From Bordetella parapertussis (GTDB taxonomy: Bacteria; Pseudomonadota; Gammaproteobacteria; Burkholderiales; JACQAP01), in assembly GCA_945900965.1 (NCBI GenBank), contig CAMDKM010000014.1, forward strand, positions 22,831 through 86,830: a stretch of 64,000 bases of DNA, in the 5' to 3' direction. Positions 1 through 64,000 of this stretch are shown here, piece by piece. The translations under genes were made by a program, and so were the position numbers. Every line of letters starts with the position of its first letter. Position 1 is the stretch's first letter. The notes below the pieces were generated by a model. That model had not been told where the DNA came from. It searched no databases and saw only the letters and a list, made by a program, of their open reading frames with translations.

Positions 1-640
1 CGAACTCCCGCACTGCCCAGCCAAAGGCGCGCCATTTGTCGGCCAGGGGATCAACGCCGATCACCTCGTCCACCCTACCGCTCTGGCAGATCTTGTTGAA
101 GTCGATTATCGCGGTCAGATTGGCGAGTCTGTGATGGGCCGCCGCCATGGCGGCTTCCCAATTGGAGCCCTCGTGCAATTCCCCGTCGCCCAGCATGACA
201 AAAGTGTGGAAGGATTTTTTCTGCATGCGTGCGCCCAGCGCCATGCCCATGGCAACGGCCAGCCCATGGCCAAGCGCGCCGGTGCACATTTCCACGCCAT
301 TCATCTTGATATCCGGGTGCATGCCGAACGGCGACTCGAAGTGGTAGAAACGGTCGAGGATCGACTCGTCGATAAAGCCCGCCTGGGCCAGCACCGCACC
401 TAACGCCGCATTGGCGTGCCCTTTCGACAGCACAAAGCGATCGCGGTCCGGCCATTCGGGCTCGCTGGCGCGAATCCGCATGCGATGAAAATACAGCGCG
501 GCCAGAATATCCGCCGCGGAACTCGATCCGCCGACATGCCCTCCGCTCCCGGCGCGAATCGCGCGCCAGAGGTTGCGTCGCACCTGGCGTGCTTCGACTT
601 CGAGCCGCTTGATAATTTGTAGTTTATTTTCCGCGTTCAC
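1..640 (-). CDS. transketolase, N-terminal (TPP-binding) subunit; 3' end runs off the window
   Basis: Absent from the ORF track because it is open at the window edge. My translation of the minus strand from GTG at 640 (SD AAGGGAGG just upstream) gives VNAENKLQIIKRLE..GGHVGGSSSAADILAALYFH..SKGHANAALGAVLAQAGF..GALGHGLAVAMGMA..MLGDGELHEGSNWEAAMAA. This is the split-transketolase N-terminal pattern. Confidence 0.85.
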   Translation of the reverse strand, partial: MNAENKLQIIKRLEVEARQVRRNLWRAIRAGSGGHVGGSSSAADILAALYFHRMRIRASEPEWPDRDRFVLSKGHANAALGAVLAQAGFIDESILDRFYHFESPFGMHPDIKMNGVEMCTGALGHGLAVAMGMALGARMQKKSFHTFVMLGDGELHEGSNWEAAMAAAHHRLANLTAIIDFNKICQSGRVDEVIGVDPLADKWRAFGWAVREF

Positions 641-1026
641 GAAATTCCTCCCTTCAGGTCATGGCAGTAGTACCGGACAATTGTCGCGGTCCGGGAACAG
701 AATAGCAACCGGGCCGCCCGCCTCTACAAAGCGCATGCCTTGTGAGCGGTGGCTTGATCTGCCCCCACCCTGACGCGCGGACACGTTACCGATGAAATCG
801 ACCGCTTGCGGGAAGCGCGTCTTAGCCCGGCCTCCCCCGCTGTCCAAGGGAGAGAATGTTTTGATAATTCGGAAGCACTACACTAGGACAGTCTTGTATC
901 GTGCTTCCTTATCCAGGAAGAACCTGACAAGGATCTTTCCGCCAAATGATCGGTGTTTTGGCCGGCTGAATCCGATCAGGCCGTCATGGCGTATAAGATG
1001 TTTTGTTCATATAACGGTGAAAATCC

Positions 1027-1638
1027 ATGAAACGCACCTTTACTTCAGTTTTGTTCGGTGTCGCCCTGTGCGGCACCGCAATGGCCGCCGACTCCCCCAT
1101 CCGCCCCGCGGACGCCGAGACCGCCGTGTTTGCCGGCGGATGCTTCTGGTGCATTGAAGCGGATTTCGAAAAATTGCCCGGCGTGTACGACGCCGAATCC
1201 GGATACGCGGGCGGCGCGCAGAAGAACCCCACGTACGAGCAAGTCAGCGCCGGTGGCACCGGTCATGCCGAAGTCGTGCGCGTCTATTACGACCCGAAAA
1301 AAGTGAGTTACCAGAAACTGGTGGATTATTTCTGGCGGCATATCGATCCGACGGTGAAGGACCGTCAGTTCTGCGACGGGGGCAATCAGTATCGCAGCGC
1401 GATTCTCTACCAGAACGACGCGGAAAAGACCGTAGCCGAGGCCAGCAAGACGGCTCTCGAGAAAAGGGGGCACTTCGCGAAGATTTATACCGAGATCATC
1501 CCGGTCGGAGTGTTTTATTCCGCCGAGGAGTACCACCAGGATTACTACAAGAAAAACCCGATCCGCTACAAGTACTACCGCACCGCCTGCGGCCGCGATT
1601 CACGAGTCAAGGAAGTGTGGGGGAAAGACCCATCGTGA
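1027..1638 (+). CDS. msrA: peptide-methionine (S)-S-oxide reductase MsrA, exported form (Sec-type signal peptide)
   Basis: GGCFWCIEADFEKLPGVYDAESGYAGG..GHAEVVRVYYDP motifs. The N-terminus MKRTFTSVLFGVALCGTAMA-ADSP looks like a cleavable signal peptide. Confidence 0.9.
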   Translation: MKRTFTSVLFGVALCGTAMAADSPIRPADAETAVFAGGCFWCIEADFEKLPGVYDAESGYAGGAQKNPTYEQVSAGGTGHAEVVRVYYDPKKVSYQKLVDYFWRHIDPTVKDRQFCDGGNQYRSAILYQNDAEKTVAEASKTALEKRGHFAKIYTEIIPVGVFYSAEEYHQDYYKKNPIRYKYYRTACGRDSRVKEVWGKDPS

Positions 1639-1731
1639 TTGATGCAGGCGGCGTTTGATTTATCTTAACGATCGTGGCGCCTGGCGCCACCCCGGGAAAT
1701 GAAAGAGATTGCCGGGTAAACCCAGCGTGCG

Positions 1732-4700
1732 TTAATGAATACGGACACGGAATAACAAATCGAAATACTTGTTGCCGCCGACCGCCCCGTTCATCGTGCC
1801 GGCGGGCTTCAAGCGGATGTGACGGACCGTGGAATCGAAGCCGTTCCCATCAGGGATGGGTGTGTACGCCCAGTTGCTGCCATCCTGGGAGAAATCCACA
1901 CTGTCCGCGCCGCTGGCAAGGGACGTGAACGTCCAGCCCAGACCGGAAGCGGGTGTTCCGTCGGTGAACGCCACTGGCCCGGAGCCGAGTCCGGCAACAT
2001 CGTCCACGAACAAATCCACCTCCGCGGGCAACGGATCGTTGATAACCACGGAATTGGCGTCCACCGTACCCGGCCCGGAATTGGTCAACCTCACGGTATA
2101 CGCCAGAATGGCGCCGGGAATGGCCTTGGGATTGACGCCATTGTTGATCGGATCGGAAATCAGGCTGGCAAATTTCAACAAAGACAGGGACGGCATCAAC
2201 CCGGTCACCGTCAGCGTGGCGCTGGCATTGTTGACGAGATTCAGAGAGACCCCGCTCACGTTGGCTTGCAAGTTGTTATACACACCTGCCGTCGCCGAAG
2301 TGACGTCGACCGAAATGGCACAGGTGGCCTGTCCCAATGACAAGGTCCCTCCGCTGAACGTGATAGTGCTGCTGCCCGCAACCGCCGTAACCGTACCGTT
2401 GCATTGCGGGGAAGCTGCAGTGCTCGCGACCACGACGCCGGCCGGCAGGGTATCGATGAACCCGATCAAGACATTGACCGGCGCGGCGGCGCCCTGGGCC
2501 GGATTGCCGGTGTCATTGGTGAGAGTAAAGGTCAGTTGCGAAGTGGAATTAGTCGTGACCGTCGCGGGGCTGAAAGCTTTGGTGAGGGTCGCGGCACGCA
2601 CGTTGAAGGTGTCGTTCACGTTGGAAACCAACACGGTCGATCCGGTCAATCCGCTGATTCCGGGTGTGCCATTGCCCGTGGTAACCGTTCCCGCGGCACC
2701 CACGGTGACCGTCACGACGATGGTACAAACGGCATTGGCCGCCGCGTCATAGCCGTTAAAGAGACGGATACCCGTGCTGGTACCGGCAACCAGTGCGCCG
2801 CCTGCCGGATTGGTGATCGAAGCGCCGCCCGTCGTGCAGGTATTGGAGACCGTGCTGCGCCACACCATCTGCGCGCCATTGACGATCGGAAAGTTGTGGG
2901 TGAAACCCAGGTTGGTGATGGCAGCATTGCTGTTGTTGATGGTGTAAGTCAGCGTCACCGGCATGTTCACGCCAACCGGATCGGGTGAACTCACCATGGT
3001 CAGCGTGGGCGCCGCCGGTGCATTCACCGTCAAGGTGGCCGTGGCGGTGTTGCCGGTGCCGCTGTTGGTGGAAGTCACCGCGCCCGTGGTGTTGACGTTC
3101 GCTCCGATCATCGTGCTTGTGACGTTGACCGTGATTGAGCAGCTTGTCCCGGCGCCACCGGTGGCCCCCCCGGTGAGCGAGATCAGCGAATCACCCTGGG
3201 CGCTGCCGACCAGGAGCGTGCCACCGCAGGTATTGGTCAGTGCCGGCGTGGTCGCGACCACCATGCCCGCGGGAAACGGATCGACAAGCGCCAAACCGGC
3301 GAGCGAAACTGTGTTCCCTGCCGGATTGCTGATCGTGAGAGCGAGTGCGGAAGTACCCCCGGCGCTGATGGTGGCGGGCGAAAACGACTTGGCGATCACC
3401 GGTGAGAAATACACCTCGGTGATGTCCGCATCGCTGTTGTTGCCGGCATTGCCCGCCGGCTCGTTGCCGCCGGCCACACTGACATTGTTGGTGACCGGTG
3501 AAGCGGCTGCGGCTGCCGCGCCCACGGAAACGCTCAGCGTGATGGGCGGAGCGGACGTGTTGGCGGCGATGGCATTGCCCGCCACGCGATTGCAGGTCAC
3601 CACCAGGCCCACCGCCGTGCAGGCCGTCCAGCCGGTGCCGGTGCCGGAAACAAAGGTGAGCCCGGCGGGTAGGGTATCGGTGACCACCACCGGAGTGGTG
3701 CTGGTGGTGAGATCTCCGAGGTTGGTAACGGTCAGCGTGTAAGTCCCGTTGGTTCCCACCGTGAAATTGCCGTTGTGTGACTTGGTAACAACCAGATCCG
3801 GCGTATCCACCAGCGTGGCGACCAAAGCCGAGCTGTTGTTGGCGAGCAGGTTTGCCGACTCATTGGGATTGCTGACACTCGCCTGGTTGGTCACGCTGGG
3901 TGCCGCTGCGGCGGCGATGGTCACTGGAAAAACGACGGTGCTCGATGAAGCGCCCGCGGCAATAGCCGTGGCCCTGGTGCAAAGCACGATGGAATCCCCT
4001 ACTCCATTGTTGGCGCCCACGTTCGTGCACGTCCAACCCGCCCCGATGGTCCAACCCGCGCCGCCCGAGTTGGTCGTCAATGTCACCCCGGCAGGCAAGG
4101 TATCGGTCAGCGTATAGGTGCCTGTCGTGGCACGCCCACCGATGTTGTTGACGGTCAGCGTGTAGGTGGCGGTGTTGACCCCCAGCACAAAATTGGCGGC
4201 AGTGGTTTTGACCTTGGTGACGGTCAGATCGAAGTCCAGCACCGGTGTGGTCAGGCTGGTGGTGTTGTTGCCGCTGGCCGCGGCAGGTTCACCGCCACCG
4301 CTCACACTTGCGGTGTTGACCGCGCAAAGCGTTGCAGGGGTCGCCACGCAGTTTGCAACGTTGTTGGCAACGCTCACCGGGAAGACCACCGTCGTGGAGG
4401 TTGCGCCCGGCGCGATGGCCGTGTTGCGATTGCAGGACACCACGCTTCCGCCAAGCACCCCGGTACACGCCCAGCCGGCACCGATGGTCCAGCCTGCACC
4501 GCCGGACGCCGTGGTCAACGTCAAGCCTGTCGGCAACGTATCGGTGAGTGTGTAGGCATTCGCGCCCGTCGTGAGCCCGCCGACGTTGCTGACACTCACT
4601 GTATAACTTGCGGCAACGCCGACGGTGAAACTTGCGGCCGATGTCTTGTTAACGATCAAGTCGGGACAGCTCACCGCGCACACTGTGGTGGTGATGGTGC

Positions 4701-6309
4701 TGCTGTTGTTGGCGTTATTGCTCGCCAGTTCGCCGCCGCCCGACACCGTTGCAGTGTTGTTGACGCTGGGCGCGGCGGCGGCCGCCGGCAGGACAGTCAA
4801 GGTGATCGCGTTGGCATTGCTGGCGCCGGGAGCCATCGTCGCGCTGCTGGTGCAGACCATGCGTGTTCCGCCTGCCACATTGTCTCCGATAGCGGGCGTG
4901 TTGGCTGCGCAGGTCCAGCCGGTGCCGGTGGCGGACACAAACGTCAATCCCGTGGGCAACACGTCGGTGACGGTATAGGTACTGGCGCCGGTCGTCAGAC
5001 TGCCTAGGGTATTGTTGACGGTGATCGAATAGGTGGCATTGGTCCCGACAGCAAACGAGCTGGTGGCCGTCTTCACCGCGCGCAGGTCCGGACTTGGCGT
5101 GATGGTGACGCTGGCCTGATCGTCTTCGGTGGCCACGCTGTTGTTGGGAACGGAATCCGGATCGAACTGGTCCACGTAGCTGACTTGCGCGGTATTGACG
5201 ATCGGCGTGGCGCCGGTCACGCTGACGTTGAGCACCAGCGTCGCCGTGGCACCCGTGTTGAGCGTGCCCACACGCCAGGTGCCGGCCGGAATCACTCCCA
5301 CCGCCGTCGTCGAATAACTTCCCTGACTCGCCGTCGCCGACACAAAAGTCAGTCCGGCCGGCAGAAAATCCAGCACCCGCACATCGGTGGCGCGATCGAG
5401 TCCGTCGTTGATCACGGTGAGGGTGAAACTGACCGTATTGCCTGGGGTCGGATTACTGGCAACTTTGGTCAGACGCAAGTCCGCACTGCGATCTGGCGAG
5501 GTGCCCAGATCACCGAAAACCGCAACACCGGTTGCAGACATCGCCGTGGCGACAAGTGTGCCGATGTTCACCCGATACAGCGTGGTGCCCGGCGAGACCA
5601 CCATGCTGCCATCCCGCGCAAATGCGCATCCCGTGGCACTGCCTGGAAGTCCGGTAATGACGCCCAGGAGGGTGACGACCCCAGCAGGGGTCACCGTGTA
5701 CAAACTCTGCACCGCAACCATGTACAACACCCCGGTCACCGGATGCAGGCACAGGTCGCCACCGCCGGGCAGATTGCCGCCGTTGAATCCGCTGGCAGGT
5801 GTGACACTGAGAATCGCGCCGGTTGCCGGGTCCAGTCTCCACAGCGAACTGCCCGCGCCGGAATTCATTGCATAAAGATTCCCCGCCGAATCAAATCCGA
5901 GGCGAATCACGCCAGTGGTCGTTGACCCGGGCGTGCCGACCAGCACCGGCGCCACGCCCGGCGTGGCCGGGTCCCAGCGCCACAGGTTCGGATTGGCGGC
6001 AGCGGAATCGAGATAGAACAGCATGCCGTCGCTTGGTCGCGTGGCAAGTGTCGCGGCAAATGCAATGGTCGGTGCAAAGGTCGCAACCTGCGTGGCAGGC
6101 CCGCCAGCAACGGTATTGACGCTGTAAATGCCGGTGTCGATGACACCGTAAAACACTTCGGCTTTTGCGCCGGTGTGCATCAGGATCAAGAATGTCAGGG
6201 TGGACAAACAGGCGCTTCGCGCGAATTGCGCGCCGAACCGCTGGATGGCAGCCATCGCGAAGACGACGGACGCCGGCATGCCCAACAAAATTCGCCAGTT
6301 TCTTTTCAT
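1732..6309 (-). CDS. 1525-aa secreted repeat protein: N-terminal beta-propeller-like region, DUF11-type repeat array, Ig-like modules, shared C-terminal module (putative adhesin)
   Basis: Long ORF with repeated D-L-x-V-x-K..Y-T-L-T-V-x-N-x-G..T-D-x-L-P-x-G-L-T-F-V signatures (DUF11/conserved repeat domain). There are paired Cys in each module. The start ATG overlaps an upstream reading frame by ATGA. Confidence 0.85.
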   Translation of the reverse strand: MKRNWRILLGMPASVVFAMAAIQRFGAQFARSACLSTLTFLILMHTGAKAEVFYGVIDTGIYSVNTVAGGPATQVATFAPTIAFAATLATRPSDGMLFYLDSAAANPNLWRWDPATPGVAPVLVGTPGSTTTGVIRLGFDSAGNLYAMNSGAGSSLWRLDPATGAILSVTPASGFNGGNLPGGGDLCLHPVTGVLYMVAVQSLYTVTPAGVVTLLGVITGLPGSATGCAFARDGSMVVSPGTTLYRVNIGTLVATAMSATGVAVFGDLGTSPDRSADLRLTKVASNPTPGNTVSFTLTVINDGLDRATDVRVLDFLPAGLTFVSATASQGSYSTTAVGVIPAGTWRVGTLNTGATATLVLNVSVTGATPIVNTAQVSYVDQFDPDSVPNNSVATEDDQASVTITPSPDLRAVKTATSSFAVGTNATYSITVNNTLGSLTTGASTYTVTDVLPTGLTFVSATGTGWTCAANTPAIGDNVAGGTRMVCTSSATMAPGASNANAITLTVLPAAAAAPSVNNTATVSGGGELASNNANNSSTITTTVCAVSCPDLIVNKTSAASFTVGVAASYTVSVSNVGGLTTGANAYTLTDTLPTGLTLTTASGGAGWTIGAGWACTGVLGGSVVSCNRNTAIAPGATSTTVVFPVSVANNVANCVATPATLCAVNTASVSGGGEPAAASGNNTTSLTTPVLDFDLTVTKVKTTAANFVLGVNTATYTLTVNNIGGRATTGTYTLTDTLPAGVTLTTNSGGAGWTIGAGWTCTNVGANNGVGDSIVLCTRATAIAAGASSSTVVFPVTIAAAAAPSVTNQASVSNPNESANLLANNSSALVATLVDTPDLVVTKSHNGNFTVGTNGTYTLTVTNLGDLTTSTTPVVVTDTLPAGLTFVSGTGTGWTACTAVGLVVTCNRVAGNAIAANTSAPPITLSVSVGAAAAAASPVTNNVSVAGGNEPAGNAGNNSDADITEVYFSPVIAKSFSPATISAGGTSALALTISNPAGNTVSLAGLALVDPFPAGMVVATTPALTNTCGGTLLVGSAQGDSLISLTGGATGGAGTSCSITVNVTSTMIGANVNTTGAVTSTNSGTGNTATATLTVNAPAAPTLTMVSSPDPVGVNMPVTLTYTINNSNAAITNLGFTHNFPIVNGAQMVWRSTVSNTCTTGGASITNPAGGALVAGTSTGIRLFNGYDAAANAVCTIVVTVTVGAAGTVTTGNGTPGISGLTGSTVLVSNVNDTFNVRAATLTKAFSPATVTTNSTSQLTFTLTNDTGNPAQGAAAPVNVLIGFIDTLPAGVVVASTAASPQCNGTVTAVAGSSTITFSGGTLSLGQATCAISVDVTSATAGVYNNLQANVSGVSLNLVNNASATLTVTGLMPSLSLLKFASLISDPINNGVNPKAIPGAILAYTVRLTNSGPGTVDANSVVINDPLPAEVDLFVDDVAGLGSGPVAFTDGTPASGLGWTFTSLASGADSVDFSQDGSNWAYTPIPDGNGFDSTVRHIRLKPAGTMNGAVGGNKYFDLLFRVRIH
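3414..5484 (-). repeat. intragenic tandem array of five DUF11-type modules (~130-145 aa each) inside the 1525-aa protein
   Basis: Modules begin DLRLTKVAS, DLRAVKTAT, DLIVNKTSA, DLTVTKVKT and DLVVTKSHN. The last four each contain G(T)GW(T/A)C...(V/L)xC(T/N)(S/R) Cys pairs. Boundaries come from my residue count (aa ~276-965). Confidence 0.6.
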
Positions 6310-6600
6310 GGATTGCCTGCTTCGCGCGGATCGGCACCGGCGGTGGAAGTTGCGTCGGGACGACCCCAGCGCGTGTTTTGGTCAAACTTGAAGCGCATCT
6401 GCAGATAAATGCCCTGGGCGGTGTAACGCGCCGCGTCGAAATCGCGATCGGTGAATCCGCTGAGGTGATCGCCATGCGTGACCCTCCCGTTGGTCACCGG
6501 CGAGGAGCCCGTCGAGGGGCTCGAAGAACAGGAATATCTGCGAGCGATCGAAGCTATCAGCGACCTCCGCTGTATGCCTATGCCAGCTCAAAGTTTGGTC
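6306..6600 (-). pseudogene. fossil of the 3' end of the giant barrel gene (duplicate of ~9721-10000)
   Basis: ORF 6306..6497 reads ..[49 protein letters not shown]. The barrel protein C-terminus reads ..[49 protein letters not shown]. Nucleotide similarity is visible to about 6550-6600, and the ATGA overlap with the downstream gene is conserved. Confidence 0.7.
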
Positions 6601-6664
6601 TCGCGGATTGAATCGGGAAGCCGGTTCGCATTGCCATCCGGAAAAGAGGAACCGGGACAATTCC

Positions 6665-9600
6665 TCAACGTATGCGTGCCCGGAACAGAAAATCCGCATA
6701 CGGATTGCCGGAACCTGCGGCGTTCATGATGCCTTGCGGCTTGAGGCGGATATGAAGTACGGTAGTATCGAAGCCGTTCACATCCGGGCTCGGCGTGTAG
6801 GTCCAGACGCTGCCATCCTGGGAAAATTCCACGCTGTCCGTCCCGCTTGCGAGGGATGTGAAGGTCCAACTTAGGCCGCTCACCGGGGTTCCATCGGCAA
6901 ATGCCACCGGACCTGAACCGGGTCCGCCAATGTCGCCCACAAATAAATCCACATTCGCCGGCAGCGGATCGGTAATGACCACCGTGTTGGCATCTACAGC
7001 TCCCGGCCCGGAATTCATCAGACGCACGGTGTAGATCAGAATGGCACCCGGAATAGCCTTGGGATTGAGTGCGTTGTTGACCGGGTCGGAAATTATCACG
7101 GCCGATTTGACCAGGGTAATTACCGGAAATGCGCGCTCTCCAATGACAAACTCACCAAACCCGATGGCCTGGGTTATACCGGTCGCCGTAGTGTCGGTGG
7201 GATTCCTGGCGCCCAGCGTTGGATAACTCCACACGCCGCCGCTTTTGCGCCCGATGGCGAAGTTGGCCGTGTTGGCGCCCGCATCGATATCGCCCGCCAA
7301 AAAATTAAATGTGACGTTGTAGGTGGAAAAAGTCACGGAACCACCGGCGGTCAAGGTCCAATAGCGGTTCACGCTTTTGGCCGCATCAATACCGGAAGTG
7401 TTTGCAGTGGTGTCCGCATGGTCGCCGGCATCGGTACGAGCGGTAACACTGCTGTTCGCCAACGAGGAGGTGACGGCGAGCACGGAAACTGTCACCGGGG
7501 AATAGGCCGCCGCGCTACCGATGGGGAATGTGCAGGTTGTCGTGCCTGCGTTGGTGGGATAGTGCAGCCGCAAATTGCCCACCACATAACGCGCGGCGCC
7601 AGCGCCCGAAGTTGCCGTGGTGCAGTTGGATGTCACATCCAGAATGTTCGAGCCGGTGGCGACGAGCCCGCTGGTCAGCGTCAGCACATTGCTCGACGTG
7701 ACATTGCCGGTCAACGTGGCGCTGTTGCCTGCGCCCACGTTGATCGTCAGATTGTTGAAGTTGGCGGCGCCAATTTGCGGCGCGGCCCCGGTGAAGATCA
7801 CGGTCCCGGTTGGAGTAAAGGTGCCACCTGATTGCGACCATGTGTTTGCGCCCGTGCCGGTCACCGTGATGGTGTTACCGTTGTCGATCAGGGTTCCCGC
7901 GGACTGGTTGTATGTGCCGATGGAGATTGCGGTCGTGGCAGTTAGCGTGGTCGATCCGGTTGAGGAATGGTTGAATGCTCCGGTTACAGTGAGGGCTGCA
8001 TTGCCGGTCATCGTTGCCGTACCAGAGATGTTGAGGTTGTTCCCGATGCTGGTAACACCGGTCATGGTTTTTACGCCGCTGTTGCTCAGGGTCAGATTGA
8101 AGTAACTGACTGCGCAAACGGTTTGAGCGCCGGCCGCATTCCAGTCGACGGTGCTCGTCCCTGCCGTAAATGTACCCCCAACGCCGCTGCAACTTCCGCC
8201 AATGTTAAGTGTGCTTGAACCGCCATTAAGCGTACCGGCCGTTCTCGTCCACGCACCGGTGAACGTGTGCGTCAGCCCTGCTCCCAGATCCAGCGCCCCC
8301 CCCGCGCCGTTGATAGTGAGTCCGGCGCCGCTCACATTCCCGGTGAAGGTCGACGTGCCTGCGGTCTTGGTCATGGACACCAGGCCGGTCGTGGTGAAAC
8401 TCGCGATGCTTTGGGTAGCCATGGTATTGGCAATAACGATCGGGGAACTACCAGCCGTGAACGTACCCGTGGCGCCCTTGACAAAGTTACCGCCAAAAGT
8501 CACTTGCAGGTTATTGGTGGCTAACGTCGCGCCGTTGTTGATGGTCAGCGGGACCGACGCATTGAAGACTTTGGCAACATTCATGGTAATTGTTCCTGCA
8601 CCGGCAATGAGCACACCGCCGCTTGCCGCAAAGGGCGTTATCCATTCTTCTGCCGTGGCCGTGTAGGCACCTGGCTTGTTGTATTGCAGCGTCGCGTTTG
8701 CACCGTAGGTGACCACTCCAGCTCCTGTAACAACAACGGATGCGGTTCCTTCCAGGGAAAGTACGCCATTGACAGTGGGTGTCGTCGCGAAGGTCTTTGC
8801 ACCGGAACCGGAAAAGGTCAAGTTGCTGTAGATAGTCACTCTTCCGGTTTGCGCCGCACCGTTGTAATTGACCGTGTTGGTGGCCGCATTGGCGGTCAGC
8901 ACAGCAGGCGATGCATTCAATAACGCGCCACTCACATTGAGGGTCGAGCCGGCGGCATTGGTCCAGACGTTGGTATTGTTCGTGTCCACGATATTCAGAA
9001 TGGTCACGGTGCCGCTATTGGTCAGAGTCGCGGGGTTAGTCTGGTAAGTAATTGCCGAGGGCGCCGCATTAATCACCCCGGTTGCGCTGATGATGGTGCT
9101 GTTGGCATAGAGGCGGAGGAAATTGGCCGCCCCTGTAACTGTTGATGTGAGCGTGCCGTTGATTGTTAACACGGAACCAGGAACGGTTGTGCCGCCATTG
9201 CGGCCAGCACGAAACTGAGTGGCTGCGGTAAAAGTAAGATTGGTGCCGGCTGCAACAGACGGAGTGGTGCCGGAGGTGTAAAGTCGCGCCTCTCCGGTCA
9301 AGGTTCCGCTTCCAGAGATGACCGATGTATTACCGGTAATGTTTACTCCACCAGATCCGCCAGCTGTCGCGTCGTCCAACGTGCCATTAATGACGACATT
9401 TCCGGTGACATTCAGGAGGGTGCTGTTGAGTGTCAGGGTACCGCCGGAGTTAATGGTAAGACTGGTTACGGTGCGCGCGGCGTCCAGAGTGACGATGTTA
9501 GGCGAGGCAATGGTCACGGTATCCGCCGCACCCGGAATGCCTCCGGTTGCACCCACACATCCGACACCTGCCCCGCCCCAGGTCGTCTGTACGTTCCATG

Positions 9601-9724
9601 CAGTTGCAGCTATGGAGGTGCATGTGGCAGCGTAGGCATGACTACCCCCAACACTCAGTCCGGCAAGCGCAATCAGCAGCGCGCCTGTTTTGAAAGAATT
9701 TTTCACGATGACCGGCCACATCAT
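6665..9724 (-). CDS. 1019-aa secreted beta-helix-type repeat protein with shared C-terminal module (putative adhesin)
   Basis: Signal-like N-terminus (ALAGLSVGGSHAYA-A). It has long runs of G-T-L-T / N-x-x-G-x-x-T pseudo-repeats typical of parallel beta-helices. The C-terminal 149 aa are paralogous to the C-terminus of the 1525-aa protein. The start overlaps the barrel gene stop (ATGA at 9721-9724). Confidence 0.85.
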   Translation of the reverse strand: MMWPVIVKNSFKTGALLIALAGLSVGGSHAYAATCTSIAATAWNVQTTWGGAGVGCVGATGGIPGAADTVTIASPNIVTLDAARTVTSLTINSGGTLTLNSTLLNVTGNVVINGTLDDATAGGSGGVNITGNTSVISGSGTLTGEARLYTSGTTPSVAAGTNLTFTAATQFRAGRNGGTTVPGSVLTINGTLTSTVTGAANFLRLYANSTIISATGVINAAPSAITYQTNPATLTNSGTVTILNIVDTNNTNVWTNAAGSTLNVSGALLNASPAVLTANAATNTVNYNGAAQTGRVTIYSNLTFSGSGAKTFATTPTVNGVLSLEGTASVVVTGAGVVTYGANATLQYNKPGAYTATAEEWITPFAASGGVLIAGAGTITMNVAKVFNASVPLTINNGATLATNNLQVTFGGNFVKGATGTFTAGSSPIVIANTMATQSIASFTTTGLVSMTKTAGTSTFTGNVSGAGLTINGAGGALDLGAGLTHTFTGAWTRTAGTLNGGSSTLNIGGSCSGVGGTFTAGTSTVDWNAAGAQTVCAVSYFNLTLSNSGVKTMTGVTSIGNNLNISGTATMTGNAALTVTGAFNHSSTGSTTLTATTAISIGTYNQSAGTLIDNGNTITVTGTGANTWSQSGGTFTPTGTVIFTGAAPQIGAANFNNLTINVGAGNSATLTGNVTSSNVLTLTSGLVATGSNILDVTSNCTTATSGAGAARYVVGNLRLHYPTNAGTTTCTFPIGSAAAYSPVTVSVLAVTSSLANSSVTARTDAGDHADTTANTSGIDAAKSVNRYWTLTAGGSVTFSTYNVTFNFLAGDIDAGANTANFAIGRKSGGVWSYPTLGARNPTDTTATGITQAIGFGEFVIGERAFPVITLVKSAVIISDPVNNALNPKAIPGAILIYTVRLMNSGPGAVDANTVVITDPLPANVDLFVGDIGGPGSGPVAFADGTPVSGLSWTFTSLASGTDSVEFSQDGSVWTYTPSPDVNGFDTTVLHIRLKPQGIMNAAGSGNPYADFLFRARIR

Positions 9725-12700
9725 GGTTTGGTCGCTTCGTTCGCGTCGGCGCCGTCGGTTGATGTCACGGCGCGCTTGCCCCAGCGCGTGTTCTGGTCGA
9801 ACTTGAAGCGCAGTTGCAAATATATGCCTTGCGCGGTATAGCGCGCGGCGTCGAAATCGCGGTCGATAAAGCCGCGGAAGTTATAACCCAGCGTGACCCA
9901 GCCGTTGGTTACCGGCGAGATGCCAATCGAGGGGCCGTAGGAGTAGACATGGCTGCCGGCGCTGCGGGCATTGAGCGAACTTGCATGCAGACCGAAGTCG
10001 ATCCAGGAATTGATGTCGTGGCGCATTTCTACGGCGATCAGGTCGGTAAAGCCCGAGTAGCTCGTGCCATCGAAAGTGTCGAGTGCGTACTTGGCTCCGT
10101 AATACAGCGACCACTGATTACGCTCGTAGCGTTGGAACAAATTGCCCTCGCGGTCGATATCCGTCCACTCGCGCGAAACGCGATTGAGCGCGAAATTATT
10201 GATCAGCCGGCGAGAACGCGCGTTGGTGGCGCTCAGGCCGTTAAACCCGGTCAGACTGGCGCCACTGCCGTTTTGCACGTCTTCATAACGAAGTTCTAGC
10301 CGATCAAGAATCGACCAATGCAGCCCCAGCGGGCGGAAAGCCCACGACAGATCCACGCTCGCCAGCCGGCTGGTGGCCCCGGCCGCTTGTTCGGTGCGCA
10401 GGAATTGCGCCGAACTGCCGAAGGCGACACCGGTTTGCGCCTGGCGCAGGAAATGGCTCACAAACCCGTAACGATCGGTGGTATCGCCATCGCGAGATTC
10501 GGCGCGTCCATTCCAGCTCCACAACGGGGCGCGATAGGTGGCTCCGGCGCTAACCGCCACATAGTCCTCGGTCGCCCCGGGGATTCCGCCCAGAGATCCA
10601 CCCGCCGCCACCGGATGGTTTGGGTTCAACACCGGCCCCGGCTGCGCCGAGTGGTTAAAGGTTTGGCTGCTATCCATGCTTGCATCCATGCCCCATCGCT
10701 CGTTGATCAGCACGGCCTGAGTCATGCCCATCTGCGCGAAAGTACGCGGACCGTATTCGCTGATCTGGCTTTGATTCAGTGTGCTGTCCAGCCGCGCGCC
10801 CTTCCATGGCACGACCTGGGCGCCTACGCGGGTGGTGCTGGTGTCATAGGCCCCATCGGTAAATTCCTGGCCGGCCAGCAGGCGAACATTGTCGGTGAGC
10901 GCGTAAGTGGCGCCGAGCAGATAACGATCCGGGAAATCCACGCTGTCGCTGCGCCCGCCCAGCGCCGTCTCGCTTTGCGCGGAGAGTTCCAGCTTGCGAT
11001 TCATGAACCAGCGATTGACCGACAGGGTGGCCTGCTCGGAACGATAATCCTGGCCAGCCAGGGCGCCGCCTTCGGTACGATCGCTAATACTTTGGGCACC
11101 GACGCTGACGCCGCCTTCGCTTGTTTCGTGACGCAGCTTGGCCTGCGCGGCATCGCGGGTCGTATTGCTGCCCAGGTTTTCCTGTTGATAGGCTTCGCCC
11201 TGCACCGTCCAGGTATCGGACAGGCGCATGCGGCCTTGCGCGCCGATTTTTTGCTGGGCGGCGGTGGAGAAGCTCTGTTGATTCAGGCCAAAACCGGGTT
11301 CCTGGCGGCGCGCATAAAGTAACGCATCGTAGCGGCCGCTGTGATATTCGAATTCGGTGAGCCAGGCAATGCCCTCGGTCGAAAGGGTGGCGGCCTGGCC
11401 GCTGGTTTGCGCGGCTTCGAATCGCAGCTCCGAATCCTTGCCAACGCGTATCTTGAGGTCGGCGCCAGCAAGATTGGTGGAGGACAACCGGTTTTCGTCG
11501 CGAATGGCACTCACGCCAGCTTGCACCCGCCCCTCATTCAAGGTGACGCCGATTCGTCCGCCGGCGTTGAGTTCCTTGTTTGCCCTGCCCAGCGTTTCGT
11601 ATTCGGCAACTATCACGATCGGGTTGAATCCCGCATCGCGGCTGTTCACCGGCTGGCGGAAAAACAACGTGCCGTTGGAATAGTCGATGTCGTAGTCGAT
11701 ATGGCGCGTAAGCGCGCGCGAATCGATGATCTTTTCGGCATGCAGACGGTCACGGGTTTCGATGCGGATCTTTTCGCTGTTGAGCACGATGCCGCGCTGG
11801 GTAAGGCGGTAGAGCCCGGAGGTGCCGTCGCCCTGGATTTCGTCGTGGGCAAAACTCTGCGGCGTCTCGGCGGCAAACGCGGTAAAGACCACCGGCCCAC
11901 CGCCGTTTTCGACCTTGATACCGTTCAGCGTGCGGCTGTAGCGCGAGAGCTGGGTTTGCGTCAGCCCGGTTTCGTAGTCACCGAATAAGGCGTAGAACTG
12001 CCCGCGCTCGAGCTTGAGGTAGAGCTTGGACTGGCTGGGCGCATCGTGGCGCTGCTCGCTGCCATCGCCGTAGAGGGTGTAGTACTCGTTGGGGTCGATG
12101 GTACCAAGCAGGCTCTTGCGACGGTCATCGGCCTTGTCGCTGTCATAGGCCATGGTCAGAATCCACTTGCCCAGCACGCGGCCCTTGGCATACAGGCTGA
12201 TCTGCCCATCGCTGTAGTGGCCGTCTTCCACCTCGCCATTGAGTGACTGACTGTTGTCCTTCAAGGTCGTATAACCCACCGTGCCTTCGGCAAAACCCAC
12301 CACCACCCAGTCGCGCGCCTGCGGCTCCAGCCAGGCGCGCAATTCCTGGCTGCGGCGGTTGTCACCCGGCAATTGGAAATTCAGATCAAGCTGCACCGTG
12401 CCGGAATCGGTGGTCGGCGCCAGCTCGATATACGCGATACCGTCATCGCCTTCCACGACATACTGTGGCTCGAAGCGGTCCATGCCGGACAGTTGGCGTG
12501 TCTGTTCGCGTTCGATTTCCTGTTGACTGCGATAAGGCGCGTGAAGGATCATTGGCCCACTCACCCCGGCACGTACCGGCTTGCCATCGCGGTCAAGAAA
12601 GCGCACCGCCAGCACCGGACTGCGAATACCGTCGGCTTTCAGATAGGATTGTTCGAGCACCAATTCCGCGCGTGCTGGCGCATTGGCATAGTGAATATTC

Positions 12701-14769
12701 TGGGAAATCTCCCGCACTTTCTTGCCGCCGGCTTCCAGAATCTCGGCCTTGAACAGGTTGTCGCCTTCAATCAGCGGCACCCCGCGCCAGACGCTTACCG
12801 CGATCTTCTGATCGGCACTGAGTAGTGTGCCATCGAAGTTGAGATCGTCGACCTGATCGCCAATGGGATTTCTTAGCCGAACACTCTGCCCCGGCGCATG
12901 TTTGATGGCAATGCGCACCGCAGGCGAACGCGGATTGTGCCCGGCACCCGGAAACAGCCAGGCCACACCGGGTTGCTGACCAGCGAACCAGTCGATTTCC
13001 GCGCCGCTGGCCGCCACGTCGCTTATGACGGCGGCGCGCTTGTGCTGGCGCTCTTGAATTTCTCGCGGCGTCGAACCTGCCGCCGGTTTGATGTCGACCG
13101 ACTTGCGAGCGCCGGATTCGCTGCTCGGAGTACTGTTGGCGTCGCTGCCACAAGCCACGGACGTTTCCGCCACCGGCGTACGGCTGCGCTGGCCGGATTG
13201 TTCAAAACTGGCCAGGGCTTTTAACGGCTGGGTCGGACAATCGACTGCCTGGGCTTCGGCAACTGGAAGCGCGGTGTCGGCCGCGATCTCTACCGGGATG
13301 GCCGTCTGCGCCAATTCAGAAACGTTTGTCGAGGCAATCTGCACGATCGGAACGCTCGGAGGAATCACTGCCGCCGCCTGCTCCCCGACTTCGTGGGAAT
13401 AAACGATAAAGTCGGCACTGCGATTCTTCGCCATGGCGTCGAAGTTCTTGTTGTCGATCAATGGCGCGTTGGTGCCGCGGCCGCTGATGCGAACCCGCTC
13501 CGGGGCAAGGCCCAGGCGCGGGCCAATGAATTCGCCCAAGGCCTTGGCGCGGGCATGCGAGAGTTCATCATTGCTCTCGTAGTACTTGTGGCAGTCGTTC
13601 GACAACGCGCGGCTATCGGCGTAGCCGATCAGCTCCACCTTCTCAATGCCACCTTTGGCGCGCAATTTGGCGAGCAATTTCTCCAGGGCAGCCCGATCTA
13701 CCGGCGGCAATACGCTGCTGCAGCGATCGAATTGCGCGTTGAATACTTTGGCGCTGACAATCAATGTGGCCGGCGCGGGAAGCGGCTGCACCACGGGCAA
13801 CTCAGGAACCGGCACCGCCGCGGGCACTTCGACAGGCAGCGGAATTTCCACGCTCGCCGGTTTCAGCGGCGCAACAATGCGAAACTCAATCAAGCGTTTC
13901 CATGCGGAACGGGTCTCACGCCCCAGCGAGAAGGTCGCCAGCGAATCGGATATTGCTGGGTCCGGCGCCGGCTTGCCGTCCACGCGGGTGGAGCCCGGTT
14001 CGTAGCTCATGCCGGCGGGCAGCATGACCATGATCTTCAGATCGTCGACCGGTGTGCTGCCATCCACTTCAACGCGCTGTTCCAGTCCCGCACCCGCATG
14101 TTCCGTCTTGCCCTGCGCCTGGCTCAGGCGAATGCCGATTTCCGCGCGCGGCTTGCTGGTAAAGAAATCGGCACGCCAGAGCCCGCCGCCCTTCACATCC
14201 ACGAACTGGGAAAAGCTGCGCCCGGCGAAGCGCGTATTTTGCATGCAGGATTGCATCTGCTGGCCGGGCGGCAGGCTGTCCACATCCAGTTGCACGACAT
14301 GGGTGCCTGGGCGCACCGCTTCGAAGTGATATTGGCCGTCCTTGTCCGTGACGACATAGGTACCGTTTTCCAGCATGACCCGAACATTGGCCACGCCCTT
14401 GAGTTCGCTCCAGGGCGTACCGCACTCGCCTTCAAACACCCGCCCGATAATTGTGACGCGCCCGCTGAATAGAGGTTCGCGGATGCGCACCGCCACTTGG
14501 GCAACATTGGAATTCAGCACACCGCCACTGGCCGTCGCGCGTGCGGTGTTTATCGCGTAGCCCGGCAACACGCCGGCGCCCAGAATCACAACATAACTCA
14601 CACGCGCCGTGGCTCCGACCGCCAGATCGCCGATGCCAATAGTCAGCGTCCTGCCATCGATGCCAATACCCGGATCGGGCACAGGCTGGTCGTTGACTCG
14701 CAGCGAGCCAGCCTGATAGCGCATCCCCGGGGGCAGGACGTCCGTAACAACAGGGACGGTGGCTACCAC
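9721..14769 (-). CDS. C-terminal 1682 aa of a giant outer-membrane protein: DUF11 remainder, CarboxypepD_reg/CnaB-like, DUF11, Pro/Ala linker, OmpA-like domain (~13396-13767), Big_1-like domains, ~850-aa predicted beta-barrel (~9770-12310)
   Basis: ELIGYADSRALS..ELSHARAKALGEFI..RISGRGTNAPL..NRSADFIV matches the OmpA_C-like pattern. The C-terminal part has alternating-hydrophobic strands ending GIYLQLRFKF. It is in the same frame as ORF 14794..15897 and separated from it only by TGA. The ORF-track start is an internal GTG with no signal peptide. Confidence 0.8.
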   Translation of the reverse strand: MVATVPVVTDVLPPGMRYQAGSLRVNDQPVPDPGIGIDGRTLTIGIGDLAVGATARVSYVVILGAGVLPGYAINTARATASGGVLNSNVAQVAVRIREPLFSGRVTIIGRVFEGECGTPWSELKGVANVRVMLENGTYVVTDKDGQYHFEAVRPGTHVVQLDVDSLPPGQQMQSCMQNTRFAGRSFSQFVDVKGGGLWRADFFTSKPRAEIGIRLSQAQGKTEHAGAGLEQRVEVDGSTPVDDLKIMVMLPAGMSYEPGSTRVDGKPAPDPAISDSLATFSLGRETRSAWKRLIEFRIVAPLKPASVEIPLPVEVPAAVPVPELPVVQPLPAPATLIVSAKVFNAQFDRCSSVLPPVDRAALEKLLAKLRAKGGIEKVELIGYADSRALSNDCHKYYESNDELSHARAKALGEFIGPRLGLAPERVRISGRGTNAPLIDNKNFDAMAKNRSADFIVYSHEVGEQAAAVIPPSVPIVQIASTNVSELAQTAIPVEIAADTALPVAEAQAVDCPTQPLKALASFEQSGQRSRTPVAETSVACGSDANSTPSSESGARKSVDIKPAAGSTPREIQERQHKRAAVISDVAASGAEIDWFAGQQPGVAWLFPGAGHNPRSPAVRIAIKHAPGQSVRLRNPIGDQVDDLNFDGTLLSADQKIAVSVWRGVPLIEGDNLFKAEILEAGGKKVREISQNIHYANAPARAELVLEQSYLKADGIRSPVLAVRFLDRDGKPVRAGVSGPMILHAPYRSQQEIEREQTRQLSGMDRFEPQYVVEGDDGIAYIELAPTTDSGTVQLDLNFQLPGDNRRSQELRAWLEPQARDWVVVGFAEGTVGYTTLKDNSQSLNGEVEDGHYSDGQISLYAKGRVLGKWILTMAYDSDKADDRRKSLLGTIDPNEYYTLYGDGSEQRHDAPSQSKLYLKLERGQFYALFGDYETGLTQTQLSRYSRTLNGIKVENGGGPVVFTAFAAETPQSFAHDEIQGDGTSGLYRLTQRGIVLNSEKIRIETRDRLHAEKIIDSRALTRHIDYDIDYSNGTLFFRQPVNSRDAGFNPIVIVAEYETLGRANKELNAGGRIGVTLNEGRVQAGVSAIRDENRLSSTNLAGADLKIRVGKDSELRFEAAQTSGQAATLSTEGIAWLTEFEYHSGRYDALLYARRQEPGFGLNQQSFSTAAQQKIGAQGRMRLSDTWTVQGEAYQQENLGSNTTRDAAQAKLRHETSEGGVSVGAQSISDRTEGGALAGQDYRSEQATLSVNRWFMNRKLELSAQSETALGGRSDSVDFPDRYLLGATYALTDNVRLLAGQEFTDGAYDTSTTRVGAQVVPWKGARLDSTLNQSQISEYGPRTFAQMGMTQAVLINERWGMDASMDSSQTFNHSAQPGPVLNPNHPVAAGGSLGGIPGATEDYVAVSAGATYRAPLWSWNGRAESRDGDTTDRYGFVSHFLRQAQTGVAFGSSAQFLRTEQAAGATSRLASVDLSWAFRPLGLHWSILDRLELRYEDVQNGSGASLTGFNGLSATNARSRRLINNFALNRVSREWTDIDREGNLFQRYERNQWSLYYGAKYALDTFDGTSYSGFTDLIAVEMRHDINSWIDFGLHASSLNARSAGSHVYSYGPSIGISPVTNGWVTLGYNFRGFIDRDFDAARYTAQGIYLQLRFKFDQNTRWGKRAVTSTDGADANEATKP

Positions 14770-14793
14770 GGCTTCGTTATTGCGCAGATCCAG

Positions 14794-15897
14794 TCAATAC
14801 TGCAAAAAGTCACCGACAGATGCCTCGGCCCTCGACACACTCTTTTGCAGGAAGAACAGGCTCGTCGCCGGGTCGGCAGGAATGTCAATGTTCAGCGCCG
14901 GGCCCACCGCCACCGTAAAAACCTCGCCGCGCGAACCTGTCACCACGGAATAGGGATTGCCAGCCCCATCGTTGGCCATGCTGTTGTTGGGCACGCTCGA
15001 GGGTACGCGATGACCCGGCACCGGCCCCAACTGCAATCGATAGCTACCCACTGCCACGAGCGGAAAACGAAACCCGCCCGCAGGCAGGTTGTAAATTTGT
15101 CCGCCACCGTCGGTGACCGTGTTGCCGGTGATAACCGTCGAGGGGAAACTGCTCACGCCATCGTCGCCGAGAACCGTGGCCGGCGATCCGGTGACGTCGT
15201 TAAAAAGCGTCACGGTAACGCCATTGATTGGCGTGCCAGTGACAGAATCGAAAACAAATCCAAACGGATCCACCAAAGCCGCCTGCACAACAGTGTCGGA
15301 CAGGTAGATCGGATCCTGGTAATTCACCGTAATGCGCGTGTTCGTGGTAACCGATATTTGACCGTTATTGGAGCTCACGGCAAACGTGGGGCCCGCGCTG
15401 GGTATCATCGCGGCGAACACACCGCTGTTGGCGCTGGTTTCCTGCATTAACAAGGTTTCGCTGTCGCCCGGCACGGTGTCGCCGGTGATCGTGATGCTGA
15501 TCGTTTCCGCCACCAGCGGATCTAGATTGCGATTGGCATCGGCTAACGTGATATAGACAGGCTGGTTGATGTGGTAGACGCCCGTGGGCAAGACTTCGAT
15601 GAGTCCCGCGCCGAAGTCAAAACTGGTACCGCTTCCCGGCGAGGATTGGTAAAAAATGACGTTGGCCGGTGTCGGAGGCGGAGTGCTGTTGAGACTGGTT
15701 GTATTGGAAGACAGTGTGACCGGACCCGATGGGCCGGTGAAATTCAAGGTCGCCGTATTGTTGATCGGCGCACCTGTTGCAACGGCTGACCCCATCAATA
15801 GGGCACAAGCCATTATCGCCACATGCAAAGCGAGCAGGCGAGCGTATCCAGGAGCCTTGTTTAACAAGGCACGAAGGGAGAAAAACAGCGTCGGCAA
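14794..15897 (-). CDS. N-terminal 367 aa of the same giant outer-membrane protein (signal peptide, Ig/CnaB-like domains, first half of a DUF11 repeat), ending at an in-frame TGA
   Basis: TTG/ATG start region with an LLALHVAIMACALLMGSAVA-TGAP signal. It ends ..SVSRAEASVGDFLQY-TGA. Downstream, the same frame continues LDLRNNEAVVATVPVVTDVLPPGMRY, completing a DUF11 repeat. Confidence 0.75.
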   Translation of the reverse strand: MPTLFFSLRALLNKAPGYARLLALHVAIMACALLMGSAVATGAPINNTATLNFTGPSGPVTLSSNTTSLNSTPPPTPANVIFYQSSPGSGTSFDFGAGLIEVLPTGVYHINQPVYITLADANRNLDPLVAETISITITGDTVPGDSETLLMQETSANSGVFAAMIPSAGPTFAVSSNNGQISVTTNTRITVNYQDPIYLSDTVVQAALVDPFGFVFDSVTGTPINGVTVTLFNDVTGSPATVLGDDGVSSFPSTVITGNTVTDGGGQIYNLPAGGFRFPLVAVGSYRLQLGPVPGHRVPSSVPNNSMANDGAGNPYSVVTGSRGEVFTVAVGPALNIDIPADPATSLFFLQKSVSRAEASVGDFLQY

Positions 15898-15928
15898 GAC
15901 TGACTTTCGGTCCGAGTAGAAACTCGAA

Positions 15929-15955
15929 TGGCCGGCCCCCTGAGGGGACCGGCCA
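15929..15955 (-). terminator. GC-rich hairpin with partly U-rich tail between the second DUF11 subunit gene and the barrel gene (candidate partial terminator)
   Basis: The minus-strand RNA is UGGCCGGUCCCC-UCA-GGGGGCCGGCCA: a 12-bp stem including one G-U, with a 3-nt loop. It is followed by UUCGAGUUUCUACUCGG. Confidence 0.45.
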
Positions 15956-15983
15956 ACCCGGTTTCCTTACTCCGCGTAGGTGC

Positions 15984-17129
15984 TTAGTTCACCGTCACGC
16001 GAAAGATTGCCTTGAAGCGCGCGGCCGCCGCGATACTCGGTGCACGCACGGTGCCTGCTCCGGCCGTGGTGACATTAAAGTCTCCACCATCGGGGTCGGT
16101 TTCATCCGGATCCGTGTTGTTGTCGTCTTCGGCCGTGCCGCTACCCACGTCACAGGTGGAGCCGGCCCCGGTTGCCGCGGTCTTGATGCTGCCCGCGACA
16201 TAGGTGGTATTCGCCGGGATACCGTCCGTGAGGACAATGCTGGCTGCCGCAGCCGCACCGGTATTATTCACGTCCAGGCAGTATTCGATCACGGCCCCGG
16301 GGATGGTTTTCGGGAAACTTACGCCGTTGAACGGATCGCTGACCACGGTGGAACTCTTCACCACGACAATTGCAGCGGTGACTACGTCGTACTCGTCATC
16401 GTCGCTGTGACGGCCGTCCCTTGCGGCATCGGTATCGCCGGCCACGTCCCCGAACACCGTGTCGGTAAAGGCGGCGTTATCGGTGACTCCGGCATTGGTC
16501 TGCGCTGCGTCGGCTGCCAGCACACCCGGCGTGGCCGTATAGGCTCCCGTGCCTGAGGTCGTGGCATCCTGCGCCGCAATCGCAGTCAGTGTCAGACCGG
16601 CGGTATCGCCGTTGACGGTGGTGGCCGGAACACTGGCGACAATAAACACGGTGCGCACTCCGTCTGCCGCCAATTCATCAATAAAGGTCGCGGTATCAGT
16701 TAAGACTTCATAGGTGCCGTTGGCGTTGACATCGGCGAACACCTGCGGACCTGTGACGTCGAAGCTGTCAACATCCGCAAATGCAGTCGCGGCAAGCGTG
16801 GCATCCTGGGTTGCAGCCAGACGGAAATCGAGCACTGCATTGGAGCTGTTGGTTACCGTGAAGGTCAGTACCTGCGCGGTCGATCCCGGAACCACTGCGG
16901 TCGATGTTCCTCCGACTTCCGCCACCGTCAGATTGATGCGCCGATCGACCAGGAATTGCGCGGTGTTACTGTTGACTACAGGCTGGGGAACTGCCCCCAC
17001 GTCGTACGCTACCGAAGCGGAATTGCTGATGGTAGTTCCGGCCGCCGTGCCCGCCGAAAAAGCCGGGGTGGCAACCAGCAGTGATCCCATGGTAAGGGAG
17101 ACACCTAGAACAAGTTTTTTGAAACACAT
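15984..17129 (-). CDS. 381-aa secreted two-domain DUF11-like protein (putative structural subunit, paralog 2)
   Basis: ATG at 17129 with AGGAG 7 nt upstream, and signal MCFKKLVLGVSLTMGSLLVATPAFS-AG. It is highly similar to the 17832..19031 product (e.g. NSASV.YD..AVPQPV.NSNT.QFLVDRRINLTVAEVGG). The C-terminal domain is SDPFNGVSFPKTIPGAVIEY..FRVTVN. Confidence 0.85.
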   Translation of the reverse strand: MCFKKLVLGVSLTMGSLLVATPAFSAGTAAGTTISNSASVAYDVGAVPQPVVNSNTAQFLVDRRINLTVAEVGGTSTAVVPGSTAQVLTFTVTNSSNAVLDFRLAATQDATLAATAFADVDSFDVTGPQVFADVNANGTYEVLTDTATFIDELAADGVRTVFIVASVPATTVNGDTAGLTLTAIAAQDATTSGTGAYTATPGVLAADAAQTNAGVTDNAAFTDTVFGDVAGDTDAARDGRHSDDDEYDVVTAAIVVVKSSTVVSDPFNGVSFPKTIPGAVIEYCLDVNNTGAAAAASIVLTDGIPANTTYVAGSIKTAATGAGSTCDVGSGTAEDDNNTDPDETDPDGGDFNVTTAGAGTVRAPSIAAAARFKAIFRVTVN

Positions 17130-17166
17130 GATAAAACTCCTATCGAAAAAAGAGCGTTGGAAACCA

Positions 17167-17225
17167 GGTGCGATCCGCGACTGCATTACATTTACCAATC
17201 CGGAGGTGGCAATGCGGATCGCACC
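17167..17225 (-). promoter_or_regulatory. 12-bp perfect inverted repeat (GGTGCGATCCGC / GCGGATCGCACC) with a 35-nt loop in the intercistronic region upstream of paralog 2
   Basis: Read directly: 17167-17178 and 17214-17225 are exact reverse complements. In transcript orientation the hairpin ends ~37 nt before the ATG at 17129. Confidence 0.35.
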
Positions 17226-17299
17226 TCTACCGCCTCCGGCAATACTCTGAAATATGCGCTGGCCACTGTCGCGGCCAGCACAAGAATTCGATGTGGTAA

Positions 17300-17815
17300 T
17301 CACTTGATCACCGCCTTGTAGGTCACGCTGTCCGAGGCTCCGGGACTCACGGGAGCCATTACCATCCAGCGCACATGGGTCACGTCTTCGCCTTTGGCCA
17401 CACGGGTCACGCCATTGGCGGCTTTGACACGCAGTGTTTCAAGCGCGCCGAATTGTTTCCCCTTGTCCACGGAGAATTCGATGCGGGTGCCGGCGCCTTG
17501 CGCACTTCCCGGAATGTAGGCAAGGTGCTCTGGCACCGGATTGTTTACGACCACCTTTTCCGCCGGCTTGTCGCCGGTGTTGCGGTAAGTGATGACATAG
17601 ATGACTTCCGTGCCGGGCATCGCAGTCTTCACCGGCTCGCGTTTTTTTTCCGGTTTGCCATCCTTGTTCTTCACGACGCTTTCCTGAAAGGCCTCCGTCG
17701 TGACTTGCATTGTGTCGGCAGCAGCGCTAATGGACGAGGCGCTCGCCAGAATTCCAGTAACGAAAAATACCGGTACAACGAGGTGCCTGGACAGTCTAAA
17801 AAAAGAGTGCATCAT
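17300..17815 (-). CDS. 171-aa secreted single-domain DUF11-like protein
   Basis: Strong SD (GAGGAGG) 16 nt after the upstream stop. Signal VPVFFVTGILASASSISA-AAD. DUF11 signature PGTEVIYVITYRNTGDKPAEKVVVNNPVPEHLAYIPGS. It ends VTYKAVIK. Confidence 0.8.
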   Translation of the reverse strand: MMHSFFRLSRHLVVPVFFVTGILASASSISAAADTMQVTTEAFQESVVKNKDGKPEKKREPVKTAMPGTEVIYVITYRNTGDKPAEKVVVNNPVPEHLAYIPGSAQGAGTRIEFSVDKGKQFGALETLRVKAANGVTRVAKGEDVTHVRWMVMAPVSPGASDSVTYKAVIK

Positions 17816-17831
17816 GTTTGTTCCTCCTCGA

Positions 17832-19031
17832 TCAGTTGATGGTCACTTGAAAAATTACGATATGGGTAACGGGTGCCACGACCGTTCCCAGCAGCACTTC
17901 AATTTGTCCGCCAGGAAGTGGCGCGTTGATGAATCGGCCGCTGTCGGTATCCGCGGTGTCACTAAGCGCAACCGAGTCCAGTCTCATTGACCCGGCGACA
18001 TAGGTAGTGCCTGCCGGAATAAGGTCGTCGATGCGCACACCCGTCAACATGCCGGCGCCGGCAATGTTGAGGGTCAGTGTGTATTCGATGATGGCGCCGG
18101 GAATAGGCGGGCCAGAGCCGACCACAGCTTGCGTCTTGACGAATCCGGCTGTTGCCTGAGTGACGAAGTATTCATCGTCGTCACTGTGACGGGCGTCCCT
18201 TGCCACATCGGTGTCGCCTGCGGGATCACCGAACAGCGTGTCGGTGAAGGCGGCGACGTCACTAACTGCCGCATTGGTCTCAGCAGCATCGGCGGCCAGC
18301 ACACCCGGCGTTGGTACAAGGGCTCCGGTGCCATCGGTGCTCTGCGCGGCAACTGCCGTTAGCGTCAGGCCCGCGGTATCGCCGCCTACCGTGGTGCCCG
18401 GAATATTTGCGACGACGAATACCGTGCGCGCAGTGTCCGGCTGAAGTTCGTCGAGGAAATTCGCGTTATCAGTGCCGACGTCGTAGGTGCCGTTGCCGTT
18501 GGCGTCGACAAATGCCTGCGGCGCCGTCGCATCGAAATTGTCGGTACGCCCGAATGCCGTGGTGGCGGAAGCAGCGTCCTGCGATACGATCAGTCGAAAA
18601 TCCAGTACGGCGTTGGAGGTGTTTGTCACCGTAAAAGTCAGCACTTGAGCACTTGCCCCGGGAGCCCCCAGGGTCGCTGCACCGCCAACTTCCGCCACCG
18701 TCAGATTGATGCGGCGATCGACCAGGAACTGGGAAGTATTACTGTTGGCGACAGGCTGGGGCACCGCCGCAATGTCGTAGGTGACCGATGCCGAATTGTC
18801 GACAGGGGTGCCGGCCAAGGTGCCAGCGGCGTAAACCGCCGACGAGAGCAGGCCCAAAACACCGAACGACACTGCCCTGGTCAGAACGCAAATTCGCGAA
18901 CTCTTTACTTTGGTTTTAGCTATGTCGAGAATCTCAAGAAGTGCCGATTTGCGTGGCACGAGCGTCGCCAGCAGTAGCCCCGGCGTGTGCTTCAATTCAG
19001 CCTTTCTCTGGCTTTTGACTAACACTTCCAT
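17832..19031 (-). CDS. ~399-aa secreted two-domain DUF11-like protein (putative structural subunit, paralog 1); start uncertain
   Basis: Paralog of 15984..17129 with signal-like segment AVSFGVLGLLSSAVYA-AG. The ORF-track start 19067 is TTG. ATG 19031 and GTG 18959 are alternatives, and none has a good SD. Confidence 0.75.
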   Translation of the reverse strand: MEVLVKSQRKAELKHTPGLLLATLVPRKSALLEILDIAKTKVKSSRICVLTRAVSFGVLGLLSSAVYAAGTLAGTPVDNSASVTYDIAAVPQPVANSNTSQFLVDRRINLTVAEVGGAATLGAPGASAQVLTFTVTNTSNAVLDFRLIVSQDAASATTAFGRTDNFDATAPQAFVDANGNGTYDVGTDNANFLDELQPDTARTVFVVANIPGTTVGGDTAGLTLTAVAAQSTDGTGALVPTPGVLAADAAETNAAVSDVAAFTDTLFGDPAGDTDVARDARHSDDDEYFVTQATAGFVKTQAVVGSGPPIPGAIIEYTLTLNIAGAGMLTGVRIDDLIPAGTTYVAGSMRLDSVALSDTADTDSGRFINAPLPGGQIEVLLGTVVAPVTHIVIFQVTIN

Positions 19032-19075
19032 TTGCACCGTGTCGCGGTGCAGCAGAATTTGCCGCAATTGTAGTT

Positions 19076-19154
19076 AAAAAAAGCGTAATTGCACAGGACG
19101 ATCGAATTATTGTTGTGTATAAACAATAAGTTCTGGCATCTTTCTCAATTACGC
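19076..19154 (-). terminator. nested hairpin followed by U7 in the leader of the DUF11 locus (terminator of the protease gene or attenuator)
   Basis: In minus orientation the outer stem is GCGTAATTG/CAATTACGC (19146-19154 / 19083-19091). The inner stem is TTATTGTT/AACAATAA (19107-19114 / 19122-19129). T7 follows directly (A7 at 19076-19082 on the plus strand). Confidence 0.4.
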
Positions 19155-19329
19155 GCTGTTAATATCGCAATCGGCAGGCCAATAGGTCGACAGTCGTCAG
19201 TGAAATTGGGTACAAATCAGGGGAAAAAGCAGTGCGGGAAAATTCAGACTAAAACGGGGCGAGTCGAAAGCGCGGAAATAACGCTACCTGGCTGTTCCGA
19301 TAGCGGAAAAAACCTGCTGCGCTAGAGAG

Positions 19330-22095
19330 TTAGGGGCGGGAGAGAATGACGAGGTGGGAATTTAGCCCATCAGACATACTGACTTCGAGGTCGCCGCCTT
19401 GCGGTAGCGTCGCCATCGGAACAGTGAATGTGCCTCCGCCTGCGTTAATCGCCAGTACGCGCCGGGCCGTGTTGGTCACCAGCGTTACCGTTGCAAAGGG
19501 AGACAAGAGCACATTCCATGAGACTTCCAGCATCCCGTTGCGGGATGACGACGAGGCCCACGGGCCGTCCCCGGACACGACACTGACTCCTGAACGCAGT
19601 GGGATGCGATCCACTGTGCCCTGGAGTACGACCGGTATTAGCCGTCCTTCCCGCCGCACTTCGATGGCGACCAGTTGGCCGGGGTGAGGAATTTGCACGA
19701 CGAAATGCCCTTCTCCCCGCGAGTGGTCAAGCGCCGAAACACCGAATCGCTTTTCGATCACGGCGCCGCCGCGGGTGATCAGCCGCAACAGGTACGTCCC
19801 AGTTTGGAACGACGCTCTCCCGGCACGCGTGGAACGCACCGGCGCGAGGCGTACGCCGGAGCTATCAATCGATCCGGATACAATCAGGACATCGGAAGAA
19901 GGAATATCGGTAGCGGTCGATGGCGTTTTTGCCTCCAGAAAACGCTGTACCTCGCGCAGGTTGTAATCGGAGAACCAGGAGCCGTTGCAATAGCCCATGA
20001 CATCGGTGAGGCCTGTCGCTGAAATGACCTGGTTGGCAAGCGCATCGAACAAGGGTGTCGGACCAAGCACACCGCCCGGATAGGGGTAGGCCGGGTCGGG
20101 TTCGTCTGCCTGGCCGCAGGGCGCATGCCGACGGCCATAGTTGTGACCAAATTCATGGACCAAGGTGCGCTGCCAACGGCTGTATGTTGCGTCCCAGCCG
20201 AGCGCAGTCATGGTCGGCGCCGCCGCCGTGGAATTCACGTATCCGATTCCCGACGTTCCAGTGCCAGTCATTGGCCGCACCATTCCGTAGTACTGTTTGC
20301 CGGGCGCCTCCGCAACGCGAAGATTTTCGAGTTCCGCCAGCGCGGCCGACCAATCGCTCGGAGTATCCACGCCGTTGGTTACCGATGCCAGCGTGTACGC
20401 GGCGCGCTGCGATACCAGAATTTCTTCGCGCGCCACCGGCATGCGTCGCGTCAATTCATCCCGAACCTCGGGCAGTGGCGGCATTGACGGAACAAGAGTC
20501 CCCGACACCAGCGGCACCATCACCACATCGATGGCAGTCTGGCTACCGATGCCAGGTGCGTTGTCGACTATCGTCGTCGCGTTAGAGGGCTGCATCGGAT
20601 CAATTTCGACGCGCACTTTCAGGCCGCTCCTTACCCAGTCAACCGGCAACTGGGCGTTGAAGGACTGAGCATTACTTTCGCGCAGGCTGGGAGAAACAAC
20701 AGTGGTGGCGGCCAGCACGGGCAAGGTTGCGGGTCCGTTCAGACCGATCGATCCAACTGGAGTATTGCCGGAATATCCGACGGCGCGCATGGGCGGCGCA
20801 ACGACTCCCGGAAAGTCGGAAACAACATGGGCGCGCAGCCAGGTTTCCCTTCCTGGCACAATCCGCAGCAAGGCATCGGTCGTCAACTGCGACAACACTT
20901 GCGCGAACTCCACATCCGCCAAACGCAACTCGCAGCCTCCGCCAACCACCAATGTTCCGGCGCGAACCGGATCCTGGGAGCCGGACAAGAGGGTGATTTC
21001 CGCACAATCCGTGCCGGATGGCGGCGTAAATTCCACTTGTGTCGCGCTTTGACTGTTGATGACAGTCGGAAGGGTGCCCACGGTTACTGAGGTAACGGTG
21101 GCAAGTCCACTACCGAGCAGAGTGACGGGCGCGCCCGATGCTGCTTCATAGGTTGTGGGAATAACCAGGATCGAATCGACAATACCGAGCACGAGGGAAG
21201 AAACAACCGTATCGCCGACACTCGCCACCACGGTAACCGGCCCGCTGCTTGCGGTCTTGGGAACAACCACACTCAAGGACGCGGTTCCACTGCGCGATTG
21301 CACAATGGCAGTGGCTCCGCCGGCGAATATCACACTTGCCGCGCGATCGAGGTTTTCGCCCTCTATTCTTAACATTTGATCGCGCGCGACAACAGGGCGA
21401 GAGAACGCGGTAATTGTCATCGGGTCGACAACAGTAACCCGCAAAGCAGTTTGCCTTACAACGCCAGCGAGGTCCACGATGGCCAGGAAGCCGCTCGCCG
21501 TTCCGGCCGGGACGTCCATTACCAGCGACGTAAGACTGCCGCTGACCAATGTAAGCGCGATGTTACCCAGCCTTACCTGGGAAACTTGATCGAGATTCAC
21601 TCCGGTCGCCGCAATGCGCCCCCCCGCCTGCACAGTATCCGAAGACACGGCGATTAGCATCGGTATCGGCGTTCCCGTCATGGCGGTAAAACTCGCCGCG
21701 GACAACGCAACACCGCCCGGCACGGAGGCTTCAATGTGCCCGCTCGTGGCATCGGTCGGCACAACAATCGCCATCCGGGTGGAGGAACGGTTAACGAGCA
21801 GCGCTTCCGTCGACCCGATTCTGGCAGTGGTTACCACATCCAGTCCACGACCATTGACCGTAATAACCGTCCCCGGCGGACCGCTGGCCGGGGCAAACGA
21901 CGAGATCGCGACCCGAGGCTGAGGCGCCGCCGTACTGCTGCCTGTATTACTGCCATCGCCACAGGATGCCAGGGACATGGTCGCGGCCAGCGCCCAGAAT
22001 GCAGCGCGGCAGGCATGGCAGCTTTTCCCCTGCGCCACGCTCGATCTGAGCGCTTTCGGTTGCGTGCGACGCCAATTTGTCGTGCAATATCCCAT
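19330..22095 (-). CDS. 921-aa lipoprotein: IPT/TIG repeats plus metzincin-type zinc metalloprotease domain
   Basis: Lipobox LAATMSLAS-C. There are several IPT-like repeats (I.SF.P.SGPPGTVITVNG.GL). HEFGHNYGRRH fits HExxHxxGxxH, and DVMGYC is a possible Met-turn. Confidence 0.8.
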   Translation of the reverse strand: MGYCTTNWRRTQPKALRSSVAQGKSCHACRAAFWALAATMSLASCGDGSNTGSSTAAPQPRVAISSFAPASGPPGTVITVNGRGLDVVTTARIGSTEALLVNRSSTRMAIVVPTDATSGHIEASVPGGVALSAASFTAMTGTPIPMLIAVSSDTVQAGGRIAATGVNLDQVSQVRLGNIALTLVSGSLTSLVMDVPAGTASGFLAIVDLAGVVRQTALRVTVVDPMTITAFSRPVVARDQMLRIEGENLDRAASVIFAGGATAIVQSRSGTASLSVVVPKTASSGPVTVVASVGDTVVSSLVLGIVDSILVIPTTYEAASGAPVTLLGSGLATVTSVTVGTLPTVINSQSATQVEFTPPSGTDCAEITLLSGSQDPVRAGTLVVGGGCELRLADVEFAQVLSQLTTDALLRIVPGRETWLRAHVVSDFPGVVAPPMRAVGYSGNTPVGSIGLNGPATLPVLAATTVVSPSLRESNAQSFNAQLPVDWVRSGLKVRVEIDPMQPSNATTIVDNAPGIGSQTAIDVVMVPLVSGTLVPSMPPLPEVRDELTRRMPVAREEILVSQRAAYTLASVTNGVDTPSDWSAALAELENLRVAEAPGKQYYGMVRPMTGTGTSGIGYVNSTAAAPTMTALGWDATYSRWQRTLVHEFGHNYGRRHAPCGQADEPDPAYPYPGGVLGPTPLFDALANQVISATGLTDVMGYCNGSWFSDYNLREVQRFLEAKTPSTATDIPSSDVLIVSGSIDSSGVRLAPVRSTRAGRASFQTGTYLLRLITRGGAVIEKRFGVSALDHSRGEGHFVVQIPHPGQLVAIEVRREGRLIPVVLQGTVDRIPLRSGVSVVSGDGPWASSSSRNGMLEVSWNVLLSPFATVTLVTNTARRVLAINAGGGTFTVPMATLPQGGDLEVSMSDGLNSHLVILSRP

Positions 22096-22197
22096 CGGTT
22101 CCGATCGCAGGCCGCCAATGGGTTGCCGGGCCGCGCAATGGTTGAAACGCCGTCAAGGAAAAATTCCAATGCGGTGTCGATGGGAGAGTTAACGTCC

Positions 22198-22668
22198 ATG
22201 AGCACTTCAGTCTTAAGATGGTCTATCGGCGTAATCGCGATGGCGGTATTGCTAGGTGCCGCGCCCATCGCAAAAGCCCAGAAAACTTCTGTCGAGACGC
22301 TGGTCACGCAGGCCGACGCCATCGCCATCTTTGAAGTGGCATTTGTCCCTTACGGAAATTTGGTGCTGCTTACGGAAATGCTGCTGGGCAGCCGGAATGA
22401 ATTGCCCGACTTGAGCGAATTGCTGGGGCCTTGCCTGCCGGGCAAAGCCGGCGTCAGGGAATTGGCGGAAAGCAGCAAGGATCCGGCAAATTCCGCCGTG
22501 CTGGACAACGCCGTTGAGCAGGCAGGCTACACGGCGGTGGTATTTCTCAAACGTCGAAGCCAATCGCTATCGATACTGTGCAGCGACTCGACATCTCTGG
22601 AGAATTGGGTGACTCACCCGTATCACAACAGGTGGCGCTCGCATCTGAACGCGAGGCTGGGGCGCTGA
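22198..22668 (+). CDS. hypothetical secreted protein (156 aa)
   Basis: The inner part of ORF 21736..22668 that does not overlap the protease gene. ATG 22198 is preceded by GGGAGAG. Signal WSIGVIAMAVLLGAAPIAKA-Q. No recognised family. Confidence 0.5.
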   Translation: MSTSVLRWSIGVIAMAVLLGAAPIAKAQKTSVETLVTQADAIAIFEVAFVPYGNLVLLTEMLLGSRNELPDLSELLGPCLPGKAGVRELAESSKDPANSAVLDNAVEQAGYTAVVFLKRRSQSLSILCSDSTSLENWVTHPYHNRWRSHLNARLGR

Positions 22669-22681
22669 ACGCGCTGGAAAA

Positions 22682-23620
22682 TCATGTGCCGCCGTCTTCG
22701 TAGCGGAAATTCATTGTGCGGCAGTGGTAATACAAGCCGCCGTCCTGAACGATCAACCAATTGGCCAGTCGCGCCCCATCGTTGTGATGGGAATGCACCG
22801 AAGTCGGTGGCGTTACCATGGTAACGAACGGCAGCCAATCCTTGCGTTCGCCGCCTACCATCGAGTAACACTTGTCGCCTTTGACGGCCAGCGACACGGC
22901 GACCGAATTATGGCTATGGGGAATCTGGATGCCGCCCGATTCGAGCTGGTTCATCGCCAACGTGAAGGACGGCGAGATATTGCGCCGCTCTTCCAAGCCC
23001 TCGGTGGCAAACACAACCGACAGACCCGCCGCCTGTTTGCCCGCGAGTTTTATCCGCACTTTGGCGAGTTCCTCGTCGATACTGGCCGCCGGAAAATGCG
23101 CTGCCTCGACCAGGCGTTCGTCGGGCTTGGGTGGCCGCAGTCGCTCGAATGCCAGTTCCGGCTCGTTGGTCACGATCCACAATACGCTGTCTCGCGCGGT
23201 CGCCGCGAGTCGAATCGGACTTCCGCCGGGCAGCGAAAACACATCGCCCGCCCGCCAATCGATTACTTCCGTATCCTGGACAACACTGCCTTCGCCCTCG
23301 ATAACGTAAGCCAGAACCACCGTTGCACGCGGATCGAAAGTCAGTGACTCCCCGCCCTGGATCCGTGCGTACGAAGCCAGCACCAGCGGTGAAGTCGCGG
23401 GATAGTTCACACCGAGGGCAGCACTTTGATCGCAGGCAATGAATCGGCTACCCGTGGCGGAATCGAAAGCCATGTCGCGTTCGGAGACAAAAACCGCCGC
23501 CGGGACCGGTGGATATTCGATATTGAAGGCGTTATCCGAATCGAAATAACGCGCTCGCTGGGTATAAGGCGTGGTAGTGGTGATGCCGGATCGAGGTGCC
23601 GTCTTCATGATCGTTGCCAA
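22682..23620 (-). CDS. bicupin protein, gentisate 1,2-dioxygenase-like
   Basis: Two cupin-like halves (VLAYVIEGEGSV..W..GDVFSLPG and IQIPHSHNSVAVSLAVKG..SVHSHHN). TTG start with AAGGAG 8 nt upstream. Confidence 0.65.
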   Translation of the reverse strand: MATIMKTAPRSGITTTTPYTQRARYFDSDNAFNIEYPPVPAAVFVSERDMAFDSATGSRFIACDQSAALGVNYPATSPLVLASYARIQGGESLTFDPRATVVLAYVIEGEGSVVQDTEVIDWRAGDVFSLPGGSPIRLAATARDSVLWIVTNEPELAFERLRPPKPDERLVEAAHFPAASIDEELAKVRIKLAGKQAAGLSVVFATEGLEERRNISPSFTLAMNQLESGGIQIPHSHNSVAVSLAVKGDKCYSMVGGERKDWLPFVTMVTPPTSVHSHHNDGARLANWLIVQDGGLYYHCRTMNFRYEDGGT

Positions 23621-23656
23621 GATTCACACTCCTTTCGATGTATTCCTGAAATATAT

Positions 23657-23766
23657 CTGCCGCAGAGAACACCGAAAAAGCTTTAATGCATGAAAGTTCC
23701 ACCAATCGGTGCTTTCGAACAATTCAAGAATTAATATTTCTCTGTGTCCTCTGTGCCCTCTGTGGC
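23657..23766. repeat. composite inverted-repeat element, copy C (arms of TCCTCTGTG-type units around a ~55-bp core)
   Basis: Right arm TCTCTGTG-TCCTCTGTG-CCCTCTGTG (23739-23764). Left arm GCCGCAGAGAACACCGAAAAAG. The core contains GTTCCACCAATCGGTGC, related to copies A and B. Confidence 0.5.
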
Positions 23767-23783
23767 CAAATCGCTATTCTCTT

Positions 23784-24575
23784 TCACCACTTGTTGCGCA
23801 ACTCGCGCAACTTCACGAATACGGTTTTCGGATCGGGCTGCTCCGGCAGATCGGGAAACGCTTCGCGCAGTTTCGCGATCACCGTCGGGCTGTGCAGTCG
23901 GAAAAAAGTGTTGATCTCCTTTTCCAGGGCCAGCGTGGTGACCATCGCCCGTTCCGGGTCCTGACTTCGGGCAGCCTCGATCATCGTCTGCGCCTTGCGA
24001 TTGTCCGGCTCCCGGGCCAGCGTAAAGCCAAGATTGTTGGCGAGGTAGTCGTGCCCGGGATAGACACGCGTCGTATCCGCCAGCTTCGATAGCTGGGTGG
24101 CAAAAGTCTGATACAGCTCGCTCGGATGGCCGCCATTGTGGCAATTGCCGGCCCCGGCATTGAATAACGTGTCGCCGCAGAACAAGGCCGGCGTGTCCGT
24201 GTGCGACAGCAGACATAAGTGGCTCATTGTATGCCCCGGCGTATCGAGGGCTTCGAGCTCCACTGTCTTGCCAACCTTGATCACATCCCCGGCGGCAAGT
24301 CCGCGATCGATGCCTGCGATGCTGCCGCCCGCATTGCAGTGGGCCAGGAGTTTCGCACCGGTGGCCGCGATTACCGCCTGATTGCCGCCGGTATGGTCCC
24401 CATGTTCATGGGTATTGACCACCTGGGTAATGCGCCAGCCCTTGTGCTTTGCCGTGGAAAGACAATTTTGATGGTCGAGCGGATCCACCGCCAGCGCTTC
24501 GCCCGTTTCCGGGCAGACGATGAGGTAATTGAAGTTGCGGTAGGAATTACCCGTCCAGATCTGCTCGACAATCAT
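23784..24575 (-). CDS. gloB: MBL-fold hydrolase, hydroxyacylglutathione hydrolase (glyoxalase II)-like
   Basis: NTHEHGDHTGGN (HxHxDH) motif and a GloB-type C-terminal helix region. ATG 24575 with GGAG upstream (the ORF-track start 24701 is an extension). Confidence 0.8.
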   Translation of the reverse strand: MIVEQIWTGNSYRNFNYLIVCPETGEALAVDPLDHQNCLSTAKHKGWRITQVVNTHEHGDHTGGNQAVIAATGAKLLAHCNAGGSIAGIDRGLAAGDVIKVGKTVELEALDTPGHTMSHLCLLSHTDTPALFCGDTLFNAGAGNCHNGGHPSELYQTFATQLSKLADTTRVYPGHDYLANNLGFTLAREPDNRKAQTMIEAARSQDPERAMVTTLALEKEINTFFRLHSPTVIAKLREAFPDLPEQPDPKTVFVKLRELRNKW

Positions 24576-24601
24576 CGCTCGCGCTCCGTCCTGTGAGCGC
24601 T

Positions 24602-24925
24602 TCAGCGCTTGAGCGGGAAAAACGACACCGGTGTCATCAAGCGGTTTTCCTGATGCTCCAGTGCGCCGAGTTTGGCGCTTTCCTCGGTGAAGGTGATCCA
24701 TTCCGGATCGGCCTGCATCGCCGCACGCTTGCGGGAGCGCTCGGCGGCGTCTTCGTAGGCCCAGATGTGGATGTATTGATTGACGTTGCCAGTCTCGGTG
24801 ATAAGGTAGGCAAACGGCTGGCCGAGGTGGCGAGTCTGCGGCCCTTTGCCCAATTTCTCGTAGAGCGCCAGGTGTTTCTTGATGGTGCCGGGCCGGCAGG
24901 TGTAGGTACGTACATCGAGCAGCAT
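24602..24925 (-). CDS. NIPSNAP family protein (107 aa)
   Basis: MLLDVRTYTCRPGT..NQYIHIWAYEDAAERSRKRAAMQADPEW pattern. ATG 24925 is preceded by AGAGGAGAA. Confidence 0.8.
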   Translation of the reverse strand: MLLDVRTYTCRPGTIKKHLALYEKLGKGPQTRHLGQPFAYLITETGNVNQYIHIWAYEDAAERSRKRAAMQADPEWITFTEESAKLGALEHQENRLMTPVSFFPLKR

Positions 24926-25220
24926 GTTTTCTCCTCTGGTTGGTGAACCCGTGGCGTTTCTTGATGGCGCCCTCATGGTGGCGGCTATTTTCTCACTTTC
25001 CCGGTAGTCGCCGATAAATAGACGATATGCCCTCGTAAGGCGGGTTAGCGTGACGCGTAACCTGCCGGGACCGCGTACGCACCATCCGTCGCAATACGCT
25101 GCGTTATTGGGCCCCGGATTGGGCGTACAGGATGGATGGCATTTGGCGATTACCGCATTGCCTCGGAACATGATTTAAACTGCGGGGCCACGATCACCCC
25201 GGCTGGGCCGGTCTCGGGAG

Positions 25221-26003
25221 CTATTTCGGGTTCTTGACGAATCCCGCCTGATCCGTGGCCCCAGCCATCAGTAAGCCCAGATCGTTGCCACAAAGAATGA
25301 ATTTGAATCCTTTGGTCAGATAAGTTCCGAGCAGGGGTTTGGCGTACACCCCGCCAAGACCGGGCCATTTGCTGTGTTTCTTGCAAGCGGCGAGCACCGT
25401 GTCCAGCGCCGCAACCAGTTTCGGATCGTCGAGTTTGCCCGGGATACCCATTTCGAGACACAGATCGTTGGTGCCCATCAGCAACACATCGATACCCGGC
25501 ACCGCCGCGATCCGCTCCGCGTTTTCCACCGCTCGCGGAGTTTCAATCATGACCACCACCAGCGTAGCCGCGTTCATCTCGCGCACCGCGTCCATGGCCG
25601 GAACCGTGCCGAATCCATACTGCGGATAACCACCGGCGATGGACCGATGGCCGATGGGTGCGAAGCGCAGCGCATCGACAATTGCCTTTGCCTCTTCCGG
25701 CGTATCCACATGCGGCACCACGATTCCCAGCGCCCCGCCGTCGAGGCAACGGGTCGCGAGCTTCAAATCCATGTGCGGCACGCGCACGATCGGCGCAATC
25801 CCCGCATCCAGCGCCGCCACCGCGATCGAACTCGCCGTCTCCACCGAGGAAGGCCCGTGTTCAAGATCGATAAACAGAAAATCAAAGCCTGCGGTTTTCA
25901 TGATGCGGGCAATTTCGACTCCACGCACCACGCGCACGCCCACACCGGCCGCCACCTTGCCCGCCACCAAGGCGCTTTTAGCTGGGTTGTTAATTGAATA
26001 CAT
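25221..26003 (-). CDS. HpcH/HpaI family aldolase
   Basis: GFDFLFIDLEHGP..IVRVP..GALGIVVPHVDTPEEA..VMIETP motifs. SD AAAGGAGGAG. Confidence 0.85.
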   Translation of the reverse strand: MYSINNPAKSALVAGKVAAGVGVRVVRGVEIARIMKTAGFDFLFIDLEHGPSSVETASSIAVAALDAGIAPIVRVPHMDLKLATRCLDGGALGIVVPHVDTPEEAKAIVDALRFAPIGHRSIAGGYPQYGFGTVPAMDAVREMNAATLVVVMIETPRAVENAERIAAVPGIDVLLMGTNDLCLEMGIPGKLDDPKLVAALDTVLAACKKHSKWPGLGGVYAKPLLGTYLTKGFKFILCGNDLGLLMAGATDQAGFVKNPK

Positions 26004-26028
26004 GAGGTCTCCTCCTTTTCTTAAGAAC

Positions 26029-26061
26029 GTGAATGAGTGAAGGTGTGAAGAGTGAAGGGTG
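26029..26061. repeat. tandem GTGAAKR heptamer/octamer array (4 units)
   Basis: GTGAATGA-GTGAAGGT-GTGAAGA-GTGAAGGG, read directly. It is the reverse complement of the CCCTTCAC units seen at 34748-34848. Confidence 0.5.
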
Positions 26062-26813
26062 TCGTTCGCTAGAACCTAGCCCCTAACTCCCAGCCCCTTG
26101 CGTCGTCCCTCGCGCCCAATGCCTGACCGAATTCAACACGATGGATCACAAAGGTAACACGAAGGGCACGAAAGAGAAGCCGGCGAAACGCGAAAATCCA
26201 TTCAGAGAATTGGATCTATTTCTGATTTCAACAGACAGCGTTTCGATATCAACCAACGGTGTTACGGTCTGTTGGGAAGGAATTGCAAACCCAATATGAC
26301 CCCTGTGACCCACGGTGTACCACCTGCGAAATGCGCCCGGACAAACACAAAAGGAACGAGTCTCTTGCGTCGCTCCGGTTCCTTTTCCATTTCGCCCTGT
26401 GGACGCCTTGTTGTGCGACAGAACGCTTTGCTGTCCGCTTCCATATAAAACAGAAAAAACGTGAAATTGTCGTGATATTGCGATGTAGGAGACGACGCTG
26501 GACCACGACGAAAAAAGAAACGGCATACGCAATACAAACGACTCTTGCAAACGACAATCGAAAAAAATCAACAGCGCAGAAAGTGGTGCATGACACCGAC
26601 CGGCGACATTTGCGTCGCAATGAATCGACGGCTTCGAAAAGCGGCATATTTTTCTTCCGGTTTCTATTTTCCCGTCGCTATACTCGATTTCAGAAATGCC
26701 CCGTCCCGAACACGCGAGTTATAAAAGCTGCTCAAGTCCGGTGCCGTATTTTTGAATGGCGATTGTTTCCGATGATTCGGGAAGGATAATTGCCGAAGAC
26801 CAGGAGGTGAACG

Positions 26814-28619
26814 ATGCGACGCTTGTTTCGCTTCAATCAGATTGAGGCAATCTGCGCGGATACTGTGTCCCGCTTTTCGGGTTTAATCCATTTCAGAAAT
26901 GGCTTTCTCATTGCCAGTGTGGCCCTGGCACTTGGCGCCTGCGGCAACAACGGAGACTCCAGTTCTCCAAACGTCGCGCCAGGCGGACCCACTGCGGCAG
27001 TGGTTCCGACCACCCAGCCGGAAGCCTCGCGCTTCCTTGCGCAATCGAGCATGGGCGCCAACGTCAGTTCGATCGACTATGTCAGTGGCAACGGCTACCC
27101 ACGTTGGCTCGAACAGCAGATGGCGATACCCGCCGGATCGCCCCACCAATCCTATCTGGTTAGCGTGATCGCCGGATTGCCGGTCGGCCAGGGGCCGCAG
27201 GATTCGCACGTGATGAACACCTTCTGGAAACAGTCGGCCAGCGCGCAGGGCCAACTTCGGCAGCGGATCGCATTTGCGTTGTCGCAGATCTTTGTGGTGT
27301 CGCTGCAGAATGATGCGGTAGCTGAATACCGGCGCGGGGCGGCCTCCTACCTCGACATGCTGGGACAGCAGGCCTTCGGCAACTATCGCGATCTGCTCGA
27401 AGCGGTGACCCTGCATCCGATGATGGGCTTGTATCTTACTCACCTGCGCAATAGGAAGGAGTCCGGCAACCGGATTCCGGACCAAAACTACGCGCGTGAA
27501 GTGATGCAGCTTTTTTCGATCGGACTTTATCAACTCAATCCGGACGGAACGCAGATATTCTCGAATGGGCAACCCGTCGAAACCTATACCAATACGGACA
27601 TTGCCGGTTTATCCCGGGTGTTCACTGGGTTCAGCTGGGCCGGGCCGGACAAACAGGATGGGCGATTCTTCGGATCGACCACGCCCGCGCCTGATCCGAA
27701 CCGGGACGTCCTGCCGATGCAGGACTATCCAATATTTCATTCCACCTCGGCGAAAACTTTTCTCGGCGTGACTATTCCGGCCCAGAACCCGGCCGATCAG
27801 CGGGCCAGCCTGCGCATTGCGCTGGATACCATAGCGGCGCACCCGAATGTCGGGCCGTTCTTCGGTCGCCTGCTGATTCAGAGGCTGGTCACCAGCAATC
27901 CGAGTCCGGCCTATGTTTCAAGGGTGTCCCAGGCTTTTGATAGCGGAAGTTTCGTCTGGAATAACGGGTGGCGCATCGGCAGCGAACGGCGGGGCGACCT
28001 GCGTGCCACGATCGCCGCGGTGCTTCTCGACGATGAGGCTCGCGACATGAGAAAAATTTCCGACCCAGGTTTTGGCAAAGTGCGCGAACCGGTATTGCGC
28101 CTGAGCGCCTGGATGCGTGCCTTCAACGCCCGGTCGGCCAGTGGCAATTTTCTGCTCGGGACGACCGACGACACGGCCAGTTCACTCGGTCAGTCCGCCA
28201 TGCGTTCGCCCTCGGTTTTCAATTTCTACCGTGCCGGGTACGTGCCGCCCACCACCCCCATCGCAGCGGCCAATCTGATCGCACCGGAGTTCCAGATCAT
28301 TCATGAAATTTCCGTGGTCGGATACGCCAACTTCATGCGCTCCGCCGTGCAATCCGGGGTGGGGAGCAACACGCCGCGCGACATCCTGCCGGATTACACC
28401 GCGGAAATGGCGCTGGCCAACGATGCTGACCGGCTGATCGACCGCATCGACCTGCTATTGACCTACGGCACATTGAGCACTGAAACACGCAGTGCGATCC
28501 AGGACGCCGTGAACTCGGTGCCGATCAGCGCGGCCAATCCGGCCCAGGGTCGGCAGAACCGCGTGTATCTGGCAACTTTGTTCGCACTTTCTTCACCTGA
28601 ATTCCTGGTACAGAAATAG
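26814..28619 (+). CDS. DUF1800 family lipoprotein
   Basis: SD CAGGAGG and lipobox VALALGA-C. HPMMGLYLTHLRNRKE..NYAREVMQLFSIGL is characteristic of DUF1800. It is paired with DUF1501 downstream. Confidence 0.85.
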   Translation: MRRLFRFNQIEAICADTVSRFSGLIHFRNGFLIASVALALGACGNNGDSSSPNVAPGGPTAAVVPTTQPEASRFLAQSSMGANVSSIDYVSGNGYPRWLEQQMAIPAGSPHQSYLVSVIAGLPVGQGPQDSHVMNTFWKQSASAQGQLRQRIAFALSQIFVVSLQNDAVAEYRRGAASYLDMLGQQAFGNYRDLLEAVTLHPMMGLYLTHLRNRKESGNRIPDQNYAREVMQLFSIGLYQLNPDGTQIFSNGQPVETYTNTDIAGLSRVFTGFSWAGPDKQDGRFFGSTTPAPDPNRDVLPMQDYPIFHSTSAKTFLGVTIPAQNPADQRASLRIALDTIAAHPNVGPFFGRLLIQRLVTSNPSPAYVSRVSQAFDSGSFVWNNGWRIGSERRGDLRATIAAVLLDDEARDMRKISDPGFGKVREPVLRLSAWMRAFNARSASGNFLLGTTDDTASSLGQSAMRSPSVFNFYRAGYVPPTTPIAAANLIAPEFQIIHEISVVGYANFMRSAVQSGVGSNTPRDILPDYTAEMALANDADRLIDRIDLLLTYGTLSTETRSAIQDAVNSVPISAANPAQGRQNRVYLATLFALSSPEFLVQK

Positions 28620-28629
28620 GAGATTCGCG

Positions 28630-30009
28630 ATGACTAGCAGCCAATCACGCCGTGAATTCGTCAAACGTGCTTCGGCATTGTCTTTGGCCGGGGCCGGCAG
28701 CCCATTTGCCCTGAATCTTGCCCTCATCGGCGCAGCCGCAGCACAGACGGCGCCCGAATACCGGGCGATCGTCTGCCTGTTTTTGGCGGGCGGCAATGAT
28801 AATTCCAACACCATTATTCCGTACGACCCCACGGAGCACGCCGCCTACGCGGCAGCCCGTCCCGATATCGCGTTTGCATACAATGCCCTCACGCCGACGG
28901 CGACCGCGCCCGTGGCTTCGCAAGGTGGCCGGGCGTTCGCTTTCCACCCTGCGCTGAGCAATCTGAAATCTCTGTATGACCAGGGCAAGCTCGCGGTGGT
29001 CGCCAACGTCGGGCCGCTGGTCGTGCCGACAAGTCTGACGCAGTATCGCAACGGGTCAGTGCCGCTGCCGCCGAAATTGTTCTCGCACAACGACCAGGTA
29101 TCGGCCTGGCAGGCCAATACGCCGGTCGGCGAAGGCGCGGACCTCGGCTGGGGCGGCAGAATGGGTGACCTGCTCGTCGCGCAAAACGGGCTTAGCACCT
29201 TTACCTGCATTTCCACGTCGGGCAACGCCTTGTACCTGTCCGGCCAGACCGTCATCCAGTACCAGGTAGGCGCCAATGGTTCAACGGCCATCAGTGCGCT
29301 ATCGGGCAATCTATACAGCTCGCCAACAGCGGGCGCCGCATATCGCCGCGTAATCATGCGTGCCAGTTCGCACCTGTTCGAAAATGAGTACAGCCAGATG
29401 GTGTCGCGTTCGGTGGCGGCCAATACCCTGCTCTCTTCGAGTCTGCCGCCAGCCAGCACGTTTGCCCTTCCGATCCCCGCCGGCAACAATCTCGCCTCGC
29501 AACTGAACGTAGTGGCCCGCATGATCGCCGCGCGTGGCCCGCTTGCCGTGAACCGGCAGGTGTTTCTTGTCAGCCTTGGCGGATTCGACAATCACGACTT
29601 CCTGGTCGCGGATCACAATTCACGCATGCTGCTGGTCAATGGCGCGATCGGAGCCTTTTACCAATGGATGCAGCAGTTGCAGATGGAAAACAACGTAACG
29701 CTGTTCACCGCGTCGGATTTCGGCCGCACGCTGACCAGCAACGGCGACGGATCGGACCACGGTTGGGGCGGCCACCACATGGTGGTGGGAGGCGCGGTGC
29801 AGGGCGGCAACATTTTCGGCACGTTTCCCCAGGTGACATTCGGCACCAGCGACGACGTCGGCCAAGGCAGCCTGCTACCGACCACCTCGGTGGATCAATA
29901 CGCTGCAACCGTGGCCCGTTGGTTCGGCGTTCCTGATTCCAGAATGTCCGAAGTACTGCCGAACATCGGCAACTTCGGCGCGTCCCGCTATCTGGGTTTT
30001 CTGACCTGA
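28630..30009 (+). CDS. DUF1501 family protein with Tat signal
   Basis: Twin-arginine SRREFVKRASALSLAGAG. The sulfatase-like GGFDNHD..DGSDHGWGGHHMVVGG is typical of DUF1501. Confidence 0.85.
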   Translation: MTSSQSRREFVKRASALSLAGAGSPFALNLALIGAAAAQTAPEYRAIVCLFLAGGNDNSNTIIPYDPTEHAAYAAARPDIAFAYNALTPTATAPVASQGGRAFAFHPALSNLKSLYDQGKLAVVANVGPLVVPTSLTQYRNGSVPLPPKLFSHNDQVSAWQANTPVGEGADLGWGGRMGDLLVAQNGLSTFTCISTSGNALYLSGQTVIQYQVGANGSTAISALSGNLYSSPTAGAAYRRVIMRASSHLFENEYSQMVSRSVAANTLLSSSLPPASTFALPIPAGNNLASQLNVVARMIAARGPLAVNRQVFLVSLGGFDNHDFLVADHNSRMLLVNGAIGAFYQWMQQLQMENNVTLFTASDFGRTLTSNGDGSDHGWGGHHMVVGGAVQGGNIFGTFPQVTFGTSDDVGQGSLLPTTSVDQYAATVARWFGVPDSRMSEVLPNIGNFGASRYLGFLT

Positions 30010-30020
30010 GCGAACCTGTG

Positions 30021-30147
30021 AGGTCAGGCCGCAATACTGTTCGTTTTGAATCCGAATCTCGTTCGGATATCGGAGTCAAAACCTCGCCCGCACGTTCTTT
30101 TATTCTTCCCGAACCGCCTTAATCGAACAGTCTTGAGGCCTGATCCT
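30021..30147. repeat. 23-bp imperfect inverted repeats flanking an ~80-bp spacer with a nested hairpin, in a convergent intergenic region
   Basis: AGGTCAGGCCGCAATACTGTTCG (30021-30043) versus the reverse complement of CGAACAGTCTTGAGGCCTGATCCT (30124-30147). The inner structure is TTTTGA-ATCCGAA-TCTCG-TTCGGAT-..-TCAAAA. Confidence 0.45.
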
Positions 30148-30154
30148 GTCGTTC

Positions 30155-32308
30155 TTACTCCGGCACCCGCACGGAATCGGGCTTGACCCGGGCCGGGAGC
30201 GCGCCGTCAGTCTCGAGCACCGCCATTTCATCGCCCAGAATGTTCACCGCTTCGCTTAACAGGAAATCTTCGGCGCTCTGTCGTGTTTTTTCCGCTGCCA
30301 GTTCATTGGCGAAATTGCGTTCACCGGGCTGCAAGCCATCGTCTGGCAGCGCATTGCTCTTCACGGAAGCGTTCTGCGCGCTCGCATCCTTGCTGTCCTC
30401 GCGGGACCGCAGTCGGGCCTCCTGGGCATCGCGTTCCTTGCGGCGTTCCGCCTCGTTCAGTGAGACCAGGTTCTTGTCGCGCTCCAGCCTGGACAGGGCA
30501 AGGTCTTCCTGCAGGTACTGGAAGTGCCTGTCCTTCTTCACGCGGGCGTCATGCAATGTCGAAAGGGTGGGCAGCAGGCCCTTCAAGTCGCCTTCCGGCA
30601 CATAGTCCGCCGCCTTGATCTGCATCCACGGCAGGGCATTGTCAAAGCTCGATTCGCCAAAATTCTCCGCGCCGAAAGTGGAGGGAAAGAGGATATCCGG
30701 CGTGACGCCGCGCAATTGTGTCGTGCCGCCATTGATGCGGAAAAATTGCGCGATGGTCAATTTCAGTTCTCCGAATTGCGGCTTGCTGTTCCTGGCGATC
30801 CGATCGAGGTCGATCATGGTTTGCACGGTGCCTTTGCCAAAACTCGGTTCCCCGATGATCAGCCCACGGCCATAATCCTGGATCGCCGCAGCAAAAATTT
30901 CGGACGCCGATGCCGAACCCCGATTGATCAAAACGCCGAGCGGGCCGTTCCAGGTAACACTGGGGTTGGTGTCACTTTCCACGGAGATCGCACCGCTGGC
31001 ATCGCGCTGTTGCAGCACGGGGCCTTTGCCGATGAACAGGCCGGTCAGCTCAACCGCTTCTGCCAGCGACCCGCCGCCGTTATTGCGCAAGTCGATCAAC
31101 ACGCTGTCGACCTTGTCCTTTTTCAGTTCGTCCAGCAGGCGAGCCACATCGCGGGTCGCGCTCCGGTAATCGTTAGCCCCTGTTTGCCTGGCGGCGACAT
31201 CCTGATAAAACGAAGGCAGCGTGATCACACCGATGCGGCGGCTGACCTTACCGTCGGTCACGCTACGCACGAAGGATTTGGCGGCCTGCTGCTCCAGGCT
31301 GATCTTTTTCCGGATCAGGGTGACGAGTTTGTGCTTGCCATCGGGGCCGGCGTCCGCAGGCAGGATATCGAGCACAACGACCGAATCCGGTGCGCCGCGA
31401 ATCAGTTGCACCGTGTCGTCCAGTCGCCAGCCTTGGACGTCCGTCATGACGCCGCCTTCGCCCTGGGCGACGCCGGCAATGTGGTCACCGATCTTCAGTT
31501 GGCCGGACAGGCTCGCCGGCCCGCCGGGTACCAGCTCGCGGATAGTCGCGAAATCATTCGATTCCGTCAGAACGGCACCGATCCCGACCAGCGACAGCCG
31601 CATCGAGATGTCGAAATCTTCCGCCGCCCGGGGTCCCATGTAGTTGGTATGGGGCTCGATCGCCATGGTGTAGGCGTTCATGTAGGTTTGAAATGCATCT
31701 GCGTTTGTTACCTGGCCAAGGCGCTTGCGGAAACTGTCAAAGCGCTTATCCAGGATGTCGACGATAGTCTTGTCGTCCTTCCCGGCAAGCTTGAGCCGCA
31801 GCCAGTCGTTCTTCACCCGCTTGCGCCAGAGCTCCATCATCTCCGCATCGGACTTCGGCCAGGCTTCCTTCTCCCTTGAGAACTGGTAGCTTTCTTTCTG
31901 CTGGAAATCGAACCCGGTTTTGAGCAGAGCCCGTGCATACGCAAAGCGCTCGGCCGCACGCTGCTCATAAAGATTGAACATGGCGAACGGAACGGAAAGA
32001 TCCTCCTGCAGGAGAGCCACGCCGAGCCGGGCACGCGCTCGGGAGAAGTTGTCGATGTCGGCCTGGACGAAGAAGAGCTTTTCGGGATCGAGCGATTTGA
32101 GGTACTTGTCGAAAACATTCTGCGACAGCGCGTCGTCAACCGGCGGCATTTTGTAGTGGTAACGGCCCAGCACTTCGGCGGCAAGTTGCGCCGCCCGGAC
32201 TTCCTGAGCAGCGGGTTTCAACTCCGGCAGGGGCGTTCCTGCGTCAAGCGTCGCGCCCTGGGCAAAGGTCGCCAGGAACAGGGTGATCCATAACAATTTG
32301 CGTTTCAT
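30155..32308 (-). CDS. prc: carboxy-terminal processing (tail-specific) protease Prc, S41 family
   Basis: 717 aa with a signal peptide. It has a PDZ region and S41 motifs (GPLGVLINRGSASASEIFAAAIQDY, GEPSFGKGTVQ). SD AGGAG. Confidence 0.9.
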   Translation of the reverse strand: MKRKLLWITLFLATFAQGATLDAGTPLPELKPAAQEVRAAQLAAEVLGRYHYKMPPVDDALSQNVFDKYLKSLDPEKLFFVQADIDNFSRARARLGVALLQEDLSVPFAMFNLYEQRAAERFAYARALLKTGFDFQQKESYQFSREKEAWPKSDAEMMELWRKRVKNDWLRLKLAGKDDKTIVDILDKRFDSFRKRLGQVTNADAFQTYMNAYTMAIEPHTNYMGPRAAEDFDISMRLSLVGIGAVLTESNDFATIRELVPGGPASLSGQLKIGDHIAGVAQGEGGVMTDVQGWRLDDTVQLIRGAPDSVVVLDILPADAGPDGKHKLVTLIRKKISLEQQAAKSFVRSVTDGKVSRRIGVITLPSFYQDVAARQTGANDYRSATRDVARLLDELKKDKVDSVLIDLRNNGGGSLAEAVELTGLFIGKGPVLQQRDASGAISVESDTNPSVTWNGPLGVLINRGSASASEIFAAAIQDYGRGLIIGEPSFGKGTVQTMIDLDRIARNSKPQFGELKLTIAQFFRINGGTTQLRGVTPDILFPSTFGAENFGESSFDNALPWMQIKAADYVPEGDLKGLLPTLSTLHDARVKKDRHFQYLQEDLALSRLERDKNLVSLNEAERRKERDAQEARLRSREDSKDASAQNASVKSNALPDDGLQPGERNFANELAAEKTRQSAEDFLLSEAVNILGDEMAVLETDGALPARVKPDSVRVPE

Positions 32309-32615
32309 TCGTACTCCTGACTGTGGCTTCGCGGGATTGTATTGGGGAGTGTAAACGGCGACCGTACATTGGCACCGCCTGGGTTATGACTCGGTTCGGC
32401 GGAATTCGTTGTGCGGGAATTGGCGGTTTTTCGGGGGTATAGGGTAATACGTAAGGACATCTTAGACGGATTCGATAGGCCGGTGGCAGACCGGCAGCTG
32501 GTCACCTTTCTTGCGCGGCCAAGAAAATCGAAGATTTCAGTGTAGGCTAACCTGCAAGCAGGTTGTGCCGGAGCTGGAGATAACCGAAAGTAAGCCGGCC
32601 CTGGATTCACGCCCA

Positions 32616-33152
32616 CTATTCAGTGGGCGCCCCCGCATTGGGTCGCGACCGATCGAGATGTTTGCACGACCGTTCCTTGCCCCCCGGCGCAACAACGATA
32701 TTGATGATCTCGATTTTTCCCGAACTAGGAAAGGGATTGTCGTTTACATACGGAACCGAACGGAAAATACCTTTTAGAAGAACCCAATTACCGTGGAATT
32801 TGCAATTCCAGAGCTTGAACCGTTTTTGGTGACGTTCGGCGGTCGCATTGTCCGGGAAATTGCCATGGTCAATATCGACCTCAATAACCTCATTGAATGC
32901 GAACCCGTGAAGCCCTCGCGAGAGACCCGTATTCTCGAACGCTAGCGCCAAATGTCCGGCGACTTCGATATGTTTATCGTAGTAGCGCTCCGGTGTGGCG
33001 ACCAGATTGATGATCGATACCCGTCTGAAATGGCAATTGGCGAGCGAGACATTGTCGGCGCAGTTGTTTGACTGTCCCTCATCTTGCGCTATGACGCTGA
33101 AACACGTGATCAAACAGAAAGCCGGAATGAGTAAACAAAGCAGTATGTTCAT
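32616..33152 (-). CDS. hypothetical exported protein (178 aa), low-GC orphan
   Basis: Hydrophobic N-terminus MNILLCLLIPAFCLITCFSVIA-Q. The segment is visibly more AT-rich than its neighbours. No family recognised. Confidence 0.5.
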   Translation of the reverse strand: MNILLCLLIPAFCLITCFSVIAQDEGQSNNCADNVSLANCHFRRVSIINLVATPERYYDKHIEVAGHLALAFENTGLSRGLHGFAFNEVIEVDIDHGNFPDNATAERHQKRFKLWNCKFHGNWVLLKGIFRSVPYVNDNPFPSSGKIEIINIVVAPGGKERSCKHLDRSRPNAGAPTE

Positions 33153-33181
33153 TGCACCTCCTGATCTGTCAGTATCTGGGT

Positions 33182-33253
33182 CCAGGGTCAGGCCTTGTGG
33201 GCCAGGGTCATGCCTGCTCCGCCCTAGAGGGCGAGGGGCGGGGTCAGGCCTTG
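33182..33253. repeat. three direct copies of GGGTCAKGCCTKG
   Basis: CCAGGGTCAGGCCTTG (33182), CCAGGGTCATGCCTG (33202) and CGGGGTCAGGCCTTG (33239), read directly. GGTCAGGCC also forms the arms at 30021/30137. Confidence 0.45.
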
Positions 33254-33319
33254 CCTTTTGCCTGCTTTACCCGAGCGATTAGCCGTCTCACGCGGGATAC
33301 CGGCAGACCAAATTGCTGG

Positions 33320-34756
33320 TCACTGCCCAAGTGAGCGCACGACGTCCGCGACCAGGCGATCCTGCATGAAGCGTTTTCCGTCCGGATCAACACCAGTGCG
33401 CACGATCACCAGATCGTGGCCGGGCACGACGGTGACGTACTGCCCCTTGTTGCCGGCGGTAGTGAACGTCCCTGCAGGCACGCCGGGCATCTGGTCAAGC
33501 AGCCAGAACTGCGCGCCGTAGCCCCACTGCCCTTTGACCGGCGGCTTCGTCGGTGCCGGCGTGGATGAAAACTTCACCCAGCCTTCCGGCAACATTCGCC
33601 TGCCGTTCCACACGCCGTCGTTGGCAAGCAGCATGCCGAAGCGCGCGAGATCGCGCGCCGTGGTGTAGGTCTGGCTGGACGCGACGAAGTTGCCCAGGTG
33701 ATCCACCTCCATGCGGGTGTGATACATGCCGAGCGGGTGCAGGAGTTCGTCGTAGGGATAACGCAGGTACCTGAGGTCGTCGCCCAGCAGGTGGCGCAGC
33801 GCGCGCATGGCGAGCAACGTGTCGTTGTTGGCGTACTTCCAGCGCGCGCCCGGCGCAACTTCGAGTGCCGTGCCGGTTGCGGCACTCACGACGTCCTGGC
33901 CGCCGAAGTACAGGGCGTTGGTGTTCGCGCCGCCGCTGAACAGGCCGCTCGACATCCACAGAAGCTGTTTGTAGGTGATGGCCTGGCGCGGGTCGCCGGG
34001 ATGGCTCCACTCGGGAATCGCGGCCGGTGCTTCAAAATCGAGAATGCCCTGCTTCGAGGCAATCGCCAGCAGCGCAGCCGAAATGCTTTTCGCCGTGGAC
34101 CAGGTACGGTAACCGGAGTAGATGCCGAAACCGGGACGGTAGCGTTCGGCAACGATGCGCCCCTCGCGGATGACGATGACTACGGTGGTCACCGTGCCGC
34201 CTTCGTCGGTATAGGATTTTCCGTCGAAGGCGCGTTCCAGCGCCGGGGCGAGCGCGCGGTACTTCGCATCCAGCCCGTCAGCCGGCAACTCGACCTTGTC
34301 GCCCGCGGGAAACGGCAGGCCGCGCACCTCCGGCGCAGGCGCATATTGCACGTTCGGCAACTTCGGCACGTCGCCCATCGACCAATGGGGCGGCAGGACG
34401 CTGCAACCCATCGAATCCCGGAAGGCCGCAATGCGCACGATCTTGCCCGAGATGTCGGTCGCGGTGACGAGGCGCCGCTTCTCGTCGATCACCGGGTCGG
34501 GATAGCCCAGCCCTTCCACATCCACGAGTTCGACTTTCTTGATGTCATCGAGCGGGCGGCCCGCGAAAAAATGCGCGGAGCAGGTGAAGAGCGCCCGGTA
34601 ACCCGCGACGATCAGCGGTTCCTTGTCATCCGCAATGCCCGCCGGACGCTGGTATGGCGGCTGCGCAGCGAATGTCGGCAGCGCGGCAATCAGCGCAACA
34701 CAAAGCAGCACCTTTCGTGGTCCGCGCACGCGGGGTTTTACGTTTTTACCCTTCAC
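33320..34756 (-). CDS. beta-lactamase-related serine hydrolase (class C/esterase-like), exported
   Basis: S-x-x-K motif in YRTWSTAKSISAALLAIA, a signal peptide, and a GTG start with AAGGAG 6 nt upstream. Confidence 0.85.
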   Translation of the reverse strand: MKGKNVKPRVRGPRKVLLCVALIAALPTFAAQPPYQRPAGIADDKEPLIVAGYRALFTCSAHFFAGRPLDDIKKVELVDVEGLGYPDPVIDEKRRLVTATDISGKIVRIAAFRDSMGCSVLPPHWSMGDVPKLPNVQYAPAPEVRGLPFPAGDKVELPADGLDAKYRALAPALERAFDGKSYTDEGGTVTTVVIVIREGRIVAERYRPGFGIYSGYRTWSTAKSISAALLAIASKQGILDFEAPAAIPEWSHPGDPRQAITYKQLLWMSSGLFSGGANTNALYFGGQDVVSAATGTALEVAPGARWKYANNDTLLAMRALRHLLGDDLRYLRYPYDELLHPLGMYHTRMEVDHLGNFVASSQTYTTARDLARFGMLLANDGVWNGRRMLPEGWVKFSSTPAPTKPPVKGQWGYGAQFWLLDQMPGVPAGTFTTAGNKGQYVTVVPGHDLVIVRTGVDPDGKRFMQDRLVADVVRSLGQ

Positions 34757-34848
34757 CCTTCACTCCTTTATGGTCGAAGACCGGTACCCTTTGGGCACCC
34801 TTCACGGTCTTCGAACCCTTCACCCTTCACCGCTCCCGGACCCTTCAC
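34748..34848. repeat. six CCTTCAC units flanking a 10-bp-stem hairpin (TCGAAGACCG/CGGTCTTCGA)
   Basis: Read directly between the cbpM stop and the hydrolase start. Stems are at 34774-34783 and 34805-34814. Confidence 0.5.
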
Positions 34849-35192
34849 CTGCCTCGTGACCGGGGAAGCTGCGACTGCAAATCCCGCAATTGCGCTTCGA
34901 GTGCATGGATGCGATCGACCAGCATCAGTGCCACGGACAAGGCATTCGCGTCGAGATCGAAATCTTCGCGCAGTCGGCTCACGCGCCGCACCGCGACAAC
35001 GCAGCTTGCGGTAAACCGCCACTGCACAGGCTGAATATCGGCCGGGACCTGCGCATTGATCGGCGCCAGCGCGCCGCTCTCGACGAGTTCGCGCAGGAGT
35101 TCGGGTGCCAGGCCCGAGGCGTCGAGCAGTTCTTCCCATGACACTTCGCCATGTTCGTGCAGCCATTGGGCTTGGGTGAGTTCGATGGTCAT
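34845..35192 (-). CDS. cbpM: chaperone modulatory protein CbpM (MerR-like)
   Basis: 115 aa with an ATGA overlap with cbpA. It shows the typical pattern (..[15 protein letters not shown]....V...R...RL..DF.L...AL..AL.L.D.I..L). Confidence 0.8.
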
Positions 35193-36124
35193 TTTTCGTC
35201 TCCAGTCGGCGTCGAGGCACGCGGATCGAATTTCGAGGCCTCCGCCAGTTCCTTGAACAACGCCTTCTCGCGCTCGGTGGGCGCGGTGGGCACGACGATC
35301 TGGACGATCGCGTAAAGATCGCCTTCGCCTGCGTCCCGCTTCGGCAATCCCCGTTTGGCGAGTCTGAGTTTCTGCCCCGTGTTCGTGCCCGGCAATACCT
35401 TGAGTCGGACCGGTCCGGCCAGGGTCGGCACTTCAACACTCGCGCCAAGCGCGGCTTCCCAGGGCGCCAGCGGCAGATCCAGGTAAAGATCGTGGCCGCT
35501 TGCGCGGTAGCGGGGATGCGGCTGCAGCGCGATGGTGAGATGCAGATTCCCGGTCGGGCCGCCATTGAGCCCCTTGCCGCCCTTGCCGGGCAAACGCAGC
35601 CGTTCTCCGTCTGTCACGCCCTTGGGAATGCGCGCCTTGAACACAAGCGGCACGCGGCGCACGCCGCCCCGCCCGTCGTATTCCGGCACGCTGAGATTCA
35701 GGTCCAGCTCCGTGCCACGATACGCGTCCTCGATGGTGATCGGTGCCGTGACTTCGTAGTCCTGCCCGGGTATCGGGAATTTGCCGCCGCGCGCCCCACC
35801 GCCGCGCAGCCCCGCGAACAGTTCCGACAGGTCGATGTCTTCGTAGGCGGTTTCGCCTTCGCCAAATTGCTGCCCCCAGTCGGGCGGCGGCCGGAAATCC
35901 TCGCCGGGCCGGTGGCTGCCCAGCTTGTCGTAGGCGGCGCGCGCTTCCGGGTCCTTGAGGGCCTTGTAGGCTTCGGAAAGATCCTTGAATTTCGCCTCGC
36001 CCTCCGGATCTTTCGAGACGTCTGGATGATATTTGTGCGCGAGCTTGCGGTAGGCCTTCTTGATGTCCTCTGCGCTGGCATCCCGAGGCACGCCCAGGAT
36101 TTCGTAGTAGTCCTTGTATTTCAT
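35189..36124 (-). CDS. cbpA: curved-DNA-binding DnaJ-like co-chaperone CbpA
   Basis: J-domain [22 protein letters not shown]. There is no Zn-finger region. C-terminal DnaJ_C domains are present. Confidence 0.9.
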
Positions 36125-36274
36125 CGGGTCCGTCCAGGCATGGCCGGTTTGGCCGTTTCATTGCCAAGAGTATGTCACTTTGACCCGGCTTCGAAGCCGC
36201 TGATTTTGCCGGCGTTCGGCTCCGTCATTTTTCCCGATAGACTGCGCAAACTGAAGAATCGAGGGGGAGTAGCG

Positions 36275-37198
36275 ATGAAAGAGATTTGTCGAGGGCTGCA
36301 ATTTCCGGAAGGGCCGATTGCGATGGCGGACGGTTCGGTGATTCTGGTCGAAATAGAGCGTCGCACCCTGAGCCGGGTCAGTGCCGACGGCCGGATCAGC
36401 GTCATCGCAGACTGTGGCGGCGGCCCAAACGGCGCCGCTATGGGGCCGGACGGGCGCGTGTACGTATGCAACAACGGCGGATTTACATGGACGCAGCACG
36501 GGCCGTTCCGGCGTCCCGGCGATGCTCTTCCAGCCGACTACACGGGTGGCAGTATTCAAGCCGTGGACATCGCCTCGGGTGCAATAGAAACCTTATACAC
36601 CGAATGCAACGGCATCCCGCTGAAGGGGCCAAACGATCTCGTGTTCGATGCCAGCGGCGGTTTCTACTTCACCGATCTGGGCAAACGCCGAGGCCGTTCC
36701 ATCGATCGCGGCGCGGTGTACTACGCTCAGTGCGACGGCAGTTCCATCGTGGAGATCGTTCATCCCATCGATACGCCAAACGGCATCGGCCTGTCCGCAG
36801 ACGAAACCGCGCTCTATGTGGCGGAGACCAGCGGCGCGAGAATCTGGGCCTTTGATATCGAGCGCCCCGGCAGACCACGCCCCGGCCCGCACCCGTTCTG
36901 GCCTGGCCGATTGCTGTACAAGTTCACCGGCTATGAGCGCCTCGATTCCCTGGCAGTAGATTCCGAAGGCAACATCGTCGTCGCCACGCTCGGCACCGGC
37001 TGCGTGACGGCGATATCGCCCGACGGAGTACTTCGCGCACGGGTCCCGGTTCCGGAGTTCGACATCATGGTCACGAATGTCTGCTTCGGCGGCCCGGATT
37101 TGAGAACGGCGTATATCACCTCCTCGGGTCTGGGACGCCTTTACTCCATGCAATGGCATTGTCCCGGCCAGGCGCTGAACTTCCTGCCACATCGATAA
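36275..37198 (+). CDS. SMP-30/gluconolactonase/LRE family protein
   Basis: ATG 36275 after GAGGGGGAG. LQFPEGPIAMADGSV..GGPNGAAMGPDG..PNDLVFD..PNGIGLS repeats of the six-bladed propeller family. Confidence 0.85.
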   Translation: MKEICRGLQFPEGPIAMADGSVILVEIERRTLSRVSADGRISVIADCGGGPNGAAMGPDGRVYVCNNGGFTWTQHGPFRRPGDALPADYTGGSIQAVDIASGAIETLYTECNGIPLKGPNDLVFDASGGFYFTDLGKRRGRSIDRGAVYYAQCDGSSIVEIVHPIDTPNGIGLSADETALYVAETSGARIWAFDIERPGRPRPGPHPFWPGRLLYKFTGYERLDSLAVDSEGNIVVATLGTGCVTAISPDGVLRARVPVPEFDIMVTNVCFGGPDLRTAYITSSGLGRLYSMQWHCPGQALNFLPHR

Positions 37199-37455
37199 TT
37201 CGCGATTGCGCGTGAAGGCATTCGAGCGCGCGGCACCGCCTCTCGCGGTGCCTGACTTTTTCATGCATATGGCTGTCGAACCACGAAGGCAGGCACACAC
37301 TGAGTTGAGCCAAGAAATCCAGCCGATTGCGCCTGTCCCGTGGATTTCGAATATTCCAGAAGAAACACCTGACGCTTTCCACCGTGCACTAAAAGGGTAC
37401 TCCACGCTTCGCGAGGGTATCCGTGTTCTCCGTGTTTCAACTTTATTTTTGGGGG

Positions 37456-38250
37456 TTACTGCGCGGTCCAGCCCCCATCGACAATCAGGTGGGTACCGGT
37501 AATCATCGCCGCCGCCGGTGAGGCGAGAAACACTGCGGCCGACATGATGTCTTCGAGGCGGCACAATTTTCCCATCGGAATGCGCGACATGACGAAATCC
37601 CGTTTCTCCGGGGTGTCCACGATCCGCCGCACCAGCGGCGTGTCGGAGAATGTCGGGCCGATACTGTTGACGCGAATATTTTTTGGCGCGAGTTCCACGG
37701 CCATCGCCTTGGTCAAACCCTCAATCGCATGTTTGGTCATGCAGTACACGGTCCGGTTTGGCGAGCCAACATGGCCCATCTGCGAGGAAATATTGATGAC
37801 GGCGCCGCCCTCCCCGGCGCGGTCAGGGGCTTCCAGCATCTTGCGTACGGCCGCTTGCGCAACCACGAAAGCGGCGCGCACGTTCAAATCGAGCATGGCG
37901 TCAAGGTGCGCTTCGGAAACCTCGACGAATGGCTCGGGAAAATTGGTGCCGGCATTATTAATCAGCACATCCAGTCTTGGAAAGGCATCAATTTCTCGGC
38001 GGATCGCCGATGAATCAGTGACGTCGCAGACCACTGTCTTCGATTTCGCGCCAAGACGCGAAATGGCCGCAGCCGTCTGATCCAGGGTGACGCGGGTTCT
38101 TCCCACCAGGAGCACTTCCGCCCCCGATTCCGCGAGACCAATGGCAATGGCAGCGCCCAATCCAGTTCCCGCACCGGTCACCAGCGCGACTTTTTTATCG
38201 AGGCGAAAAGACGGCAGACGCACGTCTGCGGTGGGTTCGGCGATGTTCAT
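37456..38250 (-). CDS. SDR family oxidoreductase
   Basis: VALVTGAGTGLGAAIA (TGxxxGxG), NNAG, and a Y..xK catalytic region. Confidence 0.9.
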   Translation of the reverse strand: MNIAEPTADVRLPSFRLDKKVALVTGAGTGLGAAIAIGLAESGAEVLLVGRTRVTLDQTAAAISRLGAKSKTVVCDVTDSSAIRREIDAFPRLDVLINNAGTNFPEPFVEVSEAHLDAMLDLNVRAAFVVAQAAVRKMLEAPDRAGEGGAVINISSQMGHVGSPNRTVYCMTKHAIEGLTKAMAVELAPKNIRVNSIGPTFSDTPLVRRIVDTPEKRDFVMSRIPMGKLCRLEDIMSAAVFLASPAAAMITGTHLIVDGGWTAQ

Positions 38251-38485
38251 GTCAGTTTTATCCCGTCAAAATTGAGTCGGTTCATGTTACCTGACCCGGC
38301 GCGCTTTTCTATAGGGACAGCTATCGGCGATGTGTCACCCCGGAAAAAGCGATGAAGGTGGCAACCAACCCGGTGCATATCTTCGGCGACAAGGGCTACA
38401 GGCGGTATATGAATGTGCAAATCAGACCCAGCGCACGGGCCTTGCCCGGCGACTCCCGGTTTCGCAGAAAGTCCTCTCCGCCGTA

Positions 38486-39052
38486 TCAGTTGCAGTCGCC
38501 GGTCATTACGCTGCTTCCGGTCTGTGGGTCCAGAAAATAGGTGCACTTTCCATCGCTGCCCATGTGACCTCCGGGCCCGGAATGCGACCAGCTCCGGTCG
38601 CCACCGCGTTGGGCGGCTAACGCACGCAGATCAAAAAACGGCGGTCCGTTTTCGAAACCTCCCACACCCGCGGCATTGATCCAATAGCGGCCCGGAATCA
38701 CCACACCCGCGAGTTGATAAAGCAATGCCACGTCCTGTTGATGCAACTCGCGACCGTTGAAGAAAACTCCCGTTCCGCCTCCGGATGCGTCTGCGCGCAG
38801 ACGCCCGCCAAGCTTCAGCCCAGGGGAAATTTGACCGGCAGCGGGTCCTCGCTCAAGCCCCCAGAGTCCGGACACGGAGTCATACCAGTAACGTCCCGGT
38901 TTAAGTGTCGTTCGATAGCTTGACTCCAACTGGGCGACGATGTCGTCGGGCAATGGCTCGCCATTGACGACTACGCCGCGATCGGCAAACGAGACAAGCG
39001 ATAGCATGAGTCCGGTCAAAACGATTGCGACGGAGCGAAGGGACTTCTTCAT
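38486..39052 (-). CDS. hypothetical exported protein (188 aa) with internal GRYW duplication
   Basis: ATG 39052 after GGAGG, signal MKKSLRSVAIVLTGLMLSLVSFA-D. The two halves share PGRYWYDSVSGLWG / PGRYWINAAGVGG. Confidence 0.6.
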   Translation of the reverse strand: MKKSLRSVAIVLTGLMLSLVSFADRGVVVNGEPLPDDIVAQLESSYRTTLKPGRYWYDSVSGLWGLERGPAAGQISPGLKLGGRLRADASGGGTGVFFNGRELHQQDVALLYQLAGVVIPGRYWINAAGVGGFENGPPFFDLRALAAQRGGDRSWSHSGPGGHMGSDGKCTYFLDPQTGSSVMTGDCN

Positions 39053-39137
39053 GGTGGCAACCTCCAGATGTAGCGGTTTTGATAGTGGCCAAGGCTCTGC
39101 CAATTAATCAGACGATTTGCCCCGGACAGGGTTCGAA

Positions 39138-40319
39138 TTATTTGAATTCGTGCAATGCGATCCGGTTCTTGGCGATGAAATCCCAATCGTAGGTCACACC
39201 CAGGCCAGGGCCGGTGGGCACGGGAAAGCAGCCGTCCTTGCCAACCGCTTCCAGTTGGTCGCTGTAGCCGCAGGCATAAACCGGCGGAATCACGTTCGGA
39301 CAATCCGGCCCGACCAGCCCGACTTCGTAATAATTGCTGTTGCGCATCGCCGACATGCAGGCGCGATGCGCCGGGCCGCAAACATGGATTTCCGCATCAA
39401 TGCCGAAGGCCTCCGCCAGGTGCGCAATTTTCATGCAGCCGGTGATGCCCATGTCGTATTCTGGATCGACCCGCAAAAAATCCGTGCCGCCCGCTATCAA
39501 AAAGTCCGCTTTCGGCTCAACGCCGCGCACATGCTCGGTTTGCAGGATCGGCGTGTCCAGGAACTCGCGCAGCTTCTTGTGAGCGAACGCCGAGGTGCCG
39601 GAATCGCGAAATGGATCTTCGTACCAGAAATATTTGGCCTCATCGCAGGCGCGGCCGACGTATAGCGCATCGGCGAAGGTGCGCAACTCGCAGGCCGGAT
39701 CGAGCATCAATTCCATCTTGTCGCCAATCACTTTGCGCACGTGCAACACGTTGGCGGCTTCTTCATGCTTGTTGCCCTCGTTCCAGCCGTGAATCTTGAA
39801 CGCGCGGTAGCCGAGCTCGTAACATTGCTGCGCGAACTCGGCGAAGGCTTCCTTGCTGTTCAAGCCGCGTCCCTCGGTCGAGCGATCGCCATGAAACGTG
39901 CTTGCGTAGGCGGGCAGGCGCTTGCGATAGCCGCCAAGCAGTTCCGATACCGAGGCCCCCAGCTTCTTGCCCGCCAGATCCCATAACGCGATGTCGAGCG
40001 GGCCATGGCCCATATGATCGAACTGGCGCGCCTGACGCTTCAAGTTATCGTATATCTGCTCGCGCGCCTCGGCCTCGTATCCGATCAGGTAGGGGGCCAG
40101 CATCAAGGTTTGGCCCAGGGACGATGCAGAGGCCACCCACTGCGCAACGTATTCGCCGCGCAATCCGTTGTCGGTCATGATGACGGTAGCGTACTTGGTT
40201 ACGCGTATCTTCGAGCCCTGCCTATAGCCAAACGCACCCACCCCCTCGCCGCCCACCTGGCCAAGATTCCTGGCATCGAACTGGAAGACGTGAACTTCGA
40301 CTTTGCTGATTCGGCTCAT
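39138..40319 (-). CDS. enolase superfamily (mandelate racemase/muconate lactonizing enzyme family) protein
   Basis: 393 aa with typical N-terminal capping and barrel-domain patterns (FKIHGW.., LMLDPA.., WYEDP). Confidence 0.8.
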   Translation of the reverse strand: MSRISKVEVHVFQFDARNLGQVGGEGVGAFGYRQGSKIRVTKYATVIMTDNGLRGEYVAQWVASASSLGQTLMLAPYLIGYEAEAREQIYDNLKRQARQFDHMGHGPLDIALWDLAGKKLGASVSELLGGYRKRLPAYASTFHGDRSTEGRGLNSKEAFAEFAQQCYELGYRAFKIHGWNEGNKHEEAANVLHVRKVIGDKMELMLDPACELRTFADALYVGRACDEAKYFWYEDPFRDSGTSAFAHKKLREFLDTPILQTEHVRGVEPKADFLIAGGTDFLRVDPEYDMGITGCMKIAHLAEAFGIDAEIHVCGPAHRACMSAMRNSNYYEVGLVGPDCPNVIPPVYACGYSDQLEAVGKDGCFPVPTGPGLGVTYDWDFIAKNRIALHEFK

Positions 40320-40674
40320 ATTGCCCCCTCCCCGGAATATTATCTTAGTGGAGCATATTATCCGGCCTTTTACGGCGTCGCCGCCTGCGTGCGGGCTTGC
40401 CCCTTATCGCACCTAGCGATGGAAGCGGTTTTTTGGGGGATCAAGGCCGGGCGCTGATCGCGGATCTTCTGGAGCACGCAACACAGCGGGAATTCGTTTA
40501 TCGCCATCACTAGCGGGTGGGGAAACTGTTGATGTGGGACCGCCACCCTGCATCAGGGCGGACGTTACGATTTGTCCCAGCGCCGCTATCTACGGCGTAC
40601 AGGCTGCGAAATGCGGCCCGAAGAGGTGGATTGACGGCGCCTCGCGTGGCGCAAAAAGAGGCGTAACCCGAACT

Positions 40675-40956
40675 TTAAGCCACGCTCGCCTGCTCACCCG
40701 CGATCAGGGATTGGGCTTCGCTTCCGGTAAGCATGAAAGACGTGGCGCCCAAGGCGAACTGCCGGGTAATGATTTGCCCGATACGCATTCGCAGCAGGTC
40801 TTTTTCCGCGGCCTTGATCATCACCGAATACATTGGCGGCTTGCCGTGGGTGCGAATGAGATCGACACGGAACGGTTTGCGACCTTCGGCAGTCGAGGCC
40901 CCGGCCAAGTGCGAGAGGCAGGTCAGAAGTTCGTCGGAAGTCGGATATTCACTCAT
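40675..40956 (-). CDS. hypothetical protein (93 aa)
   Basis: High third-position GC and plausible composition (MSEYPTSDELLTCLSHLAG..). No good SD and no family recognised. The start could be as far upstream as 41076. Confidence 0.4.
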   Translation of the reverse strand: MSEYPTSDELLTCLSHLAGASTAEGRKPFRVDLIRTHGKPPMYSVMIKAAEKDLLRMRIGQIITRQFALGATSFMLTGSEAQSLIAGEQASVA

Positions 40957-41211
40957 GTAAAAGATAAAACCGAAGAATGGTCTGCCGGAAGATGTCCGGA
41001 CGCATCCCAGAATAACCGAACGCTTCTCGAAAACTTTGTTCGTCACGCAAGAGCGGCAAAACGGGATGTACAGCATATCTCAAAAAGAAATTCTCGGTCG
41101 GAAATTTTGCAGTGCAGTCGCTTCCGCAGACGATTTTCGTTTCCTGTTATTCTTGGCGCCGCGGTTGTTGATGGACTCAAACTGCCTTTGTTGGAGCCAG
41201 TGAATGCCCCT

Positions 41212-41976
41212 ATGGATGCCCTTGATCTGCCTCGCCCCGATCCAGAACGCGCCGACTCACGCGGCGACAGTACGATCTTAATATCGGAACTTCTTTTCTC
41301 CTGGGCGGGTCCGCACAAGAATTTGCTCGACATTGAGAGTCTGAGGGTCGCAAGGGCCGAGCGAATTTTTCTGTTTGGGCCCAGCGGCAGCGGCAAATCC
41401 ACCCTCCTGAGTCTGATCGGTGGACTGCTGGTGCCGCAGTCGGGGAGAGTGCACATTCTCGATCAGGACATCGCTGCGATGGATGCCGCGGCACGAGACC
41501 ATTTCCGCGCCGACCACATTGGATTTATTTTTCAGATGTTCAATCTCATCCCCTACCTCTCGGTAGTCGAGAACGTCTGCCTGCCCTGCCGGTTTTCGCC
41601 CTTGCGTCGCCAGCGCGCGCGGCGCGCCGCAGGCAGCTTGCAGGCCGAGGCCAGACGATTGCTTGAATACCTGGACATGGGCGGGGACGAGATTCTGCGC
41701 CGGCCGGTGACCGAGCTCAGTGTCGGCCAACAACAGCGGGTAGCTGCGGCGCGCGCCCTGATTGGCGGCCCGGAACTGATTATTGCCGATGAACCGACCT
41801 CCTCTCTGGACGCCGACCGGCGCGGCGCCTTTCTGGACCTGCTGTTCCGTGAATGTGCCCGCGAACAATCGGCATTGGTGTTTGTCAGCCACGATGCTTC
41901 GATCGCATCGCGTTTTGACCGCGTCATTCGTCTGGCTGACATCAATCGCGCACACGGCGGGAGTGCCGAGCAATGA
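41212..41976 (+). CDS. ABC transporter ATP-binding protein (LolD/MacB-type)
   Basis: Walker A GPSGSGKST, signature LSVGQQQRVAAARAL, Walker B LIIADEPTSSLD. The ORF-track 5' extension to 40534 was rejected. Confidence 0.85.
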   Translation: MDALDLPRPDPERADSRGDSTILISELLFSWAGPHKNLLDIESLRVARAERIFLFGPSGSGKSTLLSLIGGLLVPQSGRVHILDQDIAAMDAAARDHFRADHIGFIFQMFNLIPYLSVVENVCLPCRFSPLRRQRARRAAGSLQAEARRLLEYLDMGGDEILRRPVTELSVGQQQRVAAARALIGGPELIIADEPTSSLDADRRGAFLDLLFRECAREQSALVFVSHDASIASRFDRVIRLADINRAHGGSAEQ

Positions 41977-43235
41977 TGGCCTGGCTGGCGGTTCGCAGCC
42001 TCCGCAATCGCTGGTTTACCGCCGGACTGACCGTGTTTTCGATTGCCCTAGCCGTGACTTTACTGCTGGGCGTGGAACGCATCCGGCAGGCCTCGCGCGA
42101 GGGATTCGCGGCGACGATCTCCGGGACTGATCTGGTGGTCGGTGCGCGCGCGAGCCCGGTGCACCTGCTGCTCTATTCGGTATTCCATATCGGCAATGCC
42201 ACCAACAATCTGCGTTGGGCAAGTTATGAAACGGTGGCCCGCCGCCCGGAAGTGACGTGGACCATTCCGCTATCGTTGGGGGATTCGCATCGGGGATTTC
42301 GCGTACTTGGTACCAGTGCGGAATATTTCAGGCATTTTCGTTTCGCGCGCGAGCGCCGGCTCGAATTCCGGGAGGGGGCGGCATTCGAGAGTGACAAGGA
42401 CGCGGTAGTGGGTGCCGAGGTGGCCGCCACCCTCGGCTACCGCCCCGGCGATTCGATCGTCATCGCCCACGGCGCCGGTGACGTGAGTTTTTCCTTGCAC
42501 GAGCGCCATCCCTTAATCGTTTCCGGCGTGCTCGCCCGCACCGGAACCCCGGTGGACCGCACGGTGCATGTCTCACTCGAAAGCCTGGATGAGATGCACG
42601 AAGACTCTGGCGCCGGCAGCACCAGCGATCCCCTGGCGGCGATGCTGCATACCCTCGGCGACAATTCCCTGGCAACTTCGTCGCGAACCTTAAGTGCTTT
42701 TCTGGTTGGGCTGCACACGCGGAGCAGTGCGCTCCCCATGCAGCGCTGGGTCAATGAATTTGCGGACGAGCCGCTTACCGCGGTGCTGCCCGGGGTGGCG
42801 CTGCAGGAGGTCTGGGAAATCACCGGGGCGGCCGAACGCGCTTTGTTCGCGGTGTCCGCGCTGGTGGCAATCGTGGGACTGGCAGGCATGCTGGTGGCCC
42901 TGCTCACGGGTATCAACGAACGGCGCCGGGAAATGGCCATCTTGCGCTCGGTGGGCGCACGTCCGATTCACGTGTTCGCGCTGATTCTGGGCGAGACCGC
43001 GCTTCTGACGCTCACCGGCATTGCGCTGGGCATCGCAATTCTGTACATGGGACTTATCGGGGGACAATCCTGGCTGGAGTCGCGCCTGGGAATATTCATT
43101 GCGGCGGGCTGGCCGGGCGTCCGGGAATTCGGGCTGATGGCCATGGTGGCGATGGCCGGCCTGCTCATCGGACTGCTTCCCGCCTGGAGAACGTATCGAT
43201 ACTCTCTGTCCGACGGGCTGACATTGCGCATGTAA
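41973..43235 (+). CDS. ABC transporter permease, FtsX/MacB-like
   Basis: ATGA overlap with the ATPase gene. It has an N-terminal TM segment, a large periplasmic loop and a C-terminal FtsX-type 3-TM bundle (MAILRSVGARP). Confidence 0.85.
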   Translation: MMAWLAVRSLRNRWFTAGLTVFSIALAVTLLLGVERIRQASREGFAATISGTDLVVGARASPVHLLLYSVFHIGNATNNLRWASYETVARRPEVTWTIPLSLGDSHRGFRVLGTSAEYFRHFRFARERRLEFREGAAFESDKDAVVGAEVAATLGYRPGDSIVIAHGAGDVSFSLHERHPLIVSGVLARTGTPVDRTVHVSLESLDEMHEDSGAGSTSDPLAAMLHTLGDNSLATSSRTLSAFLVGLHTRSSALPMQRWVNEFADEPLTAVLPGVALQEVWEITGAAERALFAVSALVAIVGLAGMLVALLTGINERRREMAILRSVGARPIHVFALILGETALLTLTGIALGIAILYMGLIGGQSWLESRLGIFIAAGWPGVREFGLMAMVAMAGLLIGLLPAWRTYRYSLSDGLTLRM

Positions 43236-43248
43236 CCGGAGCCGGGAA

Positions 43249-43902
43249 ATGATGCAAAAAATTGCCAATGCCTTACTGCTGATAGGGATCGCTTTTACAT
43301 CAGCGGCACGGGCGGACGACGCCCGTCAGATGATGTGGGCGGACTTGGTGCCGAAATCAGCGGCCGGCGAAAACCCGTTCGAGAAACTTAATCGGGATCA
43401 ACTCCAGCAGATCAGCGACATCTCGGCCATCCGCGAGCGCCGGGCGCGGGGCGATCCGACGCTGCCGCGCGCGGACGACGAGCGGGAAAGTGAGCTGGCG
43501 AAAAAACTCCAGTTGACCGGCGTTGTGGTGGATGAGTTATTGGCCAGGCGCCGGGACATTATCGAACGCGGCCGTGCGGTCAATCCCCTGCTGAACGGAC
43601 AAACCATCCGCATTCCCGGCTATGTACTGCCCCTGGAATTTTCCGGCAAACAGGTAAGCGAATTTCTGCTCGTGCCCTGGGTCGGCGCCTGCATCCACAC
43701 TCCGCCACCACCGCCAAACCAGATCGTGCATGTGAAACCGGGCAAGCCCGTAACGATATCGGGAATGTTCGAGGCGGTGTGGGTCACCGGCCGCCTGAAC
43801 ACCCAGTCCCTGACAAAAAACCTGTCGATGGTGGATGGCGCGGCTGAAATCGATGTGGGTTATTCGCTCACCGCTGCTGTTGTTGAGCCTTACAAGCAGT
43901 AG
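43249..43902 (+). CDS. DUF3299 domain protein (exported)
   Basis: IRIPGYVLPLEF..VSEFLLVPWVGACIHTPPPPPNQIV is the DUF3299 hallmark, and it follows the ABC/FtsX pair. Confidence 0.8.
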   Translation: MMQKIANALLLIGIAFTSAARADDARQMMWADLVPKSAAGENPFEKLNRDQLQQISDISAIRERRARGDPTLPRADDERESELAKKLQLTGVVVDELLARRRDIIERGRAVNPLLNGQTIRIPGYVLPLEFSGKQVSEFLLVPWVGACIHTPPPPPNQIVHVKPGKPVTISGMFEAVWVTGRLNTQSLTKNLSMVDGAAEIDVGYSLTAAVVEPYKQ

Positions 43903-43905
43903 AGT

Positions 43906-44077
43906 AAAAGACAACGCGCTCACCGCGGAGGACGCAGAGGAAAGCAAGCAAAAGTCAAAATAACCTATTGGTCACTGCTTGGTGATCAAGGTTTTCGGTG
44001 GGAACTCAGTTACTTCTTTCCCTTGAATTTCCTCCGCGTCCTCCGCGTCCTCCGCGGTGAGCGAGTTGGTTTTGTTT
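43906..44077. repeat. composite inverted-repeat element, copy A (TCCTCCGCG units), possible bidirectional terminator
   Basis: Right arm TTTCCTCCGCG-TCCTCCGCG-TCCTCCGCG-GTGAGCGAGTTGGTTTT. The reverse complement of the left arm is TTTCCTCTGCG-TCCTCCGCG-GTGAGCGCGTTGTCTTTT. The core is ~85 bp. It lies between convergent genes. Confidence 0.55.
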
Positions 44078-44107
44078 AAGCCCTGGTTGAGCCACCCCCC
44101 AGGAAGT

Positions 44108-44638
44108 TCACTTAAACGCCGGTAGTGCGGGCGCAGTGGAAGCCTGCCCGATGAGGTGTTCGTGCGGGGCGGGTTTGTTCATCACGGTGCGAATTTTCAG
44201 GCTCTCGACGCCGGTTTCGGCGACATCGATCCGTAGCACCGCCATGTTGCGGAATTTCAGCTCGTTCATATACCAGACGGTCAACGTGCTGATGTTGCCT
44301 TCGGCGCGCACATTGACAATCAGAAATTGGGAATTCACCTGCATCCAGGGTTTCTTGAGGTCCGCAAACGAAGCGCTGATCGCCTGCTCGCCGTCCAGCT
44401 CCAGGGTCACGATGGTGTTGTCGCCGAATCCACCGGTCTTGACGACCTCGGCGGCCTGGAACCAACCCGCACCGAGAAACGGAAACGTTGCCGACTCACC
44501 GGCCTGCGTCAAACCCACTTCTCGCTCCGCAATGACAATTTCCCCTCGCAACACTTCTCCGCAGGCCAGAGCGTTGCTTGCGCCGGAGACAAATGTCGCC
44601 AGCACTGCGGGCAGGAGTGCATATCTCACGAAATACAT
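44108..44638 (-). CDS. hypothetical exported protein (176 aa)
   Basis: Signal MYFVRYALLPAVLATFVSGASNALA-C. No family recognised. The alternative start is 44659. Confidence 0.6.
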   Translation of the reverse strand: MYFVRYALLPAVLATFVSGASNALACGEVLRGEIVIAEREVGLTQAGESATFPFLGAGWFQAAEVVKTGGFGDNTIVTLELDGEQAISASFADLKKPWMQVNSQFLIVNVRAEGNISTLTVWYMNELKFRNMAVLRIDVAETGVESLKIRTVMNKPAPHEHLIGQASTAPALPAFK

Positions 44639-44908
44639 AGCAGTCACTCTCAAGGCCAATCCAGTAAGGCAGACATTGCATTATGTCCCCAAATGTCATT
44701 CCCGTGGAAACGGGAATCCAGGTGTTTCAAAGACATCTGGTTCCCCGCCTTCGCGAGGAAGACACTTAAAGATTATTCCAGACCGAAGGTCTCGTTTTTC
44801 ACGCCCCTCGCCATCGCAAAGCGTCTGGGCCCTCGTACAGGTACGATATCGCGACTTTCCTGCTTTCCTTGTTCACCTTTTGACCTTCCCCCTATACCAT
44901 TAGCGGCT

Positions 44909-45742
44909 ATGGACGAACTGGATTTCACGGCGCCCGCGCGTGGCGACGACGCGCCCAAGCCCGATATCGCTCGGCAATGCTTTGAGTCGCTCGGCAAGGC
45001 CGAATCCCTCCCCGAAGGCGGCGTTTTTTTCAAGGAAGGTGAGGCCGCCGACCGAATGTATCTATTGATGGACGGCGAGGTCAGCCTGGTGCGCGGCGGC
45101 AAGGCGCTGGATATCGCGCGCAGCGGAGAGATTTTCGGCGAAGTGGCTGCCGTCACACAAGGCACACGCAGTGCTTCCGCCATCGCCCGCAAGGCTTGTC
45201 AGGCCTTGTCGCTGCATGTCGAACAATTCCCGCAAGCCGTGCAGGCCACCCCGGAATTTGCGCTGCAATTGATGGGCATCCTGAATAATCGCCTGCGCCT
45301 GACGGTTGCGTTGCTCGGACGCAGCCGTTCGCTGGCGACGGCGGACGCGCGCGAAGAGAAGCCGATTTTCGACAAGCGCGGACTCGAAGATCTTGCCGCG
45401 GGGATAAAGGCACGGCCGCCGCAGTCCTACCCTGCGGGCCGGGTGGTCATGAAAGAAGGCGATGCCGGGGTCTACATGTATGTCGTGCTGCGCGGAAAAC
45501 TGTCCATCAGCATCAAGGGCGCCGTTGTCGGGCAAGTCAGCGCGGGCGGCGTATTCGGCGAAATGGCCTTGGTGGATCAGTCGCCGCGCGCCGCCAGTGC
45601 GCTTGCCGACACCGAATGCCTGTTGCTCCAGATCAATCGCGCCGATTTTCTTAATCTGGTGAAATCCAATCCGACCTTCGCAATTGCGCTGATCAAGGCG
45701 ATTGCGAACCGGCTGCGTCACATGACCGCCCAAAAAAAATGA
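44909..45742 (+). CDS. protein with two cyclic-nucleotide-binding domains and no output domain
   Basis: Two cNMP-binding domain patterns (GEIFGEVAAV..RSASAIA and GGVFGEMALVDQSPRAASALA). The inner ATG is at 44909. Confidence 0.8.
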   Translation: MDELDFTAPARGDDAPKPDIARQCFESLGKAESLPEGGVFFKEGEAADRMYLLMDGEVSLVRGGKALDIARSGEIFGEVAAVTQGTRSASAIARKACQALSLHVEQFPQAVQATPEFALQLMGILNNRLRLTVALLGRSRSLATADAREEKPIFDKRGLEDLAAGIKARPPQSYPAGRVVMKEGDAGVYMYVVLRGKLSISIKGAVVGQVSAGGVFGEMALVDQSPRAASALADTECLLLQINRADFLNLVKSNPTFAIALIKAIANRLRHMTAQKK

Positions 45743-46269
45743 CCTCCACATTCCGCGCCCTGCCGCTGGTCTGGTTCACTCTTGCATTGACCGTTGTCAT
45801 TCTGAGTTCCAACATCCTGGTCCAGACCCCGATCAACGACTGGTTGACCTGGGGCGCCATCACTTATCCTTTCTCGTTCCTGATCACCGATCTGGCCAAC
45901 CGCTATTTTGGCAAGGCATTTGCCAGGCAAGTGGTTTATGTGGGCTTCATCATCGCGGTAGTGTTGTCCGCCTGGTATGCCACGCCGCGTATTGGCGCGG
46001 CTTCGGGACTGGCCTTCCTCACGGCGGAGTTGCTGGACGTCGGAATATTCGACCGACTACGCCAAAAAGCGTGGTGGCAGGCGCCCCTAATTTCCACCTT
46101 GGTTGCGTCAATCGTCGACACGGCGGTTTTCTTCACGCTGGCGTTTTACGGCACCGAAATGCCCTGGATTACGCTGGCATTGGGCGATCTCGCCGTCAAA
46201 TTCGCCCTTGCACTGGTCACACTGCTGCCCTTCCGCGCCGCCCTGCTGTTATATCGCCCCAGCCCCTGA
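45739..46269 (+). CDS. yhhQ: queuosine-precursor transporter family (YhhQ/VUT, DUF165) membrane protein
   Basis: ITYPFSFLITDLANRYFGK.. and multiple TM segments. ATGA overlap with the upstream cNMP gene. Confidence 0.75.
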   Translation: MTSTFRALPLVWFTLALTVVILSSNILVQTPINDWLTWGAITYPFSFLITDLANRYFGKAFARQVVYVGFIIAVVLSAWYATPRIGAASGLAFLTAELLDVGIFDRLRQKAWWQAPLISTLVASIVDTAVFFTLAFYGTEMPWITLALGDLAVKFALALVTLLPFRAALLLYRPSP

Positions 46270-46373
46270 GGGTTGCGGCGCGAGATTTGCTTGGCATAAC
46301 TGTCTCGCTTAGTTTGGCGAGCCTCTCAGCCGGACGCAAAGTTCGCGTCCGAGCACCTCAGACAGGAGGCAAC

Positions 46374-46919
46374 ATGGAAGCCAGTGTTCAATCCAGAAAT
46401 CCGTACTCCACACCCAAGGCGACGGTATCCGGCGCGCAAACCGAATTCGGGGAAATCAAGATTCTCTCGGCCCGAGGGCGCCTTGGCCGAGTCCGTTATA
46501 TCGGCTACTCGATCGGCCTGACATTGCTTGTTGCAATGTTGGTTGGCGGACTTGGGGGAGGGCTCGCGACAGCAGTGGGTCCCGGGGTCGCAATGGCCGT
46601 CGCGGGTATCGGCTACATTTTCATGTTTGTAGTAATGTTTTTGCTGACGATTCAACGGGCCCACGATTTCAATACGACAGGATGGTTATCGCTCTTGTCG
46701 CTGATTCCCCTGGTCAATTTCATATTCTGGTTCGTCCCCGGCACCGAGGGCGAGAACCGATTCGGCAAACAGACACCACCGAACAGCGTGGGGGCCATGC
46801 TGTTGGCTTCGATTCTGCCGCTGATATTTGTGGTGGGCATCGTTGCAGCCATAGCCCTTCCCGCCTATCAAGACTATGTAAAACGAGCGGCCGAGGCGTC
46901 TGGACAGCAGACCCAGTAA
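46374..46919 (+). CDS. DUF805 family membrane protein with a type-IV-pilin-like C-terminal helix
   Basis: SD ACAGGAGG. DUF805 core LLTIQRAHDFNTTGWLSLLSLIPLVNFIFWFV.GTEGENRFG. The C-terminus is GIVAAIALPAYQDYVKRAAE. Confidence 0.75.
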   Translation: MEASVQSRNPYSTPKATVSGAQTEFGEIKILSARGRLGRVRYIGYSIGLTLLVAMLVGGLGGGLATAVGPGVAMAVAGIGYIFMFVVMFLLTIQRAHDFNTTGWLSLLSLIPLVNFIFWFVPGTEGENRFGKQTPPNSVGAMLLASILPLIFVVGIVAAIALPAYQDYVKRAAEASGQQTQ

Positions 46920-46971
46920 GTTCCCTGAAAACGACGCACGGAATTTTTGGCAGACCGCGTTGACTATTTCC

Positions 46972-47820
46972 ATGCGCCGTCGAACTGCCTATTGGGCATT
47001 TCTGGCCTTCCTGACGTTTTTCGGCGGCTGCAAGTCGCTGACCGGCATACTGGACGGAGTGCCCAAACCTTCCGTGAAAGTGCTGGGCGTAGGCCTGCAA
47101 GGCCTTTCGCTCAGCGGGGCATCGCTGGTTTTCGACCTCGAGATTTCCAATCCCTACGCAGCCAGCCTGCCGCTGGTCGATCTGTCCTATACGCTTGCCA
47201 GTGGCGGAAACACGATCCTGGAAGGCAAAGTCGTGCAAAGTGGTTCGGTTCCGGCGAGAGGCACACAAGTCATCCAACTTCCGGCCAACTTCCGGTTTTC
47301 GGCTTTGCTCGAAGTCTTGAAGGGCGTGAAGCCCGGCGCGGTAATTGGATACCAGGCTGATTTTTCCCTGGGCGTGAACGCGCCGGTGCTCGGCATGATG
47401 TCGCTGCCGTTTTCGCATAAGGGAGAGCTGCCGATTCCTGCCATGCCGCAAATCGAACTGGCTTCCTTCGAACTCGCCAAACTCGGATTGGAAGAAACCC
47501 GCGCCACCGCGCATGTGCGTGTGAAGAACACCAATCAGTTCCCGCTCGATCTTTCAAAACTGGGCCTGGATTTCGCGCTCGGGGAACAGGAGATTGTCCG
47601 CACCAGTACCAGCAACGCAATCAGCCTGAAACCGGACGAAACCCAGACGCTGCTGGTATCCCTGTCGTTTTCTCCGCGCACACTCGGTGTGGGCTTGCTT
47701 AATCTGCTGCGTGGCAATGAAATTGCCTATCAACTTCGTGGCGTACTTGAGGCGAACACCCGCTTCGGCCCGCTTTCGCTGCCCCTGAGTCGAATCGGCA
47801 ACACGCCGGTGCGGCGCTAA
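46972..47820 (+). CDS. LEA type 2 (WHy/LEA14-like) lipoprotein, two domains
   Basis: Lipobox FLTFFGG-C. There are two LEA_2-like halves (V.V.GL.....L.F.L.I.NPY...L). The ORF-track TTG at 46960 is the alternative start. Confidence 0.7.
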   Translation: MRRRTAYWAFLAFLTFFGGCKSLTGILDGVPKPSVKVLGVGLQGLSLSGASLVFDLEISNPYAASLPLVDLSYTLASGGNTILEGKVVQSGSVPARGTQVIQLPANFRFSALLEVLKGVKPGAVIGYQADFSLGVNAPVLGMMSLPFSHKGELPIPAMPQIELASFELAKLGLEETRATAHVRVKNTNQFPLDLSKLGLDFALGEQEIVRTSTSNAISLKPDETQTLLVSLSFSPRTLGVGLLNLLRGNEIAYQLRGVLEANTRFGPLSLPLSRIGNTPVRR

Positions 47821-47876
47821 TGTTCAAACGCCATCGCTCGCCTTGCGACGGCAGGTACAAAACAGGTTAAGGCGAA

Positions 47877-48428
47877 TTATTTCTTCAAGCGGGCGGAAAA
47901 TTTATGACGGAACTTGGCCATCTTCGGGGCCACCACGTATTGGCAGTAGGGCTGGTTGGGATTTTTCTCGAAGTACTCCTGATGGTAGCCCTCTGCCGCG
48001 TAAAACCTCTCGGCCGTCGCCACTTCGGTCACAATCGGGGAATCAAAGGCCCGCTCAACGGTGAGTTCGCGAATGATGGCTTCGGCTTCGTGCTTCTGTG
48101 CGGGCGTGTGATAAAAAATCGCCGAACGGTACTGTGTACCCACGTCGTTGCCCTGCCTGTTGAGCGTGGTCGGATCGTGAATCACAAAAAATACTTCCAG
48201 CAGATCGCGGAATGAAATCGCTTGTGGGTCGAATGCGATTTGCACCACCTCCGCATGGCCGGTATCTCCGTCACACACTCTTTGGTAGGTCGGATTCGGC
48301 ATCTCGCCACCCATGTAACCGGACTCGACAGCGACAACACCGATGAGGCGATCGTATGCGGCTTCCAGACACCAGAAACACCCCCCCGCCAGCGTGGCCA
48401 ACTGCGTAGCTCCCGGATTTTTGTCCAT
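47877..48428 (-). CDS. msrA: peptide-methionine (S)-S-oxide reductase MsrA, cytoplasmic form
   Basis: GGCFWCLEAAYDRL.GV..VESGYMGG..GHAEVVQIAFDP. ATG 48428 after GGGAGAG. No signal peptide. Confidence 0.9.
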   Translation of the reverse strand: MDKNPGATQLATLAGGCFWCLEAAYDRLIGVVAVESGYMGGEMPNPTYQRVCDGDTGHAEVVQIAFDPQAISFRDLLEVFFVIHDPTTLNRQGNDVGTQYRSAIFYHTPAQKHEAEAIIRELTVERAFDSPIVTEVATAERFYAAEGYHQEYFEKNPNQPYCQYVVAPKMAKFRHKFSARLKK

Positions 48429-48673
48429 GCCGTACTCTCCCAATGTTCGCTGCCAACCGTAACACTACCACTGCCGGCCCGGCCAAGGATAAGCATGACA
48501 AACTGCCCCGAAAATGCTCGTGCATGGAAGGGCAAAACTGTCATAATTTATAAATCGAACAAGCAGATGCGACGCAGTTGCATTACCGCCGTCAATAAAA
48601 TGAATCCTGTATCGCGTGACCCTCCGAATAATGTCGAGCGCCCGGCTTCGTACGTCCGGCGCAAAAGCGATTG

Positions 48674-49792
48674 ATGACAACGCACGCTTCCATGCCGCGG
48701 GTGTTGCTGGCGGACAACGCACCAGACAATCGCCTGCTGATGACCTTATACCTGCGGCGCTCCGGGATCGAAATCCTGACCGCCCAGACCGGAGAAGAAA
48801 CATTGCAGATTGCCGCCACCATGAAGCCCGGTCTGCTTGTGTTGGACCAATCGGTATCCGGGATGTCGGGTTACGAAGTCTGCCGCCGCATCAAGGCCAA
48901 TCCGGAAACTTCACCCACCCAGGTGGTTTTCGTCACTTCAAGCGGCGACCGCGACGTACGCATCCTTGCCCTGCAGGCAGGCGCCGACGATTTTTTCGCC
49001 AAACCCTTGAACCGAGACGAATTCCTGTTTCGCGTGAAATCTCTGATCAACCAGGCACGCATCGACTCGCGGGGCTCAATCGATCGCGCCGCCAGACATC
49101 TCTCCCAATCGGCACCCGCACAATTCGAACACTTGACGCCCCGCAAGGTGATGGGGGCGGACCCGGCGCCCAGCACCCAAAATAGCACGCCTGCCGATTT
49201 CCAGAACCGTTTCGACGCCGTGATTCTGTTCGCGGACTTGCGCGGTTTTACCCGCATGGCGGAACAGCTTTCGCCGGCCAAGGTGGTGACCTTGCTCAAT
49301 CAGTTCTTTTCCCTGCTCACCGATGTTGCCTATCGCCACAATGGCGTAATTTTTAACATGGCCGGAGACAGTCTGTTGATAGGGTTCGGTGTGCCGTTCG
49401 AGCGCAAGGATGCCTTGACACAAGCAGTGAGTTGCGGCCGCGAAATGCTGCGGGCATTTCAAGGTCTCTCTGCATCCTGGGAAGCCGAGCACGGCCTGCA
49501 AACCGGACTGGGCATTGGTATCAACAAGGGCGAGGTGATCGCAGGCAATGTCGGCTCGGTCGGATATTCAAACTTCACGATCATCGGCGACGCCGTAAAC
49601 ATCGCCTCACGGCTGGTGCAGCGCGCGCGATCCGGAGAAATGATGTTGTCCGAACGCATCGTTGAGGGCTTGAAATCGGCCAATTTTGCAATCGATGTCA
49701 TTGCTCTGGCACCCTTGACGCTGCGCGGCCGCAGGGAGCCGATCAGTCTGTACTGCGTGCCTGCTGAGGATCGTATCGATACGCGCATCTGA
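48674..49792 (+). CDS. response-regulator receiver fused to a class III adenylate/guanylate cyclase domain
   Basis: The receiver is RVLLADN..LLVLDQSVSGMSG..FAKP. The cyclase is AVILFADLRGFTRMAE..FNMAGDSLLIGFG..GIGINKGEVIAGNVG..TIIGDAVNIASRL. Confidence 0.85.
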   Translation: MTTHASMPRVLLADNAPDNRLLMTLYLRRSGIEILTAQTGEETLQIAATMKPGLLVLDQSVSGMSGYEVCRRIKANPETSPTQVVFVTSSGDRDVRILALQAGADDFFAKPLNRDEFLFRVKSLINQARIDSRGSIDRAARHLSQSAPAQFEHLTPRKVMGADPAPSTQNSTPADFQNRFDAVILFADLRGFTRMAEQLSPAKVVTLLNQFFSLLTDVAYRHNGVIFNMAGDSLLIGFGVPFERKDALTQAVSCGREMLRAFQGLSASWEAEHGLQTGLGIGINKGEVIAGNVGSVGYSNFTIIGDAVNIASRLVQRARSGEMMLSERIVEGLKSANFAIDVIALAPLTLRGRREPISLYCVPAEDRIDTRI

Positions 49793-49852
49793 GTCATAGA
49801 GTAAAAAATTTTGTACCATGGCTGATCATTGCCACGACTGGAGGGGGACATC

Positions 49853-50593
49853 ATGAAACGCTTCGACCCGGTCACCCAAGCCCGGATTGACCTGACCGCA
49901 GCACTACGCTCGGCGGCGCGCATGGGCCTGAACGAAGGGGTCTGCAATCATTTCAGCCTGGAAATGCCTGGCGACCCCAGTCGTTTTCTGATCAATCCGC
50001 AGGGGCTGCACTGGTCGGAAATCACCCCCGCCGACTTGATGGTGGTGGACGAAAAAGGCGTGGTGGTGGAAGGCCGTCACAAGGTCGAGCCCACTGCCTT
50101 CTTCATTCACGGCCGCATACACCTTGGCAAACGCAAGAAGTGTGTGCTTCATACTCACATGCCATTTGCTACCGCGCTGACCATCCTGGAAAACGGCGAA
50201 CTGGACGTCTGCGCCAACCAGAGTGCCATGCGTTATTACGGCCGCATCGGTTATGATCGCAGCTATGGCGGCGTGGCCCTGGCCAATGAAGAAGGCGACC
50301 GTATCTGCAATGCGCTGGGGGACAAGGACGTGGTGTTTCTCGAACACCACGGCGCCATCGTCTGCGGCGACAACGTGGCCTATGCCTTCGACGATCTTTA
50401 TTACCTGGAGCGTTGTTGCATGGTGCAGGCGCTGGCATTGGGAACTGGCGGCAAACTCAAACGCGTGCCGGAGAAAATGGTCGCCGAGGTTTGCAAGCAG
50501 ATTGGCGCCGAGCGCCAGCAGTCGGTACTGCACTTCGAGGCACTGAAAAGGCTGCTGGACCGCGACGAGCCAGGCTGGTCGCGATTGAATTAA
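49853..50593 (+). CDS. class II aldolase/adducin family protein
   Basis: SD GGAGGGGGA. NHFS.., CVLHTHMPFATAL and VVFLEHHGAIVCG patterns. Confidence 0.85.
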   Translation: MKRFDPVTQARIDLTAALRSAARMGLNEGVCNHFSLEMPGDPSRFLINPQGLHWSEITPADLMVVDEKGVVVEGRHKVEPTAFFIHGRIHLGKRKKCVLHTHMPFATALTILENGELDVCANQSAMRYYGRIGYDRSYGGVALANEEGDRICNALGDKDVVFLEHHGAIVCGDNVAYAFDDLYYLERCCMVQALALGTGGKLKRVPEKMVAEVCKQIGAERQQSVLHFEALKRLLDRDEPGWSRLN

Positions 50594-50763
50594 CCTGAAA
50601 ACCGCACCACAGAGACACCGAGGCACAGAAAAGAACGATACTTAAACCAGTTGCCATGCCAATCGTATTCGTCTTACTGGTGAATACGCGAATGGACGAA
50701 TGAAGTGGGTTCTTCTCCGCGTTCTCTGTGTCTCTGTGTCTCTGTGGTTCAATCGCTTTTTTT
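50594..50763. repeat. composite inverted-repeat element, copy B (TCTCTGTG units), possible bidirectional terminator
   Basis: Right arm GTTCT-TCTCCGCG-TTCTCTGTG-TCTCTGTG-TCTCTGTG followed by ..CGCTTTTTTT. The reverse complement of the left arm is GTTCT-TTTCTGTG-CCTCGGTG-TCTCTGTG-GTGCGGTTTTCAGG. The core has an inner hairpin CGTATTC..GAATACG. It lies between convergent genes. Confidence 0.55.
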
Positions 50764-50782
50764 GGATTGAGCGTGCGGAAGT

Positions 50783-51976
50783 CTATTTCCCCCCGAAATT
50801 CGGCTCAGGCTCCAGACCGAAGACCTGCCGCAGATAGGCCAGATAACCCGGGTCAGTGGCCATCGTTTTCCCCGGCGAGTCCGATACCTTGGCCACAGGC
50901 TGGCCATTGCACTGGGTCATCTTGATCACGATATTGATCGGCTCGAAACCCGCGTCGTTGGTCAAATTGGTGCCGATTCCGAACGCGGTTTTCGCCTGGC
51001 CGTGGAATCGACTGGCGATCTCGATGGCCAGCGGCACCGAAAGCTGATCGGAAAAAATCAGGGTTTTGGTGCGCGGATCGACCCGATTCTTGTGGTAGTG
51101 CGCGATGACTTTTTCGCCCCAGATAAACGGATCCCCCGAATCGTGCCGCGCGCCATCGAAGAGTTTGCAGAAATACATGTCGAAATCGCGCAGGAAAGCA
51201 TCCAGGCCGTAAGTATCCGATAGGGCGATACCGAGATCGCCCCGGTATTCCTTGGCCCACACGTCAAAGGCAAATACCTGGGAATCGCGCAGCCTTGGGC
51301 CCAGCGCCTGGCAAGCCTGCATGTATTCGTGCGCCATGGTGCCCAGCGGCGTCACGCCATGTTTCATGGCAAGCCAGACATTTGAAGTGCCGGCGAAATA
51401 CGGGCGGATTTCGTTGGCCAGCGTGCGTACGACTTCCTCGTGCCAGTCCACGGAAAAGCGCCGCCGGGTGCCAAAATCGGAAATCTTGAAATCCAGCGCC
51501 GGATCGACCTTGCGCACCATGCCGATTTTTTCCAGAAGCCGCCTGCGCGCATCGGCCAGATTCGCCCGAGGCTGTGTGCCGCGAAAATATACTTCCGAGA
51601 CAATGGCCAGCATCGGAATTTCGTAGAGAATGGTGTGCAGCCACGGGCCGCGAATGGTGATGTCGATTTCACCCGCACCTTCCCCCGCCGTGACCTGAAT
51701 ATATTTCTCGTTGAACTGGAACAGGGCCAGGAAATCCACAAAATCGGATTTCATGAAACGCAGCCCGCGCAGATACAGCAGCTCGTTCTCGCGGAAACGC
51801 AGTTGGGTCAGCGCCGCCACTTCGGTTCGAATCGCATCAGTATGAGAGGCAAGGTCCACACCTTCGGTGCGGCACTTGAAGCGGTACTCCACCTGCGCGC
51901 CGGGAAAATGATGCAGCACCACCTGCATCATGGTGAACTTGTAGAGATCCGTGTCGAGAAGCGAGCGAATGATCAT
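50783..51976 (-). CDS. pncB: nicotinate phosphoribosyltransferase
   Basis: [18 protein letters not shown].. N-terminus and the full-length PncB pattern (397 aa). Confidence 0.9.
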
Positions 51977-52126
51977 TTCTGGATTCTACCAAGCATCACC
52001 CGCGCCACTGAGAATTTTCCATTCGAGCACGAGATACGACGAAGGATTTAGAGAGTCAGCGCGTCATGCCTTCCGGCTGGTTAGAACTTTGAGACGATCG
52101 GCGTTCTTAAAATAAACCGGAGGCAT

Positions 52127-53668
52127 TCACTCGGCCATTGTGGTGGCAGCCCCGAGTGGAACGGCCACTTTGAGCGCGGCCTGTTCCAGCGCGGCGGCGA
52201 ACTTCGCCCCGGTGTCATCGGCCAGCGCGGCATCGCGCAGACCACGCAGCAATTCACCGGCGCGCGGGACATCTTTGAGTTTAGGCAGCACTGCCATAAG
52301 GGTGGAAAAATTGGTCAGCCCGCGGGAATGGGTGTCGCTATACCCTTTTACCAGTCGCTGGCACTCGGCCACTGCCACCGCGAGGTCATAATTCACGGCT
52401 GCGGTGTCGCGAATGCAGGCCAGCCAACCGGCAATGCGTTTATGTTCTTCCCGATAGCGCAGTGACGCCCTGCGCAGAGGCCGTAAAGCGGCAATGCCGT
52501 ATAGCAGCAGGAATCCACGGATGGAGTTGGTGTGGACCACTCTGCCTTTGCGCGTGAACCGCCCCGCCAATTCTTTCGCCCAAGGGGAGCGCAATAGCCA
52601 TGCGCCCAACGCCGCAGGCAGCGTGTCGGCAATTTCCTCGACTCGCGGATGCAGAAATTCCTTGATGCCGACAACTTGGTCCGGCTGCAAGCGCACTTCC
52701 TCGCGCACGCGCTGAAAGCGGGTGCGCCGGGTTTTGAGGTCGGCTACGCGAATAGTGTCTTCGTAACTCATCCACAGCGCGAGATAACGGGCGGTTTCAC
52801 TCAGCAATCTGGCCGCACTGTCGGGTGCGCGCGCTTCGAGATCGCGCATTGCTGCCAGCGAATTCAGATACTGGGTGGCGTAAGCCACATCCTGGTAATC
52901 CGCGAGACGGTGAATGCCGGCGAGTAGCGTGGCATGGGTCGGCGCGGGAAACTCGGCGAGGATCCGCACATTCAGCTCGCGCAGTTTTTCACCCACGGGC
53001 ACGGAAGGGTGCGCGGGCGGCTGAAGCTCCGGCACGCCCGATGATGCCAATTTGTAACCCGCCTCAAACGCACGCAGGCTCGCCTCCACGCCCACGCCGC
53101 CGCGACGAATGGCAGACTCGAACGCCGGACGGTCAAACGGCAAGCGAGCGCTGGCGCACAAGGCACCGAACAACACCGCGCTGATGACGCTGCCGGTTTG
53201 CTCGGCGGCGCGCGAAAAATCGGCACAGATCCATTGTTTGGCGGCGGCCTTGCCCGATTCCAGAAGGCGTTGGGCATCGACGCGGCCGTCGGCCATCGCG
53301 GTTTTTTCCGTCATGGAATACACGCGGTTGGTCGAGGCGATAAACGTCGTGCGCTCCGGCGTCACCAAGCCGCGTTGAATCGCTCGCCCGGCTTCCATCA
53401 ATTCGGAGGCAATCACCACATCGACATCGCCCGGGAACGGCGCCAGCGCCAGCACCGGTTCGGCCGCGCCGGTCACAACAGGCATCATCTCGACGTAATA
53501 AATCGTGGCACCAGTACGCTGTGCCACACCTGGCACCGAGGTGCCCTGCGCGCGATAGCCTGCGGATTCCGCCAGATCGATGATCCAGTCCGCCAGCACG
53601 CCCCCGCCTTCGCCACCCATGGCGAGGATGGCGACATTGATCGAGACATTGCCTGGAGATGAACTCAT
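52127..53668 (-). CDS. iorB: indolepyruvate ferredoxin oxidoreductase, beta subunit family
   Basis: The N-terminus INVAILAMGGEGGGVLADWI..SVPGVAQRTG is typical of IorB-like proteins. ATGA overlap with iorA. Confidence 0.8.
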   Translation of the reverse strand: MSSSPGNVSINVAILAMGGEGGGVLADWIIDLAESAGYRAQGTSVPGVAQRTGATIYYVEMMPVVTGAAEPVLALAPFPGDVDVVIASELMEAGRAIQRGLVTPERTTFIASTNRVYSMTEKTAMADGRVDAQRLLESGKAAAKQWICADFSRAAEQTGSVISAVLFGALCASARLPFDRPAFESAIRRGGVGVEASLRAFEAGYKLASSGVPELQPPAHPSVPVGEKLRELNVRILAEFPAPTHATLLAGIHRLADYQDVAYATQYLNSLAAMRDLEARAPDSAARLLSETARYLALWMSYEDTIRVADLKTRRTRFQRVREEVRLQPDQVVGIKEFLHPRVEEIADTLPAALGAWLLRSPWAKELAGRFTRKGRVVHTNSIRGFLLLYGIAALRPLRRASLRYREEHKRIAGWLACIRDTAAVNYDLAVAVAECQRLVKGYSDTHSRGLTNFSTLMAVLPKLKDVPRAGELLRGLRDAALADDTGAKFAAALEQAALKVAVPLGAATTMAE

Positions 53669-55812
53669 GCCTGCGGGCTCAAACCTGCCAGACGGCGGTC
53701 GATGCGCCGCTGGAGAAATTCGATCACCACGGCACGCGCCGTGCGCTTGAATTTATCCCAGGGCGAGGGATTGTGGACAATCTCCGCGCGATAGAAGGAC
53801 GGGCACAATACCGCCGCATGGGCCACCTCCCCGCACAGCCCGCATCCCACACAACTGTCGAGCACAGTAGCCACCGGATCGGTGCGCAACGGATCGGGAT
53901 TGCTTTTCACCGACAGCGAGGGGCAACCCGACAGGCGGATACAGGAGTGATCGCCGGTGCAGGTATCCGAATCGATGCCGAAGCGCTCGCGCACCACACG
54001 TTTGCCTTGTTTGGCCAATTCCCGAAATTTCGGCTTTTCGCGCCGCTGGCGGTTCAACATACATTCGCTCTGCGCCACGATCACCTTGGGGCCTTTGACT
54101 TTGGTGGTCAGCGCCTCTTTGAGCGTATCGCGCATCTGGGTGACGCTGTAGGTATTGGAGACTGTCTTCACCCAATCCACCCCTACCCCACGCACCGCGT
54201 TTTCGATCGAGTGCCGGGTGGCGCGAATTGGATTGCTGCCCTTGGAAGACAACAAATCCTGGCCACCGGTGGCCGCGGAATAACCGTTGTCCACCACGAT
54301 CAGCACATTGTCGCTTTGATTGAACACCGCGTTGCCCACGCCGCTGGTTAGCCCGTTATGCCAGAAGCCGCCATCGCCCATCATGCTGATGGTGCGGCGC
54401 TGGGTCTCCTTGCTGGTCAGCGCCGAGGCGCCGGCCCAACCCAGGCCATAACCCATCGTAGTGGCGCCGATGTTGAAAGGCGGCAACACCGAAAACAGAT
54501 GGCAGCCGATGTCGCAGCTCACGTGATGCGTACCCAGTTCGCGCTCGACCAGCTTCATCGCGGTGAATATCGGCCGCTCCGGGCAGCCGGTGCAAAACGA
54601 CGGCGGGCGCACATGCACCTGCGTTGCGATTGCGCTCGACACCTGCGTCTTGTTGGCTGGCGCGCGCGCCGTGAGGGTCAATCCGCTCGCCGCCTCTTCG
54701 AGAAACCGGCGCACGCCTTCCAGCATCGCCCCGCCGGTGTATTCGCCGGCCACCGGCAACATCCCTTTGCCGAATACCTTGGTCTGCAAGTCCGCGCGGC
54801 GCAATATGGCGTGCAGGTTCTGTTCGAGATAATCCGGCTGCCCTTCCTCCACCATCAGCACCGCGCGTTTGCCGGCACAGAAGCGTGTGACCTCCGCATC
54901 CACCAGCGGATAGGTCACGTTCAGCACATAAAGTGGAATCCGGGTGTTGCCATACGCGTCCGACAGCCCGAGCAATTGCAGCGCGCGAATCACGCTGTTG
55001 TACATGCCCCCTTGCAGAATGATGCCGACGTCGGCAGCCTTTTCGGCAAAAAATTCATTGAGCCGGTGCTCCTGAATAAAACGGATCGCGGCCGGCCACC
55101 GCTCCAGGATTTTTTCCTGCTCGTGGACGTAACTCGCCGGTGGCAGCACCACCCGGCCGGTATCGCGCCGGGGATTCTCGATCGCCTGCTTCAGACCAAA
55201 AGCCGGACGGACGTTGTCTTTGGTCGTGAAGCGCCCATGCACATGGCAGGCGCGGATGCGCAGCTCCAGCATCACCGGCGTATGGCTGGCTTCCGACAGT
55301 TCAAAGCCTTTTTCCACCGCGTGGACAATCGAGGGCAGATTGGGGCGCGGGTCGAGCAGCCAGACTTGGGATTTCATAGCAAACGCGTGCGAGCGCTCCT
55401 GCATGATGCTGGATCCCTCGCCGTAGTCTTCGCCGACAATAATGAGCGCCCCGCCCGTGACGCCGCCGGAGGCCAGATTCGCCAAGGCATCCGAAGCTAC
55501 GTTGGTGCCCACCGGCGCCTTGAAAGTCGCTGCGCCGCGCAGCGGATAATTTACCGACGCCGCAAGTCCCGCCAGCGCCGCGGCTTCCGACGCACTGTTC
55601 TCGAAATGAATGCCAAGGCTTTCGAGGATATCGTTGGCATCGGCCAGCACATCCATCAGATGCGACACCGGAGCGCCCTGATACCCGGTGACGTAACTCA
55701 CCCCCGACTGCAACAGCGCCTTGGTAACTGCCAGAATGCCCTCGCCGCGAAACTCCTGCCCCGCGCCCAGCCGCAGCTTCTTGACCTCTTCCTTGAATGA
55801 ACGCTCTGCCAT
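53665..55812 (-). CDS. iorA: indolepyruvate ferredoxin oxidoreductase, alpha subunit (TPP, 4Fe-4S)
   Basis: GYQGAPVSH, TPP-binding MGDGGFWHNG, and Cys clusters CTGCPERP, CTGDHSCIRLSGCPS and CVGCGLCGEVAHAAVLCPS. ATG 55812 after AAGAGG. Confidence 0.85.
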   Translation of the reverse strand: MAERSFKEEVKKLRLGAGQEFRGEGILAVTKALLQSGVSYVTGYQGAPVSHLMDVLADANDILESLGIHFENSASEAAALAGLAASVNYPLRGAATFKAPVGTNVASDALANLASGGVTGGALIIVGEDYGEGSSIMQERSHAFAMKSQVWLLDPRPNLPSIVHAVEKGFELSEASHTPVMLELRIRACHVHGRFTTKDNVRPAFGLKQAIENPRRDTGRVVLPPASYVHEQEKILERWPAAIRFIQEHRLNEFFAEKAADVGIILQGGMYNSVIRALQLLGLSDAYGNTRIPLYVLNVTYPLVDAEVTRFCAGKRAVLMVEEGQPDYLEQNLHAILRRADLQTKVFGKGMLPVAGEYTGGAMLEGVRRFLEEAASGLTLTARAPANKTQVSSAIATQVHVRPPSFCTGCPERPIFTAMKLVERELGTHHVSCDIGCHLFSVLPPFNIGATTMGYGLGWAGASALTSKETQRRTISMMGDGGFWHNGLTSGVGNAVFNQSDNVLIVVDNGYSAATGGQDLLSSKGSNPIRATRHSIENAVRGVGVDWVKTVSNTYSVTQMRDTLKEALTTKVKGPKVIVAQSECMLNRQRREKPKFRELAKQGKRVVRERFGIDSDTCTGDHSCIRLSGCPSLSVKSNPDPLRTDPVATVLDSCVGCGLCGEVAHAAVLCPSFYRAEIVHNPSPWDKFKRTARAVVIEFLQRRIDRRLAGLSPQA

Positions 55813-56042
55813 GCATGGCCTCTTTCGGCTATGGGTGTTGAATAACCGGACTCCCAATTCTACCTACCCTGCCCCCTCCCGCGTGACCATCGAGGGGCTC
55901 AAAGCCCGAGGTTGGAGCGGGTGCGGGGGGGGGAAGTCGTCAGCGTCTGGTTCACACCCAGTTGTCGTGAGCTGTCGTGAGCTTGAAAATCATGCAATAT
56001 CAAACTACTATAACAAACGTTATAACGTAACGGAGGCGGCAG

Positions 56043-56267
56043 ATGTTCACCCTCCATCTCACTCAGATCGGTAATTCCGTCGGCGTCATCCTACCCAAGG
56101 AAGTGCTGGCGCGGCTCAAGCTGGAAAAGGGCGATGACGTTTTTATAACTGAATCGCCGGATGGTTATCGAATCACCCCGCATAACCCCGAATTCGAGAA
56201 ACAGATGCAAAGCGCCCGAGAAATCATGAAGGAACGACGCGCGGTATTGCGAGAATTGGCGAAATGA
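56043..56267 (+). CDS. AbrB/SpoVT-family antitoxin (Phd-equivalent partner of Doc)
   Basis: 74 aa with SD GGAGG. IGNSVGVILPKEVLARLKLEKGDDVF is a swapped-hairpin AbrB/MazE-type motif. ATGA overlap with doc. Confidence 0.8.
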   Translation: MFTLHLTQIGNSVGVILPKEVLARLKLEKGDDVFITESPDGYRITPHNPEFEKQMQSAREIMKERRAVLRELAK

Positions 56268-56650
56268 GGGAATGGGTCTGGATCGACCAGTCCGTCGTAT
56301 TGGCGGTCGACGAAGAACAACTTGCGGAACATGGGGGAAGTCCAGGTATCCGGGACATAGGATTGCTGGCGTCGGCGCTTGGGCGGCCCATGAATCGAGC
56401 CGCCTACGGTGAACCCGACATTGCCGAACTTGCCGCTTCCTATGGCATCGGCGTCGCGCGTAACCGCCCTTTCGTAGACGGCAATAAGCGGACTGCCTTC
56501 GTCTGCGTCGAGCTATTCCTTCGCCTCAATGGTCAGCGGTTGTCGGCAGGGGATTCGGATTGCATTTTGACCATGCTCGCCGTCGCCTCCAGCGAAATGG
56601 ACGAAAAAACCTTCGCCGACTGGCTGCGTACGCACTGCGTCAAACGCTGA
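56264..56650 (+). CDS. doc: Doc (death-on-curing) Fic-family toxin with Arg in place of the motif His
   Basis: 128 aa. ..HGG..GIRD.GLL.SAL..P.. followed by the Fic/Doc motif read as RPFVDGNKRTAF (the canonical form is HxFxDGNKR). Confidence 0.85.
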   Translation: MREWVWIDQSVVLAVDEEQLAEHGGSPGIRDIGLLASALGRPMNRAAYGEPDIAELAASYGIGVARNRPFVDGNKRTAFVCVELFLRLNGQRLSAGDSDCILTMLAVASSEMDEKTFADWLRTHCVKR

Positions 56651-56690
56651 CCAAACGTCTCGGCAACTAGCCGACTTCTGTACGGCGTTT

Positions 56691-56945
56691 CCCGTTCACT
56701 GTTCACCGATTATCGTTCGCCATTCACTGTTCGCCGCTCGCTGTTCACCGATCACCGTTCGCCTCACCCCTCACCCCTCACGGTCTCTCCATCCTGCAAC
56801 TCGTCGGCAGCGTCAGGTCTTTCGCCACGATTCGCATGTCGGCGCGAAACCCGTGACCGGTGTCTTCAAGGTCGTACGTCACTTCTTGCCGACGTTTTTC
56901 TTCGGCAATTCATGAACAGAGGTGTCAATTTCCACTGAACACTGA
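56691..56945. repeat. array of YGTTCRC heptamers (56691-56782) with inverted TGAACAS copies at 56913-56945
   Basis: CCGTTCAC-TGTTCAC-CG..CGTTCGC-CATTCAC-TGTTCGC-CGCTCGC-TGTTCAC-CGATCAC-CGTTCGC-CTCACCC-CTCACCC-CTCAC, read directly. TGAACAG and TGAACAC lie about 130 bp to the right. Confidence 0.45.
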
Positions 56946-56952
56946 CCCGCCG

Positions 56953-57171
56953 TTACGGCCTCTCCCGAGCGCGTCGCTTGCGTGACGGCCTGTTTACTGG
57001 AAGGCTGTGGCCGCCAGACAGAAACGCCCAAAGCTCCTCCTTGCCTGCAAAGGCCCTGCGTTCTCCACCGCCCGCACGCTCGATCAGCCCGGCAGCCTCT
57101 TTGCCGGGCTCCGAACTGCGCCGATAGATTCTCACAATGTAGCTGTCCACGGCAGGGCGTCTGCTCAGCAT
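56953..57171 (-). CDS. small hypothetical protein (72 aa) with a basic tail
   Basis: MLSRRPAVDSYIVRIYRR..GLIERAGGGERRAFAGKEELWAFL..RKRRARERP has plausible coding bias. The YIVRIYRR..F...ELW..L pattern resembles small conserved proteobacterial ORFs I recall, but I cannot verify this. Confidence 0.4.
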   Translation of the reverse strand: MLSRRPAVDSYIVRIYRRSSEPGKEAAGLIERAGGGERRAFAGKEELWAFLSGGHSLPVNRPSRKRRARERP

Positions 57172-57218
57172 GCAGCTTTCCCCGGATAACCGCTCCTTAT
57201 TTGCGGTTCACAGCTTTT

Positions 57219-57716
57219 TCAGGGCGTTTCCCAGTCCCATTCGATATCGTCCCAGTTCACCACGGGAGTGACGGTGACGAAGTTGAACTTTCCTTTGCCC
57301 TTTATTCCCGTGAAGGGCCCGGTTCCGCCGAGCAGGGTCACGGTACCGGCTGAGCCTTTGTCGTTGTCCTTGTAGTCGCAACGCGCGAAGAGCTTGTGGC
57401 CTTCGCTGGTGGTGAAGGTCTTCATGCAGTAGCCGCCGGTGGTCGCATCGCCGACGAACTGAACGATGTAGTGCGCGCGGTCCAGCATGCGATCAAGCTT
57501 GTTCGATCCGCCATTGTGAAACAGCAGCCCCTCCTGTTCACCCATCCACGCAGTTTTGTATGGGTGGCCTTCCGGAGTCTTGATTTCATGGAACTTGGTG
57601 TTATTGAGCACGGAATGCCCGATGAACTTTCCACGTTCCGCATGGACCGACGGAACCAATACAGCCGAACTGACGAGCAGCGTAAAGAAAAATCGATAAA
57701 TCAATGGTCTTGTCAT
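57219..57716 (-). CDS. hypothetical exported protein (165 aa)
   Basis: SD GGAGGA and signal FFFTLLVSSAVLVPSVHA-E. No family recognised. Confidence 0.65.
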   Translation of the reverse strand: MTRPLIYRFFFTLLVSSAVLVPSVHAERGKFIGHSVLNNTKFHEIKTPEGHPYKTAWMGEQEGLLFHNGGSNKLDRMLDRAHYIVQFVGDATTGGYCMKTFTTSEGHKLFARCDYKDNDKGSAGTVTLLGGTGPFTGIKGKGKFNFVTVTPVVNWDDIEWDWETP

Positions 57717-57834
57717 GATAACGATCCTCCGCTGTTGTAGGCAGACGCTAGCGGCGCCTGAGGCAACAACGCTACAGCTTTTTCACCACAGATCGCCTAC
57801 AAATGGCAAAGCCCGCCGATCTTGGCTCGGTCTA

Positions 57835-60800
57835 CTACGCGGGATGTGCGGGGTTTTCCGCTTGCAGCGAACGCGCAAGTGCTTGGGTCGATTCGGAGGG
57901 AGCCATGCCAAGCACTACGGAAAGTAGTTGCCGAAATTTTCGATACGTATTCATGGCATCGGTATGGCGGCCAAGAGCCCGGTAGCACCGCATCAGGCCT
58001 TGATAAAAAGGCTCGGCCAGATCATCTGCTCGCAATCCCTGCTGGTAGCGCTCGATTGCCGCTTCCCACTGCCCACGCATCTCGATGCGCTTGGCAATGG
58101 TTTCAATCATGCGAAGAAATCGGCTGCGCAGTGCCTCGCGCATTTTCAAGGTCCAGGCCGAACCCGCGTCGGCGGGCAGAAACTCGCCGCGATAGAGGTT
58201 TAACGCCAGGCCTGAGGCCTCGTCCACCGCGTCGTCGCCGTCACTGTGCATCACCCTGTCTGTCGCCTGCTCGAAGGCCCACACGTCAGTCCAGCACAAT
58301 TTGGCGTTGAGGCTCAGCACATCGCCGTTAGAGATGACCGCATGCGCCTGACCCAGCAGTTTCCTCAGTCGCACCAGATTGACGTCGAGCGCCTTGATTG
58401 AGAGATCCGCGTCCTCGCCGGGCCAAAGAGCATCGATGATCCGATTCTCCGCAACGTCACGCCCTCCAAAAGCGATCAGGCATTTGAGCAATGCGAGGGG
58501 TTTCTTGGGCATTTTGCCGCTGAATTCCAGACGCCGTCCGTGACAGAAAATCTCGCAGCCTCCCAACACACGGATCTTCAAGGGCCACGGCCAGGACGCA
58601 GGGGCTTGGGCCGATGCCCTGATGGCGAACTGCCTGATGGTCTTCTCGACATATTCCGTCTCTATGCCGGATTGAAGCGCCTCGGCTAACAATTCGCCCA
58701 TAATTGAGCAAAGGCGGATATTGGGAGGATAGAAATACTGCGAGTCGCGCGCGGATTGAAGGGCTCGCGCAAGAAACAATTGACCACGAGCTCTGTCGCC
58801 GTGCTTGAGACACAAGTAGACCTGCAGAAAATTCCCCACGTTCTCAAAGTGAGAAAAACAGGTCCCGGGAGCCAGTGTTTGCACTCTAGCCAATGCATTC
58901 CGGCAGGATTCCTCGTCTCCGAGTGCGGCCCTGCCGATTGCCCAGTTAACAACCATCTCAATAGCAATGTAGGTCATTCCTGCTGCGGCAACGTGCGGTT
59001 GTGCCCGCTCACTTATCTCTGCCACGCGCCGGTAGTTGCCATTCTGTATTTCCAGCACGACTTTCGCTTCGCCCACGTGCCAGGCATCCATTGGCCGGGA
59101 CGGATCGGCCATCGACACCATTCGACCATACCATGCCTCCGCATTCTTCGCGTCACCCTGGGCTACAGCCGTGGATATCTGATAACCGGCAATGAGAAGA
59201 AATATGCCGCTTGCCCCGCCGAGGCCATGGCGCTCGCACAAGCCGCTTGCCCGATCCAGAGCCTCGCGCGAAGCGTCGTAGTCGCCGGATAATTGATGGT
59301 GACAACCCAGCCGCAACTGCCACCAGAGTTGGTTGAGTGGAGTGATTTCAGGTAATTGTGCCAGCGACGAGCATCGCTCTACCACGCTGCGGCCAAGCTC
59401 CATGTCACAGGCAAGATTGCAGTAGCTGAGCAAAATGATCGCCATCGATATCTTGCGGTTGGGCTCCTTATCGTCGTCGATCAATCGCGATACCCGGCGC
59501 ACGATAATGGGAAGCATCCGATGCTCGGGTGCCACGTAGAGCATCCCGGTAAGCAGGCTGGTGTGCAGCCTGCGCGCCAGATCGGTTCTCCCATCGAGTT
59601 GCACTTTGTCGATCAAGGACTCCAGTGTACTCACCCATTGCCTTACCGGACGGAAGTCCGACCATTCAAAAAAATAACTGTCGATAATCGCTGCCGCAGA
59701 CAAAGCGTGGTGATCCAGATCGCGTTCCCGTGAAAATTTCGCCACCGCCAATTCGAGATGTCTTCGCGCACTGGCGGGATTCATCTGGAGCAGGGACACC
59801 CCCAGCCAGTAGCGCAATCGCTCCCTGCCTTCGAGAATATGTTCCGGAATGGAAAAAATCCAGTCGCGCAACGTCTGGTGCCGCCCCCGCGCGATCAATG
59901 ATTCCGCACCTATCTCGATCAAACGAGCGGCCGCTCCCCACTCCGAGGCTTCCAGGTAGAGCCGAACCGCCTCGTCAATATCGGCGTTCGCCTCCACCGT
60001 TTGCGCCACCCGAACTCTGATCCTGCCTTCGGCGTTCGCTCCGAGTACATTTGAGCAGCGCGAGAGAAGGAAATCTCGGAACAGCGCGTGATACCAATAG
60101 ACCGGTTCCTTTGCAAATCGGCGATGCGTAAACAAATGGCGCCGGTACAAATCTTCCAATATGTCTGCGGCGGCAGGATTTCCGGTAATTTCGAAAGCGA
60201 GCGATACCGGAACCTGCGAGAGCAGCGCCGTGGTGACGAGGAATTCCCGAGTGGAAAGTGGAAGGTGATTGAATATTTCGTCGGCGAAATATGAAAAGAG
60301 AGCTTCGCGTCCGGCGGGCCGGTTACCCTCCGCGCGCGTCATCGAAGTTGAATCACTCAGGAGAAGGGTAAGTCCCGCTGCCCAACCATCGCTCAGTTCG
60401 TGGATCCGTCTGAGCAAATCTCCTTGAACCCGCGACTTTGTTGACGCAAGGTCAGCGGCTTCTTCTAGCGTGAACTGGAGCGCGTCCCAATCGATGAGCA
60501 CTACGTTTGAATTCGCAATAAGACGGGCATAACAATCCGGTGGATCCCGCCGGCTGATCGCGACAATGCTCATTCCCGCCGGCACTTCTGCTACCGCTTG
60601 AACGAGGAGGAAATGAAGGGAACTGCCGGAAGGTACTTCCTGATAGTTGTCCAGAACCAAGGTGGCGCCGTCGGGCAGCCGCGACATCAGCTCACGAAAG
60701 AACCGTCTCGAAAAACCTTCAACATCCTGCAAATACTCGGGTGTCAGAAGCGGCAACGGGCGCTGCCCTTTGCGGGCGAATGGTTTGGCGGCCTCAACCA

Positions 60801-61047
60801 GGTAATAGAAGAAAGTGGCAAGGTCGGCATCGCCGGAATCGACTTGAAACCAGATCCCCTTGATCGCTCGGGCATCGAGCCAAGAAGCAATCAGGGTGGT
60901 CTTGCCTGCCCCAGGCGGACCAACAACGCATATCGCGGATTTGTGCCGGCGTGCCTCGTCAAGGATCACGAACAGCCGCTCTCGGGCCACCGCCTTGTGC
61001 AGGCGGGGGCGCGTGAGTTTTGCCAGTGTAGGAGCTTTCCTGGGCAT
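57835..61047 (-). CDS. STAND-type regulator: MalT-like P-loop ATPase, helical/TPR-like sensor region, C-terminal OmpR-type wHTH plus BTAD (SARP module)
   Basis: ATG 61047 after GGAAGGGGGGGAG. KLTRPRL, Walker A GPPGAGKTT, Walker B TLVLDNYQ. The C-terminus is LKIRVLGGCEIFCHGRRLEFSGKMPKKPLALLKCLIAFGG..ALWPGED..NLVRLRKLLG, followed by BTAD-like LYRGEFL..RCYRALGRHTDAMNTYRKFRQLL. Confidence 0.8.
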   Translation of the reverse strand: MPRKAPTLAKLTRPRLHKAVARERLFVILDEARRHKSAICVVGPPGAGKTTLIASWLDARAIKGIWFQVDSGDADLATFFYYLVEAAKPFARKGQRPLPLLTPEYLQDVEGFSRRFFRELMSRLPDGATLVLDNYQEVPSGSSLHFLLVQAVAEVPAGMSIVAISRRDPPDCYARLIANSNVVLIDWDALQFTLEEAADLASTKSRVQGDLLRRIHELSDGWAAGLTLLLSDSTSMTRAEGNRPAGREALFSYFADEIFNHLPLSTREFLVTTALLSQVPVSLAFEITGNPAAADILEDLYRRHLFTHRRFAKEPVYWYHALFRDFLLSRCSNVLGANAEGRIRVRVAQTVEANADIDEAVRLYLEASEWGAAARLIEIGAESLIARGRHQTLRDWIFSIPEHILEGRERLRYWLGVSLLQMNPASARRHLELAVAKFSRERDLDHHALSAAAIIDSYFFEWSDFRPVRQWVSTLESLIDKVQLDGRTDLARRLHTSLLTGMLYVAPEHRMLPIIVRRVSRLIDDDKEPNRKISMAIILLSYCNLACDMELGRSVVERCSSLAQLPEITPLNQLWWQLRLGCHHQLSGDYDASREALDRASGLCERHGLGGASGIFLLIAGYQISTAVAQGDAKNAEAWYGRMVSMADPSRPMDAWHVGEAKVVLEIQNGNYRRVAEISERAQPHVAAAGMTYIAIEMVVNWAIGRAALGDEESCRNALARVQTLAPGTCFSHFENVGNFLQVYLCLKHGDRARGQLFLARALQSARDSQYFYPPNIRLCSIMGELLAEALQSGIETEYVEKTIRQFAIRASAQAPASWPWPLKIRVLGGCEIFCHGRRLEFSGKMPKKPLALLKCLIAFGGRDVAENRIIDALWPGEDADLSIKALDVNLVRLRKLLGQAHAVISNGDVLSLNAKLCWTDVWAFEQATDRVMHSDGDDAVDEASGLALNLYRGEFLPADAGSAWTLKMREALRSRFLRMIETIAKRIEMRGQWEAAIERYQQGLRADDLAEPFYQGLMRCYRALGRHTDAMNTYRKFRQLLSVVLGMAPSESTQALARSLQAENPAHPA

Positions 61048-61130
61048 CTCCCCCCCTTCCGACTCGCGCGAACTCGTCTTAAGGCAAGCGTTGCGCGATA
61101 AGCGTTTGCTCAATCATAGCCCATCTGTTG

Positions 61131-61925
61131 GTTATAATGGGGTCAGACTCCATTATTCGACTCTTTCTTCGGCCGTCCCACACCCTTCGATACCGCGCGC
61201 CGCTGACTGGCCGCCTCAATACGCTCCAGGAACTTCTTGCCGCCCAGGGCCCATCCCTTGTGCGTGCAATCTCGGATGGCCTGAAGATCGTCCTGGGGAA
61301 TCGCCGCCCGGAATAGTTGTCGGTAGGCCGCCTGCCTTTCTTCCGCGCTGCGACCCAGGCGCTGATATTCGCGGTGTGCCGTAAGCCAATCCGCGCTCTC
61401 TCCAGTCTCCCCGTCGGCATGGCGCCGGTAGCTCGACAATGGGTAATCTCGCGGGTGGGCCACCATGTTGGCCCTCACGGGATTGAGCTCAATATAGCGC
61501 ATGAGACTTAGCAGGTACCGTTCGCTGTCGACCACGGTTGCCCGATAGCGCCCCTCCCAGAGGGTGCCGCTGCGTTGGTAGGTGTGGTTGAAGTACTGGA
61601 CATATTTCCGCCCTACTGACTGGAACACTTTCGCGATGCTCTTGTCTTCCGCAGGTGTGGCCAGCAAATGGACATGGTTGCTCATCAATACGTACGCATG
61701 AACGGCCAGCCCATATCTATCGGCAGCCTCGGCAAGCGTTTCCCGGAATAATCGATAGTCCGCCTCCGCCGCAAAAATAGCCTGCCGGTTGTTGCCGCGC
61801 TGGATGATGTGCTGCGGCTGGCCAGGAATGACGTAGCGGGGAAGGCGGGCCATGGCTGATTCAGCTCGTGAGGTCGGAATGGCGGCACGATAACACGGGT
61901 TATGGTGTCTGACCCCATTTGTAGA
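61131..61925 (-). mobile_element. RayT/IS200-like Y1 transposase unit bracketed by inverted repeats (REPtron-like)
   Basis: AATGGGGTCAGAC at 61136-61148 is the exact reverse complement of GTCTGACCCCATT at 61907-61919, with extended similarity over ~22 bp. The left copy folds as ATAATGG-GGTCAGACT-CCATTAT. Confidence 0.6.
61143..61853 (-). CDS. REP-associated tyrosine transposase (RayT) / IS200-like Y1 HUH transposase
   Basis: HAYVLMSNHVHLL (HUH motif) and YIELNPVRA (catalytic Tyr region). It has the typical N-terminus RLPRY..PG.PQHIIQRGNNRQ.IF. Confidence 0.85.
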   Translation of the reverse strand: MARLPRYVIPGQPQHIIQRGNNRQAIFAAEADYRLFRETLAEAADRYGLAVHAYVLMSNHVHLLATPAEDKSIAKVFQSVGRKYVQYFNHTYQRSGTLWEGRYRATVVDSERYLLSLMRYIELNPVRANMVAHPRDYPLSSYRRHADGETGESADWLTAHREYQRLGRSAEERQAAYRQLFRAAIPQDDLQAIRDCTHKGWALGGKKFLERIEAASQRRAVSKGVGRPKKESNNGV

Positions 61926-61928
61926 GAG

Positions 61929-62333
61929 CTAACCGTCAGTCGTGAACATCGGCACCGGCGTGCCGTCCTCGGCCAGCTTGAACACCAGCCTGACCCGGTC
62001 ACCGATCTTGATGCTGGCTGGATTGCAATCGACGAGATTGGTCATGATCGAAACGCCCTCATCAAGCGTGACGTAGGCGATCGTATACGGCTCGGGTACG
62101 CCGCGATGCAGGGTACTGAAGGTGTAAATGACACCGGTGCCTTTGGCGGGTATCCACTCGGTACGGTCGGAAAAACAGTGGGGGCACAATGTGCGGGGAT
62201 AGAAATGGTACTCGCTGCACTCGTGGCACCTGCCCACGAGCAGGATTCCTTTCCTGGCGGCCTCGTAGAAATGGGCGCTTTCGGGATTGATGAGTGGCGC
62301 GGGAATTTTTCTTTCTAATTTGGTAGTAGTCAT
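61929..62333 (-). CDS. Zn-ribbon/OB-fold protein (DUF35 family)
   Basis: GRCHECSEYHFYPRTLCPHCFS Zn-ribbon followed by an OB-fold (GVIYTFST..YTIAYVTLDEGV.IMTNLV). It lies adjacent to a thiolase-like gene. Confidence 0.85.
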   Translation of the reverse strand: MTTTKLERKIPAPLINPESAHFYEAARKGILLVGRCHECSEYHFYPRTLCPHCFSDRTEWIPAKGTGVIYTFSTLHRGVPEPYTIAYVTLDEGVSIMTNLVDCNPASIKIGDRVRLVFKLAEDGTPVPMFTTDG

Positions 62334-62342
62334 GGCGATTCC

Positions 62343-63509
62343 CTATTCGCGCTCCATGATGAGCGTCGCACTCGCGTGGCGAGTCCCCAGTTGCCCGCCG
62401 GTGCCCTGCGCCAGGGCCAGACGGCAGTTCGGCACCTGGACCTTGGGATGGGCTTCGCCACGCAACTGGCGCACGGCTTCGATCACCTTGGTCATGCCCC
62501 CGCGGTTGGCCGGATGGTTGTTGCACAGGCCGCCGCCGTCGGTATTGAAGGGCAGCTTGCCTGTCCCCGAAATCAGATTGCCGTCGGCTACAAATTTTCC
62601 GCCCTCGCCTTTCTTGCAGAAACCCAAGTCTTCGAGCTGCATCAGCACGGTGATGGTGAAGCTGTCGTAGATCGAGGCGTACTGGATGTCGGAGGGCTTG
62701 ACGCCGGCTTCGGCAAACGCGGCCGGCCCGGACCATGCCGCGCCAGAGGTAGTGAGATCGATTTTCCCGCCATTCTGCCCCTTGGGTGCTTCGCCGCTAC
62801 CGAGGATCTTCACCAGCGGGCGTTTGAGCTGCTTCGCAATTTCCGGTCGCGCGACGATCAACGCCCCGCCTCCGTCCGTGACCACGCAGCAGTCGAGGCG
62901 ATGCAGGGGGTCGGCAATCAGCGGGGAAGCGAGAACGTCTTCGACGGTGACCACCTCACGCAGCATCGCATGTTCGTTGTATTGGGCATGATGGGAGGCC
63001 GCCACCTTGATCCACGCCAGTTGTTGGCTGGTGGTACCAAATTCGTGCATATGGCGCATGGCCACCATGCCATAGCCATTGGCGGTGGCCATGCCGTAGG
63101 GAAATTCGTAGCCGGCATCTGGCGCCGCGGCGCCGTAATTTCGCGGCTGGGTGCCGGAGGAGCCTTCGGAGCGCGGCCGCCCGGCCAAGGTAATCAATGC
63201 CACGCTGCACTTTCCCAGCGCAATGGCTTGCGCCGCGTGGGCGACGTGCACAAGGTAGGACGAGCCGCCCGTGTCCGTAGAATCGACATGACGCACCTTC
63301 AGCCCCATGTAATCGACCATCGACAGCGGCCCCAGGCCCGGCGCGTCGCCAGCACAGAAATAACCGTCAATATCCTTTTTGGTGAGGCCTGCGTCGAGCA
63401 GCGCGCCGCGCGCCGATTCGGCATGTAGTTGCGCGACCGATTTGTCCGGCGCTTTGCGGGTCGGGTGCTCGTAGGCGCCGACAATGTAGGACTTGCCTCT
63501 GATAGTCAT
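62343..63509 (-). CDS. thiolase-like protein (SCP-x/lipid-transfer type acetyl-CoA acetyltransferase family)
   Basis: 388 aa with a thiolase-fold pattern (..GGGLCNNHPANRGGMT.., NTDGGGL). It shows the typical pairing with DUF35. Confidence 0.8.
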   Translation of the reverse strand: MTIRGKSYIVGAYEHPTRKAPDKSVAQLHAESARGALLDAGLTKKDIDGYFCAGDAPGLGPLSMVDYMGLKVRHVDSTDTGGSSYLVHVAHAAQAIALGKCSVALITLAGRPRSEGSSGTQPRNYGAAAPDAGYEFPYGMATANGYGMVAMRHMHEFGTTSQQLAWIKVAASHHAQYNEHAMLREVVTVEDVLASPLIADPLHRLDCCVVTDGGGALIVARPEIAKQLKRPLVKILGSGEAPKGQNGGKIDLTTSGAAWSGPAAFAEAGVKPSDIQYASIYDSFTITVLMQLEDLGFCKKGEGGKFVADGNLISGTGKLPFNTDGGGLCNNHPANRGGMTKVIEAVRQLRGEAHPKVQVPNCRLALAQGTGGQLGTRHASATLIMERE

Positions 63510-63693
63510 GGGGAGGTTTTTGTGGTGGTCGATCCGTTCGAAGCTAAACTATAGCAATAGTGTGCAGGCTGTCGGAACGAATCGCTTTCGGCTTTGCAAA
63601 TGCCCGATGGGCAGCGCGCACGGTACCGGAAGCTTCCAGGCGCGTTTGTAAGGTGGGGGGAGGCGCAAAGCGCCGAAACCCTTCGGTTGCATT

Positions 63694-63725
63694 GATGGGT
63701 ATCGCTCGCGCTCCACCCATCCTAC
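63694..63725 (-). repeat. REP-like hairpin with 5' GTAG
   Basis: The minus strand reads GTAG-GATGGGT-GGAGCGCGAGCGAT-ACCCATC: a 7-bp stem preceded by GTAG. Confidence 0.4.
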
Positions 63726-63815
63726 GAGGGTATTCAGTGCGGGCGATGCGGATTCAACATCTCGCGGCGGGCAGATGCCAGCAGGACCGACACTCAATCA
63801 AGGAAGGGGAATGCA

Positions 63816-64000
63816 ATGAGCAAGATGCTGGAAGGCAAAGTGGTCGTGGTCACGGGCGCGGGAGGGGGTATCGGCCGTGATTTCGCTCTGGCGATGGCGG
63901 CCAACGGCGCCAAAGTAGTCGTCAACGACATCGGGGTTTCTGTGACGGGTGAAGGCAAGGACGCCGGCCCGGCGCAAAAGGTGGTGGAGGAGATCAAGGC
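63816..64000 (+). CDS. SDR family oxidoreductase, 5' part (runs off the window)
   Basis: Not in the ORF track (no stop within the window). ATG 63816 after AGGAAGGGGA. My translation is MSKMLEGKVVVVTGAGGGIGRDFALAMAANGAKVVVNDIG. Confidence 0.8.
   Translation, partial: MSKMLEGKVVVVTGAGGGIGRDFALAMAANGAKVVVNDIGVSVTGEGKDAGPAQKVVEEIK

Follow-up and report, generated by a model that had tools for sequence, protein, structure and literature searches.

What joins a run of co-directional genes for signal-bearing, repeat-rich proteins that lie around one giant protein with an OmpA-like domain and a barrel-like C-terminus? A sequence-only reading of the window (the whole 64,000-nucleotide stretch analysed here) had proposed an undescribed secretion or assembly system, with the giant protein as exporter or anchor, two small paralogs as major subunits and two large proteins as adhesins. 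The co-directional arrangement stands, with six minus-strand genes, A to F, at positions 1732–19067 (Table 1). Gene A, whose product is 55% identical to that of C, is 399 aa long as the annotated gene call, and its real start is probably internal, at the ATG at 19031 or the GTG at 18959. For gene C, a 439-aa ORF was rejected in favour of the start at 17129. Hairpins described after the subunit genes were recovered by RNA folding as strong structures in both the B–C spacer (ΔG −68.5 kcal/mol, z −5.9, 0/200 shuffles equally stable) and the C–D spacer (ΔG −43.3, z −4.5); a promoter and terminator consensus scan of the locus found no enrichment. Two ATGA junctions had been described between consecutive genes. 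The one at 9721–9724 does join the D stop to the E ATG; the one at 6306–6309 joins F not to E, which ends at 6665, but to the relic of a second barrel gene, D′. Positions 6306–6520 of this relic have 77% nucleotide identity over 215 nt to the end of D (E=1e-45), tblastn extends the similarity to 6581 (63% amino acid identity over 91 aa), and the TGA of the relic overlaps the ATG of F.

Table 1. Genes, spacers and predicted domains of the locus, with positions in the window.
Feature	Positions	Strand	Description
Gene A	17832..19067	-	ORF of 411 aa; paralog of C
A donor strands	18714..18827	-	
A acceptor	17835..18155	-	CLIPPER-type domain
Gene B	17300..17815	-	171 aa; signal peptide and single CLIPPER-type domain
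B–C spacer	17150..17299	-	Highly structured RNA; two long stem-loops right after B stop
Gene C	15984..17129	-	381 aa; candidate major subunit
C donor strands	16941..17054	-	
C acceptor	15987..16376	-	CLIPPER domain
C–D spacer	15898..15983	-	Strong hairpin (RNA folding)
D N-terminal fragment	14797..15897	-	367 aa
D donor strands	15685..15771	-	APINNTATLNF...SSNTTSLNS
D CLIPPER domain 1	14476..14859	-	
In-frame TGA in D	14794..14796	-	Context UGA-C; inside CLIPPER domain 1
Rest of D, frame unchanged	9721..14793	-	OmpA-like domain and beta-barrel region
D OmpA-like domain	13420..13731	-	Peptidoglycan-binding type
D Ig-like domains	12313..13002	-	Two domains
D barrel region	9799..12306	-	
D barrel insertion	11623..11856	-	Conserved beta domain of ~75 aa
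Gene E	6665..9724	-	1019 aa; candidate tip adhesin
E acceptor module	6668..7123	-	C-terminal
Relic of second barrel gene D′, 3′ end	6306..6581	-	Nucleotide similarity and tblastn
Gene F	1732..6309	-	1525 aa; candidate alternative tip adhesin
F acceptor module	1735..2190	-	

The genes had been expected to be co-conserved, and B, C and D are: the order B→C→D on a single strand is kept in essentially all of ~80 related loci with enough flanking sequence, drawn from the Alpha-, Beta- and Gammaproteobacteria. Relatives of the D barrel region occur at at least 522 genome loci; clustered at 50% identity they give 3357 representatives, and the barrel is C-terminal in every case. Cargo of the E/F type lies downstream in most beta- and gammaproteobacterial and Allosphingosinicella loci. 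Unbiased clustering of neighbouring genes returned as widely conserved only a set with CLIPPER domains (described below; 82 loci) and B (60 loci); each remaining family is found in at most 37 loci, and no further conserved neighbour family, such as a chaperone, emerged across the 82 loci. An upstream M66/TIG protease was rejected as a core component, being found only in the three closest loci. A literature search found no description of such a locus. As judged from these sequence comparisons, the locus represents an undescribed system that is widespread in Proteobacteria and has the three components B, C and D as its core.

The isopeptide chemistry of CLIPPER domains has been demonstrated, with intramolecular Lys–Asn bonds and a catalytic Asp, and these domains are associated with OmpA-like anchors (PMC12617251). 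DUF11-type content and a common terminal strand had both been noted in the locus products. The DUF11 model (PF01345; gathering cutoff 24.6 bits) matches F with 213 bits, B with 30.1, the isolated C module with 24.7 and the isolated E module with 26.7; TIGR01451 matches A, B, C and F; and all five non-barrel products end in one of the strands FRVRIH, FRARIR, FRVTVN, FQVTIN and YKAVIK, each being the final strand of a C-terminal domain of CLIPPER/DUF11 type, and these domains are homologous. In each of the five (A, B, C, E and F) the terminal domain is a CLIPPER domain, of the CnaA-like isopeptide kind, without its last two strands, the chain stopping after "F.V.V"; A, C, E and F retain the strand-A isopeptide Lys and the catalytic Asp. 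On alignment, the two absent strands make up precisely the mature N-termini of A, C and D and bring with them a near-invariant isopeptide Asn. C is ordered as signal peptide, donor strands with an invariant N36, Ig-like middle domain, linker of ~50 aa and acceptor CLIPPER domain with invariant K258, D302 and C284/C326, ending in FRVTVN; sequence comparison relates its module to those of E and F and to B. N36, K258 and D302 are invariant across 51 sequences of the C family, and C/A sequences from the loci (n=119) have the Asn in 118/119 and the Lys and the Asp in 119/119. These C/A chains stop at the final F.V.V strand (117/119), with no LPXTG or membrane anchor. The Lys/Asp/Asn triad residues are conserved but spread over both ends of C/A, or over different proteins.

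Chimeras in which an acceptor is followed by a mature N-terminus align colinearly with complete CLIPPER repeats, with a gapless junction. Coverage of the DUF11 model grew from 13–73 to 13–96 in the C chimera and from 11–83 to 11–110 in the B chimera, and reached 8–113 of 114 for A, which was scanned only with its N-terminus appended. DUF7619 scores rose by 9–12 bits in the chimeras, with no gain from a shuffled peptide; DUF11 score gains were small (0.2–1.4 bits), and a phmmer search of the acceptor-plus-donor chimera against the PDB returned nothing useful.

Donor strands are distributed unevenly among the proteins. An earlier donor regular expression was too strict, matching 16/68 C sequences; a donor HMM matched 92/120 C/A sequences, 0/61 B and 2/31 E/F-type ORFs, the latter two being C-like ORFs (420–457 aa) at the position of gene C. 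This HMM, built mainly from C sequences, failed to detect the majority of donors in D, and D was scored by inspection and with a looser pattern against a background control: [TV]IxN[TIV]A...SNxVx followed by a Pro-rich linker is present at the D N-terminus in 64/67 loci, compared with 2/428 background windows. D donors differ in sequence from the C donors of the same genome. The E/F-type module, in 31 proteins of 405–2759 aa, keeps the Lys in 27/31 and the Asp in 27/31 and has no column past D.LP with Asn at ≥50%; a homolog search with this module returned mostly contig-end fragments and says little about cargo diversity. E consists of a signal peptide, a Gly/Thr-rich repeat region without a Pfam match and an acceptor module with Lys and Asp present, and F of a signal peptide, a globular N-terminal part, CLIPPER repeats (five or six complete ones), four repeats of DUF7933 and an acceptor module. 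The two C-terminal modules are 73% identical over 154 aa, and neither protein has a donor motif. B ends in the YKAVIK strand without a donor motif. Its family has an invariant Asn (TNPxP, 60/61) where the catalytic Asp would stand, and only 17/61 members keep the Lys. The role assignments proposed earlier agree with this distribution, A and C carrying both predicted elements, E and F the acceptor only and D the donor only, which lends them independent support as major subunits, tips and anchor. E and F are thus candidate tip adhesins, F the alternative one, and B is a candidate non-covalent acceptor that may act as cap, initiator or chaperone.

Alternatively, A, C and D might use their N-terminal strands to complete a domain in cis, giving a circularly permuted CLIPPER domain. 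D would then be a wide pore and peptidoglycan tether and the shared C-terminal domain an export handle, comparable to the C-terminal domain by which T9SS cargo is recognised at SprA, with no polymerisation and with monomeric surface or secreted products. In the AF2 monomer of C, the N-terminal strands of the chain itself are confidently ordered (pLDDT 81–94), a prediction that suits a cis domain just as well, and extra segments in the E/F and B modules might complete the fold in cis. The wide range of cargo lengths that carry the shared module, weak Foldseek matches of the giant barrel to SprA, and a degenerate CLIPPER domain in D that could receive the N-terminal strands of D in cis all point the same way. 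However, E, F and B have no donors, and E and F keep Lys and Asp yet have no conserved cis Asn; the degenerate domain of D lacks Lys and Asp, while the donor Asn of D is near-invariant; and the three patterns, both elements, acceptor alone and donor alone, correspond exactly to shaft, tip and anchor. We consider this export-without-polymerisation reading rather unlikely.

We lean slightly towards a predicted donor-strand-complemented fibre, possibly isopeptide-locked, with E or F at the tip, a C/A polymer as shaft and the N-terminus of D at the pore/anchor. After Sec export and periplasmic folding, with periplasmic disulfides suggested by the invariant Cys pairs, the N-terminal strands of one subunit would complete the C-terminal domain of the previous subunit, as happens in chaperone–usher pili, and the joint would be locked by a spontaneous Lys–Asn isopeptide, much as the "exchange and lock" model describes or as in a Tag/Catcher pair of natural origin. 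E and F, with an acceptor only, would begin the fibre at its distal end as adhesins, C and A would extend it, and donor-only D would end and anchor it. The route outwards would be the D barrel, whose width would let Ig-like domains pass in folded form, and the OmpA-like domain would tie the fibre base to peptidoglycan. B, with an acceptor fold that lacks Lys and Asp, would bind donor strands reversibly in whichever of its three candidate roles. Anchoring by D would require its N-terminal ~690 aa to pass out through its own barrel with the OmpA domain left in the periplasm, a plausible but hypothetical topology that counts against the scheme. The operon layout and the hairpins fit a high subunit-to-platform ratio, and the structure model of C resembles, as a tandem Ig-like array, isopeptide-bearing adhesin stalks. 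A search for "Rosetta-stone" proteins, in which C-type middle domains would occur in tandem, was negative. The fuller proposal, that this is a new Gram-negative pilus or secretion class in which a self-ligating split-CLIPPER fibre passes through a ~38-strand barrel and is covalently capped by the D N-terminus, we put forward tentatively, at rather less than even confidence.

The N-terminal part of D has a signal peptide, donor strands, a Pro-rich linker, a conserved sandwich domain, a CnaB-like domain and the start of CLIPPER domain 1. Beyond the TGA come the remainder of CLIPPER 1, a CnaB/CarboxypepD_reg-like domain, the degenerate CLIPPER (without the Lys and Asp, ending "...IEFRIVAP"), a Pro-rich linker, the OmpA-like domain, a further linker, two Ig-like domains and the barrel region. 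The OmpA domain attributed to D was recovered (PF00691, 36.1 bits against a cutoff of 27.2, D residues 347–450), and a D profile matches OmpA-like domains in the PDB with E=5.6e-13. Big_1 domains also attributed to D have no Pfam match; AF2 places two Ig-like sandwiches there. Consistent with the barrel claim, the last ~860 aa of D are modelled with ~38 long predicted beta strands (AF2 pLDDT 75.8, pTM 0.72), the conserved insertion following approximately strand 7, and the chain ends in a conserved, beta-signal-like YLQLRFKF and a 25-aa tail; the last barrel strand has pLDDT <50. Foldseek with the D model returned outer-membrane barrels only, at probability 1.0 (LptD, SlpA, MtrB, FimD and SprA), with TM ≤0.4 throughout, values that mark generic barrel matches and do not assign a fold family. 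The strand pattern, the Foldseek matches and YLQLRFKF are consistent with a predicted outer-membrane barrel. Searches of D against Pfam, NCBIfam and PDB sequences matched the OmpA and CLIPPER parts alone, and the barrel region is without a sequence-detectable relative of known structure or function. D may belong to the group of predicted single-chain 38- and 40-strand barrels of Proteobacteria described by Solan et al. (2021; PMC8346858), a paper on the large OMBB superfamily that treats neither function nor operon context and contains no analysis of subunits.

D could also be a self-contained envelope protein, either a connector between outer membrane and peptidoglycan or a giant autotransporter-like adhesin with the stalk as passenger, whose CLIPPER neighbours share only its regulation and are exported independently by machinery encoded elsewhere. 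An OmpA-like domain joined to a barrel is the logic of SlpA (PMC9388160), Foldseek rank 3; the order of N-terminal passenger and C-terminal barrel is that of classical autotransporters, and the locus has no ATPase or inner-membrane partner. By contrast, D homologs of ~1600–1800 aa, Sphingomonadales included, lack the OmpA domain and still retain barrel, B, C and donor; co-regulation alone hardly explains strict B–C–D synteny over three proteobacterial classes; ATGA coupling of D to cargo occurs twice, as D–E and relic–F; and ~38 strands far exceed the needs of an anchor or a 12-strand autotransporter pore. We judge a self-contained D improbable.

Pfam, NCBIfam and PDB sequence searches and hhalign against FimD and FimA turned up no known secretion or pilus family, and the eight proteins examined (seven locus ORFs and the upstream protease) gave no sortase, PapD, POTRA, T1SS or autotransporter match, in line with the earlier reading. 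One parallel is with chaperone–usher pili, in which an outer-membrane barrel platform is likewise encoded between subunit and adhesin genes, hairpins follow the major-subunit gene, and a domain is inserted early in the barrel, here at about the position of the usher plug. Their subunits are similarly incomplete Ig-like domains, with an N-terminal extension through which the subunit before could be completed, and a donorless tip adhesin; the subunit split here would be analogous, but in a different fold. However, the barrel here has ~38 strands rather than 24, each subunit lacks two strands rather than one, the fold is a CnaA-like CLIPPER with a Lys/Asp/Asn triad, and the platform itself bears a long stalk and a donor extension, plus an OmpA domain in many members. 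Usher homology and PapD-type chaperones are both absent: D has no Pfam match to PF00577 at E≤0.01, hhalign gave a probability of 1.2% for the D family against E. coli FimD and of 2% for the C family against FimA, Foldseek aligned D to the FimD translocation domain with TM 0.40/0.20, and no PapD domain (PF00345/PF02753) was found in the locus proteins.

Gram-positive sortase pili (SpaA/RrgB/BcpA-type) also have CnaA/CnaB-type Ig-like subunit domains with isopeptide triads, a covalent fibre (proposed here), a tip, shaft and basal anchor, and ultimate anchoring to peptidoglycan. They differ in that the present locus has no sortase (no Pfam/NCBIfam match to sortase families in its proteins) and no LPXTG, its chains end in FRVTVN-type strands, the host has two membranes, and the linkage would be autocatalytic in a split domain, not made by transpeptidation. 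Precedents for a donor strand combined with an isopeptide lock are BsaA of Clostridium perfringens (bioRxiv 10.1101/2024.11.04.621531) and the archaeal threads (Saci_0406; PMC9715654). BsaA/TasA-family fibres and threads share with our proposal an N-terminal donor inserted into the neighbour, an intermolecular isopeptide and independence of sortase, but their folds are unrelated (TasA-like and thread pilin rather than CLIPPER), their hosts have one membrane or are archaeal, they have no outer-membrane platform, and their bond chemistry differs (N-E-K in BsaA, Asn to an alpha-amine in threads). The T9SS proteins SprA/Sov resemble D as very large single-chain outer-membrane barrels (36 strands in SprA), and T9SS cargo is likewise diverse, folded, Sec-exported and marked by a common C-terminal beta-sandwich domain. 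By contrast with that Bacteroidota system, the locus is proteobacterial, has no PorU/V/K/L/M/N, and encodes cargo CLIPPER domains with catalytic residues; no sequence relation was found, Foldseek aligned D to SprA with TM ≤0.17, and the locus proteins have no Pfam/NCBIfam match to a T9SS translocon or C-terminal sorting domain. Nor do they match type V secretion domains, whether 12- or 16-strand beta domains (PF03797, PF11924, ShlB/FhaC) or POTRA. CLIPPER/DUF11 fibrillar adhesins such as Acinetobacter silvestris B9T28_05395 (PDB 9IFR, matched by the D profile with E=5.9e-6) contain the same domain family, but each is one polypeptide in which the tandem domains are complete and an OmpA domain lies at the C-terminus, whereas here the terminal domain would be split across proteins and the anchor is a giant barrel.

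The giant protein, first described as one chain of ~2050 aa, is in this genome two same-frame ORFs (14794–15897 and 9721–14769) split by a TGA at 14794–14796, within the CLIPPER motif GDFLQY*LDLRNN. Arg occupies the stop position in 66/107 motif matches among the 120 homologs listed, including the eight closest shown, and on this basis the lesion is inferred by comparison to be a CGA to TGA change. Selenocysteine was rejected, since homologs carry Arg, Gln or Thr at this position, not Cys. UGA-C is probably the leakiest bacterial stop context. The TGA leaves the donor-bearing N-terminus of D on a different fragment from the barrel, and the system in this genome is therefore probably disabled, unless the leaky UGA-C is read through. 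It is an even question whether the locus here is a decaying, functionless remnant, with D a pseudogene, the second barrel gene deleted and the other genes drifting. The in-frame TGA at the Arg position of homologs, the same truncated D product on 5 ENA contigs, the relic of D′ and the absence of a signal peptide from the D fragment downstream of the stop argue for decay. Against it, the lesion is single, every other ORF is uninterrupted, with lengths up to 1525 aa, the full triad is retained in A and C, and some full-length D could be made by readthrough; moreover, decay would bear on activity in this genome and not on the nature of the system.

If the fibre proposal is true, it would add an outer-membrane assembly pathway distinct from chaperone–usher, type IV and type V pili, curli, T5SS and T9SS, present in thousands of environmental Proteobacteria and with a core of ~1000 aa that no Pfam or NCBIfam model matches. 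It would be the first covalent, sortase-independent pilus of diderm bacteria, with exchangeable tip adhesins, would assign a role to one of the largest beta-barrels predicted, and would supply natural orthogonal Tag/Catcher pairs usable in protein engineering. Intact loci are present in the cultured carriers Parasphingorhabdus marina DSM 22363, Sphingorhabdus buctiana CGMCC 1.12929 and Cognatiluteimonas lumbrici 1.1416, making the system directly testable.

Six co-directional minus-strand genes, A-F, occupy window positions 1732-19067, and all six products carry signal-peptide-like N-termini (see the table). They encode a candidate major subunit (C) and its paralog (A), a small DUF11/CLIPPER protein (B), a giant barrel protein (D) and two candidate tip adhesins (E and F). 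The size of C is backed by gene calls and by the 120 homologs listed, which are 254-449 aa long, mostly 360-390 aa. The sequence-only reading had described this locus largely correctly: the ATGA overlap of D and E is present, the five non-barrel proteins end in a shared kind of strand (FRVRIH, FRARIR, FRVTVN, FQVTIN, YKAVIK), D contains an OmpA-like domain (PF00691, 36 bits), and domain searches found no sortase, PapD, POTRA, T1SS or autotransporter domain. RNA folding confirms the hairpins noted 3' of the subunit genes and shows them to be strong (B-C spacer, -68.5 kcal/mol, z -5.9; C-D spacer, -43.3 kcal/mol, z -4.5). The B-C structure is unusually stable, comprises two long stems, lacks a clear U-tract and may be an attenuator or a processing/stability element. 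Two points needed revision. D had been read as one protein of ~2050 aa; the frame is the same throughout, but an in-frame TGA splits it into two ORFs. The ATGA at 6306-6309 had been read as joining consecutive genes; the stop of E lies at 6665, not at 6306, and this ATGA couples the relic of another barrel gene to F.

Features of the locus and its flanks (window coordinates)
Feature	Position	Strand	Remarks
A	17832-19067	minus	ORF of 411 aa; actual start probably internal
B	17300-17815	minus	171 aa
B-C RNA structure	17150-17299		
C	15984-17129	minus	381 aa
D	9721-15897	minus	~2058 aa if read through
TGA within D	14794-14796		
Inserted beta domain of D	11623-11856	minus	D ORF residues 972-1049; no Pfam match
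D stop/E start	9721-9724		ATGA
E	6665-9724	minus	1019 aa
Barrel-gene relic	6306-6581	minus	3' end
Relic stop/F start	6306-6309		ATGA
F	1732-6309	minus	1525 aa
M66/TIG neighbour	19330-22095	minus	921 aa, secreted
MsrA gene	1027-1638	plus	peptide-methionine sulfoxide reductase

D begins with a signal peptide, a short conserved two-strand motif and a Pro-rich linker, followed by a conserved sandwich domain, a CnaB-like domain, a complete CLIPPER domain (matching PDB 9IFR, E=5.9e-6), a CarboxypepD_reg/CnaB-like domain, a degenerate CLIPPER domain and the OmpA-like domain, which is missing from the ~1600-1800-aa class of homologs. Searches of Pfam, NCBIfam and PDB sequences matched nothing in the C-terminal ~1090 aa. 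An AF2 model of the C-terminal region (64-sequence alignment; pLDDT 75.8, pTM 0.72) contains two Ig-like sandwiches and then ~38 long beta strands, with a highly conserved beta domain of ~75 residues inserted after about the seventh strand. This insertion is the most conserved segment of the family (DEIQG.GTSG.Y.L ... DYDIDY..GTLFF), and its predicted position recalls the usher plug. A short tail follows the conserved, beta-signal-like YLQLRFKF. In a Foldseek search of the PDB, the model matched only large outer-membrane barrels (LptD, Deinococcus SlpA, MtrB, FimD and SprA), with probability 1.0 and low TM-scores, the top target-normalised TM being 0.40 for the FimD translocation domain; hhalign of the D family against E. 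coli FimD gave 1.2% probability. Together, the AF2, Foldseek and hhalign results indicate that D is a predicted giant outer-membrane barrel protein with no detectable membership in any characterised family. It may belong to the superfamily of 38- and 40-strand barrels predicted by Solan et al. (2021; PMC8346858).

The D family has over 400 close homologs (1600-2400 aa), whose source annotations read simply 'OmpA family protein' or 'TIGR01451 repeat protein', and relatives are encoded at 522 or more genome loci. Carriers include Burkholderiales, Moraxellaceae, Lysobacter, Cognatiluteimonas lumbrici, Steroidobacteraceae, Microbulbifer and many Sphingomonadales, among them the cultured Parasphingorhabdus marina DSM 22363 and Sphingorhabdus buctiana. 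The barrel region, found in 3357 representatives of 50%-identity clusters, is always C-terminal. In the ~80 related loci retrieved, B, C and D share a strand and keep their order wherever enough flank is available, and another C paralog is often present; at least one downstream protein with the E/F module occurs in most Beta-/Gammaproteobacteria and Allosphingosinicella loci. Unbiased all-against-all clustering of six-frame ORFs yielded only two widely conserved neighbour families, the CLIPPER-sharing set (82 loci) and B (60 loci); all others occur in 37 loci or fewer and reflect synteny within lineages or shadow ORFs. The clustered ORFs included no conserved chaperone, sortase, ATPase or inner-membrane partner. 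We consider it highly probable that the locus is a dedicated surface system centred on D. Four loci (L011, L012, L022, L027) come from MAGs labelled Nitrospirota, with D 49-58% identical to the proteobacterial query, and may reflect mis-binning or horizontal transfer. In several Parasphingorhabdus/Sphingorhabdus D proteins (L029, L030, L044, L048, L050, L055, L059, L072), tandem 'QPEFAEEQPQ...' repeats make up an acidic spacer, rich in Pro/Gln and variable in length, between the signal peptide and the two-strand motif.

DUF11 was recently renamed CLIPPER and was shown to adopt a CnaA-like fold in which Asp catalyses a Lys-Asn isopeptide (PMC12617251). In F, complete repeats follow the pattern DL.v.K ... 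v.v.D.LP.G ... f.v.v ... i.NtA.v ... a.v.v. A, C, E and F each finish with a domain that has the Lys and D.LP strands and breaks off right after the 'f.v.v' strand, and B has the same truncated fold (acceptor). The two missing strands, 'i.NtA.v' and 'a.v.v', correspond to a strand pair (donor) at the mature N-termini of C (AGTAAGTTIS-N-SASVAYD...NSNTAQFLV), A (...PVD-N-SASVTYD...) and D (APIN-N-TATLNF...SSNTTSLN, then a TPPPTP linker). A chimera of the C-terminus of C followed by its mature N-terminus was colinear with a local HMM built on complete repeats (positions 12-128 of 134), gap-free at the junction. Adding the N-terminal peptide extended Pfam DUF11 coverage from 13-73 to 13-96 in C and from 11-83 to 11-110 in B; A, scanned only with the peptide, covered 8-113 of 114. 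DUF7619 scores rose by 9-12 bits, and a shuffled-peptide control gave no gain in Pfam matches.

Among 119 C/A proteins from three proteobacterial classes, the donor Asn is present in 118, Lys and Asp in all, and the chain ends with the final strand in 117. E/F-type modules (31 proteins of 405-2759 aa) retain Lys in 27 and Asp in 27, with no donor motif and no conserved Asn after D.LP. B (n=61) has no donor motif, keeps Lys in 17/61 and carries an invariant Asn in place of Asp (60/61). In D-type proteins the donor motif directly follows the signal peptide at 64 of 67 loci, against a pattern background of 2/428 windows; at the other three, one donor was overlooked by the pattern and two ORFs were misframed. 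The E/F-type module also occurs on proteins of 170-280 aa on long contigs (P0308 from Sphingomonas sp., 176 aa; P0304, P0275, P0266), which consist of an acceptor with hardly any passenger.

Thus A and C carry donor and acceptor, E, F and B an acceptor only, and D a donor only, a distribution that matches the requirement of a head-to-tail fibre. We propose that, much as chaperone-usher pili use donor-strand complementation, each arriving subunit supplies, with its N-terminal strands, the pair missing from the C-terminal domain of the subunit before it, and that the conserved triad then forms an intermolecular Lys-Asn isopeptide. Acceptor-only adhesins would form the distal tips, C and A the shaft, and the donor of D, perhaps in a lasso-like topology, would end and anchor a fibre whose base its OmpA-like domain would tie to peptidoglycan. 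Subunits would pass through D, whose ~38-strand barrel could have room for Ig-like domains folded in the periplasm; two cysteines of C (C284, C326) are invariant, suggesting disulfide formation there. B, whose acceptor lacks the catalytic residues, could act as a cap, initiator or chaperone that binds donor strands reversibly. In an AF2 monomer of C (pLDDT 86.5), its own N-terminal strands are ordered at pLDDT 81-94, an outcome that a circularly permuted domain completed in cis would predict equally well; this is the main weakness of the trans reading. AF2 commonly self-complements pilins in the same way. Foldseek identifies C only as a tandem Ig-like array resembling isopeptide-bearing adhesin stalks. 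The best argument for complementation in trans is that Lys and Asp persist in E and F, which like B lack a donor, and that Asn persists in D, which lacks a catalytic acceptor. Overall, we slightly favour the donor-strand mechanism; covalent locking of the joints is a more tentative proposal.

'Exchange and lock' precedents exist in Clostridium BsaA and archaeal threads, which differ in having an unrelated fold and no outer-membrane platform. Membership tests of the locus for usher, chaperone, sortase, LPXTG, T9SS and T5SS were negative, and literature searches found no description of such a gene cluster. If the model holds, the system would resemble a chaperone-usher pilus and a Gram-positive covalent pilus at once while belonging to neither; we regard it as a type of outer-membrane fibre-assembly system that has so far gone undescribed.

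In this genome, the TGA falls within a CLIPPER motif of D (GDFLQY*LDLRNN; GDFLQYRL in homologs). Among 107 motif matches in 120 listed homologs, the residue at this site is Arg in 66, Gln in 17 and Thr in 15; the predominance of Arg indicates a CGA-to-TGA nonsense mutation. We rejected selenocysteine at this site because homologs have Arg, Gln or Thr, not Cys. The truncated product is identical on five ENA contigs, all with TGA in the UGA-C context; an 88%-identical relative is uninterrupted (2066 aa). The products would be a 367-aa secreted, donor-bearing fragment and a barrel fragment without a signal peptide. UGA-C is the leakiest known stop context, so low-level read-through is possible; D here is a pseudogene or depends on read-through. 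All other genes of the locus are intact.

The 355-nt E-F interval contains the relic of a second barrel gene, its last ~70-90 codons, immediately upstream of F (77% identity to D over 215 nt, blastn E=1e-45; 63% over 91 aa). The coupling of its TGA to the F start, in the same arrangement as D and E, indicates that F once followed a barrel gene of its own. Together with the TGA in D, the deletion of this gene suggests that the locus is inactive or decaying in this genome. The relic resembles 'orphan cassette' footprints of polymorphic toxin loci and may be a trace of earlier exchange of the adhesin after D or allow such exchange in the future. Directly upstream of A, the M66/TIG neighbour combines IPT/TIG domains with an M66/reprolysin-like metalloprotease region and accompanies the locus in the closest three relatives only (L001, L003, L004). 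The MsrA gene flanks the other end. L001, the 88%-identical relative, has the same MsrA flank and F is missing, which fits F as a later addition.
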